Part shown: positions 1 to 64,000 of the stretch, piece after piece
Layout: each line of letters opens with the position of its first letter
Position numbering within the stretch: position 1 is the first letter of the stretch
DNA from: an uncultured cyanobacterium
GTDB lineage: Bacteria; Acidobacteriota; Vicinamibacteria; Vicinamibacterales; UBA2999
DNA: 64,000 nt
Direction of reading: 5' to 3'
NCBI GenBank assembly: GCA_963833135.1
Contig: CAWHWW010000019.1
Span: 384,699-448,698 of the forward strand
Made by a program: the position numbers and the translations under genes
Notes under the pieces: model-generated
What the model saw: the letters and a program-made list of their open reading frames with translations, nothing else
Database searches by the model: none
What the model was told of the DNA's origin: nothing

Positions 1-147
1 CGCGGCGGGTCACCGAAGGGCGAACTTCAGGCAGGCGCTGGCATCGCCGCCCTTCGGCCGCACCGTTCACGATCTTGCCGCGGCGTTCTTTTTGCAGTGT
101 TCCCTGTGGAGTCCGGCTCTAGCCGGACCACCGGCGAAGGAGAAGCC

Positions 148-510
148 ATGATGGGTCGCACCAAGAATTTCGTTCTGGGTCTGATGGTCGCCGCGAGCGC
201 GCTAAGCGGAGCTTGCGCGTCAATGGGCAGCCGCTCGATTTCCGAGGTGAAGACGAACCCGGGTAAATTCCACGACAAGACCGTGACGGTCGAAGGCGTC
301 GTGACAACGTCGTTCGGCATCCCGTTCGTGCCCTACAAGGTGTTTCGTGTGAGCGACGGCTCCGAGGAAATGCTGGTGATCTCGGAAGACAGCCGCATCC
401 CGAGCAAGAACGCCCGGGTCCGCGTCAAAGGTACGGTCCAGGAAGTCGGCCTGTTTGGCGGCCGATCCTTCGGGCTGCACATCCGGGAGAAGTCGATTAA
501 ATACCTGTAA
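148..510 (+). CDS. hypothetical lipoprotein
   Basis: ORF 97..510. The internal ATG at 148 gives MMGRTKNFVLGLMVAASALSGAC, a signal peptide with a lipobox. No family recognised. Confidence 0.5.
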   Translation: MMGRTKNFVLGLMVAASALSGACASMGSRSISEVKTNPGKFHDKTVTVEGVVTTSFGIPFVPYKVFRVSDGSEEMLVISEDSRIPSKNARVRVKGTVQEVGLFGGRSFGLHIREKSIKYL

Positions 511-517
511 CAGAAGG

Positions 518-594
518 TCTTACGGGCTTACGGGCTGCGGGCTTACGGAAATAACCGTACCCGCGAGCCCGTAGACCGCAAGCCCGCAAGCCCT
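518..594. repeat. hairpin of 7-8 nt tandem repeats (CGGGCTTA/AAGCCCG family)
   Basis: Left arm cttacgggcttacgggctgcgggcttacgg, loop aaataa, right arm ccgtacccgcgagcccgtagaccgcaagcccgcaagcc. Lies just after the stop at 510. Confidence 0.85.
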
Positions 595-623
595 GCTTGT
601 GAAATCTAGTACAATGTCCCCCT

Positions 624-1388
624 GTGGAAGCCATTGAACATCCGTCCCCGCTAGTCGCGCTCGTCAATCTGCTCTTCGCGCCGCTCGGGATCCACGTACC
701 CGATCATCTCGTTTTCATCGGGCTGATCACGCTTTTCATCCTCTTCATCGGACTGGCCATCCGCTCAAAACTGAGCGTCGAGAATCCCGGCAAGCTGCAG
801 ATCGTCCTCGAGGACATCATCGCGTTCCTCGTCGGCGTGCTCGAAAGCAACATGGGCCCGAAGGGACGCCAGTTCCTGCCGCTGCTCGGCAGCATTTTCG
901 TCTTCATCCTGCTCGGTAATCTGATGGGCCAGATCCCCGGATTGGGGTCGCCGACGAGCAACATCAACGTGCCGTTCGCGCTCGCGATCACGTTGTGGCT
1001 CTACTACCACTGGCAGGGCATTCTGGCGAACGGTCCGCTGAACTACCTCAAGCACTTCGCGATCATGCCGGGCGTGCCAATCGTGATGGCGCCGCTGATT
1101 TTCGTCATCGAGATCATCAGTCACATGTCGCGCGTGCTGTCGCTGACGCTCCGCCTCTTCGGCAACATCTTCGGCGAGCACCTGGTCGTGCTGATCATCG
1201 CCAGCATCATCCCGTTCATCGCGCCGCTGCCGATCCAGTTCCTGGGACTCATCGTCGGACCGTTGCAGGCGTTCATCTTCCTGACGCTCGGCGCGATCTA
1301 CCTCACCGCCGCCACGCACGTCGACGATCACGGTGACGATTACGGCAGCGTCGGCCCGCACCCCGAGCCGATGATTCCGAAAATGTAG
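624..1388 (+). CDS. atpB: F0F1 ATP synthase subunit a
   Basis: 254 aa polytopic membrane protein with the subunit-a signature LSLTLRLFGNIFGEH. GTG start, exact start uncertain. Confidence 0.9.
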   Translation: MEAIEHPSPLVALVNLLFAPLGIHVPDHLVFIGLITLFILFIGLAIRSKLSVENPGKLQIVLEDIIAFLVGVLESNMGPKGRQFLPLLGSIFVFILLGNLMGQIPGLGSPTSNINVPFALAITLWLYYHWQGILANGPLNYLKHFAIMPGVPIVMAPLIFVIEIISHMSRVLSLTLRLFGNIFGEHLVVLIIASIIPFIAPLPIQFLGLIVGPLQAFIFLTLGAIYLTAATHVDDHGDDYGSVGPHPEPMIPKM

Positions 1389-1398
1389 TCGCGTTTCC

Positions 1399-1455
1399 GG
1401 TAGCCAGTACTGGCATACTGGCTACTGGCTACTGGCTACTGGCTACTGGCTACTT
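1399..1455. repeat. GTAGCCA/TGGCTAC heptamer array with a short hairpin
   Basis: ggtagccagtactggcatac followed by tggctac repeated five times. The array overlaps the last codons and stop of the convergent gene 1436..3259. Confidence 0.9.
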
Positions 1456-3259
1456 CCGTCTTCGCCGCCCCCAGCTGATTGATCTTCACGACGACGACGG
1501 TGCGGTCGTCTGACTGGGGCGCGTCCCCGCAGAACTGCTGGACGGCGCCAAAGACTTCATGCACGATTTCCTTCGACGAGAGCGCGTTGGTTCGCTCGAT
1601 CACGTCGAGCACGCGGCGGGCGCCGAACTCCTCGCCGGCCTCGTCGAACGCTTCAAAAATGCCGTCCGAACAGAGCACGTAGATATCGCCGGCTTCCAGC
1701 GGGAACTGAAAGTCGTCGTACTGCGATCCGCCGAATGAACCGAGCGGCGTGCCCGGCATCTCCAGCTGCCCGGCCTTGCCGTTGGCACACCTTACCGGGA
1801 AGGGCAACCCCGAGTTCGCGAAGGTGACGACCTTTTTCTTGAACTCGAACATCGCGTAGCAAAGCGTGCAGTAGTACTCCTCGAGGTTGCGTTCGTGGAG
1901 GATCCGATTCATGCCGGCGAGAAGCGCGGCCGGCGTCGTGACATTCTTCTCGAGCCGGCGCCTGAACGTGCGTCCGCGAACCATCTCGCCGATCGCCGCG
2001 CCGTAGAGCGCGGCCGGCACGCCCTTGCCCGACACGTCGCCAAGCACCACGACAAGAGTGTTCGCCTCGGGTGAAAGGAAGTCGCAGATGTCGCCGCCGA
2101 GCTCGCGCGCCGGATCGAAATGCCACGCCACGTCCACGCCGCGCAGCCGCTTCGGCAGTTCCTGCGGCAGGAGCGCCATCTGCACGCGCTGCGCCAGCCG
2201 CAATTCCTTCTCGACGCGCGCCTCGTTGGCGCGAATCGATTCATACAGCCGGGCGTTCTCGATCGCGACCGCCGCTTCCGACGCGAGGAGCGTCAGCAGC
2301 TTGACGTGTTTCTTGTTGAACGCATCGGGCTCCGGACTCTCGAGGTCGAAGACGCCGATGCAGCGATCCTTGAGGAGCAGCGGCACGACCAGCTCCGACC
2401 GCACGCCGGGCACCGCGTCGATGTAACGCGGATCCTTCGTCACGTCCGGAACCAGCACCACTTCCTTGTGCAACGCGGCGTAGCCGACCAGGCCCTCGCC
2501 GAGCTTCACGGGCTCCATCGCGCGCGGATCGTCGCCGTACTTGATCGTCACCTTCAGGTCGAGCGTCTGCGTCTCCTCGTCGAGCAGCGCGATGCCGAAG
2601 ATGCGGTAGTCGACGACGCGCTTGATGAGGTGGGCGAGCCGGGTCAGGAGCTCGTCTGGATCGAGAATCGCGCTCATCTCGCGGCCGATCTCGGCGAGCG
2701 TTTCGAGCGTCTCGGCGTACTCGCGTTCCGATTCGAACAGCCTCGCCGTGGTAATGGCCTGAGCGACGTGCGCGCCGAACTGCCGCAGAATCCACTCGTC
2801 GCGCTCGGTGAACGCGCCGAGCTTGTCGCTGAGCAGGTTGAGCGCGCCAATCACCTGCCCCTTGTTGCGCAGCGGCACCGCCAGCTGCGACTTCGCGCCG
2901 GGCACCACCGCGAGGTAGCGCGGATCCTGATCGACGTCGTTGAGCAGAATCGGCCGCTGTTCGGCAACGGCCGTGCCGACCGTGCCCTGCCCGACCTTCA
3001 GCGTGAAATGCTTGACGATCTCTTCCGGATAACCGACCGCGTAGGCGATGCTCAGCTCTTCGCGCCGCTCGTTCAGGAGGTAGACCGAGAAGACCGTGAA
3101 GTTGGTGAGCCGCGAAATCAGGTTCGGAATCTTCTGGAGAAGATCGTCGAGATCCAGGACCGAGCTGACCTCACGGGACAGCTCGGCGAGAATGGCGAGC
3201 AGTTCTGCGTCGGACGCTCCGGACGCCGGAGACGTCTTGGAGGGCGCGGATTCAGACAT
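1436..3259 (-). CDS. GAF-GAF-PP2C (SpoIIE/RsbU-type) serine phosphatase
   Basis: 607 aa. Two GAF-like regions, then a PPM phosphatase domain (GGDICDF, VVLGDVSGKGVPAAL, LCSDGIFEA). Confidence 0.85.
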   Translation of the reverse strand: MSESAPSKTSPASGASDAELLAILAELSREVSSVLDLDDLLQKIPNLISRLTNFTVFSVYLLNERREELSIAYAVGYPEEIVKHFTLKVGQGTVGTAVAEQRPILLNDVDQDPRYLAVVPGAKSQLAVPLRNKGQVIGALNLLSDKLGAFTERDEWILRQFGAHVAQAITTARLFESEREYAETLETLAEIGREMSAILDPDELLTRLAHLIKRVVDYRIFGIALLDEETQTLDLKVTIKYGDDPRAMEPVKLGEGLVGYAALHKEVVLVPDVTKDPRYIDAVPGVRSELVVPLLLKDRCIGVFDLESPEPDAFNKKHVKLLTLLASEAAVAIENARLYESIRANEARVEKELRLAQRVQMALLPQELPKRLRGVDVAWHFDPARELGGDICDFLSPEANTLVVVLGDVSGKGVPAALYGAAIGEMVRGRTFRRRLEKNVTTPAALLAGMNRILHERNLEEYYCTLCYAMFEFKKKVVTFANSGLPFPVRCANGKAGQLEMPGTPLGSFGGSQYDDFQFPLEAGDIYVLCSDGIFEAFDEAGEEFGARRVLDVIERTNALSSKEIVHEVFGAVQQFCGDAPQSDDRTVVVVKINQLGAAKTEVASSQ

Positions 3260-3345
3260 TCGAGTGACGTGCCTTCGCGGCCTTCAAGACGTCCCGCCGC
3301 GCAAAGCGCGGCAAGGTGACGCTGCCGTTGCGAGGCGCAGCTTCG

Positions 3346-5445
3346 CTATTGTGCGGTCGTGTTTCCACCTGTGCCTAAAGTGTACTTCGTCACCCAGTCG
3401 TAGATCCGAACCATTCGATCTTTCTGGTGATAGTACTCCGTGATTCCGTGCCCTTCGCGGGGATAGAACACGAGCTCGGTCGCCTTGCCCCGGTCCTTCA
3501 ACCCTCGATAAAGCTCGTAGGCCTGGCCCGTCGGCACGCGCTCGTCGTTGGCGCCGTGCAGGATCAACGTCGGTGTCGTCACCTTGTCGATGTGCGTCAT
3601 CGCCGATCGATCCAGGTAAAGCGGCAGCGTCTGCTTGTTCGGGATGCCGCCGAAGTAGGCAATCAACACGCTCGGAATGTCGTTCGTGCCGTACATGCTC
3701 CACATGTTGGTCAGGCCGGCGCCGACCATCGCCGCCTTGTAGCGGCTGGTCTGCGTGATCGTCCACGCCGTCATGTAGCCGCCGTAGCTCCAGCCGATGT
3801 GCGCGAGCTTGTCCGGATCGGCAATGCCGCGCGCGACGAGGGCATCGACGCCGGTCACGATGTCCTTGAAGTCGCCGCCGCCCCAGTCGTTGACGTTGGC
3901 CGCCAGCGTTTTCTGGCCGTAGTTCGAGCTGCCGCGCGGATTCGGATAGAACACCGCCCAGCCCTTGCCCGCCCACACCTGGCCGCCCTCGAGGCCGCCG
4001 AGGCGGAAGCCGTTCACGTAGGCGCCGGCCGGACCGCCGTGCGCGACGACCAGCGTTGGGTATCGCTTGCCGGCCTGGAAGCCAACAGGCTTCAACAGGA
4101 CACCTTCGACCTCGGCGCCGTCGCTGCTCTTCCAGGTGACGACTTCGGTCTCGCCCTGTTGGACCTCCGCGAGTTGCGGATTGGTGTTCGTCAGCCGCTT
4201 GAAGCTGGCGAACGACGGATCGGTGACGTAGATCTCCGTCGCCGAGTCCGGCGCGTCCATCGTCAGTGCGATGGTGCGGCCGTCCCTGCTGATCGACGTA
4301 CCGTTGATCGTGCGCTTCTGCGAGAGCTGCGTGTAGGTGCCCGACGACAGATCGAACGCGAACGCCTCGTTGTAGGCGCGCTTGCCGGTGACGAACATCA
4401 CGCGCTTGCCTTCGTTGGTCCACACGGGAGTGCCCGCCTCGCTGTCGAACCCCGGCGTCAGCGTGTCCTTGGTCGTCTTCGCCTTGACGTCATACAGCAT
4501 CAGCCGCTGTTGCATCACCACGCCGGCGGCCGTGCCATCGGGCAGCGGCGCCGTGGTGTTGGGCTCGCTGACCCAGGCGATCGTCGCGCCGTCCTGCGAC
4601 CAGCGCGGATTGCCATCGGTTCCCCAATTGGTGCTGATCTTTTCGATCCTTGCCTGTTGACCTGTCGGCCCGTTCGCCTGTTGGCCCAGTGTTGCGATGT
4701 ATACGTCGCGACGGTTGTCCCTCAGCATCGGCGTCGTGCCGACGCCGAACACGAGCTGCTTGCCGTCTGGCGACCAGGACGGCGCGCCCTGCACGGTCCA
4801 CTGCGTGCCCTCGGTGACGCGTGTCGCCGCCTTGGTTTGCACGTCGATGACCCACGCATGCGCAAACCGGAAATCCCCTTCGAACACCCGCTCGTCGTCG
4901 CGTTTCTTGATATCGGCTTCTTCAGCGGCGCTGCGAGGATCGGTCGCCACAAACGCAATGCGAGATCCATCCGGCGACCATGAATACGAAGAAACGTTCT
5001 CCTTCGCGTCGGTGAGCTTCCAGGCTTCCCCGCCCTCGAGGGACATGACGTAGATCTGGGATTTGGCTTCCGCGCTGCCGCGCGCTGCGACGAAGCTGAT
5101 GAACTTGCCGTCGGGCGAGAACTGCGCCTGGCTTTCGCCCTTTTCGCCGAACGTGATCTGCCGCGCCGGCAGGTTGCCCTCGGTCGCCACTTTCCAGACG
5201 TGCGTGCGGGATTCCATCTTGCCTGTCCTGAGCGACGCTTGCGCTTCCGCAGGCGGAGTCGAAGGGTCCAGCTCGGACACCCACTCGCGGACGCCGTAGA
5301 TCACCCAGCGCCCGTCGGGCGAAATCGTCGCGCCCTGGATCGCCTTGATGGCGAGCACGTCGTCGAACGTCGCGGGACGCCTGGATTGGGCGGACAGGCT
5401 GGTCGCCGTGAACACCAGCATCGCTACCGCTAGAAACTTGCGCAT
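3346..5445 (-). CDS. S9 family serine peptidase (beta-propeller plus prolyl oligopeptidase-type catalytic domain)
   Basis: ORF 3346..5529. The ATG at 5445 gives the signal peptide MRKFLAVAMLVFTATSLSAQ, with GGAGG upstream. Nucleophile motif GWSYGGYM; C-terminal LHGANDERVP and GHG. Confidence 0.85.
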   Translation of the reverse strand: MRKFLAVAMLVFTATSLSAQSRRPATFDDVLAIKAIQGATISPDGRWVIYGVREWVSELDPSTPPAEAQASLRTGKMESRTHVWKVATEGNLPARQITFGEKGESQAQFSPDGKFISFVAARGSAEAKSQIYVMSLEGGEAWKLTDAKENVSSYSWSPDGSRIAFVATDPRSAAEEADIKKRDDERVFEGDFRFAHAWVIDVQTKAATRVTEGTQWTVQGAPSWSPDGKQLVFGVGTTPMLRDNRRDVYIATLGQQANGPTGQQARIEKISTNWGTDGNPRWSQDGATIAWVSEPNTTAPLPDGTAAGVVMQQRLMLYDVKAKTTKDTLTPGFDSEAGTPVWTNEGKRVMFVTGKRAYNEAFAFDLSSGTYTQLSQKRTINGTSISRDGRTIALTMDAPDSATEIYVTDPSFASFKRLTNTNPQLAEVQQGETEVVTWKSSDGAEVEGVLLKPVGFQAGKRYPTLVVAHGGPAGAYVNGFRLGGLEGGQVWAGKGWAVFYPNPRGSSNYGQKTLAANVNDWGGGDFKDIVTGVDALVARGIADPDKLAHIGWSYGGYMTAWTITQTSRYKAAMVGAGLTNMWSMYGTNDIPSVLIAYFGGIPNKQTLPLYLDRSAMTHIDKVTTPTLILHGANDERVPTGQAYELYRGLKDRGKATELVFYPREGHGITEYYHQKDRMVRIYDWVTKYTLGTGGNTTAQ
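4653..4686. repeat. CTGTTGG/CGTTCGC heptamer repeat inside the peptidase CDS
   Basis: cctgttgacctgtcggcccgttcgcctgttggcc matches the intergenic arrays at 19515, 33464 and 37373. It is translated in frame as [11 protein letters not shown]. Confidence 0.75.
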
Positions 5446-5480
5446 GACATGGGCCTCCAGAGGGGGGAAGTATACTGACT

Positions 5481-5548
5481 TACTGTCGGGACGCGTATCC
5501 CGTCGGGACACACATCCCGTCGGGAGCAACGTCCCGTTCGGGATCGCA
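5481..5548. repeat. four tandem 17-bp units, each with the palindrome TCCCGTCGGGA
   Basis: Units start at 5481, 5498, 5515 and 5532 and end 3 nt before the fabZ ATG, in the divergent peptidase/fabZ gap. Confidence 0.85.
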
Positions 5549-5551
5549 TTA

Positions 5552-5995
5552 ATGGACCTGACCCTCCCGTTAGATTACTCAGCCATCGAGCGGATTCTTC
5601 CGCACAGATACCCCTTCCTGCTCGTGGACAAGATCACGGAATTCGAGCCGGATAAGCGGATTGTCGGCGTAAAGAACGTTTCGACGAATGAGCCGTACCT
5701 GTCGACACCCGTCAACGGGCGGCCGTCGCTGCCGCCAACCATCCTGACGGAATGCGTGGCTCAGGTAGGCGCGATCCTCATCCTCGCCAAGCCTGAGAAC
5801 AAGGACCAGTTGATCTTCTTCCGCGGCATGGAGCGCGTGCGCTTTCGCGCTCCCGTGCATCCCGGCGACGTCGTCATTGTCGAAGCCACCGTCAAGCGGC
5901 TTCGCAGCCGCATGGGCGTGCTCGGCGGCCGCGCCACGGTCAACGGCCGCGTCGTGATCAACGGCACGATGACGTTTGCGTTAGGCAGTGAATAG
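5552..5995 (+). CDS. fabZ: 3-hydroxyacyl-ACP dehydratase
   Basis: Within ORF 5345..5995. From the ATG at 5552: MDLTLPLDYSAIERILPHRYPFLLVDKI. Hot-dog fold motifs present. Confidence 0.9.
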   Translation: MDLTLPLDYSAIERILPHRYPFLLVDKITEFEPDKRIVGVKNVSTNEPYLSTPVNGRPSLPPTILTECVAQVGAILILAKPENKDQLIFFRGMERVRFRAPVHPGDVVIVEATVKRLRSRMGVLGGRATVNGRVVINGTMTFALGSE

Positions 5996-6950
5996 ACTCC
6001 CCAGGCTCTCGGCACTATCCGTCGAAGACTCAGGCTGGGGGTATTTTCTCTGCGCCTACAAAGAGTTTCGAACCGGCCGTAGCGGCAGCGAGTTCCTTTT
6101 CCTCTCGCTGCAGGATGCTTCAGCGCAGGTCGTCGCCAAGCTCATGACCGACGTCGATCGCTACAAGAACGGTTTCGAAGCCGGCGAGTTCGTGCGGGTC
6201 GAGGGCCGCGGCAGCCTCTACAACGGTCAGGTCCAGCTGGTGTTGTCGGCCATCCGCCGCGTCAATCCCGATCAGGATCGGCAGCAGGGGTTTCGCGAGG
6301 AGGATGCGATCCTCAGCGCACCGCGTCCGATCGACGAGATGTGGGCGGAGCTGCAGGAGCATCTCGGCGGCGTCAGGAACGATCACATCCGCGTCCTGCT
6401 GAATCGTATCGTCGCCGACCACGAATCGCCGCTACGCGTGTGGCCGGCAGCGCAGCAGATCCATCACGCCTATCGCGGCGGGTTTCTTGAACACATCACA
6501 AAGATGGCCGAGGTCGGCCGGCTGGTCGCACGCGCCTACGGCGCGGACGAAGATCTGGTGCTCGCCGGCGTCGTGCTGCACGACATCGGCAAGCTGCAGG
6601 AGCTCGCCTACGAAGGCGGCGCCGGCAGCTACACGCGCGACGGCAATCTCGTCGGCCACATTGCTCTCGGCCTGATGATGGTGCGCGACGCCTGCAACGG
6701 CATTCCTGGCTTTCCCGTCGAGCTGCGCTCGCAGATCGAACACCTGGTCGCCTCGCATCACGGCGTGCGTGAATACGGCTCGCCCGTCGAGCCGAAGACG
6801 ATCGAGGCATTCATCCTCGCATCGATCGACGAGCTCGATGCGAAGCTCAATCAAGTCCGCAAGGCAATCGCCGAGGATCCGTCTGACGACGAATTCACTG
6901 CCTGGAATAAGCGCTTAGGCAGGGTGTTGTACAAGGGAAATGACAATTGA
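5988..6950 (+). CDS. OB-fold plus HD-domain phosphohydrolase (YhaM-like 3'-5' exoribonuclease family)
   Basis: 320 aa. N-terminal OB-fold-like region, then HD motifs VVLHDIGK and ASHHG. Confidence 0.65.
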   Translation: MNRLPRLSALSVEDSGWGYFLCAYKEFRTGRSGSEFLFLSLQDASAQVVAKLMTDVDRYKNGFEAGEFVRVEGRGSLYNGQVQLVLSAIRRVNPDQDRQQGFREEDAILSAPRPIDEMWAELQEHLGGVRNDHIRVLLNRIVADHESPLRVWPAAQQIHHAYRGGFLEHITKMAEVGRLVARAYGADEDLVLAGVVLHDIGKLQELAYEGGAGSYTRDGNLVGHIALGLMMVRDACNGIPGFPVELRSQIEHLVASHHGVREYGSPVEPKTIEAFILASIDELDAKLNQVRKAIAEDPSDDEFTAWNKRLGRVLYKGNDN

Positions 6951-7078
6951 CTGATTGGTGATTTAGCGACTGTCTGGTGATTCGCGAATTCGTGATTTGG
7001 CGATCAACTTGGTGATTCGCGAATTCGTCATTTGCAAATCACCAAACAATCGACAATTGCCAATCGCCAAATCGTCAT
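6951..7078. repeat. imperfect hairpin of GGTGATT/TGGCGAT-type repeats
   Basis: ggtgattcgcgaattcgt occurs twice. gatttggcgat and ttggtgatt pair with aaatcaccaa and atcgccaaatc. Lies between convergent genes. Confidence 0.8.
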
Positions 7079-8298
7079 TGCATTTGCCTGCCCTTCGTCT
7101 CCGGGATCCCCAGCCACAATACCGCAGCAACCATGAACGCGATCGCCGTCGTCGTGAACGCCGCGCCGAACCCGCGGCTCTGCGCCATCGTGCCGACGAT
7201 GAACGGCGCGATCGCGCTCAGCAGCCGGCCGCTGTTGTAAGTCACGCCGAGCGCGGTGGCACGGATCGACGTCGGAAAGATCTCGGATGCGACCGCGCCG
7301 AATCCGCTGAAGTATCCCGTGCCGAAGAACGCGACGAAGGGCCCGAGCACGAGCAATACCCACGGCTCGCGCGCGAAGCCGTAATACCAGACGAGCAGCG
7401 CCGCGATCAGCAGATAGGCGATGTACGTCGGGCGCCGCCCGAACGTGTCCGCGATGAAGCCGAACGACACGTATCCGAACCACATCCCGACCTGCATCGC
7501 GACGACGAAGGCCGCCATCGTCTCCGTGGAGAGGCCGATGCCGCCCTTCGTTGGGTCGAGCGACAGATATGAAGGCACCCATGAATTGAGCCCCCACCAG
7601 GCGAACATCGTCGCCGCATTCATCGCGGTCAAGAAAACCGCAATGCGCATTGGAAACTTCGCACCTGAGGCCCGACTTGCACCGCACTCCCGTTTCTGCC
7701 GTGACCACATTTCAGGTTCCTTCACGCTGCGTCGAATCCACAACGTGAAGATCGCCGGAATGATGCCGGTGAAAAACACCGCGCGCCATCCAAACCGTGG
7801 CAACACGATCGCAACGACGATCGCGGCGAGGCCGTAGCCGATCGCCCAGCAACTCTGCATGATGCCGAGCGCCTTGCCGCGATGCTTCTCCGGCCAGGTT
7901 TCGCTGACGAGCGTGGCGCCGCTCGCCCACTCGCCGCCCATGCCGAGCCCGAGCAGCACGCGGAAGGCGGCGAACTGCCAGAGGTTCTGGGCGAGTCCGC
8001 ACGCAAACGTGAACACCGAGTAGAGGAGGATGCTGAGCGACAACGCCCGCGTGCGTCCGAGCTTGTCGGCAATGACGCCGAAGACGAGGCCGCCGACCGC
8101 CGAGGCAGCGAGAGTCAGTGACGCCATCAGCCCGCCCTGGGCGGCGGAGAGGCCAAGCTCCTCGATCACGGATGTGAGGATGAGGGCATAGAGCATGACG
8201 TCGAACGCGTCCAGCAGCCACCCCATCGAGGCCGCCAGCAGCGCCTTACGAGCGTCCTGATCGGCATCTTTCCAGAACCCAGTGAAACCGGATATCAT
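7075..8298 (-). CDS. MFS transporter
   Basis: 407 aa, about 12 predicted TM helices. MFS motifs (GVIADKLGRTRAL, PEKHRGKALG). Confidence 0.85.
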   Translation of the reverse strand: MISGFTGFWKDADQDARKALLAASMGWLLDAFDVMLYALILTSVIEELGLSAAQGGLMASLTLAASAVGGLVFGVIADKLGRTRALSLSILLYSVFTFACGLAQNLWQFAAFRVLLGLGMGGEWASGATLVSETWPEKHRGKALGIMQSCWAIGYGLAAIVVAIVLPRFGWRAVFFTGIIPAIFTLWIRRSVKEPEMWSRQKRECGASRASGAKFPMRIAVFLTAMNAATMFAWWGLNSWVPSYLSLDPTKGGIGLSTETMAAFVVAMQVGMWFGYVSFGFIADTFGRRPTYIAYLLIAALLVWYYGFAREPWVLLVLGPFVAFFGTGYFSGFGAVASEIFPTSIRATALGVTYNSGRLLSAIAPFIVGTMAQSRGFGAAFTTTAIAFMVAAVLWLGIPETKGRQMQ

Positions 8299-8307
8299 TC
8301 TGTCCTT

Positions 8308-8793
8308 ATGGCTACTGAACGAATCATCGACGGTATTGATGGCTCTATTTTGGATATTCTTCAGTACAATGCCCGCACGACACAGGCCGAACTGGCCAAG
8401 GCCGTCGGCTTGGCGCCCTCTGCGGTTCTCGAGCGCCTGCGAAAACTCGAGTCCAAGGGCATTATCAAGGATTACGTCGCGCTAATCGACCCTCACGTGG
8501 TCGACAGGGGTATGTTGGCATTCGTGGCCGTCAGGACTTCCGAGCACGGACCTGACATGCCCTCCGCGGTTGAACTGTCCCGCATCCCCGAGGTCCTCGA
8601 GGTCCACCACGTCGCCGGCGACGACTGTTACCTGCTCAAAGTGCGCACGCGCGATGCCGAACATCTCGGTCAGATTCTTCGCCAGCAAATCGCCGCCGCG
8701 CCGTCGGTGACGTCAACCAGGACGACCATTGTTCTCGAGACTGTGAAGGAGGATCCGCGGATCGCGATTCCAAGGGAACTGGTCAGGGCGTGA
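8308..8793 (+). CDS. Lrp/AsnC family transcriptional regulator
   Basis: 161 aa. HTH ILDILQYNARTTQAELAKAVGLAPSAVLERLRKLE plus a C-terminal RAM-like domain. Divergent from the MFS gene. Confidence 0.9.
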   Translation: MATERIIDGIDGSILDILQYNARTTQAELAKAVGLAPSAVLERLRKLESKGIIKDYVALIDPHVVDRGMLAFVAVRTSEHGPDMPSAVELSRIPEVLEVHHVAGDDCYLLKVRTRDAEHLGQILRQQIAAAPSVTSTRTTIVLETVKEDPRIAIPRELVRA

Positions 8794-9659
8794 ACCTCGC
8801 GTATCTGGCGTTCGTCACGGTGTGCGTCGTCTGGGGGACGACGTATCTCGCGATCCACGTCGCCCTCGAGACGATTCCCGTACTGCTTGTCGCGGGGCTG
8901 CGATGGATGGCGGCGGGCGTCATCATGTCGGGTTTGATGCTCGCGAGCGGACGCGGACTGCCGAAGCCGCGGCTCTGGGCGCCGCTCGCCTTCCTCGGAT
9001 TCCTGATGAACATCGTCGGCAACGGCTTCGTTGTCTATGCGCAGCAGTTTGTCGCGAGCGGTCTCACTGCGGTGTTGATCGCGACGACGCCGTTCTGGTC
9101 GGCGTTGATTGAGCGCCTGCTGCCGGACGGCGAGCGTTTCTCGAAGCGATCGCTCGCGGGCCTGGCCCTCGGCTTCAGCGGCATTGTCGTGCTGGTGTGG
9201 CCCGAGATGGCGAACGGCGGCGCAGGCGGCCGATCGTTTGTGATCGGCGTGATCGCGATCCAGCTCGCGTGCATTGGGTGGGTGATCGGCACGTCATACG
9301 CAAAGCGGCACGAGCTCGGGGATAACCCATTTCGCTCGACCGCGCTGCAGATGGTGTTCAGTGGCATCATGCTGCTCGGCGCGGCCACGGCGCACGGCGA
9401 CTGGGCGCACGTTTCGTTCACGCCCCGCACGATCGCGGCGATGCTGTATCTCAGTATTGCCGGCTCCCTCGTCGCTTACTCCGCCTACATCTACGCGATT
9501 CAGCATCTGCCCCTGCAGCTCGTCTCGCTCTATGCGTACATCAATCCAATGATTGCAGTCGCGCTTGGCACGCTGCTGCTTGACGAGCCGCTCTCCGCCA
9601 GGATTCTTGTTGCCGCAGTGCTCGTTTTTGCGGGGACATGGATTGTTGGAAAACGGTGA
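8790..9659 (+). CDS. DMT/EamA family transporter
   Basis: 289 aa, ten hydrophobic segments, duplicated EamA architecture. GTG start overlaps the upstream stop. Confidence 0.85.
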   Translation: MNLAYLAFVTVCVVWGTTYLAIHVALETIPVLLVAGLRWMAAGVIMSGLMLASGRGLPKPRLWAPLAFLGFLMNIVGNGFVVYAQQFVASGLTAVLIATTPFWSALIERLLPDGERFSKRSLAGLALGFSGIVVLVWPEMANGGAGGRSFVIGVIAIQLACIGWVIGTSYAKRHELGDNPFRSTALQMVFSGIMLLGAATAHGDWAHVSFTPRTIAAMLYLSIAGSLVAYSAYIYAIQHLPLQLVSLYAYINPMIAVALGTLLLDEPLSARILVAAVLVFAGTWIVGKR

Positions 9660-9660
9660 C

Positions 9661-9720
9661 GTTGCCAGCCGTATTCGCGTGCCGTTCTGGCTACTGGCGA
9701 CCGGCTACTGGCTACTGGTA
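9661..9720. repeat. TGGCTAC heptamer array
   Basis: ctggctactggcgaccggctactggctactgg, preceded by gttgccagcc. Confidence 0.8.
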
Positions 9721-9722
9721 AA

Positions 9723-10262
9723 GTGAACCTCATGACTCTCGGGAAACACGTGACGGTTCTGCTCGGAATTGCCGGGGTGACACTGGTGACCACCATCGTG
9801 GTTGCCGCGCAGACAGCCCCGAAAACCACGAGTGCGCAAACCCCAACGACGGCATCGAAGGCTGCGACTGGTCCGGTGCGGACGCGCGTCTCGACGCCGC
9901 CGCTGCCAAGTGTCGGCTTCGCCCCGGTGCGTCCGATGGACGTCGTTCGCGCGACCTACGACTTCGCCGCGCAGCACCCGGAGATCCTCAAGTACGTGCC
10001 GTGCTATTGCGGTTGCGGCGAGCAGGGTCACAAGGCCAACGAGTCGTGCTTCGTCGCGCGTCGCGATCCGAAGGGCAACGTGCTGGAGTGGGACACGCAC
10101 GGCTTTGGATGCGCGATCTGCGTCGACGTCGCGCGCGAGTCGATGCAGCTCTACAACTCCGGCGCCGACGTCGTGGCCGTCCGGGCAGCGATCGAACGCC
10201 GTTGGGCGCCGGGCAATGCCGGCGGCCGGACGCCCACCCCCGCACCACCCGCGAAGAAGTAG
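9723..10262 (+). CDS. secreted or membrane-anchored PCYCGC-motif protein
   Basis: 179 aa. N-terminal hydrophobic segment, then the literal motif VPCYCGCGEQGH and a second Cys pair, GCAIC. Confidence 0.6.
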   Translation: MNLMTLGKHVTVLLGIAGVTLVTTIVVAAQTAPKTTSAQTPTTASKAATGPVRTRVSTPPLPSVGFAPVRPMDVVRATYDFAAQHPEILKYVPCYCGCGEQGHKANESCFVARRDPKGNVLEWDTHGFGCAICVDVARESMQLYNSGADVVAVRAAIERRWAPGNAGGRTPTPAPPAKK

Positions 10263-10268
10263 ACGCGG

Positions 10269-11828
10269 TTGGACGAGCGCAACCTCGCGTTCGCGCGTTT
10301 GTTCCAGTCGGTGCGCGAGGGTGTCTATGTCGGCACTCTCGGCGCCAATAGCACCAGCACTCTCGCCGCCAATCCACACCTCAAGGCGATCTTCGGCTAT
10401 CCGCCGGACGCCGCCGACAGTCTGGTGCAGCCGTTCGACGCCGCGCGCTTCGTCGATCCGCAAGCCCGCCAGGGCTTCATCGACCTTCTCGATCGCGACG
10501 GCGGCGTGATGGATCACCTGATTCGCGTGCGGCGCGTCGACGGCACGCCGATCTGGATTGAAGTCTCGGCGACCGCATCGTATGCGGATGCCAAGACCTC
10601 GAGACCGCAGGACCTCAAGACCCCGGGCGCCTCGCAGCTGTCGATCGAGGCGCTCATCCGGGATGTCAGCCAGCGGAAGAAATCGGAGGATCAGAGCCGC
10701 GACGGACGTTACCAGATGCTGCAGGCCGAGAAGATGGCCGCGCTCGGGCAGACGATCTCAGGCGTTGCGCACGAACTGAATAATCCGCTCGCGACGATCC
10801 TGTCGTGGGCCGAGCGGCTCTCCGAACGCGATGTCGATGAGAAGACGAAGCAGGGCCTCGAAGTCATCCTCGGCGAATCCGAGCGCGCCGCGCGCATCGT
10901 TCGCAATCTCCTGACCTTCGCGCGCAAGCGCCAGACCACGCGGGCGATGGTCGATCTCAACCAGGTCGTGCGCGAAACGCTCGCGCTGCGGGCCTACGAA
11001 CAAAAGGTTTCCAGCATCAACATCGTCGAAGCCCTGGCGCCCGGCCTGCCCGATGTCTTCGCCGACGGTCATCAGATCAAGCAGGTCCTGCTGAACCTCC
11101 TGATCAATGCCGAGCAGGCGTGCCTCGCCGCCAGCGGCAGGGGGACGATCGTCATACGCACGTCTCACGACAACGATCGCGGTTCGCTCGTGCTCGAGGT
11201 CAGTGACGACGGGCCGGGCGTTCCTGAGGAGCGCCAGGGCAAGGTCTTCGATCCGTTTTTCACGACGAAGGAAGTGGGCCAGGGCACGGGGCTCGGGCTC
11301 ACCGTCGCCTATGCGATTGTGCAGGAGCACGGCGGACGCATCTGGCTCACGTCCAGGACAGGACAGGGCGCATCTTTCTTCATCGAGCTGCCGGTATCGG
11401 GTCAGCATCTGAACGCGCCCGCGGCGCGAGCGGCGCAACAGCCAATCTCGCTCGACGCCTTCAAGGGATTGCGCGTGCTGGTAGTGGAAGACGAGCCGGC
11501 GCTGGCGGTCGCCGTGTCGGAAGCGTTGTCCGATGCCGGTTTCGCGGTCGATCGAGCCGGCGACGGCGAGGAGGGGTTGACCCGCCTCACCGAAGCCCGC
11601 TACGACCTGATCGTTTGCGACCTCAAGATGCCGCGCATCGACGGCATGCAGTTCTACCGCGCGATGGCGGCGGCGACGCCGGCGCTCGCGCGCCGTGTGA
11701 TCTTCGTGACCGGCGACGTGGCCGGCACCGACGCGGAGCGGTTCCTGGAGGAAACCGGCTGCCGGTGGCTCTCCAAGCCTTTCAGGTTGGGCGACTTGCT
11801 GCGCGCGGCGCGCGACACGTTGACGTGA
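10269..11828 (+). CDS. hybrid sensor histidine kinase (PAS-HisKA-HATPase-REC)
   Basis: 519 aa. H-box GVAHELNNPLATI, N and G boxes (LLINAEQA, DDGPGV, GTGLGL), C-terminal receiver (LVVEDE, DLKMP). Confidence 0.85.
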   Translation: MDERNLAFARLFQSVREGVYVGTLGANSTSTLAANPHLKAIFGYPPDAADSLVQPFDAARFVDPQARQGFIDLLDRDGGVMDHLIRVRRVDGTPIWIEVSATASYADAKTSRPQDLKTPGASQLSIEALIRDVSQRKKSEDQSRDGRYQMLQAEKMAALGQTISGVAHELNNPLATILSWAERLSERDVDEKTKQGLEVILGESERAARIVRNLLTFARKRQTTRAMVDLNQVVRETLALRAYEQKVSSINIVEALAPGLPDVFADGHQIKQVLLNLLINAEQACLAASGRGTIVIRTSHDNDRGSLVLEVSDDGPGVPEERQGKVFDPFFTTKEVGQGTGLGLTVAYAIVQEHGGRIWLTSRTGQGASFFIELPVSGQHLNAPAARAAQQPISLDAFKGLRVLVVEDEPALAVAVSEALSDAGFAVDRAGDGEEGLTRLTEARYDLIVCDLKMPRIDGMQFYRAMAAATPALARRVIFVTGDVAGTDAERFLEETGCRWLSKPFRLGDLLRAARDTLT

Positions 11829-12688
11829 TTGCCGCTGTCGTTCTTGACCAGCACGAGCCCGGCGCGCTTCTGCGCGGCCTCCGGAACTCGCGTGTCCGGT
11901 TCCGGCCCGCCTACGCAGGCTTTCGCCATCGTGGGCTGGGCCTCCATTGCCGCAATCGTGTCACGCAAGGCGGCCGATGCGGCCACGGGCGTGACTTCCG
12001 CTCCAAGCGCTTCGCGCAATCGTCGAATGGCGCGCGCATGTAACTGCGAGACGCGCGATTCATTGACGCCAAGCTCCGCGCCGATGTCCTTCATCGTCGC
12101 TTCGTTGTAGTAGTAGAGGGTGATCACACGCCGCTCGCGTTGCGGCAGCGTCGCGATCGCGTTGCGCACGTGCGCCGTCACTTCGTCGCGCTCGTACTGC
12201 ATGTCTGGACGCTCCGGCTCCGCCGGCACCAGTACCGCGGGCAGCTGCGCCTCGTCGATGTTTTCGGCGCTCGAAAACGGCGACGTCGACTCGATCGTGT
12301 TGATGCGCACGATGGTCTTGCCCAGCCTTTTCTCGTCGGAGCCGACCGCCTCGGCAAGATCGGCGAGCGACGGCTCGTGTCCGAGCGTCGCGCGCAGCTT
12401 CTCGCGGGCTGCTTCGAGCTCGCGACGCACGCGGCGAACACCGCGCGGCCAGGCATCCTTGCGCAGCGCGTCGATCATCGCGCCGCGGATACGCCGCTCG
12501 GCGAACGTCTCGAACTTGATCCCCCGCGAATCGTCAAAACGATGGGCAGCATCGATCAAGCCGATCACGCCGTCCTGGACGAGGTCGCTGAGATCAATCG
12601 AATGCGGCATGGTCGCCGCCACGCGCCTGGCTAGCGCTTCGACAAACGCCAGCCCTGCTTCTACGCGGTGGGTCGGGGAAGTTTTCAT
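11654..12688 (-). CDS. sigma-70 family sigma factor, FliA/WhiG (sigma-28) type; 3' end uncertain
   Basis: Regions 2-4 are recognisable (DLVQDGVIGLIDA, RERRVITLYYYNEATMKDIGAELGVNESRVSQLHARAIRRLR). The ORF runs about 110 codons past region 4 and overlaps the kinase gene by 175 nt. Confidence 0.75.
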   Translation of the reverse strand: MKTSPTHRVEAGLAFVEALARRVAATMPHSIDLSDLVQDGVIGLIDAAHRFDDSRGIKFETFAERRIRGAMIDALRKDAWPRGVRRVRRELEAAREKLRATLGHEPSLADLAEAVGSDEKRLGKTIVRINTIESTSPFSSAENIDEAQLPAVLVPAEPERPDMQYERDEVTAHVRNAIATLPQRERRVITLYYYNEATMKDIGAELGVNESRVSQLHARAIRRLREALGAEVTPVAASAALRDTIAAMEAQPTMAKACVGGPEPDTRVPEAAQKRAGLVLVKNDSGNHVNVSRAARSKSPNLKGLESHRQPVSSRNRSASVPATSPVTKITRRASAGVAAAIAR

Positions 12689-12913
12689 GTTGCCTGCCCT
12701 AAAGGCAACTGCGATGCCAGAGCTTCGAAATCGTCGGCCAAGACCGGAATCGAGCCCGGCGGACCGTGTAACTGTCAGAACATCAGGTGGTTACACGGAT
12801 CTTCCCACCATGTCATGCGCAAGGATTCGGGTGAGTTTCGTCAATGGAAATGACGGTTTTTTGACGCTTTCTATGTCTTCTGCGTCAACGAGATGACGAT
12901 TATCTGGTAGGAC

Positions 12914-13105
12914 TTACTCGTTGCCGACCGTTTCTCGCAACTGCCGAGAAACAGCCATCGCTTGCAGGGCGGCGTTGACGACCTGGGACGCGCGCGCCTT
13001 CTGCGCCGCGTCCTGCGCCTTGGTCTCGATCAACTCGGCGTGCGCGAGGATCACGCCGAGTTGGTTGTTCAGTTTGTGCAACAACTCTTTCGAGCTGGTG
13101 GTCAT
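12914..13105 (-). CDS. small stand-alone DHp-like (histidine kinase H-box) protein
   Basis: Within ORF 12914..13180. The ATG at 13105 gives a 63-aa protein containing LHKLNNQLGVILAHAELI, which resembles the H-box AHDFNNLL. No ATPase domain. Confidence 0.4.
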   Translation of the reverse strand: MTTSSKELLHKLNNQLGVILAHAELIETKAQDAAQKARASQVVNAALQAMAVSRQLRETVGNE

Positions 13106-13128
13106 TACACCCAAGATGCGAATACCGG

Positions 13129-13338
13129 CTAGGCGACGGTGTGACTCGACGGGTGCTTGGTGCCGTCCGGCTCCCGCCACAAGGTATCCACGAAGATGCG
13201 GATGCTGCCGCCGGCAGTGCGCAGATACTCCACCTTGTTCGCCGCGATCCAGTTGTAGATCGTGCGGCGGCTGACGCCGACCATTTCACACGCCTTCATG
13301 ATGCTGACAGTTTGCCGTTCCACTAGGGTTGCCTCCAA
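13129..13338 (-). CDS. excisionase/MerR-type helix-turn-helix DNA-binding protein
   Basis: 69 aa. MKACEMVGVSRRTIYNWIAANKVEYLRTAGGSIRIF matches the Xis-type HTH pattern. Confidence 0.6.
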   Translation of the reverse strand: MEATLVERQTVSIMKACEMVGVSRRTIYNWIAANKVEYLRTAGGSIRIFVDTLWREPDGTKHPSSHTVA

Positions 13339-13421
13339 GGGGTGTATCGGTGCGAGCCTTTCTGAGATTAGTCATGCAGCCCTTGACAGTCGTGAGCAGC
13401 CCGTCAATACTTTGACAACCC

Positions 13422-14774
13422 ATGCCGCACCTCCTCCTCGTAGACGACGAGGAATCCCTGCGAAGTGTTGTAGCTGAAAGACTTAGAGACGCCGGCTACG
13501 AGGTGACCGAAGCCGCCGATGGCCAGGCTGCGGTCAAAGCCATCGATGGTTTTGCCTTTGACGTCATTGTTTCGGACCTCCGCCTGCCTGGTATCGACGG
13601 CCGCGAGGTAGTCGAAACCGCCCTCACCCGATATCCCGGCATCGTCGCGATCGTCGTCACCGGGTACGGAACGGTGAAGGACGCCGTCGACATGACGAAA
13701 ATGGGCGTCGCGGATTTCATCGCGAAACCGTTTCAGTTCGATGAGCTGATGCATGTTCTCAACTCCGCGCTCGAACAGCGTCGGCTGCTGACCGAGAACG
13801 CGTATCTGCATCAGCAGCTCGACGAACGATATGGCCTGGGATCGATGGCCGGCAAGAGCCCGCCAATGCGCGCGCTCTTTCAGTTGATCGAAACCGTCGC
13901 GCCGACGGCGGCGACGATCCTCATCACGGGCGAAACCGGCACCGGCAAGGAGATGGTCGCGCGCGCGATTCACCAGACCAGCCCGCGTCATCGCGGCCGT
14001 TTCGTTGCCATCAACGTCAGCGCGATTCCAGAAACCCTGCTCGATGCCGAGCTTTTCGGTCACGCGCGTGGCGCGTTTACCGGCGCAGTCGCGATGCGCC
14101 AGGGTCGCCTCGAGCAGGCCGATGGCGGCACGCTCTTCCTCGACGAAGTCGGCACCATGCCGATGCCGTTGCAGATGAAGATGCTGCGCGTGCTGCAGGA
14201 GCGGGAGTTCGAGCGCATCGGCGATACGCGAACGATCAAGGTCGACGTCCGCATCGTCGCCGCGACCAACGCGGACCTCTCGAAGATGGTGAAGGATGGA
14301 ACGTTCCGCGAGGATTTGTACTATCGCCTGAACGTCATCCCGGTGCACATCGCGCCGCTTCGCGAGCGCCTCGAAGATATTCCGATGCTGGTGCAGACGT
14401 TCGTCAAGAAATTTGCGCCGGATCGAGAGGTCACCGTTGCACAGGACGCGATGCGCCGGCTGATGGCATACGCCTGGCCGGGCAACGTCCGTCAGCTCGA
14501 GAATGCGGTCGAACGGGCCATCGCCATGAGCGGCAGCCGTCCGCAGATCGACGTCGTCGATCTGCCGGCCGATGTTCTGGCGACCGACGAGGCGATGACG
14601 AAGCCTGTCGTGGAATTGCCGGCGGGCGGCATCGACCTGCCGGTGTTGATTGCGCAGATCGAGAAGGACTTGATCGAACGGGCGCTGTTGCGTACCGGGC
14701 AGAACAAGGGCGCCGCTGCACGATTGCTGGGGTTGAAGCGAACGACACTCGTGGAGAAGCTGAAGCGGCTCTAG
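13422..14774 (+). CDS. sigma-54-dependent response regulator (NtrC family)
   Basis: 450 aa. REC domain, AAA+ domain with Walker A GETGTGKE and the GAFTGA loop, C-terminal Fis-type HTH. Confidence 0.9.
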   Translation: MPHLLLVDDEESLRSVVAERLRDAGYEVTEAADGQAAVKAIDGFAFDVIVSDLRLPGIDGREVVETALTRYPGIVAIVVTGYGTVKDAVDMTKMGVADFIAKPFQFDELMHVLNSALEQRRLLTENAYLHQQLDERYGLGSMAGKSPPMRALFQLIETVAPTAATILITGETGTGKEMVARAIHQTSPRHRGRFVAINVSAIPETLLDAELFGHARGAFTGAVAMRQGRLEQADGGTLFLDEVGTMPMPLQMKMLRVLQEREFERIGDTRTIKVDVRIVAATNADLSKMVKDGTFREDLYYRLNVIPVHIAPLRERLEDIPMLVQTFVKKFAPDREVTVAQDAMRRLMAYAWPGNVRQLENAVERAIAMSGSRPQIDVVDLPADVLATDEAMTKPVVELPAGGIDLPVLIAQIEKDLIERALLRTGQNKGAAARLLGLKRTTLVEKLKRL

Positions 14775-15442
14775 CGACGAATGGTTTGATCGGTGAAGAC
14801 GGTGACGTCTTTCCCCTGCCGCATCAGAGTGTCGACCGGGGTTGAGCTGCTGGTCTTGTTGATCGCCGCCTGAAGCACGGGCAGCTTTCGCGCTCCCACG
14901 GCGATCAGCCAAATCTGTTTCGTCTGAAGCACGTATCGCAGCGTCAAGGACAATCGCCGAGCGGGCGGTTTCGGAGCGTCTTCCACCGCCACTGCCCGCA
15001 GTTCCTCCTGCGTCAGCGCCGGGTGGCCCGGGAAGAGCGAGCAGATATGGCCATCCTCGCCGACACCGAGGATGGCCAGGTCCAACGCTCCGTTGTCCAA
15101 CTCCGTCGCCAGCACGTCATCGTACCAAAGCGCGGCCTGGGCGAGGTTCGCTTCCGCCGGCATCCTGATCGCGCGCGGAGCCCTTGCGCCGAGTGGCGAC
15201 AGCAACATCCGGTCTGCGAGCCCATAGTTGGAGTCGGGATCGTCGGGCGGCACCGCCCGCTCATCGGCCCAAAACAGGGTGATCCTCCGCCAGTCGACGG
15301 CCGCGTTCCTCAACGCGCCGAGAAAAATCAACGCCGTTGCGCCCCCCGAAAGCGCGCACGACCGGCCCTCCTGGCTCCAGTCCTCGAATGACTGCGTGAG
15401 CAGCGTCTTCAGCTCGGTCACCGGCGCACCGACCAACTCCAT
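14771..15442 (-). CDS. pgl: 6-phosphogluconolactonase
   Basis: 223 aa. LSGGAT, WADERAVPPDDPDSNY, LGVGEDGHICSLFPGHPAL. Confidence 0.85.
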   Translation of the reverse strand: MELVGAPVTELKTLLTQSFEDWSQEGRSCALSGGATALIFLGALRNAAVDWRRITLFWADERAVPPDDPDSNYGLADRMLLSPLGARAPRAIRMPAEANLAQAALWYDDVLATELDNGALDLAILGVGEDGHICSLFPGHPALTQEELRAVAVEDAPKPPARRLSLTLRYVLQTKQIWLIAVGARKLPVLQAAINKTSSSTPVDTLMRQGKDVTVFTDQTIRR

Positions 15443-15462
15443 TCAAGTAGGATAGTTCTTTC

Positions 15463-16338
15463 ATGCCCCCGCGCTACGCCTATTGGACAATCCTCGTCGA
15501 CGATCAGCCGACGGCTTTTCGAGCCGGCGCCAGGGAAGACTTGCTGCCGACGTTCAATCGCCTGAAGGAAAAGCACGCGTCGGCGACGATGATGTGGTTT
15601 CAGAACGGGAAGTTGTGGCCATCACGTCTCGATGCGCAGGAAGCGATGCGCGCGCGCGGTGAGATGGGCCGCCGTGGCGATGCCCAGCAAGGCGGCCGTT
15701 TTCGCGATCGTTCTTCAAGTCCGCAGGCCCGCAAGCCCGCAAGCCCGCGAAGCTCTGAGCGCCCTGAATGGTCGCCCAAGCCCTCGAGCCCGCAATACCG
15801 CAAGTCCGCAAGCCCGCAAGCCGGCAAGCCCTCGGACTCCGACAAGCTCGAGTGGAAGCCCAAAGGCACATTCACCCCTGCGCCGAAACGATCCGAACAA
15901 TCCGATCGCCCCGAGCGGAAACCGAAGAGTTCTTTCGATCGTGATCGTCCGTCGGAGTGGAAGCCGAAGCGATCCTTCGATCGTGATCGCAAGCCCGAGT
16001 GGAAGTCGAAACGATCATTCGATCGCGATCGCAAGCCCGAGTCGAAACCCAGGACCGCTCGCTCTGAAAAGCTCGAATGGAAACCGAGAACCGAATCCGG
16101 AAGCCGGAACTCGGAACCAGGAACCCGCGCGAAGCGCGCGTGGATCCCCAAAGAGGAATACAAGAAGTCAAAGGGGATTGAGACGCCGCGCGACAGTAAA
16201 TGGCGCCCCGGCGGAGAGCACCGCGATCCGCGCCAGAAGTACAAGGACGCCAAGAAGGCCAAATGGTCGCGCTTCAAGCAGAACATCCGGCAGAAATGGG
16301 ACAAGAAGCAGGGGCGTAAGAAGGACGACGACAAGTGA
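15463..16338 (+). CDS. hypothetical highly basic repeat protein
   Basis: 291 aa. Globular-looking N-terminal 70 aa, then a K/R/S/D/E-rich tail with about three copies of a 14-aa repeat (EWKPKRSFDRDRKP). Confidence 0.5.
   Translation: MPPRYAYWTILVDDQPTAFRAGAREDLLPTFNRLKEKHASATMMWFQNGKLWPSRLDAQEAMRARGEMGRRGDAQQGGRFRDRSSSPQARKPASPRSSERPEWSPKPSSPQYRKSASPQAGKPSDSDKLEWKPKGTFTPAPKRSEQSDRPERKPKSSFDRDRPSEWKPKRSFDRDRKPEWKSKRSFDRDRKPESKPRTARSEKLEWKPRTESGSRNSEPGTRAKRAWIPKEEYKKSKGIETPRDSKWRPGGEHRDPRQKYKDAKKAKWSRFKQNIRQKWDKKQGRKKDDDK
15719..15835. repeat. AAGCCCG-type heptamer repeats inside a CDS
   Basis: ccgcaggcccgcaagcccgcaagcccgcgaag and cccgcaataccgcaagtccgcaagcccgcaagccggcaagccc, translated as SSPQARKPASP and SSPQYRKSASPQAGKPS. 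Confidence 0.75.
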
Positions 16339-16670
16339 TCGCGCATGTCGTCCTGTTCCGTCCGCGCGCGACGCTCACCGCAGATCAGCGTCAAGCCCTG
16401 GCAGATGCGCTTCGCGGCGCCGTCGAGGGCATTCCGCAGATCAAACGCGCCACCATCGGCAAGCGCATCCTCTTGAACCGTCCCGGTTACGAAACTCAAA
16501 TGGCCGAGCACTATGAATACTCGGCCATTCTCGAGTTTGATTCCGAACCGGACTTACGCGCCTACCTGGATCATCCCTCGCACAGCGATCTCGGCAAGCT
16601 GTTGTTCACATCTGCTGAAGCGGTCCTCGCCTACGACTTTCTGTCTACCAGCCTGGCCGAACTGCAATAG
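16335..16670 (+). CDS. Dabb (stress-responsive alpha/beta barrel) family protein
   Basis: 111 aa. HVVLFRP, YEYSAILEFDSEPDLRAYLDHPSH. Confidence 0.75.
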   Translation: MIAHVVLFRPRATLTADQRQALADALRGAVEGIPQIKRATIGKRILLNRPGYETQMAEHYEYSAILEFDSEPDLRAYLDHPSHSDLGKLLFTSAEAVLAYDFLSTSLAELQ

Positions 16671-17456
16671 TCAGGCGTCGGTGTCGCGTCCGAACGCGCG
16701 CTTGAGCGAGCGCATCAGGCTCGGCTGATTGCGGATGTCGTCGAGCTGTTCGAGCAGCTGCAACGCCTCCGAGATCGTATTGACAGGACGCACGCCGAGG
16801 CGCCTGGCGCCCGCCGGTACGTCCTTGAGATCGCCCGGCCAAATCAGGATGACCTTGGCCTTCGACTCGACGGCGATGTCGAGGCAATTCTCGGGGCGGT
16901 CGTCGACAAACGCATCGAGTTGAAGGGCATCCGCGATCTTGCCGCGAGAGCGCTGGACGACGAACACGCTCGGATGCTGAAAGCCACGCTCTGCGAGCCA
17001 CTGTTGCGACTGACGCTGCACGAGGTCACCCGCGGTCGACGGCCGCGTCGTCAGGAAAATAACCTCCCACCGCCGCTCGCGCGCGCTCTTGGCGATTCGC
17101 GCAATGATTCCCGGCTCGAGCTCGGGCAGCGTCAGCCAGAAGTTTTCGATCTTCTTGACATGATCCCACAGCTGCACCTGCTGCCTCGCCGTGAGGTGCA
17201 GCTCCCGTATCGGGATGTTGGTCGTCGCATCGTCGTCGGGTTTTGCGGATTCATGCTCAGCCTGGTTTGCGACCGGGCTGGCGGCAGTCGAGGCCTGAGC
17301 GGCGCCGGTTGCCTCAGAGAGGGAAGGCCGCTTCGAAATCTTCTTGGCAGCCTTTCGAAGCGCCTCCTCGCCGAACAGTTTGATCGCCTCGTGATGCAAG
17401 GCGTCATACATGTCGGCGACGGTTCCATCCAGGTCGAATCCGACGCGCAGCGGCAT
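16671..17456 (-). CDS. HAD-superfamily hydrolase-like protein (possibly deoxyribonucleotidase-like)
   Basis: 261 aa. N-terminal FDLDGTVAD motif, a low-complexity insert, and a C-terminal FVDDRPEN segment. Confidence 0.5.
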   Translation of the reverse strand: MPLRVGFDLDGTVADMYDALHHEAIKLFGEEALRKAAKKISKRPSLSEATGAAQASTAASPVANQAEHESAKPDDDATTNIPIRELHLTARQQVQLWDHVKKIENFWLTLPELEPGIIARIAKSARERRWEVIFLTTRPSTAGDLVQRQSQQWLAERGFQHPSVFVVQRSRGKIADALQLDAFVDDRPENCLDIAVESKAKVILIWPGDLKDVPAGARRLGVRPVNTISEALQLLEQLDDIRNQPSLMRSLKRAFGRDTDA

Positions 17457-17511
17457 CTAAGTCCTATCGCATCTTAGCAACTTGACGTGTCATTAGGGCG
17501 GCGATTGGCGG

Positions 17512-18459
17512 CTACGCCGATATCCCGCGAGCCGTGGCGTGGTTGGCCAGGAACCAGTTGTAGGTGCGTTCGATGCCTTCGCCGAGCGACATGCGATGGC
17601 GCCAACCGAGCGCATGGAGGCGCGATACATCCAGCAGTTTTCTCGGCACCCCGTCCGGCTTCGACGTGTCGTAGACGATGGTTGCGGCCGGGTGAACGAT
17701 CCGCTTCACCGTCTCCGCCAGATCGCCGATGGACTGGTCCTCACCGGAACCGACGTTGATATGCATCTGGTCGCTGTAGTTCTTCATCAGAAATACGCAC
17801 GCATCCGCCAGGTCGTCGACGTGCAGGAACTCGCGCCGAGGCGTCCCCGTTCCCCACACCACGACTTCCTTCCGGCCTTCTTCACGGGCGTCGTGGAATT
17901 TCCGAATCATCGCCGGCAGGACATGCGAGCTGTCGAGATCGAAGTTGTCGTTCGCGCCATAGAGACTGGTGGGCATTGCCGACACGAAGTCGCAGCCGTA
18001 CTGCTTCCGATAGGACTGGCAGAGCTTGATGCCTGCGATCTTCGCGATCGCGTAGGCCTCGTTTGTCGGCTCGAGCGGTCCGGTAAGGAGCGCTTCTTCC
18101 TTAATCGGCTGCGCCGCATCGCGCGGGTAAATGCCGGAGCTCCCGAGATACAACAACTTCCTGGCGCCAAACAGATGTGCCGATTGGACGACCGTGGCGT
18201 GGATCATGATGTTGTCGTAGATGAACTCGGCCGGGCGCGTCGAGTTCGCCATGATGCCGCCGACCGTGCCGGCGACGAGATAGACGTACTCGGGCCGATT
18301 GGCGCGGAACCAATAGTTTACCGCCGCCTGATCGCGGAGATCGAGCTGCTCGCGCGTCGCGGTCAGAATGGTTTCGAAGCCAAGCTGCTCGAGCCGGCGA
18401 ACGATCGCCGAGCCGACGAGGCCCCGGTGGCCGGCGACGAAAACTCTCGAGCTCAACAT
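17512..18459 (-). CDS. fcl: GDP-L-fucose synthase
   Basis: 315 aa. VFVAGHRGLVGSAIVR, an SDR-type YAIAK catalytic motif, full-length similarity to the Fcl/WcaG pattern. Confidence 0.9.
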   Translation of the reverse strand: MLSSRVFVAGHRGLVGSAIVRRLEQLGFETILTATREQLDLRDQAAVNYWFRANRPEYVYLVAGTVGGIMANSTRPAEFIYDNIMIHATVVQSAHLFGARKLLYLGSSGIYPRDAAQPIKEEALLTGPLEPTNEAYAIAKIAGIKLCQSYRKQYGCDFVSAMPTSLYGANDNFDLDSSHVLPAMIRKFHDAREEGRKEVVVWGTGTPRREFLHVDDLADACVFLMKNYSDQMHINVGSGEDQSIGDLAETVKRIVHPAATIVYDTSKPDGVPRKLLDVSRLHALGWRHRMSLGEGIERTYNWFLANHATARGISA

Positions 18460-18468
18460 GTCCGCGGT

Positions 18469-19510
18469 CTAATCGACATCTGACAGCTCGAGATGAACAT
18501 CTGCCGGCAGATCGCGAAGCGCTCTCTTCCCCAGAAGGGCTTCGTATTGCTCGGCCGGAATCGAGCCGGTTCCGGGGCGCTTGACCCAGAGATTATTCTT
18601 GCTGAGCATCTCGCCCGCCCTGATCGGCGCAATCGTCACGACGGTCGCGAACGCGAAGTCCATCGTCACCTGCTCTTCCTTCGCAGGACCCTTGGTGCCG
18701 CCGAGCTCGCTGTGCAGCCTGGCGCTCGCCTCGATCAGTTCGCGGCAGGCTTCTTCGTCCATCGAACAGACGATGTCGGGACCCTGGTCGGAGCATGTGA
18801 TCGGTGAAGTGACGCTCGAGAATCGAGGCGCCGAGCGCCACGGCGCCGAGGCACGCGACGTTGTCGGTCGTGTGATCGGACAGGCCGATCACGGCGTCCG
18901 GGAACGCCTTGCCAAGTTCGACCATGGCGCCCAGGCGAACGAGGTGCGGCGGCGTCGGATAGAGATTCGTCGTGTGCATCAACGCATACGGTACGCGCGC
19001 GCCGTCGAAGATCTCGACCGCCTTGCGGACGCTTTCAATCGTGTTCATGCCGGTGCTGAGAATGATCGGCTTGCCGAAGCCGGCGATGTGCTTCAGCAGC
19101 GGATAGTTGTTGCACTCGCCGGATCCGATCTTGTACGCCGGCACGTTCATGCCGTGCAGCCGGTCCGCAGCCGCGCGCGAGAATGGCGTGCTGATGAAGA
19201 TCATTCCCTTCGATTCGACGTACTCCTGCAGCAGCCTCTCGTCTGCTTCCGACAGCGCGCAGCGCTGCATGATCTCGTAGATCGAGACGGTGGCGTTGCC
19301 CGGCACGACCTTTCTGGCGGCGCCGCTCATTTCGTCTTCGACGATATGGGTTTGATGCTTGACGACTTCGACGCCGGCACGCGCGGCCGCATCGACCATC
19401 TCCTTCGCGACGACGAGGCTGCCTTCGTGGTTGATGCCGATTTCGGCGACGACGAGCGGCGGATGCGCGGGGCCGATCTTGCGGCCGGCGATTGCGATTT
19501 CGGGCAGCAT
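18469..19510 (-). CDS. NeuB/PseI/LegI-type nonulosonic (sialic) acid synthase, one apparent frameshift near 18800
   Basis: ORF 18593..19510 ([29 protein letters not shown]) continues in ORF 18469..18762 ([17 protein letters not shown] plus a SAF-like C-terminus). Confidence 0.85.
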
Positions 19511-19514
19511 GCGT

Positions 19515-19550
19515 CAGGCCTACAGGCCGACAGGCGAACGGGCCAACAGG
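19515..19550. repeat. CAGGCCT/ACAGGCG heptamer array
   Basis: caggcctacaggccgacaggcgaacgggccaacagg. This is the reverse complement of the family at 33464 and 37373. Confidence 0.8.
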
Positions 19551-19559
19551 AAGAATGTC

Positions 19560-20592
19560 TCAATCAGCTCCGTGAAGCTCGCCGATCGACTTCGCGGAAT
19601 TGACGCCAATCCGGAATTGAGCGCCACCCTCGAACCCCTTCGTGTACCACGAGCAAAGCGCGCGAATCTTGTTGATCACCCAACGCTCGCGGCCAACGGC
19701 TTCTCGCTGATTCAGAGGGCTTCGGGCTCGCGGGCTTGCGGGCTTACGGAATGCCTGAAGCCCTCGGCTTCATCGACATTTTCGCTGAGTAGCAGCTGCA
19801 TGTAGTCGAGCAGGAACTGGCCGCGCTCTTCGTGCGTGATCGATCGGGCCGGCTTGCCCTCCATCAGGTCGCGCGCCTGGGCGAGGATCCAGGGATTGCG
19901 GAGGACACCGCGGCCGACGTAGACGCCGCTCACGCCCGAGCTGCATCCGGGCGATGATGTCCTCCGGCTCGATGCAGTCACCGGAGCCGAACACGGGAAT
20001 CGACACCGTCTTCGCGACCTCGGACACAAAATCCCAGTCGGCAAGACCGCTGTAGCTCTGTTTCGCGGTGCGGCCATGGATGGCGATCGCTTGTGCGCCT
20101 GCGTCCTCGACACGCCTCGCCAACTCGCCCGCATTCAGCTCGCCGTCGTCCCAGCCCTTGCGCATCTTGACCGTGACGGGAATCTTCACCGCCTTCGACA
20201 TCGCCGCGATGATCTCGGCCGCGTGCGCGGGCTCGCGCATCAGGCTGCAGCCGGCGTTGTGCTTCGCGATCTTCGGCACCGGGCAACCCATGTTGACGTC
20301 GACGATGTTGGCGCCCATTTGTTCGACGACGCGCGCGGCTTCGGCCATCTTGGCAGGCTCGCCGCCAAAGATCTGGATCGAAACCGGACGCTCTTCCTCG
20401 GTGTACTCGGCGTACTCGAGCGTGCGATCGATGCCGCGAATCAGGCCTTCGCTGCTGACCATTTCGGACACGACCAGACCGCAGCCGCCCTGGCGCTTGA
20501 CCAGGCGGCGAAACGCCGTGTCCGTCATACCCGCCATCGGCGAGATCGACGAATGGCGAGGTGAGCTCGATGGATCCGATTTTCGCGCGCAT
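19560..20592 (-). CDS. dus: tRNA-dihydrouridine synthase, at least three apparent frameshifts and an internal repeat hairpin
   Basis: Pieces: MRAKIGSIELTSPFV (from 20592); ISPMAGMTDTAFRRL to EPEDIIARM (ORF 19770..20657); SGVSGVYVGRGVLRNPWI to LLLSE (ORF 19712..20134); and an untracked C-terminal piece, REAVGRERWVINKIRALCSWYTKGFEGG to ELHGAD, ending at the TGA at 19560. Confidence 0.8.
19716..19768. repeat. CGGGCTT-family hairpin inside the dus coding region
   Basis: gagggcttc pairs with gaagccctc around tandem gggctcg/cgggctt/gcgggct units. The element is 51 nt, translated as EGFRHSVSPQAREPEAL. Confidence 0.8.
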
Positions 20593-20604
20593 CTTTGTTC
20601 TGAA

Positions 20605-20666
20605 GTAGCCAGTATCCGGTAGCCAGAAGAACTCTTGTATTTCCTGGCTACTGGCATCTGGCTACT
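20605..20666. repeat. GTAGCCA-family hairpin
   Basis: gtagccagtatccggtagccag, loop aagaactcttgtatttc, then ctggctactggcatctggctac. Confidence 0.9.
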
Positions 20667-21160
20667 AGTACGGCTTCACATCCGCCGCATCAACTTCAAC
20701 CGACACCGCCTGCCCAATCAAATCGACTGACAGGATCAAGCGCGCATGCGCCCCTTTGCGAATCAACCGTCCGACCACACCCTTGAGCGGCCCGTGCGAG
20801 ACGCGCACCATGTCGCCTTCCTTGATCAGCGGCACCGGATCGAAGGCGAGCTCGCTGTTCGACCAGCGTGCGGATGCTGTCGATCTCCTCTTCCGGGATC
20901 GGCGACAGGATGCCGTTGTTGCTGATGATCTGCACGACGCCGTCGACCTTCAGGATGCCGATGCGCTCGTCGGGCACGAAGCGCGCGAACACGTAGCCGG
21001 GAAACAGCGGCCAGTCGATCTTCTTCTTGCGATCCTTCCAGCGGCTCCACTTGCCGATGGTCGGGAGGAAAACGTCGACGTCGCCCTTCTTCTCTAACTG
21101 GTCGCGAACGATTTTCTCGTGACGCGAGCGCGTCCAGATGGCGTACCAGTTCGGATCCAC
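20666..21160 (-). CDS. NusG-family paralog (UpxY/RfaH-like antiterminator), one apparent frameshift near 20858
   Basis: ORF 20696..21160 gives the NGN domain (WYAIWTRSRHEKIV, LFPGYVFARF). A shifted frame gives the KOW domain, ELAFDPVPLIKEGDMVRVSHGPLKGVVGRL, ending at the TAG at 20666. Confidence 0.75.
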
Positions 21161-21163
21161 TCG

Positions 21164-22277
21164 TTACCGCGAAGGCTTTTCAGCCTCGGCCGCTTCCTGC
21201 TTCAGGCCGACTTCGTAGGCCTTCTTGATCTCGTCGTTCTTCCAGTCGATGATCGCTTCGGCGCGCAGCTTGGCGATGAACTTCCGGTATTCGCCCTGGC
21301 GCTTGCCGTTGGCGATCTTGTCGGCGATCTCGCCGCGCGCTTCCTCGAAGGGCTTGGTCGTCGTGTCCTGGAGAGGTTTTCGATCTTGATGATCTGATAG
21401 CCGCGCGCCGTGCGCAGCACCGGCGTCACGCCGCCGGTCTTGAGGCCGGCAATCGCCTTCTGCAGATCTTCGGACGAGCTCGCTCTTGGCGAGCGGGCCG
21501 ACCAGACCGCCGTTGGCCTTCGATCCGGAATCGGAATAATCGGCGGCCAGCCGCGCGAACGGCTCGCCCGCGAGGATCTTCGCGCGCACTTCCTCGGCTT
21601 TCGCCTTCGCCTCATCGTCCTGCGCCACGTTGACGCCCTGCGCGGTCACCGGCACGTTGATCGTGATTTCGCGCAGCGTGACCTGCGGCACGGTGCCGAA
21701 TTCATCCTTGTGCGCATCGTAGTAGGTCTTGAGCTCGGTGTCGGTGACCTGCAGCTTCTGCATGATCTCCGTCTGCTGGACCTGCTGCACCATCATCGTC
21801 CGCTCGAGCTGCCGGCGCAGGTCGGCCATCGTCATGCCTTCCTGCTTGAGCGCGGCCTGCAGCTGCTCGTCGGACTCGATCTTGTTTTCCTTCTTGATGT
21901 TCTCGACGATGCTGTTGAAGCGCTCGGTGCTCATCGTGTAGCCGAGCTCCTTGCCACGCTGCACCATCAGCATCTCGTCGACGGCGTCGACGATGACGGC
22001 CGGCGTGACCTCGGCGAGGGCCGCTTTCAGCGCCGCATCGCTTTCAGGACGCAGGTTCGGGATTCTTCTGGCGAAGCGCCGCGATCTGGCGCGCTTCGAG
22101 ATCGGTCTTGGTGATGATCTCGCCGTTCACCTTCACCAGGACCTGTTCGATGATGTCCCCTTCGACTCGCGTGCTTCCGATCGCGCCGAAACCACGCTCG
22201 CTCAGGGCCAGTCCGCGCGGCGACGCGATTGCCAGCACGACCATGACCGCCGCAACGACGATGTTTCTTGCCTTCAT
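21164..22277 (-). CDS. SurA-like periplasmic chaperone/parvulin peptidyl-prolyl isomerase, about three apparent frameshifts
   Basis: Signal peptide MKARNIVVAAVMVVLAIA (ORF 22044..22277), SurA N-domain (ORF 21164..21973), parvulin core GGLVGPLAKSEL / LQKAIAGLKTGGVTPVLRTARGYQIIKIE (ORF 21202..21615). Confidence 0.75.
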
Positions 22278-22289
22278 GTGAATCTCTAA

Positions 22290-25200
22290 TTATACGGGCT
22301 ACGGGCTTACGGGCTACGGGCTGCGGTCGAACGGGCTTGCGCAGGCCCGTCGAAGCCGTAACCCGAAGCCCGTCCAGCTCGTTCAGCTCCTCCAGCAGTT
22401 CCGTCACCCTGTTTAGGACTCCGTCCGGGGCGCGCGGGTCTTCTGGCGCCTGCTTCAGAATCTCGGCTTTTGTGAATCCGGGCGTCGACTTCGCCGGTCG
22501 TCGCTCTGGCTGTCCACCACGACGGTTTTCGTTGTATTTTCGCCTTCCGAGCCGTGCTGCGATCGGCTTTCGGGCTTCGGCTGCCGGATCCGGCTCCTGG
22601 CTCTTCAAGTCGAGCTTGAGTGAGTTCGGAGGCACCAACTGCAAGTCGCCTCGCTCTTGCACCAGGGCGATCACCTGGGTCAGATCCACCTTCGTCTTCT
22701 GGCGGAACTTGATCACGATGTGTGAATCGCCGCGATCGATCGTTTCGACGCCGAGCGCATCGGCCAGCACTCGAATGCGCGCGAAGTCGGCGAGATTCAA
22801 GACCGGGGTCGGCGGCGGGCCGTAGCGATCGCGCACCTCGTCGACAAGGCGGCCGATCTCGTCCTCGCTTCTCGCGCCGCCATGCGGCGATAGATCATCA
22901 GTCGCTGATTCATGTCGGGCACGTACGACTCGTCGAGCCTGAAGTCGACCTTCAGGTTCACGGTCGAGCGCACGTCGTCTTCGAGGTCCTCGCCCTTCAG
23001 CTCGCGGATCGTTTCCTCGAGGAGCTTCATGTACATCTCGAAGCCGACGGTATCGATGGTGCCGCTCTGCTCGCCGCCGAGCAGGTTGCCGGCGCCGCGG
23101 ATCTCCAGATCGAGCGCGGCGACGCGGAAGCCGCTCCCCAGATCGCTGAACTCCTTCATCGCCGACAGCCGTTTGCGCGCGACCGGCGAGAGCGCTTCCT
23201 CGGGCGGAATCAGCAGGTAGGCGTAAGCCGGGCGATCGCTGCGGCCGACCCGGCCGCGCAACTGATAGAGCTGCGCCAGGCCGTAACGATCGGCGCGATT
23301 GACGATGATCGTGTTGGCGTTCGGAATGTCGAGGCCGTTTTCGACGATCGTCGTGGCGAGCAGGATGTCGGCCTTGTGGGCCATGAAATCGAGCATGGCG
23401 CGCTCGAGCGCGTCCTCGGCCATCTGGCCGTGGCCGATGACGATGCGCGCGTCGGGGACGAGACGCTGCAGGAGATTGCCCATCGAGTAGATCGACTCGA
23501 CGCGGTTGTGCACGAAGAACACCTGCCCGCCGCGTTCGATCTCGGCCCGGATGGCGCGGACGATCACCGTCGAATCGAACTTGACGACGTTGGTCTGGAT
23601 CGCCAGTCGATCCTTGGGCGGCGTCTCGATCACCGACATGTCGCGAATGCCGACGAGCGACATGTTCAACGTTCGCGGAATCGGCGTCGCCGTCATGGTC
23701 AGGACGTCGACCTTCTTGCGCATCTGCTTGATGCGCTCCTTGTGCGCAACACCGAAGCGTTGCTCTTCGTCGACGACCAGCAGGCCGAGGTCCTTGAAGT
23801 TGACGTCCTTCGAGAGCAGGCGATGGGTGCCGACGATCACGTCGACGCGCCCGGCGGCCAGCGCGTCGAGCGCTTCCTTGATCTCCTGCCTGGTACGGAA
23901 GCGACTGACCATCTCGATTCTTCGCCGGAAACGCCGCGAATCGGTCGCGGAGCGTCTTCAAATGCTGCGCCGCCAGCACCGTCGTCGGCGCCAGAAAGGC
24001 GACCTGCTTGCCTTCCATGACCGCCTTGAAAGCCGCGCGCATCGACACTTCGGTCTTGCCATAGCCGACGTCGCCGCAGAGCAGGCGATCCATCGGCGTC
24101 GACACTTCCATGTCGCGTTTGATGTCGGCGATGGCGGTGGACTGATCGGGAGTGAGATCGAACTCGAACGCGTCCTCGAACTCCTCCTGCCAGTGCGTGT
24201 CGGGACTGAATGCGTGGCCCGGCACCGCCTTGCGCGCCGCGTAGAGCTTGAGTAGCTCTTCCGCCATGTCGCGCATGGCCTTCTTGACCTTGGTCTTTGC
24301 CTTCTCCCAGGTCGTGCCGCCAAGACGATCGAGCGGCGGGTTCGAGCCGCCGGTGTACTTCTGGATCAGATCGAGGCGCTCGACCGGCACGAAGAGCTTG
24401 GCATCGCCGTGATACCGGAGTTCCAGGAACTCCTGCACGATGTCGCCGCCGGCGACAGAAATCTGCTTGAGGCCGGCGAACTGTCCGATGCCGTGATCGA
24501 CATGAACGATGAGATCGTCGACCTTGAGGTCGCGAAGGTCTGAAAGAAACGCCGCGGACGCCGACCGCTTCTTTCCGGCCTGGCCACCGCCTTGGCGAAG
24601 GTGGCTCTTGCGCCTCTCCTCGTCGAAGACATCGGTTTCCGCGTAGACCAGGAGTGCCGGCGCTTGGGGAGCGCCGGCTTGAGCCGCCGATGCCGTGGCT
24701 GCGGTTCGGAGCCGGAATCCCTTCGAAAGCCAGCCTTCGGCGACGATGACAGCGTCACGGATCACGTCGCCGCTGTCCGACGCCATCACCGCGCGAACGT
24801 CGTAATCCTTCAGCAGTTCGACGGTGCGCTCGGCGCGGCCGTGCGAGCCGGCGACAAATACAATGTGATCGCCATTCGCCTGCGCCGACTTGACGTCGGT
24901 GATCCAGTCGGGGATTCGTCCGTGGAAAGTGGCCGTGGGTTGGACTGAAACTGCCAACTCCCCCTGATCCCCGATCCCTGATCCCCGATCCCCGATCGCG
25001 AGTTCCTCGAGAACAACGGCGCTCGCGAGTTCGGCGGCGATCTCATCTTGCGTGTCGAGAATGTCCGCCGGCTGCGGCAGCTCACCACCTTTAGCTCTTC
25101 CCACTGCGTCCGCGTAGGACGTTCCGACCTGTTGCCAGGCAGCCTGGATGTGGTTTTCCACATCGGTCGGCTCGGAGATCCACACCTGCGCATCGCGGGT

Positions 25201-25998
25201 ACGCAGGAATTGAAACAAATTTGAGTGTAGCGATGTCTGTCCCGGAGACAATTCGCGGACCGGAACGATGCCGAAGCGATCGAGTGTCTCGATGGACCGC
25301 TGGGTTCCCGGATCGAAGCGGCGGACCGATTCGACGGTGTCGCCAATGAACTCGATTCTGATCGGCAGCTCTTCGCCGGCAGGGAAGACGTCGAAAATGC
25401 CGCCGCGACGGGTGAACTCACCGTGGGCGTCGACGGGATCTGCCGGCTCGTAGCCGCCGAGCAGCAGGGTGTTTGCGAGCTCGTGAGGATCGATATCAAC
25501 GCCCGGCTTGATTTCGCACGACGACAGGAGGATCGATGACGGCTCCGGCAGCTTCGTGAGGAGCGCGGCAGCCGATGCGACAACCACCCGAGCGTGGCTC
25601 GCCGAAGCTCCCGATGAGCGAAGGCGGCTATTCGTCGCGAGCGCGTGTAGGACACGAGCGCGAGCGGAGGCAACCTTCAAGTGCGGTTGAAACCCCCGAT
25701 ACGGATCGACTTGCGTCGACGGGAACGGCAGAACCTGCCGATCAACGACCGTCGGCGCGGAGCCTTCGAGGACTGAGAGAAAGAAGGAGATGTCGCCGCA
25801 GAGCGCGTCGATTTCGCTGTCGGTCGGGACAACGAGCAGGATCGTGGTGTCCGGCAGTCGCTTCGCCGCTGCCGCCACCGCCATCGCGCGTACAGGAGAG
25901 GTCGCGCCACTGATGCGTTGGAGGGGGGATAGAAGGCCCGTTTCCCGCAGAACGCCAGTCAGCAGCGACCGTAACGCGAGTGACGGTGCTGAGGACAT
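22290..25998 (-). CDS. mfd: transcription-repair coupling factor, two apparent frameshifts (near 23918 and 22878); 3' end unresolved
   Basis: ORF 22027..25998 carries the N-terminal UvrB-homology, CarD-like and DEAD-start parts (GDVGYGKTEV). ORF 22797..23912 carries helicase motifs (VVDEEQRFGV, TATPIPRT, LRGRVGRS). The first frame then resumes for the C-terminal domain. Confidence 0.85.
22294..22373. repeat. ACGGGCT-family hairpin
   Basis: acgggctacgggcttacgggctacgggctgcgg pairs with ccgtcgaagccgtaacccgaagcccgt. Confidence 0.85.
24961..25000. repeat. GATCCCC/GATCCCT heptamer array inside the mfd CDS
   Basis: cccctgatccccgatccctgatccccgatccccgatc, translated in frame as IGDRGSGIGDQG. Related to the intergenic array at 51321. 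Confidence 0.75.
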
Positions 25999-26020
25999 AC
26001 CCGAACGGATGATTATGACT

Positions 26021-26170
26021 CAGTCGGCAATCGAGAGTCGACAGTTAAGAGCTTTCAGTCAACAGTTCTGAGTTCAGTCGGCATTTGACAGGTTCGGCCT
26101 GCTTGACTGCTGACTGGACTGACCACTGTTGATTGAAAGCTCTTAACTGTCGACTCTCGACTGCTGACTG
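26021..26170. repeat. 150-bp palindromic (MITE/REP-like) element, copy 1
   Basis: Arms cagtcggcaatcgagagtcgacagttaagagctttcagtc and gattgaaagctcttaactgtcgactctcgactgctgactg. A near-identical second copy lies at 39061..39212. Confidence 0.9.
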
Positions 26171-26172
26171 GA

Positions 26173-26638
26173 TCAGCATCGGGCTCTGATCCTCTCGATG
26201 AGGCTCGTCGTCGAATATCCGTCCGCAAGAGGCATGCGGACGACTCTTCCTCCGCGAGCCTCAACGACGTCCCGGCCGACGATGTTATCCTCGCCCCAAT
26301 CCGCGCCCTTGACGAGAATGTCGGGCTGCAGCGCGGCGATGATCGCGTGCGGTGTGTCTTCATCGAAGATCACGACCGCCTCGACGGACGCGAGCGCGGC
26401 CAGGACCTCGGCTCGCTCCGCTTCGGTATTGATCGGGCGATCGGGCGCCTTCGCCAGCGCCTTCACCGATCGATCGCTGTTGATGCCGACAATCAGCAGG
26501 TCGCCGAGGGCGCGCGGCGTCGCGAAGATAGCGGACGTGACCCGGATGCAGGATATCGAACACACCGTTGGTGAAGACGATTCGCTCGCCTTTGGCGCGA
26601 GCGCGCTCGACGAATGCAACGGCTTCTGCGCGCGTCAT
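26173..26638 (-). CDS. rfaE: cytidylyltransferase-fold heptose-1-phosphate adenylyltransferase (RfaE domain II-like), one apparent frameshift near 26530
   Basis: ORF 26360..26638 starts [41 protein letters not shown] 26173..26619 continues [23 protein letters not shown] to VKGADW. Confidence 0.8.
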
Positions 26639-26643
26639 CAGAA

Positions 26644-26675
26644 CCTCAAGACCTCAAGGCCTCAAGACCTCTCAA
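26644..26675. repeat. CTCAAGA/CCTCAAG repeat array
   Basis: cctcaagacctcaaggcctcaagacctctcaa, overlapping the stop of the ABC ATPase gene. Same family as 30907. Confidence 0.8.
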
Positions 26676-28023
26676 ACTTGATTCCGCCGCCGAAGGTCCA
26701 CTTGTGATCGGGACGGTAAATGCCAACGTCGCGGATCCGGGACTTCACGCGGAAGGTGTACAGCAGGCGGTGATAGTCGTACGGATAGCCGTCCGTCTTG
26801 TGGGCAGCGAGGTCGAGGCGGTATGTCCCCTCGACGAGATCGAGCCTGTCGATGCTGAACGTGACCACGCCGGCACCGTCGATCTCGGTCGGCTGGAACT
26901 CCTCGAGATTGGTGTTGGTACCGTAGACACAGACGTTGTCGGCGTTGAAGAGACCGAGACCGAACACGAAGTCGGTGATCTTTTCCTTCGACGTCACGTC
27001 CATGCGCACCTGGATCGCTTCGCCGCTCTGGAATACGTGCCCGGCTTCGCCGCCCGGCCCGGCGATTGTGACGTTGGTGATCTCCACCTCGCGCGTGCCC
27101 CAGCGGCCTTCGTCGGACTTGAATCCGTCTTTAGGGCCGGACTCTTCCGAGGACACGGAGCCTTCACCGCTGTCCTCCGTGTTCCCGATATGAGGCGGCT
27201 CCTTTTCGCCGACTACGTCCTTGGCGGATGCTGCGACTCGAGCCGCTTCGGCTTTGGCGAGTTCATTCTCCTCCGTGTCCTCTACATCAATGACGTACGC
27301 CGCGACGACCCTCTTTGGATCTCCTTCACCCTTCGTAACTCCGTGATCCAGCCAGTGGGCCGTGTCGCAGAACTTCTCGACGAGGTCGAGCGAATGCGTG
27401 ACGAGCAGGATCGACTTGTTGCGCCGTCTGAACTCGGCGAACTTATCCAGGCACTTGTGCGTGAAGCCCTGGTCGCCGACCGCCAGGACTTCATCGACGA
27501 GCAGCACTTCGGGATCGACGTGGACCGCTACGGCGAACCCGAGGCGCATGTACATGCCGGACGAGTAGGTCTTGACGGGCGCGTCGATGAAATCCTGCAT
27601 CTCCGCGAACTCGACGATCTCGTCGAAGCGGCGCAGGATCTCTTTCTTGGTGAGACCCAGCATGATGCCGTTGATGAAGATATTCTCGCGGCCGGAGATC
27701 TCCGGATGGAAGCCGGCGCCAAGCTCGATCAGCGCCGAGATGCGTCCGTCAACGGTGACCGTGCCTTCCGTCGGCCGCGTGATGCCGGCGACGCACTTGA
27801 GGAGCGTGCTCTTGCCGGAGCCGTTGCGGCCGATCACGCCGTAGGTGCAACCCTTCGGCACGGAGAACGACACGCCTTTCAGCGCCTGGAATGTTTCTTC
27901 AGGTTTCAGGTCGCCGAGCAGGCTCCCGTCGAGGATCGCCGACTTCAGAGTGGCGAATTGCTTTTTCCGCGCATAACGCCGGTAGACCTTCGAAACATTC
28001 AGGACTTCGATTGCGGGCTTCAT
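26662..28023 (-). CDS. polysaccharide/O-antigen ABC exporter ATP-binding protein (Wzt/TagH-like, with C-terminal extension)
   Basis: ORF 26662..28065; the ATG at 28023 gives MKPAIEVLNVSKVY. Walker A GRNGSGKSTLL, signature YSSGM, Walker B LLVDEVLAVGD. A beta-rich C-terminal domain of about 200 aa follows. Confidence 0.85.
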   Translation of the reverse strand: MKPAIEVLNVSKVYRRYARKKQFATLKSAILDGSLLGDLKPEETFQALKGVSFSVPKGCTYGVIGRNGSGKSTLLKCVAGITRPTEGTVTVDGRISALIELGAGFHPEISGRENIFINGIMLGLTKKEILRRFDEIVEFAEMQDFIDAPVKTYSSGMYMRLGFAVAVHVDPEVLLVDEVLAVGDQGFTHKCLDKFAEFRRRNKSILLVTHSLDLVEKFCDTAHWLDHGVTKGEGDPKRVVAAYVIDVEDTEENELAKAEAARVAASAKDVVGEKEPPHIGNTEDSGEGSVSSEESGPKDGFKSDEGRWGTREVEITNVTIAGPGGEAGHVFQSGEAIQVRMDVTSKEKITDFVFGLGLFNADNVCVYGTNTNLEEFQPTEIDGAGVVTFSIDRLDLVEGTYRLDLAAHKTDGYPYDYHRLLYTFRVKSRIRDVGIYRPDHKWTFGGGIKFERS

Positions 28024-28024
28024 G

Positions 28025-28140
28025 CTGTCACGTACGGGCCACGGAGGCACGGGGGCACGGAACAATCAATGGAAATACAAGACCACTTTGAGATCGAAAA
28101 AGGATCTCCGTGCCTCCGCGCCTCCGTGGCCTGTCCGTCA
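28025..28140. repeat. CCGTGCCTCCGTGG palindromic intercistronic element, copy 1
   Basis: ctgtcacgtacgggccacggaggcacg (27 nt, identical to 36353..36379) pairs with ctccgtgcctccgcgcctccgtggcctgtccgt. It exactly fills the wzm-stop to wzt-start gap. Confidence 0.9.
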
Positions 28141-28938
28141 CACTTCTTCTGCAAAGCTGTCTCGTAATCGATCGAATACGAAGTAACCCGCCAGGAAGAC
28201 CAGGATAGATCCGGCACCCAGCGTCACCAACCATTTCCAGTGACCGTGCGGGCCCGGGAAGAACAGCACTTCCTGATACGAGATCATGATGTGCGTCATC
28301 GGGTTGAGGTTCAACCACTGGCGCATGTTCACGGGCGCCTGTGTCATTGGATAGATGATGGGCGTTGCGAAGAACCACAACTGGACGACGTTGCCGAGGA
28401 GATCTTTCAGATCGCGAAAGTGGACGGTCAGCGCCGACAGGAAGAGCGCGAGCCCGATCGTGAAGATCAACTGCACCAGGACGATGACGGGAAACCAGAG
28501 CAGCTCGAGCGGATCGACCGGGCGCCGATAGTAGATCAGGAAGCCCACCAGCACGGGCAAGCCGAAGAAAAAATGCACCATGTTCGCCAGCACCGTGACG
28601 ATTGGCAGCACTTCGGCCGGGAACAACACCTTCTTGATCAGGTTGCCGCCGGCGATCAGCGTGTTGGACGACTCGAGGACCGAGGACGAAAACCACGTCC
28701 ACGGCAGGATGCCGCAGAACATGAAAAGCGCATACGGCTCCATGCCGGGATCGTGGGCGCCCACCAGGACCTGGGTGAACACGAACGAATAAATCAGGAG
28801 CAGCAGGAGCGGGTTGAAGAAGGACCAGAAGAAACCGAGGACCGAACCGCGATAGCGGGCTTTCAGATCACGGACCACGAGCGTCTGGATCAGCCCGCGG
28901 TATCGAAACAGCGCTGCGAGATTTCTAAACGTGACCAC
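28138..28938 (-). CDS. ABC-2 type polysaccharide exporter permease (Wzm-like)
   Basis: 266 aa, six hydrophobic segments, ABC-2 permease pattern, directly upstream of the ATPase gene. GTG start. Confidence 0.85.
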   Translation of the reverse strand: MVTFRNLAALFRYRGLIQTLVVRDLKARYRGSVLGFFWSFFNPLLLLLIYSFVFTQVLVGAHDPGMEPYALFMFCGILPWTWFSSSVLESSNTLIAGGNLIKKVLFPAEVLPIVTVLANMVHFFFGLPVLVGFLIYYRRPVDPLELLWFPVIVLVQLIFTIGLALFLSALTVHFRDLKDLLGNVVQLWFFATPIIYPMTQAPVNMRQWLNLNPMTHIMISYQEVLFFPGPHGHWKWLVTLGAGSILVFLAGYFVFDRLRDSFAEEV

Positions 28939-29347
28939 CGCCTCTGCGGCTTTCGGCCTGCATCTGCTGGAGCGTTCGCAGCATGGCGAGCCGCGCCCGT
29001 TCGAAATCGATCTCGTGCGGGGCGACGCTCATGACTTCCTCGGCTCTCTTCATGCCCGCCTCGGCGCGCGCCTGATCCAGATCCTCGGCGCGCTCGGCCA
29101 CCTGGGCGAGTACCGTCACCGCGTCCGGCAGCACTTCGACGAAACCCACCGACACCATCAGGTAATGCTTCTGGCCGCCCTGCTGGTACCACATCGCGCC
29201 GGTCCGCAGCGACGTGAAGAACGGCGTGTGCCCGGGCCGCACGCCGAAATCCCCTTCGCTTCCCGGCAGCGAAACGTAGTCCACTTCCTGCGAGATGGTC
29301 TGGTCCGGCGACGAAATGCGAAGCGTGAGCTTGTTTGGTAAGGCCAT
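28925..29347 (-). CDS. atpC: ATP synthase F1 subunit epsilon
   Basis: ORF 28925..29404. The ATG at 29347 gives MALPNKLTLRISSPDQ to LPGSEGDFGVRPGHTPF. Confidence 0.9.
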   Translation of the reverse strand: MALPNKLTLRISSPDQTISQEVDYVSLPGSEGDFGVRPGHTPFFTSLRTGAMWYQQGGQKHYLMVSVGFVEVLPDAVTVLAQVAERAEDLDQARAEAGMKRAEEVMSVAPHEIDFERARLAMLRTLQQMQAESRRGGGHV

Positions 29348-29351
29348 GTAT

Positions 29352-29413
29352 AGGGCTCTCGGGCTTACGGGCTTACGGGCTACGGCGGGACTGCAAGCCC
29401 GCACGACCGCAGG
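29352..29413. repeat. CGGGCTTA-family hairpin
   Basis: agggctctcgggcttacgggcttacgggctacgg pairs imperfectly with ctgcaagcccgcacgaccgcagg. Confidence 0.8.
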
Positions 29414-29416
29414 ACC

Positions 29417-30950
<1,534 letters not shown>

Positions 30951-30952
<2 letters not shown>

Positions 30953-31841
30953 AAGTTGCCTGTGCTCCCGAAACAACTTCGATAATTTCCCGTGTAATCG
31001 CCGCCTGACGGACCTTGTTCATGTAGAGGGTCAATCGATCGACCATATCCTTGGCGTTGCGCGTCGCGCTGTCCATCGACTGCATCCGCGCGGCGTGTTC
31101 GGCCGCCGATGACTCGAGCAGCGCCCGCTGCACCTGCACGGCCACGTGCAGCGGCAGCAGCGTATCGAGCAGCTGCTTCGGATCCGGCTCGAACAGGTAT
31201 TCCACCGGCGCCTCCGCTGACGCGCCGGTCTTCGATCCTTCGGCTTCATTCAGCCGGGGAATCGGCAGCAGCTTTTCGATCACCACGCGTTGGGAGATCA
31301 CGGAGCGGAATTCGTTATACACGAGGTACACGGAGCTGACGTCCGGACCGAGGAATTCCTTGATCGCTGTCTGCGCAATTGCCTGGGCGTGCGCCCACTT
31401 GACGTTCTGGAAGAGGCCGACCTCTTCGTAGAGCACATCGAAACCGCGGCGCATGAAGAAGTCGCGGCCCTTTCGGCCGACCAGCGCCATCGCTACGTCG
31501 CGGCCCTGCGGATCCTTGGGCTGCTCGAGCGTGAACTGCAACGACGCCTTGGCGACGTTGGTGTTGAAACTGCCGCACAGACCCCGGTCGGCCGTGATCA
31601 CAATCAACAGCGCGCGGCCGGACTCCGGATCGTCGTTCAACAGCGGATGCGCCACGTTCTCGGTGCGCGTCGCCAGGTTGTTGAACACCCGCAGCATTTC
31701 CTTCGCGTAGGGCCGGCTCTTGACGATGCGCTCCTGCGCGCGGCGCAGCTTGGACGACGAGACCATCTTCATGGCCTTCGTAATCTGCTGCGTCGACTTG
31801 ACCGCCCTGACCCTGCGGCGGATATCTATGAGTGACGGCAT
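30951..31841 (-). CDS. atpG: ATP synthase F1 subunit gamma
   Basis: 296 aa. N-terminal IRRRVRAVKSTQQITKAMKMVSSSKLRRAQ and C-terminal ITREIIEVVSGA. Confidence 0.95.
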
Positions 31842-31860
31842 GTTTCTGACGCCGCGTGTC

Positions 31861-31930
31861 GTAGCCAGATGCCAGTTGCCAGATGCCAGAAAAACGCTTG
31901 TCTTTCTGGCTACTGGCTACCGGCTACCGG

Positions 31931-31934
<4 letters not shown>
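31861..31934. repeat. GTAGCCA-family hairpin
   Basis: gtagccagatgccagttgccagatgccag, loop aaaaacgcttgtctttc, then tggctactggctaccggctaccggctac. Overlaps the atpA stop. Confidence 0.9.
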
Positions 31935-33463
<1,529 letters not shown>

Positions 33464-33510
33464 CTGTTCTTCCTGTTGGCCCGTTCGCCTGTTGGCCTGC
33501 TGGCCCTGCC
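33464..33510. repeat. CTGTTGG/CGTTCGC heptamer array
   Basis: ctgttcttcctgttggcccgttcgcctgttggcctgctggccctgcc, between atpH and atpA. Confidence 0.8.
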
Positions 33511-34055
33511 TACTGTTTGACCAGTTCCTGACGCATCTTCGTGAGCTGCGTCTTGACGCTTCCGTCGTATACCGTGCTGCCGATTCGCGCGACCACCCCG
33601 CCCAGCAATTCCGGATCGATGCTGGCGGAGATTTCGACCGTCTTGCCCGTGACCTTCGAGAGGCTCTCTTCGAGCGCCTGTGTCTTTTCCGGCGACAGCG
33701 GCGCCGCGCTCGTGACGTCGGCGCGCACCACGTTCTGGTGCGAGAGCAGACGCTCGCGATAGGCGGCCGCCAGTTCCGGGACCAGATTCAGCTTGCCGCT
33801 CTTGGCGAGCAGCACGAGCATCTTGGTCACCGTCGGCGAAAGCGACATCGCTTTCGCGACCGCTTCCATCAGCGACTGTCGCAGAACGTCGGTCACCGAT
33901 CTCCGGCCGACCGCGAGGAGCAGCTCGGGGCTTTCTTTCATCGCCGCAACGAGCGCGCGGAGATCCTGGTCGACCTTTACGAGGTCGGCCTTCTCCTCGA
34001 GCGCCACGTCGAACAGCGCCTTGGCGTAACGCTTCGCCGAAGTTCTCAGGGACAT
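33510..34055 (-). CDS. atpH: ATP synthase F1 subunit delta (OSCP)
   Basis: 181 aa. [10 protein letters not shown] start and C-terminal [16 protein letters not shown]. Confidence 0.9.
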
Positions 34056-34056
34056 C

Positions 34057-34644
34057 TCAGCTCTTCTTCACTTGATCGAGATACCGGTCAACCAGTCGCG
34101 CCTGATCATCCGGCGTCACTTCTTTCCTGATGCGCTCGGTGGCCAGCTGCACCGACAAGTCGGCGGCGTGCTCGAGGATCTCCTTCTTCGCCAGCCGCAC
34201 CTGCAAATCGATCTCGCGGCGCGTCTGTTCCAGCAGGCGCTCGCGATCGGCGGCGGCGGCCGTGGCAATGCGCTGCTCTTCCGCCTTGATCTCGTCGGCG
34301 CCGCGCGCGCGAAGCGCGGTCACTTCACCAGGCAGCGCCTGCAGCTTTTGGTCGATCGCGGCCAGCTGCGCATTGGCGTTGTTTCGGAGTTCGGCCGCTT
34401 CAACGAGGTCTTTTCTGATGGTGGCGCTGCGGCCGGACAGGTACTCGGTGAACGGCTTGTTGAAGAAGTAATAGAGAATGCCGATGAAGATGATGAAGTT
34501 GGCGGTCGGCCATGCCATGCCACGCACCATGCCGCCGATGCTCTGGTCGTGGCCGCCTTCGGCGGCGTGCTCCTGCGGCATCGGCCGGCGCATGTGCCTG
34601 CTGTGCCTCGGGTGCCTTGGGTGCCGGGGCATGCTCCTGCGCAT
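34057..34644 (-). CDS. atpF: ATP synthase Fo subunit b; start uncertain
   Basis: TM segment WPTANFIIFIGILYYFF, then a long charged helix. A signal-like MINFFNG to LLLSYAPAHAQEH lies upstream in another frame (from about 34727), so there may be an N-terminal extension or a frameshift near 34590. Confidence 0.75.
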   Translation of the reverse strand: MRRSMPRHPRHPRHSRHMRRPMPQEHAAEGGHDQSIGGMVRGMAWPTANFIIFIGILYYFFNKPFTEYLSGRSATIRKDLVEAAELRNNANAQLAAIDQKLQALPGEVTALRARGADEIKAEEQRIATAAAADRERLLEQTRREIDLQVRLAKKEILEHAADLSVQLATERIRKEVTPDDQARLVDRYLDQVKKS

Positions 34645-34767
34645 GGGCGGGCGCGTAACTCAGCAAAAGCGCTGCAAATAAAGCGGTTGCGACTTTGCGC
34701 TTTAATTCACAAGCTCCGTTGAAGAAGTTGATCATCTGCCTTCTGCGACCTCCTGTGGCACCTTGGA

Positions 34768-35193
34768 CTAAGTCGCCCGGCCGAGTACGCGCGACACGAT
34801 CGCGCCGGCCAGGGTGGACGCATCGCGGTCGAGCGCGGCGCGCGCCTCTTTCGACTCCTGCTGCACACTCGCGCGCGCCGCCGAGAGTTCCTGTTCGACA
34901 GTGGAGCGAGTCGCGGCCAAAAGAGCGGCGCGTTTGTCGAGCGCCGATTTGCGCATGTCGTCCATCTGTTGATAGACCTCGCCACGCGCAGCGTTCAGTT
35001 TCCGATGGTACTCGGCAGCGGCGGTGGTCGCCTTCTGCGACGCGTTTTCGGCGAGCTCTTTGGCACCGCGAACGGCGGTAGTGCGCGCATCGATGATGCG
35101 CAGGATCGGCTGGAAGACCATCGTGTTGAGCAGAAAGGTGCACAACAGCAAGAAGCCGACGACCCAAAGCGTGGTGATATCCGGCGTTAACAA
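34768..35193 (-). CDS. ATP synthase Fo subunit b' (second b-type subunit)
   Basis: 141 aa. N-terminal TM LWVVGFLLLCTFLLNTMVF, then a charged coiled helix. Immediately upstream of atpF. Confidence 0.8.
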   Translation of the reverse strand: MLTPDITTLWVVGFLLLCTFLLNTMVFQPILRIIDARTTAVRGAKELAENASQKATTAAAEYHRKLNAARGEVYQQMDDMRKSALDKRAALLAATRSTVEQELSAARASVQQESKEARAALDRDASTLAGAIVSRVLGRAT

Positions 35194-35220
35194 ACAATTA
35201 AATGTATCACGACAGGCCGA

Positions 35221-35262
35221 GGTTCCAGGGGTTCCACGGTTCCAGGGGGTCCCAAGGGTTTG
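35221..35262. repeat. GGTTCCA heptamer array
   Basis: ggttccaggggttccacggttccagggggtcccaagggtt. Confidence 0.8.
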
Positions 35263-35280
35263 GCTCTTGGATTAGGCTGA

Positions 35281-36336
35281 TTACCCTATTACAAGCCTCT
35301 TACCGCTCTTGGTTCCAACGGTTCCGATGAAAACGGCCTGAATTCCAGTTTCTCGAAGGTTCTTCATCACCTGGTCCGCCGATTCAGCCGCGACGGATAT
35401 CAGGAGTCCTCCCGACGTTTGCGGGTCGAAGACGAGGTCCTGGCGGGCTTCGGAAACGTCCGGTCCAAACTCGATTCCCGACGCGAAGTAGTCCCTGTTG
35501 GTCGTCATTCCTCCCGACTTGTTCCCGGCAGCCATGTCGAGGACCCCGGGAATTATGGGCAGCGAGTTCGCCTCGATCTCGATCGTCACGTTGCTGCCGG
35601 CGGCCATCTCCGAAGCGTGACCGGCGAGTCCGAAACCGGTGATGTCGGTACATGCGTGAACGCCGCGCTCATGAGGAGACGCGGCATTCGCGATCGCTTC
35701 CGCCGCGGCCTTGTTGAGCGTACGCATTTCGGTGACCGCCCGATCGATCAGGTCGTCACTCGCGCGGCCGAACTTGATGGCCGTGCCGACGATCCCGGTG
35801 CCGAGAGGCTTGGTGAGAATCAATCGATCCCCTGGCTTCGCGTTGGTGTTGGTGAGGATGCGCTTCGGATCGACGGCTCCAGTGACCGCGTAACCGAACT
35901 TAATCTCGCGATCCTGGACCGTGTGACCGCCGAGCAATGCGACGCCGGCTTCGCGCAGCTTGTCGAAGCCGCCGCGAAAGATCTGCGCGATGTCGTCGGT
36001 GAGCAGCCCGTCCTGTGGAAACGCCGCGATGGCCAGCGCGGTGACGGGGCGCCCGCCCATCGCATAGACATCGCTCAGCGAATTGGCCGCGGCGATCTGT
36101 CCATAGACGTAGGGGTCGTCGACGATCGGCGTAAAGAAATCCACCGTCTGCACCAAAGCAGGACCACCCTCCCACGCGTACACACCCGCATCGTCCGCGG
36201 TCCTGTAGTCGACGAGGATGCGTGGGTCAGTCTGGGTTGGTATGCCGCTCAGGACCTGAGCGAGCTCGCCGGCGGCGAGTTTGCTCGCTCAACCGGCGCA
36301 GGAGACCATTTCGGTCAGCCGTTTCCTCTCGGACAC
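35281..36336 (-). CDS. selD: selenide, water dikinase with in-frame TGA (selenocysteine) at 36289..36291
   Basis: ORF 35281..36183 is SelD lacking its N-terminus. Reading upstream in frame gives VSERKRLTEMVSCAG-TGA-ASKLAAGELAQVLSGIPTQTDPRILVDYRTADDAGVYAW. This aligns with E. coli [23 protein letters not shown], placing the TGA at the Cys17 position. AGGAGG lies 8 nt upstream of the GTG at 36336; an alternative GTG is at 36345. Confidence 0.85.
36258..36291 (-). promoter_or_regulatory. candidate SECIS-like hairpin starting at the selD UGA
   Basis: mRNA reads UGAGCGAGCAAACUCGCCGCCGGCGAGCUCGCUC. GAGCGAG pairs with CUCGCUC and CUCGCC pairs with GGCGAG, giving about 13 bp with a GCC apical loop. 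Confidence 0.55.
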
Positions 36337-36352
36337 TTCATACACCTCCTTC

Positions 36353-36480
36353 CTGTCACGTACGGGCCACGGAGGCACGAGTCTCGGAGCTTTCTTTCAA
36401 AATGCCCGTATGTCGCTTCGAAGTTGACGGGCGTTTAGAAAAGATTCCTCCGTGCCTCTGTGCCTCCGTGGCCCGTATGT
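36353..36480. repeat. CCGTGCCTCCGTGG palindromic intercistronic element, copy 2
   Basis: ctgtcacgtacgggccacggaggcacg pairs with cctccgtgcctctgtgcctccgtggcccgta. It fills the parB-stop to selD-RBS gap. Confidence 0.9.
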
Positions 36481-37371
36481 TTACTTTCTCTCTGTCAGAT
36501 ATTCGTATAGTCGTTGAAGTTCGTTTTCGTTGGTGAATGAAATGGAGATGGTCCCACCCTTGCCCTTGCGTTTGATCTCAACCGGCGTGCCGAGCGAGAT
36601 GCGCAGTTGCTCCTCCGCGGCGCGCGTGTGCACATCCTTCTTCGGTTGCGGCGGTTTGTCGTCGCCGCGCTTGGCGCCAATCTCTTTCTTGACGAGCGCT
36701 TCGGTCTCCCGCACCGAGAGCGCCCTCGAGACGACATCTCGCGCAAGGCGGCGCTGATCGCTCTCGGAGGGGAGCGCGACAATCGCGCGCGCGTGGCCCA
36801 TCGAGAGCGCGCCGGAGGCGACATTGCCGCGCACTTCTTCCGGAAGCTTCAACAGGCGCAGGTAGTTGGCGACGGTCGCGCGATCCTTGCCGACCTCGGC
36901 GGCAATGTCGTCCTGCTTCAGGTGAAACTCGTCGGCGAGCTGCTGATAGGCGGCGGCCTCTTCCATCGGGTTGAGGTCCTCGCGCTGGATGTTTTCAATC
37001 AGCGCCATTTCGAGCAGCCGCTTCTTCTCCGCCGGCGGAACGTCTTTGACGACGATCGGGACCGTGGCGAGCTCGGCCCGCTGCGCGGCGCGCCAGCGGC
37101 GTTCGCCCGCGATGATCTGGTAGCGCTCGCGGCCGCCTAACGGGCTCTCGAGCCTGCGGACGACGATCGGCTGAATGACGCCGTTCGCCTTGATCGATCG
37201 CGCGAGGTCATCGAGCTTCCCGGCGTCGATCGGTCCGCGCGGCTGGTAGTGATTGGGCTCGAGCTGATCGACGTCGACTTCGAGCGCCGCGCGCGGCGGT
37301 GCCGTCAACGCCTCGGCCGCATCGGGAATGAGCGCGCTCAATCCCTTTCCGAGTGCTGGTCTTTTGTCCAT
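36481..37371 (-). CDS. parB: chromosome partitioning protein ParB (Spo0J)
   Basis: ORF 36481..37527. The ATG at 37371 gives MDKRPALGKGLSALIP. GERRWRAA box and HTH region present. Confidence 0.9.
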   Translation of the reverse strand: MDKRPALGKGLSALIPDAAEALTAPPRAALEVDVDQLEPNHYQPRGPIDAGKLDDLARSIKANGVIQPIVVRRLESPLGGRERYQIIAGERRWRAAQRAELATVPIVVKDVPPAEKKRLLEMALIENIQREDLNPMEEAAAYQQLADEFHLKQDDIAAEVGKDRATVANYLRLLKLPEEVRGNVASGALSMGHARAIVALPSESDQRRLARDVVSRALSVRETEALVKKEIGAKRGDDKPPQPKKDVHTRAAEEQLRISLGTPVEIKRKGKGGTISISFTNENELQRLYEYLTERK

Positions 37372-37372
37372 G

Positions 37373-37448
37373 CTGTTCCTGTCGACCTGTTGCCTGTTCG
37401 CCTGTTCGCGTTCGCCTGTTCGCGTTCGCCGTTCGCCTGTTGGCCTGC
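37373..37448. repeat. CCTGTTCG/CGTTCGC direct tandem array
   Basis: ctgttcctgtcgacctgttgcctgttcgcctgttcgcgttcgcctgttcgcgttcgccgttcgcctgttggcctgc, between the parA stop and the parB start. Confidence 0.85.
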
Positions 37449-38231
37449 TACGCGAGCGCAGGCTGATTTCTTTCCAGCACCTCGCGAGCGAAGGCAAAGT
37501 ACGCTTCAGCGCCGCGCGATCGCGCATCGTATGTCACGGCTGGCAGGCCATGGCTAGGCGCTTCGGCGAGGCGCACGTTGCGCGGAATCACGGTGCGATA
37601 CACCTTATCCTTGAAGAATTCGCGCACGTCACGCGAAACCTGCTGGCCAAGGTTGGTGCGCTCGTCGTTCATCGTCAACAGCACGCCCTCGATATCGAGC
37701 GACGGATTGAGCGACGCGCGCACGCGCCGCATCGTCGCAACCAGATCGGCGAGGCCTTCGAGCGCGAAGTACTCGCAGTGCAGCGGAATCAGCACGCGAT
37801 CGGCCGCGACGAGCGCGTTGAGCGTGAGCAGGCCGAGCGAGGGAGGTGAGTCGATGATGATGAAATCGAATTCGTCGCGCAGCTGGCGCGAGCAGGTTTT
37901 TCAGGCGGCACTCGCGGCCTTCGACGCTGATGAGTTCGATCTCGGCGCCGGACAGGTCGCGCGTGGCGGGAATGATCGAGAGGCGGTCGACCGTCGTCGG
38001 CAGAATGAATTCGTGCAGGTCGGCGTCGGTGCCGGTGATCGCCTCGTAGATCGTGCGGCCGGGCGCGTTCTTGCCTTTTTGTCCGAGGCCGCTGGTGGCG
38101 TTGCCCTGGGCATCGCAGTCGACGAGCAGCACTTTGCGGCCGTCGAGGGCGAGGGCGGCGGCCAGATTGATCGCCGTGGTGGTCTTTCCGACTCCACCTT
38201 TCTGGTTTGTGACGGCGATAACCTTTGCCAT
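37448..38231 (-). CDS. parA: chromosome partitioning ATPase ParA (Soj), one apparent frameshift near 37880
   Basis: ORF 37629..38231 gives [24 protein letters not shown]. The frame of ORF 37448..37795 continues [20 protein letters not shown] to the C-terminus. Confidence 0.9.
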
Positions 38232-38332
38232 ATCAGTGCTTTAGCCGTTTATTATGTTGATTAACCTAATTTGTGACTTGCTTGGCAGCTGGGTATCAAT
38301 TTAGCGCACTCTTTCACTGCGAACAAGGTGAT

Positions 38333-38348
38333 TGTTCCACGTGGAACC
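38333..38348. promoter_or_regulatory. parS-like site TGTTCCACGTGGAACC
   Basis: 14-bp perfect palindrome GTTCCACGTGGAAC. It resembles the consensus TGTTNCACGTGAAACA with a symmetric T-to-C/A-to-G change. Upstream of parA. Confidence 0.7.
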
Positions 38349-38385
38349 ACTTGCGGTCGACGATTGACGGCTTCGGCCGGCACGC

Positions 38386-38988
38386 TCAGACGCGAGTCTT
38401 ACTCAGGACGACCAATTTCGAGTGCAGCGAATCGACGAGCGGGTAGGTCGCCATCCACGATAGCGGCGGGGGCGGGGAATCCTCAAGGTCGTTCTTGCTG
38501 GCGCCGCGGAACAGCAACAACTTGCCGCCCGGCCGCAGGAAAGCCTGGAGCGTATTCAAGGTTCGGGTTTCAATGCGGACCGCGCGGATTGAAACGAGGT
38601 CGAGGGCTTCATGTAGCTCGGCGCGGGGCAACAGCTCTTCGAATCGTGATGTTTCGACTTCGGCATCACGAAGCCCGAGCGTGCGAATTGCTTCGCGCAG
38701 GAACACACCCTTGCGGGTCTTGACCTCGACCATCCGGAGCGAGAGATTACGGCTCGCCAGCTTGAGCGGGATCGCCGGCGAACCTCCGCCAGAACCGGCA
38801 TCGAGGAGGGTGCGGGCGTTCTCGGGAACGTAGCCCGCGGCAACCACCGGTTCGATGATCAGACGATCGATCGCCTCATCGTCTCCCCCTGGGACCAGGC
38901 GGTAAGCCGTGAGGTTGATCTTGGCATTCCATTTGGTGAGGAGCTGATAGTAGGTTTCGAGGCTGTCGGCCAGCTGTGCCTCGATCAA
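38386..38988 (-). CDS. rsmG: 16S rRNA (guanine527-N7)-methyltransferase; start may lie further upstream
   Basis: 200 aa. LLTKWNAKINLT and SAM motif LDAGSGGGSPAIPL. The in-frame upstream sequence still looks coding (FRERLRRRAKAAG). Confidence 0.85.
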   Translation of the reverse strand: MIEAQLADSLETYYQLLTKWNAKINLTAYRLVPGGDDEAIDRLIIEPVVAAGYVPENARTLLDAGSGGGSPAIPLKLASRNLSLRMVEVKTRKGVFLREAIRTLGLRDAEVETSRFEELLPRAELHEALDLVSIRAVRIETRTLNTLQAFLRPGGKLLLFRGASKNDLEDSPPPPLSWMATYPLVDSLHSKLVVLSKTRV

Positions 38989-39060
38989 GATTCCCGCCGC
39001 CTTCGCCCGACGCCTCAGCCGCTCACGGAACTCCCGTTCGCCACGAGCCGGAACTCTATC

Positions 39061-39212
39061 CAGTCGGCAGTCGAGAGTCGACAGTTAAGAGCTTTCAGTC
39101 ATCAGGTCTCAGTCCAGTCAACAGTTGCGCAGTCCGGGACTGAGAAACTGCCGGCTGAACCGATAACTGCTGATTGAAAGCTCTTAACTGTCGACTCTCG
39201 ACTGCCGACTGA
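39061..39212. repeat. 150-bp palindromic (MITE/REP-like) element, copy 2
   Basis: Arms cagtcggcagtcgagagtcgacagttaagagctttcagtc and gattgaaagctcttaactgtcgactctcgactgccgactg. The centre differs from copy 1. Confidence 0.9.
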
Positions 39213-41054
39213 ATCAGAGTCGGTCGAGTATGCGCCGACGACCGCCACTGCCGCCGGCGTGACACCTGGGATTCGCTGGGCCTGACCGAGCGTTTCAGGC
39301 CTGGTTTCCGAGAATCGCTGCACCATTTCTCTCGATAGGCCGGGAACTTTTTCAAACGGAAAGGCGTCGGGGATGCGACGCCGCTCAGCGTGCAGAGCCC
39401 TGGCGACTGCCTGTTGTTGGCGAAGCAGATATCCCTCGTACTTGACCGTCGTCTCGACGGAGGTCAGATCGAGCATTCGGTCGGCGCCACTCGTTTGGAT
39501 GCGGACGTCGCCATTCACCTCCAACTGCTGCAGCGTGGTCTCGGGCCGGCGCAGCGCCTGCGCTGCTGGGACTCTGGCGCCGCCCTCAACCTTTACCCAA
39601 CTCCGCTGCAGCACGTCCAAGTTGGCCTCGAATCGGGCTTTCCTTGCCTGAAATCTCTCCCATCGGTCGTCGTCTACAGTCCCTGCTTCGCGCCCCTTCG
39701 GCGTGAGCCGCAGGTCTGCGTTGTCGGTACGCAGAAGCAGACGGTATTCGGCCCGAGACGTGAACATTCGATACGGCTCGAGGCATCCCTTTGTGACGAG
39801 GTCGTCGACCATGATGCCGAGATAGGCCTCGTCGCGGCGGAAAACCATGGGCTTACTGTTCTGGACTCGCAATGCCGCGTTGAGGCCAGCAATCAGACCC
39901 TGACCCGCGGCTTCCTCGTATCCAGACGTGCCGTTAATCTGGCCCGCGAAAAACAGGCCTGAAACACGGTGGGTTTCGAGCGTCGAGCGCAGTTCCGTCG
40001 GCTGGACGAAGTCGTACTCGACCGCGTAGCCGGGCCGAAGCATCACGGCGGATTCGAGGCCGGGCAAGGAGTGGATCAACTCCCGCTGGATTTCCGCCGG
40101 CAGACTCATCGAGAAGCCGTTGACGTAAATCTCCTCAACGTCGAGCCCTTCCGGCTCGAGGAACAACTGATGCCGCTCCCGATCCGGGAATCGCATCACC
40201 TTGTCCTCGAGCGAAGGACAGTACCTTGGCCCTATCCCTTCGATCTGGCCGTTATAAAGCGGCGACTCGTCGATCCGACTTCGCACCAGGTGATGCACCC
40301 GTTCATTGGTGTGCATCAGGAAGCAAGGTGCCTTATTGGAGGGCGTCTTGGTCGCCGCAAAAGAAAACGGAATCGGCTCGGCGTCGCCATGTTCCACGTG
40401 GAACACGCCGCGATTCACGCCTTCCTCGAAGTCGATTGACGTCCGTGCCAGCCGCGGTGGCGTCCCGGTCTTGAGACGGCCCCCTCGAAACTGGAGAGAC
40501 TTGATGGATTCGGCCAAATCCTGCGAAGGCGGCTCATCCGCACGACCTGCGGGACGCTGTTCTCGACCAACGTGGACCAACCCGTTCAAGAAGGTCCCGG
40601 TCGTGATTACGAGGGACTTGCAGCGAAAAGTGCGGCCATCCTCGAGCTCGAGACCGCAAATTTCTCCCGCGTCGAGCAAGATCCGGCCAGCGCGGCCAAG
40701 GATCCATTCGATATTCGGTTCGGCCTCGAGCGCGGTTCTCACCCACCGGCCATATTCCGGCTTGTCCGCCTGGGCTCGCGGTGACCACACCGCCGGCCCG
40801 CGGCTGCGATTGAGCAACTTGAATTGTATTCCTGTAGCGTCTATTGCTCGGCCCATCAATCCGCCGAGCGCATCGATCTCGCGAACCAGATGTCCCTTCG
40901 CCGTGCCGCCGACGGCGGGATTGCACGGCATGTGCGCGACCGTTTCTCGAGTGAGCGTGCACAGGCCGACGCTGCGTCCGAGCTTCGCCGCAGCCCACGC
41001 GGCTTCGACTCCCGCGTGTCCGGCGCCAATGACTATTACATCCAAATTACTCAT
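39102..41054 (-). CDS. mnmG: tRNA uridine 5-carboxymethylaminomethyl modification enzyme MnmG (GidA); last ~38 codons read through the palindromic element
   Basis: 650 aa. FAD motif [14 protein letters not shown], full-length MnmG pattern up to [13 protein letters not shown]. Confidence 0.9.
40390..40405. promoter_or_regulatory. parS-like site TGTTCCACGTGGAACA (perfect 16-bp palindrome) inside mnmG
   Basis: Same variant core as 38333..38348. Encodes part of GVFHVEHG. Confidence 0.65.
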
Positions 41055-41082
41055 TCAATCTTGACGCTTGATGACTATTTCT

Positions 41083-41200
41083 GATTTCGGATCGAGCGGA
41101 TTGCGGATCAATTGTCGATCGCGGGTTGCAGGATTTCAATCAACCAATCCGAAATCCGCAATTGATCCGCAATCCGCTCGATCCGAGATCCGAAATCGTC
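41083..41200. repeat. GATTGCGGATC-type hairpin
   Basis: atttcggatcgagcggattgcggatcaattg pairs with caattgatccgcaatccgctcgatccgagatccgaaat. Confidence 0.85.
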
Positions 41201-41212
41201 TGATTGCGGATT

Positions 41213-42604
41213 CTACTTCCCGATGCAGAAGCGTTCGAAGATGTGGCGCAGCAGATCGTCGGTCGTCTTGCGACCGGTGATCTCCTGCAGTGCGGCGCCG
41301 GCCTCCTGCAGATCGAGCAGAGGAAATTCTTCGGACACCTCGGCCTCGAGCGCGGCGGCGGCGCGCGTCAGCGATTCTCTCGCGCGTTCCAGGAGCGCAG
41401 CGTGGCGGACGTTGGTCACCTGTGGACGATCGCGAAGCGATTCTTCCACCTTCGCTGATGCGACGGCGGACAAGCCCGTTCCGAGCGCAGAACCGATCGC
41501 GGCGATCAGGCGATCGATGCCGGCGCCGGTCGTCGCCGAGATCGCCACGGCTTCGACGGGATCAAGCGGTTCGAGCGGTTGCGACGGCGGCAGATCGATC
41601 TTGTTCCACACGACCACGCGCGGCCGCGCCGCTGTCACGCCGAGCAGCTCGCGATCGTCGTTCGTCAGCGGGCGCGATCGATCCAGCATCACGATCGTCA
41701 GGTCGGCAACCGTGACCGCCGCCCTGGCGCGCGCGACGCCTTCCTGCTCGACGACGTCAGCCGTCTCGCGGACGCCCGCCGTATCGACAGCGAGAGCGAG
41801 AGCCCGCCGATGTCGGCTTGCTCGGTCAGCAGATCGCGCGTCGTGCCGGGAATCGCCGTGACGATCGCGCGATTCGCGTTGAGCAGCACGTTGAACAGGC
41901 TCGACTTGCCGACGTTCGGCGCGCCGACAATCGCCACGGCGGCGCCCTCGCGGACAAGCCGGCCGCGTCGCGCCTGCGCCAGCAGCGCATCGATGCGCGC
42001 AATCACGCCAGCGATCGCCGCGTTCGCTTCCTTCGGCGCGACGAAGTGATAGCCCTCGTCGGGAAAATCCAGCGACGCCTCGAGCTTCGCGACGATGTCG
42101 AACAGCTCCTTCTCGATCGCAGTGATTGTCGTCGTCAACGTGCCTTCGAGCTGATCGAAGGCGGCCCGCGCCTGCAGCGGCGTGACGGCGTCGATCAGAT
42201 CCGCGACCGCCTCCGCCTGGACGAGATCGAGCTTCTGATTGAAGAAAGCGCGCGAAGCGTGAATTCACCCGGCTCCGCAAGCCGGGCGCCGGCGCTGATT
42301 GCGGCGCGCAGAATCGAGCTGAGAACGACCGGGACTTCCGTGCGCAGAAATTTCAACCACGTCCTCGCCGGTGTACGAAGCGGGCGCAACGAAGTACGTC
42401 AAAACCACCTGATCGAGTGTTCGTTGGTGCCAGGCACCAGCGGCACTTTCGCGAACGTAGCGTGTCGAGGCTTGAGCGGGCGGTCGCGTCCGATGAGCTC
42501 GGTCGCAATTCGCGACGCATCCGGACCGCTGAGCCGGATCACACCGAGACCACCGCGCCCGGCGGCGTCGCGATCGCGACGATGGTGTCGGAGGTGGAAA
42601 ACAT
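41213..42604 (-). CDS. mnmE: tRNA modification GTPase MnmE (TrmE), at least five apparent frameshifts
   Basis: Pieces: [15 protein letters not shown]; [15 protein letters not shown]; [29 protein letters not shown]; [27 protein letters not shown]; G-domain [15 protein letters not shown] (ORF 41698..42138); C-terminus ending FCIGK (ORF 41213..42280). Confidence 0.85.
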
Positions 42605-42607
42605 GAA

Positions 42608-42682
42608 GTAGCCAGTATCCAGTAGCCAGATGTCAGAAAGGCAAGAGCTTTCCTGGCTACCGGCTTCTGGCTACCGGCTACT
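42608..42682. repeat. GTAGCCA-family hairpin
   Basis: gtagccagtatccagtagccagatgtcag, loop aaaggcaagagctttc, then ctggctaccggcttctggctaccggctac. Confidence 0.9.
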
Positions 42683-43127
42683 TACTTAACCGAGATAATC
42701 ACCGTCTTTTCGAACGCGTCGCCGATGCTTTCCGAGGTCACCGACTCGAGCTCGGCGACGGCGAGGTGCACGATGCGGCGCTCGTAGGGATTGAGCGGAC
42801 CAATCTCCTGCGCCAGGCCGCTGTCCTTGGCCTTGCCGCCGAGGAACAGCGCCATCTGCCGCAGCTCGTCGTCCTTGCCCTTGCGATAGCCCATGCAGTC
42901 GACGACCAGGCGCCGGCCCTTCCGACGCTTCGTGGCGGTAAATCGCCGCGACGATGTGCTGGAGCGCGGCAAGCGCTTCGCCCTGGCGGCGGATCAGGAC
43001 GTTGCCGTCCTCGCCGGTCAGGTTGATGCGGACGCCGTCCGGCATTTCTTCCGCGGACGGCCTCGAGGTCGAGGTCCATCGCGTCGACGATTTTCTGGAC
43101 AAACTCAGTGATGTCGGCTGTGGCCAT
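42682..43127 (-). CDS. jag: Jag/KhpB R3H-domain RNA-binding protein, two apparent frameshifts
   Basis: MATADITEFVQKIVDAMDLDLEAV (ATG at 43127); PDGVRINLTGEDGNVLIRRQGEALAALQHIV (ORF 42686..43102); R3H part LNPYERRIVHLAV (ORF 42682..42972). Confidence 0.8.
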
Positions 43128-43165
43128 AAGTAACGGTGCCTGATGTGCGTGGTGCCTAAGGGTGC

Positions 43166-44885
43166 CTATTTTGCAGCAGCACGCGCCGGAGCGCCAATCA
43201 GATAGTTGGTGAAGTACTGCTGGCCGATCGTGAACAGCGTGCTGACCAGCCAGTAAATCACGAGGCCGCTCGGGAACGACAGCGACATCACCGAGAACAT
43301 GATCGGCATGAACATCATGATGCGCTGCTGCGCCGGATCGGCCGTCGACGGCGTGATCTTGGTCTGCCAGAACTGCGCGGCGCCCATGACGAGCGGCAGG
43401 ACATAAAAGGGATCCGGCGCCGACAGGTTGTGGATCCAGCCGACGAAGTCCGCGCCGCGGATTTCGATCGACTGCGACAGCATGTTGTAGAACGCGAACA
43501 GGAACGGGAACGTCAGCAGCATCGGGATGCAGCCGCTGGCCGGGTTGACGCCCTTGGCCTTGTAGAGCGCCATCACCTCGGTGTTCATCTTCTGCCGCTC
43601 GGGGTCGGTGACCTTGTACTTCGCGTAGCGATCCTGGATCGCCTTCATCTGCGGCTGGATCTCCTGCATCTTGCGCATCGAGACCACGCTCTTGTGCCGC
43701 AGCGGGAAGAGCGCGAGGTTGATCAGCAGCGTGAGGACGATGATCGCCCAGCCCCAGTTGCCGATGAAGCCGTGCACCCACTTGAGCGCGCCGAGCAGCG
43801 GCACCGCCAGCCACGAGAAGATGCCGAAGTTGATGACGCGCGTCAGCTTCGGGATCGATCGCCCGCAGCGTCGTCGAACTCCTTCGGTCCGAAGAAGAAT
43901 CGCGACTGGTCCTGCGGCGACTGGAAGCGCACCGAGTAATCGACGTAGCGGCCGGTGATATTGGGATCGTCGGGTTGCGGCACGATCGTCGGGGCGTAGT
44001 CCACGCGCACCGGCTGCGTGTTCTGCTCGTTCAGCAGCATCGAGACGAAGTAGTGATCGTCAACGCCGGCGTAGCGGAACAGGCCTTCCCGCACGCCCGA
44101 TTCGGTGGCGCGATGCGCTCGACGTCGCCGTCCTTGTGGACGATCGGCTGTGCCGGCGTGTTGTAGCTCGGCGAGAAGAACGACGCCGGCGCGCGCGCGC
44201 GATGTCGTCGCCAAGGCCCGGTCCCCAGTGGATGACGGGATTCAGCCGCTGCCCGCCCATCTGCACGTCGGCGCCGAAACACGATCACGTAGCTCGTCGG
44301 CTCGAGCGTGAACGTCTTCTTGACGCTGAAGCCGTCGGCGGACGCCGGCCTCGAACACGATCGTCTGCGGCGATGCGGTCGCGTCGACCATCTCACCGGC
44401 CGGCGGCGCCGTTGACGGTGACGCGATAGACGGCATCGTTGAGACGCGCGCTCGATCGCCTGATCGTCGACCGTCAGCGCGAAGGGCTTGATCGCGTCCG
44501 CGCCCGCGCCGCCGGGCACCAGATCGAGCGGCTGCCCGGCATCGGTGCGGTACTCCTTCAGGATCCAGTGAACGATCGTCGCCGCCACGATTCGAGAAGA
44601 CGGCCTTGACCTTGGTCGTCTCGACAATGATCTCGCGCGCGTTCGACTTCGCTCACCGTCGCAGCGATCGCGGGTGACGCAGGTGCGGCGGGTGCAACGG
44701 GTGCGGCGGGTGGACCAGATGCGGGCGCGGCGGGTGAGCCTGTCGGGCTCGTCGCGCTTGCATTCTGATTCGGCGTTCGCGGCCGGCGCGCTGGGCACGG
44801 GCGCGGGCGGCGGCATCACGAATCGCTGAAACAGAAACAGCACCAGAAATGACAGCGTGATGGCGAGGAGAACTCGGCGTTCCAT
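43166..44885 (-). CDS. yidC: membrane protein insertase YidC, multiple apparent frameshifts in the periplasmic domain
   Basis: The C-terminal core is intact in ORF 43166..43804 (WGWAIIVLTLLINLALFPL to the end). The N-terminal MERRVLLAITLSFLVLFLFQ (ATG at 44885) and periplasmic fragments are spread over three frames (ORFs 43843..44214 and 44031..45101). Confidence 0.85.
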
Positions 44886-45147
44886 CTGATGATTTACTTG
44901 ATAGGATCGACCTGGTGTCGAGTGACCGGTGACGGGACCGGGATCGAAGCCGTGACCGCCGAACGGATGACAACGGCACAGACGCTTCGTGCCGATCCAT
45001 CCGCCGCGGAGCACTCCGAAGCGCGCGATCGATTCGCTCATGTAGTCGGCGCAGCCGGGCGTGTAGCGGCAGCTGCCGGCAAAGAGCGGCGAGAACGTCA
45101 TCTTGTAAGCCCGACAAACAGCAACGCAGCCTTGCGAGTGGACTCAT
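44886..45147 (-). CDS. yidD: membrane protein insertion efficiency factor YidD; boundaries uncertain
   Basis: FSPLFAGSCRYTPGCADYMSESIARFGVLRGGWIGTKRLCRCHPFGGHGFDP. There is no in-frame stop before the yidC ATG. The likely ATG at 45147 is in a different frame. Confidence 0.6.
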
Positions 45148-45149
45148 TG

Positions 45150-45510
45150 CGGGCTTACCCTGAGCGAGTTCGTGTCCTGCGCAGCAGGACGCGAACGAGT
45201 CGAAGGGTTGCGCGAGCAGCGATCGGAATTCCGCCTCGATGCGATCGTAGGCCGCGTCCAGCATCTCGCGGCGCGGCACGACGACGACGTCGACCGCGGC
45301 GGCGGGTTTGTTGTGACGAAACAGCTCGCGAACGAGACGCTTGGCGCGATTTCTCTCGACGGCGGCGCCCATTTTTCGAGTGGCTGCTATACCCAGACGG
45401 GCCGGTCCCGCCTCGCGTTCCCTCGTGAACATGGTCATGAGGCGTCCGGAGCGCTTGAAACCTGTCTTGTAGATGAGTTCGAAGTCGGCCCGCTTCCGAA
45501 CGTGCTCGGC
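45150..45510 (-). CDS. rnpA: ribonuclease P protein component; start and stop unresolved
   Basis: The frame of ORF 44653..45438, extended upstream, reads HVRKRADFELIYKTGFKRSGRLMTMFT to RLGIAATRKMGAAVERNRAKRLVRELFR. No canonical start codon is found and no in-frame stop lies near the expected end. Confidence 0.6.
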
Positions 45511-45526
45511 GGCAGGAACGCTGGCT

Positions 45527-45593
45527 CTGGGGCTTGGGACTTGGGACTTGGAGCTTGCGCTCAGTCCAAGCCCAGGACCCAGGACCCAGGACC
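45527..45593. repeat. GGGACTTGG/CCAGGACC hairpin
   Basis: ctggggcttgggacttgggacttggagc pairs with gctcagtccaagcccaggacccaggacccagg. Lies between rpmH and rnpA. Confidence 0.85.
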
Positions 45594-45594
45594 T

Positions 45595-45759
45595 TTACTT
45601 CTCGTCTGAAACGGTCAGGCGCTTGCGGCCCTTGGCGCGGCGGCGCTTCAACACCTGCCGGCCGTCCTTGGTCGCCATGCGGACCAGGAAGCCGTGACGC
45701 TTGGCGCGGCGGCTGGTATTCGGTTGAAACGTTCGCTTGCCCTTCTTGGATCTGGCCAT
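45595..45759 (-). CDS. rpmH: 50S ribosomal protein L34
   Basis: Not in the ORF track (54 aa). [54 protein letters not shown], with GGAGGAG 5 nt upstream. Confidence 0.95.
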
Positions 45760-45877
45760 TTTTCTCCTCCGCCTTCGCGGCGAAGCCGCTCCGGCGAGAC
45801 CTCGCCGTAGCGTGGCGCGGTTGCAAGACCCGCGCGGAGGCGGGTCGGTCGAACCTAACGATTATAGTCGGTATTCG

Positions 45878-45948
45878 CAATCCGGGAACCGGGAACCGGC
45901 ATGCTAAAGTGACCCCTTCCCCAGGTTCCAGGTTCCCGGCTCCCGGAT
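45878..45948. repeat. GGGAACC/GGTTCCC hairpin
   Basis: aatccgggaaccgggaaccgg pairs with ccaggttccaggttcccggctcccggatt. Confidence 0.85.
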
Positions 45949-45956
45949 TTAGGGAG

Positions 45957-45988
45957 TTTTCCACACCTGTGGAAAACATTGTGGAAAA
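45957..45988. promoter_or_regulatory. cluster of three DnaA-box-like 9-mers (TTTTCCACA)
   Basis: TTTTCCACA at 45957..45965 (forward). TGTGGAAAA at 45968..45976 and 45980..45988 (reverse). Each matches 8 of 9 positions of TTATCCACA. About 50 bp upstream of dnaA. Confidence 0.7.
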
Positions 45989-46038
45989 GCCAGCGGTTCC
46001 ATTGCTATAAGTCCTTATTTATCATTAAGTTTACACAG

Positions 46039-47411
46039 ATGTCCAAGCGTGACCAGTTTGGGACCAGGTCCTCAGCCGCATCGAAGATCAGGTCGGAAAG
46101 CACAGCTTTTCGACGTGGTTCAAGCCGACTGCCCTGCTGAGGGATGGCGGGGAGAGCCTGTCGATTCGCGTCCCGAACCCTTTGTTCGTCGAATGGCTGC
46201 CCAAGCACTACTCGGTCGTGCTCGCCGAGGCACTGCGCGACGTCGGCCGGCCGGACGTGAAACTGGTGTTCGTGCCGGACGGCGCCGGGGTTCCTGAAGA
46301 GCCGCGCCCGCCCACGGTCCTCAAGAGGACCAGCCCGGAATTCGAGAACGTCGTCGAAGCGCCGCCCTCACAAGACGACGCGGCACCACAGCGCGCCGGG
46401 AGCCTGATTCCACGCTACACCTTCGACACCTTCATCGTCGGACCGTCGAATCAATTTGCGCACGCCGCCTGCCGCGCGGTTGCCGAAACGCCGTCGCGTT
46501 CGTACAACCCGCTCTTCATTCACGGCGGCGTCGGTCTCGGCAAGACGCACTTGATGCATGCGATCGGCCACTACGTGGTGCAGCATCATCCGGGACTCGT
46601 GCTCACCTACATCTCGTCCGAGCGTTTCATGAACGAGATGATCAACGCCGTGCGCTTCGATCGCATCCTCGATTTCCGATCGCGCTATCGCAGCGTCGAC
46701 GTGCTGCTGGTCGACGACATCCAGTTCGTGTCGGGCAAGGAAGGCACGCAGAACGAGTTCTTCCACACCTTCAACGCGCTGCACGACGCGCAGAAGCAGA
46801 TCGTCATCAGCAGCGACCGTCCTCCCCATGAAATTCCCGCTCTCGAAGAGCGGCTGCGCTCGAGATTCGAGTGGGGATTGATCGCCGACATCCAGGTCCC
46901 GGACGTCGAGACGAAGGCGGCGATTCTCAAGCGGAAAGCGGAGGAAGAAGGCGTGCCGCTCGCCAACGACGTGGCGATGTTCATGGCCAGCCGCATCAAG
47001 TCGAACGTGCGCGAGCTCGAAGGATCGCTGATCCGGCTGATCGCGTATTCATCGCTGACGACGAAGCCGCTGACGATCGATCTGGCGCAGGAAGTGTTGC
47101 GGAACGTGATCGATCACGACGAGAAGGCGGTCACGATCGAACAGATTCAGAAGTACGTCGCCGACTACTACCACCTCAAGCTGCACGAGTTGAAGTCGCG
47201 CAACAACTCGAAGTCGGTGGCGATGCCGCGCCAGGTCGCGATGTATCTGTGCAAGTCGCTGACGCACGCCTCACTGCCCGAGATTGGCCGCAGTTTTGGC
47301 GGCAAGCATCACTCGACGGTGATTCACTCGATCAAGAAAGTCGAAGAAATGCGCAAGAAGAATGGCGATTTCGACAAGCAGGTCGCCAATCTGATCGAGT
47401 CGGTGAAGTAG
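46039..47411 (+). CDS. dnaA: chromosomal replication initiator DnaA, one apparent frameshift in a T-run at 46057..46059
   Basis: ORF 46182..47411 has the AAA+ domain (GGVGLGKTHL) and domain IV. Its frame extends upstream as WDQVLSRIEDQVGKHSFSTWFKP. The ATG at 46039 (MSKRDQF) joins that frame if TTT is really TTTT. Confidence 0.9.
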
Positions 47412-47640
47412 CTTCGCAGGTTTTCCACAGCCCTTTTGTGCATGGATTGCGGGCTGCTGATGGGGCGAAAGACCCCATTCTGACCGTCCGTCCAACAACA
47501 GTCGATTCACAGAAAAATGCACAGGTTAAATTATTGATATAAAGGACTTATTCCTGCTGGAAATTTCGTAAACAGGACCTATTTCCTGTATACTTTTATA
47601 TCTTCGCCTTTCACTCAATTCTCAGAGGTTAAGCAGGGCT
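47412..47640. other. dnaA-dnaN intergenic region: candidate oriC part (DnaA box plus AT-rich stretch)
   Basis: TTTTCCACA at 47421..47429. A markedly AT-rich tract at about 47525..47610 (aaattattgatataaagg, tatacttttatatc) sits in an otherwise GC-rich window. Confidence 0.55.
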
Positions 47641-51320
<3,680 letters not shown>

Positions 51321-51321
<1 letters not shown>

Positions 51322-51351
51322 CAGGGATCAGGGACCAGGGATCAGCGATCA
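51321..51351. repeat. GGGATCA heptamer array
   Basis: gcagggatcagggaccagggatcagcgatca, between gyrB and gyrA. Confidence 0.8.
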
Positions 51352-53894
51352 GTGGAAATCAATCGGACTCCCGTAAACATCGAAGACGAGATGAAGCGCT
51401 CGTACCTGGATTACGCGATGAGCGTGATCATCGGGCGGGCGCTGCCGGACGTCCGCGACGGCCTGAAGCCCGCGCACCGCCGCGTGCTCTACGCGATGAG
51501 CCAGATGGGCCTCGCCTCGAACCGCGCCTATCGCAAGTGCGCAAAGGTGATCGGCGAAGTCATCGGCAACTACCATCCGCACGGCGATCAACCGGCCTAC
51601 GACACGCTGGTCCGCCTGGCGCAGGACTTCAACATGCGCAAGACCCTGGTCGACGGCCAGGGCAACTTCGGCTCGGTGGACGGCGATCCGCCGGCCGCGT
51701 ATCGCTACACGGAAGCCAGGCTCGAGGCGCTCGCCGAAAGCCTGATGGAGGATCTCGACAAGAACACCGTCGATTTCGTCCCGAACTTCGACGAGACGAC
51801 GACGGAGCCGACGGTGTTCCCGGCGACGTATCCGAACCTGCTGGTCAACGGCTCGACGGGCATTGCCGTCGGCATGGCCACGAACATCCCGCCGCACAAC
51901 CTCGGCGAGGTGATCGACGGCGTGATCTGGATCATCGAGAACACGCTGTGTCGGGCTCGACGCGGTCCACATACTCGCGAGAGCAGAAGCTCAAGGAACT
52001 GATCCGGCTGATCCCGGGCCCCGACTTCCCCACCGGCGGCATGATCGTCGGCAAGCGCGGCATCCACGAGGCCTACCTGACCGGCCGCGGCTCGATCCAG
52101 GTGCGCGCCCGCACCGAGATCGAAACGACGAAGAAAGGCGATCGCCAGCAGATCGTCGTCACCGAGATCCCGTATCAGCTGAACAAGACGCGGCTGCTCG
52201 AGCGCATCGCCGAGCTCGTCCGCGAGAAGACGATCGAGGGCATTTCCGATCTTCGCGACGAATCGGATCGCGACGGCATGCGCATCGTCATCGAGCTGAA
52301 GCGCGGCGAAGTCGGCGAAGTGGTCCTGAACAACCTGTTCAAGCAGACGCAGCTGCAGCAGTCGTTCGGCATCATCACGCTGGCGATTGTCGCCGGCCGG
52401 CCGAAGGTGCTCAGCCTGCTCGAAGTGGTCGAGCACTTCATCGACTTCCGGCGCGACGTGGTTCGCCGGCGCATCGAGTTCGAGCTGCGCAAGGCCGAAG
52501 CGCGCGCACACATCCTCGAAGGCCTGAAGATCGCGCTGGATCACCTCGATGCGGTCATCAAGCTGATCCGCGGCTCGAAGAATCCCGCTGAAGCCAAGAC
52601 CGGGTTGATCGCGCAGTTCGGGCTGTCGGAGATCCAGTCGCAGGCGATCCTGGACATGCAGCTGCAGCGCCTCACCGGCCTGGAGCGCGACAAGATCCTG
52701 AGCGAGCTGGCGACGCTGCAGGAGCTCGATCGCGAAGCTGAAGAACATCCTCGCCAACCAGCCGCTGCTGCTGAAGATCATTCTCGACGAGCTGCGCGCC
52801 GTGAAGGCGAAGTTCGCGGATCCGCGGCGCACGGAGCTGATCGACGAAGAAGGCGAGCTCAGCATCGAGGACCTGATCACCGAGGAAGACGTCGCGGTGT
52901 CGGTGACCGATACCGGCTACATCAAGCGCACGCCGATCACCACGTATCGCACGCAGAACCGCGGCGGCAAGGGCCGCATCGGCATGCGCACGCGCGAAGA
53001 GGACGTCGTCAACCACCTGTTCGTGGCCTCGACGCACTCGTACATGATGATCTTCTCGGATCGCGGCCGCGCCTATTGGCTGAAGGTCCACGAGATTCCG
53101 GACGTCGGCGCCGACGGCAAGGGCAAGTCGATCGCGAACCTGGTGCAGATGGAATCCGGCGAGAAGCTCGCCGCGATGCTCGCCGTCCAGGAGTTCGACG
53201 ACAGCGCTTCGTCGTCATGGGCACGCGCAAGGGCACGATCAAGAAGACCGAGCTCTCGGCATTCGCCAACCCGCGCGCCGGCGGCATCATCGCCATGGGC
53301 ATCGAGGAAGGCGACGCGGTCATCGACGTGCAGCTGTCCGACGGCCAGAGCGAGATCTTCATCGGCACCAAGGACGGCAAGGCGATCCGCTTCGTCGAAG
53401 GCGACGTCCGCGCGATGGGCCGCACCGCCTACGGCGTGCGCGGCATCCAGCTGCGCGAGAACGACGAGGTCGTGGCGATGCAGGTCGCCAAGCCCGGCGG
53501 CACGCTGCTGACGGTGACCGAGAAGGGCTACGCGAAGAACACGCTGATCGACGAATACCGCGTCACCGGCCGCGGCGGCCTTGGCGTGAAGAACGTCGAA
53601 GTCACGGACAAGAACGGCGCGGTCGTGGCCATCGCCCAGATCCACGCCAACGAAGAGTTGCTTGTCATGACCGAGCAGGGCAAGATCCTGCGCACGCCGG
53701 CGAACGAGATCCGCACCATCGGCCGCGCCACGCAGGGCGTGAGGCTGATGGATCTCGAAGGCGAGGACAAGATCGTGTCGGTCGCGCTCGTCGAAGCGGC
53801 AACTGCGGAAGAGGCGTACGGCCGAACGGCGACGCGCCGCCGCCGGCTGAACCGCCACCGCCTACAGGAGACGATTCGGCCGAGGAATGCATGA
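51352..53894 (+). CDS. gyrA: DNA gyrase subunit A, three apparent frameshifts (about 51945-51985, 52725, 53205)
   Basis: ORF 51352..52002 ([20 protein letters not shown], the YRYTEARL active-site Tyr region). Then the frame of 51537..53894, then ORF 52801..53511, then back to the previous frame for the C-terminal beta-pinwheel. Confidence 0.9.
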
Positions 53895-54592
53895 GGAAAG
53901 CGCGCTGCTGCTCTCTTACTCGTTCCGTCAACCCTGCTCGTCATCAGCTGTTCGCGTCCGCCGGAGCAGCAGTTCCTGACGCAGTTCTTCCGGGCCGCCC
54001 AAGGCCGCGACAACACGACCGTCGGCCGCATGTCGGCGGTGTCGATCGATCCGCGCGAGCAGGGCACGGTCGAGGACTTCTCGATCGAGAACATCAGCGC
54101 CGAGACGCGCACGCCGCTGACGTTCAAGCCGCTGTTCGAAGCCGAGGCAGAAGGCGAAGAAGGAAGAGCGGGCGTTCCTCAAGACGAAGATCGAGTATCA
54201 GACGGCCAACATCAAGGCGATCGAGGAAGTCCTGAAGCTCGAAGCAGACAACCCGACGCCGAAGTTCACCCCGGCGCAGCAGAAGACCAAGGACGAGTGG
54301 GACAAGTGGCGCGAGGGCATCGCCTCCCACGCGCAGGGCCACGGCCGGCGCCACCGCCGCAATCAAACGCGCGACCGGTGTCGCCGAAGCGTCGCTGACG
54401 CAGCCCGGCCAGCCCGCGCTCGATCCAAAGTCGTTCGAAGGCGAGACGATCAAGAAGGACGTGACGGTGAAGGCGAGCTTCAGGTCGCCGGAAGGTCAGA
54501 CGTCGGAGAAGACGCTCGTGATTACGATCGAGCGCGTCGCCGGCGGCGGCCGCGAAGGCCGGCCGATTATTACGAAGATCACGGGACTCTGA
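53891..54592 (+). CDS. hypothetical lipoprotein, at least three apparent frameshifts
   Basis: ATG at 53891 overlaps the gyrA stop (ATGA). Reconstructed MRK-RAAALLLVPSTLLVISC lipobox, then pieces in three frames (includes ORF 54030..54398), ending ITKITGL at 54592. Confidence 0.45.
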
Positions 54593-54594
54593 GG

Positions 54595-54700
54595 TCCTGC
54601 GGGCTTGCGGTCGACGGGCTTGCGGGATGTGCTTGTACCGGCAGCTCGTAGCCCGTAGCCCGTAGCCTCGTAAGCCCGTAGCCCGTAAGCCCGTTAAGCC
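54595..54700. repeat. GCCCGTA-family hairpin between convergent genes
   Basis: ctgcgggcttgcggtcgacgggcttgcggg pairs with ctcgtagcccgtagcccgtagcctcgtaagcccgtagcccgtaagcccgttaagccc. Confidence 0.9.
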
Positions 54701-57009
54701 CTCTGTAGCTTCGCGTACTTCGCTCTGAGCGTTTTTGTCCCCACAGACGCAAAGCGCACAACCAGCTTCTGATCGTCCTCGAGATCTTCGACGCTCACCA
54801 CGGTTCCGGGCCCGAACTGGGCGTGCGACACACGCGCCCCTGGCCGTAGTCCAGGCGTCTGGTCTTCTTCCTCGTAACGGAAATTCTGCGTCGCCACCTT
54901 GGCATCAGGATCCTCGCGGTGGTATCCGCCTTTAGGCGGGTATCTCCGCGCGTATGGATTCGGGCGGTAGCTCCAATCGGTGCCACCTCCGCTAAAGCTA
55001 CGGTGGCCAGGGCCACTGTTGTAGCGCGACGCCGACTCGGAACGATCCTCTTCGATCAGATCCGCGGGAATCTCCTCGATGAAGCGCGACGCCTCCGTGT
55101 TCTGGTACTCGCCGAAGACGCGGCGTCTCGCCGCGCTGGTCAGGACGAGTTGCTTGCGCGCGCGGGTGATGCCGACGTAACAGAGACGGCGCTCCTCCTC
55201 GAGCTCGGCTTCGTCATCTCGCGACCGCGAATGCGGGAACAGGCCTTCTTCGAGTCCCGCGAGGATCACCGTCGGGAACTCCAGGCCCTTGGCCGAATGC
55301 AAGGTCATCATCATGACCTTTGGGTCCTGCTTGCCCTGCTCCTTGTCAACGTCCGAGAGCAGCGACAGGCGATCGACGAATCCGCCAAGCGACGGCTCCG
55401 CTTCACGAGATTCGTATTCGTTGGCCGCGGAGACGAGCTCCATCAGGTTTTCGATGCGGGCTTCGGATTCTTCACTCTTGTCCTCACGGAGGTCACGGAG
55501 GTAGCCGGACTGGTCAAGAACCTTTCCGAGGAGCACGGAGACGGATTCACGACGCGCAACGTCGGCGAGGGTCGTAATCAGGTCGCGGAAGGCGGCGAGC
55601 GACGCGACCTGCCGCGGCGACAACATTCTCCCGTCGACGGCGGCCACGAGCTTGGTCCAGAGGGAATTCTGCGCGACCGTGGCCGCCAGGCCGGCCAGGA
55701 GAGGCGGCAGGTTCATGTCGACCTGCGACACGTCAACGGCCTCGAGCGCGTCCATCACACCCTTGCCGATACCGCGCGCCGGCACGTTGATGACGCGCCT
55801 CAACGCGATGTCGTCGTGCGGGTTGAGGATCAATTTCAGGTACGACAGCGCGTCCTTGATCTCCCTGCGCTCGTAGAATCCGACACCGCCGAGGACGACG
55901 TAGGCAATGCCGGCAGCCCGCAGCGAATCCTCCACCGCGCGCGACTGCGCATTCGTGCGATAGAGGACGGCCGTGACCGCCTTGTAGTCGTCCTCGAGCG
56001 CTTTCCGGACGATGCGCGTGATGTATTCGGCTTCTTCGAGCTCGTCGGATCCGCGGAACAGCCGGATCTTGGCGCCGCCCTTGAGGTCCGTCCACAGCGC
56101 CTTCTTCTTCCGGTTCTTGTTGTTGGCGATGACCGCCGATGCGGCGTCGAGGATCACCTCGGTCGATCGGTAGTTCTGCTCGAGCCGGACGATCTGCGCG
56201 TCGGAGAAATCCGTCTCGAAGTCCATGATGTTGCGCAGGTCGGCGCCGCGCCACTTGTAGATCGACTGATCGGGATCGCCGACGACGGCGAGGTTGCGAT
56301 GCTTGCCGGCGATCTGCTTGACCAGCAGGTATTGCGGGCGGTTGGTGTCCTGGTATTCGTCCACCATCACGTAGTGGAACTTGTGCGCGTAACGCTCGCG
56401 AACCGCGGGGTTCTGATCGAAGAGCTCGACGGTGGCGAGGAGCAGATCGTCGAAATCAAGCGCGCTCGCGTTCTTCAGGGCCTTGATGTAGCCCTCGAAC
56501 AGCTTGCCGATTTCGCGATCCTTCGGATTCCAGGTGTTGGCGAAGGTATCCGGGCCCTCCATGCGGTTCTTCGCGTGGCTGATGCGGCCGAGCACCATCC
56601 GCGGCTGGTAGGACTCGGCGTCGAGGTGATAGTCCTTGAGCAACTGCTTGATGACCGCCTGCTGATCGGCAGAGTCGTAGATCGTGAAGTCGCGGCTCAG
56701 CCCGATGTTGTGCGCCTCGCGCCGCAGCAGGCGCGCGCACAGCGCGTGGAAAGTGGACACCCACATCGCGCGGCAATCCGTCTCGAGCAGCCGCTCGACG
56801 CGCTCGCGCATTTCCTGGGCGGCCTTGTTGGTGAAGGTGACCGCCATGATCTGATCGGGATACGCGATCTTCTCGGAGACGAGATACGCGATGCGATGCG
56901 CGATGACGCGCGTCTTGCCCGAGCCCGCGCCAGCGAGAATCAACAGCGGGCCGTCGGTTTGACGCACAGCCTCCTGCTGCGCCGGGTTCAGGGAGGAAAG
57001 GAGATCCAT
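54694..57009 (-). CDS. pcrA: ATP-dependent DNA helicase, UvrD/PcrA family
   Basis: 771 aa. Walker A AGAGSGKT, motifs MVDEYQDTN, TLHSAKGLEF and VGITRAR. Confidence 0.9.
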   Translation of the reverse strand: MDLLSSLNPAQQEAVRQTDGPLLILAGAGSGKTRVIAHRIAYLVSEKIAYPDQIMAVTFTNKAAQEMRERVERLLETDCRAMWVSTFHALCARLLRREAHNIGLSRDFTIYDSADQQAVIKQLLKDYHLDAESYQPRMVLGRISHAKNRMEGPDTFANTWNPKDREIGKLFEGYIKALKNASALDFDDLLLATVELFDQNPAVRERYAHKFHYVMVDEYQDTNRPQYLLVKQIAGKHRNLAVVGDPDQSIYKWRGADLRNIMDFETDFSDAQIVRLEQNYRSTEVILDAASAVIANNKNRKKKALWTDLKGGAKIRLFRGSDELEEAEYITRIVRKALEDDYKAVTAVLYRTNAQSRAVEDSLRAAGIAYVVLGGVGFYERREIKDALSYLKLILNPHDDIALRRVINVPARGIGKGVMDALEAVDVSQVDMNLPPLLAGLAATVAQNSLWTKLVAAVDGRMLSPRQVASLAAFRDLITTLADVARRESVSVLLGKVLDQSGYLRDLREDKSEESEARIENLMELVSAANEYESREAEPSLGGFVDRLSLLSDVDKEQGKQDPKVMMMTLHSAKGLEFPTVILAGLEEGLFPHSRSRDDEAELEEERRLCYVGITRARKQLVLTSAARRRVFGEYQNTEASRFIEEIPADLIEEDRSESASRYNSGPGHRSFSGGGTDWSYRPNPYARRYPPKGGYHREDPDAKVATQNFRYEEEDQTPGLRPGARVSHAQFGPGTVVSVEDLEDDQKLVVRFASVGTKTLRAKYAKLQRA

Positions 57010-57012
57010 GAA

Positions 57013-57073
57013 GTAGCCAGTAGCCAGAGCCAGTAGCCAGAGAACTCTTGTCTGGCTACCGGCTACTGACTAC
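57013..57073. repeat. GTAGCCA-family hairpin
   Basis: gtagccagtagccagagccagtagccag, loop agaactcttgt, then ctggctaccggctactgactac. Confidence 0.9.
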
Positions 57074-58919
57074 TATTCTACCGTGACACTCTTCGCCAGA
57101 TTACGCGGCTGATCGACATCGCAGCCGCGACGGACGGCGATGTAGTACGACAAAAGCTGCAACGGCAGCGAAATCACGACCGGCATCAATAGCCGACTGT
57201 GTTGCAGGAACTGCGACGAGGCAATCGCCTGTCGCTCAAGAGCTCCTTCAGCGTCGTGTCGCCTTCTGTCGTGATGGCGATGATCGAGCCGCCGCGAGCC
57301 TTGGCTTCCTGGATGTTGCCCTGCATCTTCTCGAACACGTGATCGTGGGTCGCCAGCGCGACGACCGGCATCTGCTCGTCGATGAGCGCGATCGGGCCGT
57401 GCTTCATCTCCCCTGCCGGATAGCCTTCGGCGTGGATGTAGGAGATCTCCTTCAGCTTGAGCGCACCCTCGAGGGCGATCGGATAGTTGATGCCGCGGCC
57501 CAGATAGAGAAAGTCCGATCGGTTGTAGAACTTCGCCGCGATCTCCTCCAGGTGCTTCGCCGTCTTCAGCGTGTCTTCGAGGATCTGCGGCAGCTGCATC
57601 AGCGCGCTGATGTGCTCGCAGCGCTCCGCCTGCGACAGCGTGCCGCGCACCTCGGCGAGCTTGAGCGCGAGGAGGTAGAGCGCGACGAGTTGCGTCGTGA
57701 AGGCCTTGGTCGACGCCACGCCGATCTCCGGGCCCGGCATGCGTGTAGATCGTGCCTTCGGCCTCTCGCGTGGCCATGCTGCCGACGACGTTGCAGATCG
57801 AAAGGCTACGGGCGCCCTTCCCTTTCGCTTCTCGCAGGGCGGCGAGCGTGTCGGCCGTTTCGCCGGACTGCGTGATGGCGACGGCCAGCGTCTTGTTGTT
57901 GATGATCGGGTCGCGATAGCGGTATTCGGAGCCGTAATCGACTTCGACGGGCAGCTTCGCGAGCTCTTCGATCATGAACTTGCCGACGAGCGCTGCGTGC
58001 CACGACGTGCCGCAGGCGAGCAGCGTGATCTTGTCGATCGGCCTTCAGCTCGGCGTCGGAGATCGCCATCTCGTTCAGGTGCACCTGCCCGGTCTCGAGC
58101 GAGGCGCGGCCGAGCACGGTTTCGCGGACGGCCGACGGCTGCTCGAAGATCTCCTTGAGCATGAAGTGCTTGTAGCCGGCCTTCTCCGCCGAGATCGGGT
58201 CCCAGGTGACGCGGGTCGGCTTGCGTTCGACGGTCTTGCCGTCGAGCGTCATGAACGTCACGCCCGTGAGCCGTCACGACCGCCATTTCGTGGTCGTCGA
58301 GGAACACGACATTGCGGGTGTGGCTCAGGATCGCCGGCACGTCAGAGGCGACAAAGTATTCGCCGTCGCCAATGCCGACGACAATCGGCGGACCGTTACG
58401 GACGGTGACGAGCTTATCCGGATCGTCGGCCGAGAGCAGCACGAGCGCAAAGAGCCCGCGGACGCGTTTCATCGCGCGCAGCACCGCGTGTTCGAGGCCG
58501 TCGTCCTTCCATTCCTTCTGGACGAGATGCGCGACGACCTCGGTGTCGGTCTCCGAGTCGAACGTGTGGCCCTCGGCGACGAGCTCGCGCTTGATCTCGA
58601 GATAATTTTCGATGATGCCGTTGTGGACGACGACGATGCGGCCCGAGCCGTCGCGATGCGGATGCGCGTTCTCTTCAGTCGGGCGGCCATGCGTGGCCCA
58701 TCGCGTGTGGCCAAGGCCATAGACGCCGACGAGCGGCTTTTCTTGAATGGCGTTTTCGAGGTTGATCAACTTGCCGGCGCTGCGCCGCACTTCGACCGCG
58801 CCGTCCTGCACGACGGCGACACCGGCGGAGTCATAGCCGCGATACTCGAGCTTGCGCAATCCCTCGATCAGGACCGGCACGACTGGCTTCGGTCCAACGT
58901 AACCGACAATGCCGCACAT
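57073..58919 (-). CDS. glmS: glutamine-fructose-6-phosphate aminotransferase, four apparent frameshifts (near 58270, 58040, 57740, 57235)
   Basis: MCGIVGYVG start at 58919 (ORF 57972..59123). Further pieces in ORFs 57806..58261, 57073..57975 and 57186..57740. The canonical C-terminus is [11 protein letters not shown]. Confidence 0.9.
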
Positions 58920-58924
58920 AGGGG

Positions 58925-58989
58925 AAACTTGAAGTTGACAGTTAAGAGGTTGACGGTTGACAGTTGAGTTTGCGAGTTTCAGTTTCAGG
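58925..58989. repeat. GTTGACA/GTTTCAG heptamer array
   Basis: gaagttgacagttaagaggttgacggttgacagttgagtttgcgagtttcagtttcagg. It shares gacagttaagag with the 150-bp element. Confidence 0.75.
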
Positions 58990-60394
58990 TTACGGTTTCG
59001 ATTTCGCGTCTTTCCTTCGAGCCACCCATCCCTGTTTATTCTCCTGCCGCGAGCGGCCGATGGCGAGCGCGCCGGCCGGCACATTCGTCGTGACCGCGGA
59101 GCCCGCTGCAATGTATGAGCCATCGGCCAGGGTCACCGGCGCGACGAGCGTGCTGTTGCTGCCGACGAACACGTTCTTCGCCAATCACGGTCTGGTGCTT
59201 CTGCTCGCCGTCGTAGTTGCAGGTGATGGTGCCGGCGCCGACATTGGTCTTTGCGCCAATCGTCGCATCGCCTAGATAGGCGAGGTGATTGGCCTTCGCG
59301 CCCTTGCCCATCACGGTCTTCTTGAGCTCGACGAAGTTACCGATGTGTGCATCCTCGCCGATCTCGGATCCCGGGCGGATGTGCGCGAACGGACCCACAA
59401 AGGAGCCGGTCTCGACTGTGGAATCCGTCACCACAGTGTGGTTCCTCACACACACGCGATCGCCGATCGTCGAGTTGACGATCCGCGCGCCCGAGTGGAT
59501 TTCACAGGCTGCCCCGATCTTGGTCGAGCCTTCGAGAAAGACGCACGGATAAATCACCGTGTCGGCCCCGACGACAACGTCGGCGTCGACGTAGGTGGTC
59601 GCGGGATCGATCAACGTCACGCCCGCGGCCATCAATTCTTCGTTCTTCTGTTGGCGAACCATTGTGCTGACCTCTGCAAGTTCGGTACGGCTGTTGATGC
59701 CGCGAATCTCGTCGGCGCGCTCGACGGTCCACGTCGCCACGGTGCGTTTCTGTTTGCGGTAGATCGCGACGAGATCGGGCAGGTAGTACTCGCCCTGCTT
59801 GTTGGCGGTGCCGATGGTATCGAGCGCGGCGAACAGCGGGGCGAGATCGAAGGCGTAGATGCCGGAATTGATCTCAGCAATCGCCTTCTGCGCGGCGGTG
59901 GTATCGCGCTCCTCGACGATTTTCGAGATGGTGCCGTTGGTGCGAACAATGCGTCCGTATCCAAACGGGCGCTGGAGATGTGCGGTAAGGACGGTGGCGG
60001 CGGCCGCGGCTTCGGCATGCGTGTCGAGGAGCGCCTTCAGCGAAGCAACCGTGAGGAGCGGAACATCGCCCGAGAGCAGGACGACGGTCCCAGTCTTCCC
60101 TTCCAGACGCGCCCGCGACTGGAGCAGCGCGTGACCCGTTCCGAGCTGCTGCTCTTGCGTGACGAACTGGACCTGGGTCCGCTTCGCGAGCGAATGCTGG
60201 ACCTCGTCGCCGCCGTGTCCCACGACCATCGTGATGCTTTTCGGCTGCAGGGCGGCGGCGATCCTGAGAACGCGTTCGACGAGCGTCAGGCCGCCGATCT
60301 TGTGCAGGACCTTGGGCAGGAGGGACTTCATCCGTGTGCCCTTACCGGCGGCGAGGACAACGACGTGTATGTCAGGCACGCGAGGGGAATCCAA
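58990..60394 (-). CDS. glmU: bifunctional GlcNAc-1-P uridyltransferase/GlcN-1-P acetyltransferase, one apparent frameshift near 59185
   Basis: ORF 59036..60394 ([13 protein letters not shown], LbH hexapeptide repeats) continues in ORF 58990..59184 ([17 protein letters not shown]). TTG or GTG start. Confidence 0.9.
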
Positions 60395-60463
60395 TCCCTG
60401 ATATTAGTCTGACGGCGGGTCCGGTCGTCAGAGGCCCATTTCAAGGACAGTTGGTCGTTTAAC

Positions 60464-61315
60464 CTATTTATTGCGCTCCATTATCTCGTAGACCTTCTTG
60501 GCAGTAAGTCCCAGACGCTCTCCGGTTTCCCTGGCCACGTCTCTCTTGGAGCCAGACTGCTTTAATTCTGTTATTTGACCAAATAATTTAACCACCGACT
60601 CGTCGGTAATCTCCGATGGGACCTCGGATTCAGGATCGACTGGTGGCACCAGGACCGTAAACTCGCCCTGAGGGGCGGTAAATTTAGCCAAGAGCTCGTC
60701 GATCGTGCCCGAAACGAACTCCTCATGAAGCTTTGTGATTTCGCGGCCAATTATTATTGGTCGTTTAACCAATTGATTGAGATCGGCCAACGTTTTCAGC
60801 ACCTTATGAGGTGCCTCGAAGAACACCACTAGCCGATGCCTTGAAGCCTCTGATAGCTGCTCCAGCCATAATTTGCGGTCTTTTAGCCTAATTGGCGGGA
60901 AGCCGAGGAACGTGAAGCCCTGCGACGACACCCCTGACGCGGATATGGCTGCCGCGACGGCGCTTGCTCCTGGGATTGGCTCCACCCTGAAGCCGGCACC
61001 GCGAATTGCCGCAACCAGTGCGGCACCGGGGTCCGAGATTCCAGGGGTCCCAGCGTCGGTCACAAGGGCAACCGACTCCCCTTTCGCAAGCTGCGCCTTG
61101 ATTCGTTCGACACGTGCCCGCTCGTTGTGCTCGTGCACGCTCAAAATCGCGGTTTCGATGCCGAAATGGCGAAGCAGGATGCCGGTCCGGCGTGTGTCCT
61201 CTGCAGCGACCAGCTGGACCTGTTTCAGGATCTTGATGGCCCGAAGGGTGATGTCGTCCAGGTTGCCGATTGGGGTCGCGACGACGTAGAGAACACCCTT
61301 CGAGTCGCGAGGCAT
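60464..61315 (-). CDS. rsmI: 16S rRNA (cytidine1402-2'-O)-methyltransferase
   Basis: 283 aa. LYVVATPIGNLDDITLRAI, AEDTRRT, LVTDAGTPGISDPG. Confidence 0.9.
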   Translation of the reverse strand: MPRDSKGVLYVVATPIGNLDDITLRAIKILKQVQLVAAEDTRRTGILLRHFGIETAILSVHEHNERARVERIKAQLAKGESVALVTDAGTPGISDPGAALVAAIRGAGFRVEPIPGASAVAAAISASGVSSQGFTFLGFPPIRLKDRKLWLEQLSEASRHRLVVFFEAPHKVLKTLADLNQLVKRPIIIGREITKLHEEFVSGTIDELLAKFTAPQGEFTVLVPPVDPESEVPSEITDESVVKLFGQITELKQSGSKRDVARETGERLGLTAKKVYEIMERNK

Positions 61316-61375
61316 CCGGCCATTTTAAGGTACCATTGTGAGATGGCTCTCCTCCGTTCTTAACCTCAGGAAGGC

Positions 61376-63035
61376 ATGCACGCGGCTGAACCGTTACCTC
61401 ACTTCGTAGACGACTATCTTTCGTTCCTCTATGAGGTGCACCCCACCGGCGCAACGATGGATGGGGTTCACGTCCATGACGATCTGATCGAAGACTACCG
61501 GCGCCCGGCGATCGACACGCACCTCAGCGCGCTCGCCGGCTTCGGTCGCCGGCTCGACAGCATTCCCGTCCACGGACTCCCCGCTCTCGAGCAGATCGAG
61601 CATCAGATCGTTTCGTCGAACATTCGCGCCCGCCAGTTCGAGCTCGAAGCGGTCCGGTCGTGGGAGCGCAACCCGCACGTCTACGCCGACACGCTGGCGT
61701 CGAGCCTGGCAGCGCAGTCGATCTTCACCTACGCGCCCGAGACCGAGCGCGCCCGCCGCGTCCTGTCGAAGTTGCGGCAGGTGCCGCGGCTCGTCCAGGC
61801 CGCGCGCGACAACATCAAGGAACCGCCCGCGATCTTCGTCAAGGTCGGCATCGATACCTGGCGCGGCGCGATGTCGTTCATCGACGCCGACCTGCCGCGC
61901 GCTTTCGCCAACGTCGACGATATGCACCTGCTCGGCGATCTCGCCGACGCGTGCGGCGAAGCGGTGCAGACGATTGGCGCCTACGTCACCGACCTCGAGA
62001 ACGACATTCGGCCGAAGGCCAAGGGCACGTTCCGCCTCGGGCGCGATCGCTTCGAGCAGAAGCTGCGTCTGGAAGAAGGCATCACCCTGCCAATCGATCG
62101 CCTGCTGGCGATCGCGACGCGCGAGCTCGCCGCGACGCAGGAAGAGTTCCGCCAGCTGGCCGGACGCCTGAACGGCGGCGATCCGATCGCGGCGTGGCAC
62201 AAGGCCAAGCGGAAACATCCTGCGGCCGGCGCGCTGCTTGCGACAGCCCGCGAACAGCTCGACGAGCTGCACACGTTCCTGTCGCGCTCGCCGGTGATGT
62301 CGCTGCCCGACAGCGGCACCATTACCGTCGCGCCAACACCGGAATTCTTCCGCTGGTCGTCGGCGAGCATGTGGACGCCGGGCCCGTTCGAATCGAAGCC
62401 GTCGCGCGCGATGTATTACCTGACCGACGTCGATGCGAAGTGGGAGGACGATCGCAAGGGCGAGCACCTGCTCGACTTCAACCTGCCGACGCTCTGGGCG
62501 ATCTCGATCCACGAGGTTTACCCGGGCCACTTCCTTCACTATCAATTCCTGAAAAAGGTGACCTCGAAGGTCAGGAAGTCGACGATGTTTGCGCCGGCCT
62601 CCTACATGGAAGGGTGGGCGCATTACTGCGAGCAGATGATGATCGAGGCGGGTTTTGGCCGCGGCGACCACACGCTCAAGCTCGGCCAGCTCGCCGAGTC
62701 CCTGGTCCGCCTGGCCCGATTCGTCGTCGGCATCCGCCTGCACACCGAGGACTGGTCGGTGGAGCAGGGCGTGCGGTTCTTCATGGACGAAGCGTTTCTC
62801 GAGGAATCGAGCGCGCGTCGCGAAGCGGAGCGGGGCACCTTCGATCCGACATATCTGGTGTATTCAGCAGGGAAGTTGATGCTGCTGAAGCTCCGTCATG
62901 ACTGGTATGAAGAGCAGGGCGGCAAGCCCTCGCTGCGCTCGTTCCACGATACGCTGCTCGTCACATGGAGCGGCACCGTTCTGGGCGCTTCGCAAGTTGA
63001 TGCTCGACGGCCATAACGACGTCGTGCTGGAATAA
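61376..63035 (+). CDS. DUF885 family protein (putative metallopeptidase fold), one apparent frameshift near 62960
   Basis: ORF 61376..63016 carries HEVYPGHF. Shifting frame after FHDTLL gives HGAAPFWALRKLMLDGHNDVVLE, ending at the TAA at 63033..63035. Confidence 0.75.
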
Positions 63036-63038
63036 GTC

Positions 63039-63070
63039 GGTTCAGGGGTTCAGGGTTCAGCGTTCAAAGG
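63039..63070. repeat. GGTTCAG heptamer array
   Basis: ggttcaggggttcagggttcagcgttcaaagg. Confidence 0.8.
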
Positions 63071-63076
63071 TCTGAG

Positions 63077-63415
63077 ATGCCGTTATACGAGTACCAGTGC
63101 GAGAAGTGCGCACACCGCTTCGAGGTGATCCAGAAGTTCTCGGATGCGCCGATCGATGTCTGCCCGAAGTGCGGCGGTCCCGTCGTGAAGCTGCTGTCGT
63201 CGCCGGCGATTCAGTTCAAGGGAGCGGGTTGGTACATCACCGACTACGCAAAGCAGGGCAGCAGGGACAGCAAGGACAGCAAGGACCACGCGCCCGCGAG
63301 CTCGTCATCAACCTCGCCGTCGGAATCGAAAACGGAAACGAAGACCGAGACGAAGAGCGAGACGAAGACCGAGACCAAGACCGAGACCAAGACCAAGACG
63401 GAACAATCCGGCTAA
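63077..63415 (+). CDS. FmdB-family zinc-ribbon protein with a repetitive (T-E-T-K)n tail
   Basis: MPLYEYQCEKCAHRFEV to CPKCGG (CxxC, then CxxC). C-terminal SESKTETKTETKSETKTETKTETKTKTEQSG. Confidence 0.85.
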   Translation: MPLYEYQCEKCAHRFEVIQKFSDAPIDVCPKCGGPVVKLLSSPAIQFKGAGWYITDYAKQGSRDSKDSKDHAPASSSSTSPSESKTETKTETKSETKTETKTETKTKTEQSG

Positions 63416-63437
63416 GGCCGGATGCCACGGTGGAGCG

Positions 63438-63460
63438 TCCGCCTTTGGGCGGATTGTTCA
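63438..63460 (+). terminator. Rho-independent-type terminator
   Basis: tccgcc-tttg-ggcgga followed by ttgttcattt, 22 nt after the stop at 63415. The convergent galU end lies adjacent. Confidence 0.6.
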
Positions 63461-64000
63461 TTTCAGGGTTTTCAGATACTCCCGAAACGGTCCTGCGAGA
63501 TCGGGCCGTTTCAACGCGAAGTAGACGCTCGCCTTCAGGAACCCCAGCTTGTTGCCGGTGTCGTGGCGGACGCCGTCCACCTCGCAGGCATAAATCGGAC
63601 GCGACTTCAGCAGGTGGCGCAGGCCGTTGGTGAGCTGAATCTCGCCTGACTTGTCCTTTCCGGTCGCGTGCAGTGAGGTGAAGATGTCCGGCGTCAGGAT
63701 GTAGCGGCCGATGATCGCGAGGTCTGACGGCGCTTCATCGCGCGGCGGCTTCTCGACGAGGTCCTTGACGCGATAGACGCCCTTGCCGAGATCGGGCGCC
63801 GGTTCCCCGGCGATCACGCCGTAGCTCGACACGCTTTCCATCGGGACGCGCTCGACGGCCAGTACCGGCCCGCCCGCGCGATCGAACACATCGATCATCT
63901 GCTTCAGCGCCGGCGGTGTCGCATCGATGACATCGTCCGCGAGGATGACGGCGAACGGTTCATTGCCGACAATGGTCTCGGTGACGAGCACGGCGTGGCC
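63458..64000 (-). CDS. galU: UTP-glucose-1-phosphate uridylyltransferase (partial; N-terminus beyond the window)
   Basis: EPFAVILADDVI, VEKP, GRYILTPDIF, C-terminal end at 63458. The ORF is open at the window edge. Confidence 0.85.
   Translation of the reverse strand, partial: GHAVLVTETIVGNEPFAVILADDVIDATPPALKQMIDVFDRAGGPVLAVERVPMESVSSYGVIAGEPAPDLGKGVYRVKDLVEKPPRDEAPSDLAIIGRYILTPDIFTSLHATGKDKSGEIQLTNGLRHLLKSRPIYACEVDGVRHDTGNKLGFLKASVYFALKRPDLAGPFREYLKTLK

Follow-up and report, generated by a model that had tools for sequence, protein, structure and literature searches.

In filamentous cyanobacteria, STRR arrays of 7-bp repeats folding into hairpins between genes transcribed together (hupS/hupL and others) have been called 'not unusual', and roles in transcript stability, translational coupling or termination have been proposed (PMC2670836). 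Heptamer arrays with complementary arrays nearby also occur in the hyp region of Nostoc (PMC2408588). The arrays described here lie in a 64,000-nt stretch of DNA (the window) from the replication-origin region of a soil acidobacterium (Vicinamibacterales, Acidobacteriota), and the evidence comes from this window and homologous loci in relatives. They share with STRRs the tandem 7-nt units, several families per genome, a dispersed intergenic location that includes gaps between co-transcribed genes, and in many cases the ability to fold into a hairpin, seen for STRRs at hupS–hupL and upstream of hoxW. As hairpin-forming 7-bp STRR arrays between co-transcribed genes were already described (PMC2670836), the window arrays are not a new category, and the novelty claimed in the initial annotation was overstated. 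They differ from STRRs in their occurrence in Acidobacteriota, in GC-rich units of which 8- and 9-nt forms are common, in the mirror-image arrangement being the majority form, and in a density near saturation of 3′ spacers (26/34 gaps). In the literature, we found no description of the occurrence, density and dynamics of such arrays in Acidobacteriota. For STRRs, polymorphism within populations and turnover are not, to our knowledge, documented.

REP, BIME and REPIN elements resemble the window elements in being many-copy imperfect palindromes of extragenic transcribed spacers, rare in promoter-only gaps, with several families per genome, frequent inverted dimers, and proposed roles in attenuation and in stabilising mRNA. 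Elements of the GTAGCCA family have GTAG at the start and CTAC at the end, as do the 'double-foot' GTAG REPs (PMC3733652, PMC6006769). In the window, however, arms are internally periodic and change in whole-unit steps, GTAG lies base-paired in every unit and not in an unpaired foot, most families carry neither a GTAG nor a CGTC tag, no RAYT was found, and elements measure 30 to 150 nt compared to 20–40 nt for REPs. From the same phylum, Solibacter usitatus offers a possible precedent: its class 3 HUH-Y1 genes, of the 'REPtron-like' systems of Acidobacteria and Planctomycetes, are accompanied by ~600 'atypical' hairpins. Unlike the window elements, these structures are described as having a CnGA foot (PMC6006769), and no class 3 HUH-Y1 gene was found in the window or the fetched homologous loci. 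Intrinsic terminators, including the proposed U-tract-poor 'hairpin cluster' type, are likewise GC-rich stem-loops downstream of stop codons, but the window stems span 20–70 bp with periodic mismatches and no U-tract, are symmetric on both strands, and in many cases lie within operons. Mycobacterial MIRUs too are tandem repeats between operon genes with strain-variable copy number, but their units are non-palindromic, measure 40–100 bp and contain small ORFs that overlap the stop and start codons on either side. TAACTGA heptamers of Beggiatoaceae, cyanobacteria and Bacteroidetes form intergenic sets of 2–6 copies, many next to start codons, from a single unit in fixed orientation upstream of genes, with 169 direct sets and one inverted (PMC4679880). 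They share the intergenic heptamer array with the window, but are almost always direct and of one unit sequence.

Arrays in the window

Merging 93 Tandem Repeats Finder rows gave 51 arrays (period 6–10, at least 2.5 copies), compared to a mean of 4.1 (maximum 8) in 30 dinucleotide shuffles of the window, confirming that the arrays are non-random. Arrays scoring at least 40 numbered 28 against 0.03 in shuffles, and those with an inverted partner within 120 nt 15 against 0.23. Non-coding DNA makes up 10% of the window, yet holds 38 of the 51 arrays (p ~1e-27) and 24 of the 28 strong ones (score at least 40; p ~1e-20). The elements are listed below, with strand where one is assigned, folding z-scores, and their counterparts in a sister species (81–92% nucleotide identity to the window; ten independently assembled short-read metagenome contigs).

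515–594: hairpin (CTTACGGG)n / (CCCGCAAG)n, co-directional gap between a 137-aa ORF and a second atpB-like gene; −46.3 kcal/mol, z −5.67
1397–1454: (CTGGCTA)x6.6 with short inverted arm GGTAGCCAGTA, convergent gap, overlapping the GAF-SpoIIE phosphatase gene at its last codons and stop (ORF end 1436); z −4.02
6952–7070: hairpin of GGTGATT / CGCGAAT / CAATCGC units, convergent gap between an HD-domain gene and an MFS transporter; z −5.17
9687–9718 (+): one-armed (CTGGCTA)x4.6 between eamA and the PCYCGC gene
10592–10622: array inside a histidine kinase reading frame
15716–15831 (+): (CAAGCCCG)x14 of the ACGGGCTT family in ORF 15463–16338, probably within its disordered basic tail
19515–19550 (−): one-armed (CAGGCCAA)x4.5, 4 nt upstream of the neuB start
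19704–19776: hairpin of the GGGCTTGC family, overlapping the dus stop codon; z −3.49
20604–20666: GTAGCCA-family hairpin with conserved tip GAACTCTTGT, nusG-like / dus gap; z −6.42
22293–22380: hairpin (TACGGGC)n / (GCCCGT..)n, mfd / surA-like gap; z −4.72; a CAAGACC element instead in the sister species
24962–24997 (−): GGGATCR heptamers in frame in the Mfd linker, encoding GDRGSGIGDQG; nine units in the sister species
26021–26170: 150-nt near-perfect palindrome of degenerate CAGTCGR heptamers, CTP-transferase / mfd gap; −97.4 kcal/mol, z −15.1; missing from the orthologous gap of the sister species
26643–26671 (−): one-armed (ACCTCAAG)x3.6, wzt / CTP-transferase gap; unit present in opposite orientation in the sister species
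28026–28142: hairpin of CACGGRGG units, wzm / wzt gap, overlapping the wzm stop; z −9.13; diverged orthologous hairpin in the sister species
29351–29416: hairpin (CGGGCTTA)n, atpD–atpC, beginning right behind the atpD stop; z −2.70
30886–30955: hairpin (GGTCTTGA)n / (CAAGACCT)n, atpG–atpD; z −3.32; ~71 nt inserted directly after TAA relative to an 11-nt gap in the sister species
31855–31940: GTAGCCA-family hairpin, atpA–atpG, outer stem including the atpA stop codon TAG; −56.9 kcal/mol, z −10.8
33472–33505 (−): one-armed (CCTGTTGG)x4.2 between atpH and atpA; ATGA stop/start overlap in the sister species
35221–35252 (−): one-armed (GGTTCCAGG)x3.7 between the AIR-synthase-like gene and atpF′
36356–36480: hairpin, arms of TACGGGCCACGGAGGCAC, tip region of 81 nt, parB / AIR-synthase-like gap; z −9.80; paralogue of the element at 28026, orthologue in the sister species
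37373–37447 (−): one-armed (CCTGTTCG)x8.5 between parA and parB; (CCTGACCA)x8–11 in the sister species, copy number polymorphic between samples
39061–39211: 151-nt palindrome of degenerate CAGTCGR heptamers, into which the mnmG reading frame extends; −107.7 kcal/mol, z −15.9; 57-nt version without the central 96 nt in the sister species
41073–41200: hairpin of GATTGCG / GATCCG units, mnmE / mnmG gap; z −11.15; orthologue in the sister species
42606–42682: GTAGCCA-family hairpin, yidC / mnmE gap, tip orientation opposite to the other three copies; z −5.94
45523–45594: hairpin (TGGGACT)n / (CCCAGGA)n, rpmH / rnpA gap; z −3.44
45873–45949: hairpin (CCGGGAA)n / (GGTTCC)n, divergent rpmH / dnaA gap, directly adjoining three DnaA boxes; z −4.50
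51322–51352 (+): one-armed (CAGGGAT)x4.4, occupying the entire 30-nt gyrB / gyrA gap
54598–54694: hairpin (TGCGGGCT)n / (AGCCCGT)x7, convergent gap, touching the pcrA stop; z −2.90
57012–57074: GTAGCCA-family hairpin, glmS / pcrA gap, pcrA start 2 nt away; z −6.31
63039–63066 (+): one-armed (GGTTCAG)x3.9 between the DUF885 and zinc-ribbon genes

The initial annotation had described inverted arrays folding into hairpins, which holds for 18 of the 27 intergenic loci; the other nine, about one-third, are one-armed direct arrays and unstructured (E ~0). Folding of 19 stretches (the 18 hairpin loci and 1397–1454, catalogued as one-armed) gave z-scores from −2.7 to −15.9, with no more than 1 in 200 shuffles equally stable. 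In the long elements, palindrome complementarity (85–93%) exceeds tandem periodicity (0.43–0.55), indicating that the arms are copies of each other. Three of the listed arrays lie in reading frames (24962–24997, 15716–15831 and 10592–10622).

Arrays are present in 26 of the 34 gaps between co-directional or convergent genes, whereas of the five divergent gaps only one has an array (Fisher p = 0.025). The occupied spacers are transcribed ones, right after stop codons, between cistrons or convergent genes, while promoter-only spacers are avoided. A bias against divergent gaps is classic for REP elements. The shared architecture at gene 3′ ends is borne out. Eight non-divergent gaps are array-free. 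The distance from the element end to the next start codon is 0–31 nt, and the coordinates agree with the noted stop-codon overlaps at atpA (−10 nt), wzm (−5 nt), pcrA (1 nt) and the PP2C phosphatase (array 1408–1454, ORF end 1436). U-tracts are missing, as noted before: terminator-like sites with a U-tract show no excess over chance in the window and are nearly all intragenic, the sole convincing intergenic one being at 63437–63454.

Turnover and distribution among relatives

At orthologous gaps, the sister species carries related arrays differing by whole repeat units between samples. Within this species, array lengths of 93 and 69 nt (three units) or 39 and 47 nt (one unit) were found, as well as one hairpin with a 29-nt central deletion; arrays therefore gain and lose whole units among members of one population. 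Alignments of filled and empty sites place the insertion point directly behind the stop codon, and in close relatives one gap may hold a different family or one unit in opposite orientations. These alignments indicate that, between sister species, elements appear, vanish, lose an arm or the centre, or swap family. The arrays at the atp junctions measure 46–89 nt in the window, compared to 11–33 nt or an ATGA overlap in the sister species, whose nearly empty junctions mark the atp hairpins of the window as recent and dispensable. The proposal of a 'default' intergenic structure, in the sense of one that genes need, is not supported.

Among ~75 acidobacterial species, the atp gaps are bimodal, with arrays at most of the four gaps or at none, and carriage falls in one large clade within which array-free members are nested. 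The array trait is genome-wide and patchy across Acidobacteriota, and the comparison across species indicates that carrying arrays is a property of the genome and not of the locus. Many species of a Sulfotelmatobacter-like clade retain hairpins at these same four gaps.

Origin of the elements and alternative explanations

At least 10 unit types are present. The ten or more 'families' first proposed are linked into a network in which neighbouring units differ by one substitution (e.g. TACTGGC and TACGGGC), with 66 observed unit pairs differing by at most one mismatch against 12 expected. The tip CTCTTG is conserved in the alignment of the four GTAGCCA hairpins, and the 150-nt CAGTCGR palindrome occurs at two window loci (26021 and 39061), with one of the two sites unoccupied in the sister species. 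Many loci share related unit sequences, and some share whole elements. Handedness is also fixed: the G-richer arm is 5′ in 18 of 19 window hairpins (p = 8e-5), (GTAGCCA)n precedes (TGGCTAC)n 11 times in metagenome contigs and never follows it, and the Sulfotelmatobacter-like clade has the opposite handedness, equally consistently (33/41), where independent local inverted duplications would be expected to give ~50:50.

Together, gap-type skew, unit sharing, the conserved tip, fixed handedness, unit-step length changes, turnover and the genome-level distribution point to REP/STRR-like dispersed repeats. We consider it somewhat probable that the elements are a superfamily of dispersed intergenic palindromic repeats which change length by slippage and whose effect on mRNA is secondary; the REP-like resemblance noted earlier is upheld. 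Each element would be a palindrome, with a short tandem array of a 7–9-nt unit as either arm. Replication slippage would lengthen or shorten the arrays, with arm complementarity made or kept by inverted duplication or intrastrand template switching. Spread between loci could involve a hairpin-recognising HUH/Y1-type enzyme or ectopic recombination. Host effects would be incidental, as with REPs: a stable stem-loop in the mRNA might impede 3′ exonucleases, make RNA polymerase pause or in part terminate, or hide the ribosome-binding site that follows, and no single copy would be required by the host. Fast-turnover dispersed repeats, rather than signals needed by any one gene, are the best reading. 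Against it, Pfam scans found no Y1/RAYT gene in the window, a motif scan of 210 loci for transposase or other mobility machinery gave one unrelated match only, and comparison of filled and empty sites revealed no target-site duplication or defined ends. Also against dispersed repeats, the number of families exceeds what a few cognate enzymes easily explain, and there remain the clade-wide persistence at four atp gaps and the transcribed-strand folding bias in relatives. The latter two would fit some host-level selection, possibly on the RNA strand.

Such selection is the core of the strongest alternative, in which the elements are host-selected RNA elements punctuating operons as U-tract-independent terminators or attenuators, 3′-end stabilisers or translational-coupling hairpins. 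We regard this as unlikely, though it draws on the position at stop codons and close before the next start, the very stable stems, and conventional terminators at chance level, which imply that something else must end transcripts. Transcript stabilisation or translational coupling has been proposed for cyanobacterial STRR hairpins (PMC2670836), and the same atp gaps retain hairpins throughout a large clade. The transcribed strand in relatives folds better in 24 hairpins and worse in 14 (p = 0.055; a weak bias) and is favoured by G-U pairs (119 vs 86), whereas folding energy in the window does not favour it. Against this alternative, the sister species functions with its short or overlapping atp junctions, one-third of the loci are one-armed and have no structure, close relatives carry unrelated units or opposite orientations in one and the same gap, and arrays of these units also lie in frame inside genes. 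The terminator role suggested earlier is weakened in particular, since many elements lie between atp cistrons, where efficient termination would probably be harmful.

A purely mutational origin, by slipped-strand expansion of chance seeds in unconstrained spacers and subsequent inverted duplication on the spot, without transfer between loci, would account for the unit-step polymorphism within one population, the degenerate unit gradients of the long palindromes, the in-frame arrays in coding linkers and the failure to find machinery or target-site duplications. We consider it rather improbable given the unit recurrence, the tip shared by four GTAGCCA copies, the 150-nt element at two loci and the fixed handedness (18/19 and 11:0). 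The all-or-none pattern per genome is neutral here, as a genome-wide mutator regime could fit it.

Binding-site arrays for a sequence-specific protein, acting on DNA as a nucleoid or topology factor or on RNA as, for instance, a CsrA-like GGA binder, are more doubtful still. Cooperative binding sites typically consist of iterated short units, ANGGA-like motifs occur in several units (CACGGAG, CAGGGAT, CCAGGAC) and one element lies beside DnaA boxes, but the units are too diverse within one genome and turn over completely between relatives, copy number is polymorphic, and the major families GTAGCCA, ACGGGCT and CAAGACC have no common motif.

Single-base indel errors are evident in the window assembly (mfd, gyrA, gyrB, parA, glmS and others are frame-split but intact in the sister species), yet an assembly or sequencing artefact is effectively refuted by the related arrays at orthologous gaps in the independently assembled sister-species contigs, by similar arrays in dozens of MAGs from different assemblers and at least 120 metagenome contigs, and by a strict intergenic placement that sequencing errors do not explain.

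Abundance, placement and folding of the intergenic arrays

The 93 TRF rows obtained for the window merged into 51 arrays (period 6–10, at least 2.5 copies), compared with a mean of 4.1 and a maximum of 8 in 30 dinucleotide shuffles of the same sequence. Arrays with an inverted partner numbered 15, against 0.23 in the shuffles, and arrays scoring at least 40 numbered 28, against 0.03. The abundance described in the initial annotation is thus not a random effect. Period 7 dominates in the window, beside periods 8 and 9, and is almost exclusive in a Sulfotelmatobacter-like clade of relatives. The non-coding 10% of the window holds 38 of the 51 arrays (p about 1e-27); three lie within reading frames, and several window ORFs run into arrays. 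Pfam scans of ~60 ORFs gave the gene content below and showed a replication-origin neighbourhood.

Genes of the window identified by Pfam
Plus strand: dnaA-dnaN-gyrB-gyrA
Minus strand: rpmH-rnpA-yidD/yidC-mnmE-mnmG-rsmG-parA-parB, AIR-synthase-like gene, atpF'FHAGDC, wzm/wzt, mfd
Minus strand, further downstream: pcrA, glmS, glmU, rsmI

Arrays were found in 26 of the 34 co-directional or convergent gaps but in one of the five divergent gaps (p = 0.025). The elements start −10 to +29 nt from the upstream stop codon, the single outlier being the palindrome at 39061, and mostly end 0–31 nt ahead of the next start codon, in agreement with the proposed enrichment at gene 3′ ends. The further claim that hairpins fill nearly every gap has to be tempered, as eight eligible gaps are without an array and roughly every third locus is a one-armed direct array that is weakly structured or unstructured.

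Folding in sliding windows told little, since coding sequence rich in G+C folds well too; a gapless stem finder and a periodicity test were used in its place. RNA folding of 19 stretches gave z-scores of −2.7 to −15.9, with 0–1 of 200 shuffles folding equally well, and the expected folding thus held up against shuffled controls. Rfam at the gathering threshold gave no match in the window. Many stems contain one mismatch per unit, with units of the 8-nt families comprising seven paired bases and one unpaired (515–594, 30886–30950 and 45523–45594), so that uninterrupted helices rarely exceed 7–10 bp. This once-per-unit mismatch might limit attack by RNase III or SbcCD.

Relatedness and turnover of the elements

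Sharing of units was found for 66 pairs against 12 expected, five times chance. Within 64 kb, GTAGCCA is dispersed over six loci, ACGGGCT(T) over six to seven and CAAGACC over two to four, among others. Of the many distinct families initially described, the dispersal of several units is upheld, but the 'families' are linked in a network whose units differ by single substitutions. Alignments of related elements showed a tip, GAAA-CTCTTG-YCTTTC, common to four GTAGCCA hairpins, with one copy inverted (A1), a 150-nt palindrome at two loci, 26021 and 39061 (A2), and outer arms common to the hairpins at 28026 and 36356 (A3).

In the long elements the arms are 85–93% complementary, whereas successive units match only 43–55%, which argues that the arms are copies of each other and not independent arrays. 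The 5′-side arm is the G-richer one in 18 of 19 window hairpins, and in metagenome contigs (GTAGCCA)n stands before (TGGCTAC)n 11 times and never in the reverse order. The observed handedness is fixed, whereas inverted duplications arising locally and independently would be expected to yield the two orders at equal frequency. A universal rule placing the G-rich arm first was nevertheless discarded, since the Sulfotelmatobacter-like clade has the opposite handedness and is equally consistent (33/41), indicating that handedness is specific to a family or lineage rather than a physical rule.

Three metagenome contigs (L093, L120 and L130) carry nested palindromes, with outer (GTAGCCA)n arms around inner arms of a different heptamer (GTAACCA/GAAACTG; GAGTGCT/GAGTAAC), suggesting that a hairpin grew at its tip or that one element inserted into another's loop. 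Palindromes of ~150 nt are usually unstable in bacteria with active SbcCD; two near-perfect ones, at 26021–26170 and 39061–39211 (−97 and −108 kcal/mol), are maintained in this chromosome. The mnmG frame enters the 39061 palindrome for 110 nt, giving an ORF of 650 aa compared with 613 aa in the sister species described below.

A 98%-identical relative of the window AtpG is encoded on contigs of ten separate JGI metagenome assemblies (L081–L090, the sister species), which are fully syntenic with the window at 81–92% nucleotide identity. Among these samples the parA|parB array measures 93 or 69 nt, a difference of three 8-nt units, the wzt|CTP-transferase array 39 or 47 nt, a difference of one unit, and the mfd|surA hairpin 65 nt or, with its centre deleted, 36 nt. 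Between the window and the sister species, the mnmE|mnmG, wzm|wzt and parB|AIRS elements are orthologous but diverged, and the mnmG|rsmG palindrome is 57 nt in the sister and 151 nt in the window, which has an extra 96 nt at the tip. The wzt|CTP-transferase gap contains the same unit in both species but inverted, as would result if the two lineages had retained different arms of one ancestral hairpin. The atpA|atpG and mfd|surA gaps hold different families in the two species, and the 26021 site is empty in the sister. The atpG|atpD gap is 11 nt in the sister, whereas the window has a hairpin of 71 nt inserted immediately behind TAA; at atpH/atpA, the ATGA overlap of the sister is replaced by a 46-nt array. 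From this comparison of the atp gaps, the window hairpins there are recent and dispensable. The conservation check suggested initially gave a divided answer, with some gaps keeping diverged orthologous elements and others being empty or holding a different family. Filled-versus-empty alignments of window and sister showed insertion directly after the stop codon and no visible target-site duplication, and the elements lack the combination of terminal inverted repeats and target-site duplication by which MITEs are recognized.

Distribution and nature of the arrays

In ~75 acidobacterial species, four atp junctions were bimodal in length, either 0–30 nt or 70–170 nt with period-7 arrays, and genomes tended to carry arrays at most of the four or at none. 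This all-or-none distribution speaks for a process acting on the whole genome and not for a regulatory need of particular loci. In the AtpA tree the carriers comprise scattered Vicinamibacterales and one large Terriglobia clade with nested array-free members; source names place this clade at the uncultured 'Candidatus Sulfotelmatobacter'. Persistence of the hairpins in the Terriglobia clade leaves room for some host benefit.

In filamentous cyanobacteria, 7-bp STRR arrays forming hairpins between co-transcribed genes are 'not unusual' (PMC2670836; see also PMC2408588), and the same candidate functions have been proposed for them (PMC2670836). The window arrays have in common with STRR the heptanucleotide tandem units, the dispersal of several unit families at many intergenic loci (here within 64 kb) and the hairpin-forming adjacent arrays between genes; STRR were originally defined in filamentous/heterocystous cyanobacteria, whereas the host here belongs to the Vicinamibacterales, Acidobacteriota. 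A full-text literature search found no description of such arrays in Acidobacteriota. The novelty initially claimed is overstated, hairpin-forming STRR being already described in cyanobacteria. Like REP/REPIN sequences, the window elements are imperfect palindromes in transcribed extragenic spacers and rare in promoter-only ones. The definition of REP elements, however, includes a GTAG or CGTC foot that is left unpaired, together with a RAYT gene (PMC3733652, PMC6006769). In the window, GTAG occurs only in the GTAGCCA family, where it is present in every unit and base-paired; the other families are without this tag. No RAYT (HUH-Y1) gene was found among the window ORFs scanned by Pfam.

A motif scan of 210 loci identified one Y1_Tnp gene, flanked by unrelated hairpins. 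It encodes an IS200-like Y1 transposase (Pfam Y1_Tnp, E = 8e-10, with the motifs NHIHL and YIHMNP), lies at 5236–5925 of a low-GC (34%) metagenome contig, L167, and has the hairpin TGTCAAAGACSGTCTTTGACA on either side in a REPtron-like arrangement. As the gene is flanked by its own TGTCAAAGACGGTCTTTGACA hairpins, we rejected it as the array machinery; the (GTAGCCA)5 of this contig lies 550 nt upstream of the gene, in another ORF, and is thus a coincidence. Of the low-GC contigs with (GTAGCCA)n, for which a cyanobacterial origin was considered, L147 has ftsA next to ftsZ and is therefore probably not cyanobacterial.

The placement of the arrays, their relatedness between loci, unit-step polymorphism, turnover, dispensability and genome-level distribution, all directly observed, lead us to favour, with moderate confidence, a superfamily of dispersed palindromic repeats, similar to REP and STRR, whose arms consist of tandem units. 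In such a superfamily, replication slippage would change array length, inverted duplication or template switching may be the source of arm symmetry, copies would disperse between loci by some route, and effects on mRNA could be side effects like those of REP. More tentatively, the arrays could be a new kind of self-propagating 'palindromic microsatellite', whose candidate machinery, e.g. a class 3 HUH-Y1 enzyme with single-stranded hairpins as its substrate, would place copies directly behind stop codons, and which the host would adopt as U-tract-free operon punctuation for mRNA processing, 3′-end protection or attenuation. If true, this would explain both the chance-level canonical terminators and the clade-wide hairpins at the same atp junctions.

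Selection by the host for terminators or stabilisers was considered from the RNA side. U-tract terminator-like sites numbered 23, 18, 18 and 5, compared with 14.6, 16.7, 15.1 and 3.5 expected, i.e. chance level. All are intragenic except 63437–63454, and just one overlaps an element, on the wrong strand, confirming the near absence of U-tracts and the one conventional terminator noted at the outset. The window elements lack the U-tract that, on the transcribed strand, succeeds the GC-rich stem-loop of intrinsic terminators, and the window hairpins show no mean difference in folding between sense and antisense strands. Among 38 oriented hairpins of relatives, 24 fold better on the sense strand (mean difference −2.4 kcal/mol, Wilcoxon p = 0.055) and G–U pairs in the 38 hairpins number 119 versus 86 (p = 0.025), the cases in both comparisons being phylogenetically non-independent. 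The bias in relatives is borderline. Host-selected terminators or stabilisers are regarded as a doubtful explanation. Rho-utilisation sites were rejected, as the one-armed arrays of the sister have C-rich, unstructured sense strands but those of the window are G-rich, leaving no consistent rule. Stop codons do occur within arms (TAG in GTAGCCA, TGA in GGTCTTGA, TAA in CCCGTAAG), yet they are not tied to the gene-adjoining arm, and a role of the arrays as stop-codon suppliers was also discarded. Slippage without dispersal would fit the unit-step length changes but not the sharing of tips, arms and whole palindromes between loci, and we regard it as improbable. Protein-binding arrays, compatible with tandem repetition but less so with the replacement of one family by another in the same gap, seem more improbable still.

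Acidobacteriota rank with the most abundant bacteria of soils and, to our knowledge, their gene-expression signals are almost unstudied. If ~1/3 of the non-coding DNA downstream of genes consists of fast-changing hairpin arrays, gene callers would misplace start and stop codons, as would terminator and operon predictors, short-read MAG assemblies may break or collapse at the arrays, and the arrays would be ready-made, highly variable VNTR-type strain markers. They also provide a second, independent system besides cyanobacterial STRR for studying the origin of heptamer arrays, in which mirror images with fixed handedness, and the ending or stabilising of transcripts without U-tract terminators, are open to study. 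The contrast between array-rich and array-free genomes in one clade makes a search for the machinery testable by comparative genomics; together with the handedness rule and the population polymorphism, it is most worth following.

Assembly quality, probable origin region and other repeats

Single-base indels in the window assembly split mfd, gyrA, gyrB, parA, glmS and other genes between reading frames.

Genes split between frames
21164–22277: surA-like
22027–25998: mfd
37448–38231: parA
41213–42600: mnmE
42682–45101: yidC/yidD
48758–51321: gyrB
51352–53894: gyrA
57073–59123: glmS

Relative to the intact 1162-aa sister gene, the frame of mfd is broken by one extra nucleotide at 23919 and one missing nucleotide at 22878. 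The split essential genes are most likely indel errors of a long-read assembly and not pseudogenes, and the precise copy numbers of repeats in the window call for caution. Despite these indels, it is extremely unlikely that the arrays themselves are an assembly or sequencing artefact, because the ten independently assembled sister contigs have intact genes and their own arrays, and the same architecture recurs with other units in many MAGs from different assemblers and in at least 120 (GTAGCCA)3-containing metagenome contigs. A sigma-70-family ORF (11654–12688) extends ~118 codons beyond region 4 and overlaps the 3′ end of a hybrid histidine-kinase gene (10269–11828) by 175 nt, probably owing to another assembly frameshift or a lost stop codon.

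The G+C content of the window is 61–66%. Its AtpA shares 90% identity with that of a Vicinamibacterales MAG; Vicinamibacteria or Acidobacteriota also account for the 19 loci that rank next. No tRNAs are present in the window. The main atp cluster is without atpB and atpE, so the atp operon is split; a second ATP-synthase a-subunit gene (Pfam ATP-synt_A) lies at 624–1388, far from atpF'FHAGDC, preceded by a 137-aa ORF without a Pfam match. Upstream of dnaA, at 45957–45988, there is a cluster of three perfect DnaA boxes (TTTTCCACA), which the repeat hairpin 45873–45949 abuts, and one box lies just downstream of the gene (47421–47429), adjoining an AT-rich stretch (47510–47600). DnaA-box matches number 5 against 0.2 expected, and this region is probably oriC.

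Heptamers of the GGGATCR type, which fill the gyrB|gyrA gap, are also found in frame within the inter-domain linker of Mfd (24962–24997; ~16610–16680 in sister contig L081), where the array (GGGGATC/AGGGATC)n encodes GDQGSGI repeats, with about five units in the window and nine in the sister. The (CAAGCCCG)14 array is probably within the basic tail of ORF 15463–16338 and seems to be translated into QARKPASP-like repeats. Pfam gave no match for the ORF, whose N-terminus is plausibly globular and whose tail is long, basic and of low complexity, with 14-aa repeats (PEWKPKRSFDRDRK) from a 42-nt ×3.3 repeat at 15910–16046. A zinc-ribbon (FmdB-type) gene (63252–63400) contains coding repeats of 9 and 12 nt (AGGACAGCA ×3.6; CGAAGACCGAGA ×6.2), whose period, unlike that of the intergenic arrays, is a multiple of three. 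Finally, the divergent S9 peptidase and fabZ-like genes are separated by a gap with a 17-nt direct repeat (GTCGGGACACACATCCC ×3.4, 5485–5543) of a different kind, each copy containing a GGGA-N-TCCC mini-palindrome, possibly representing iterated regulator-binding sites.
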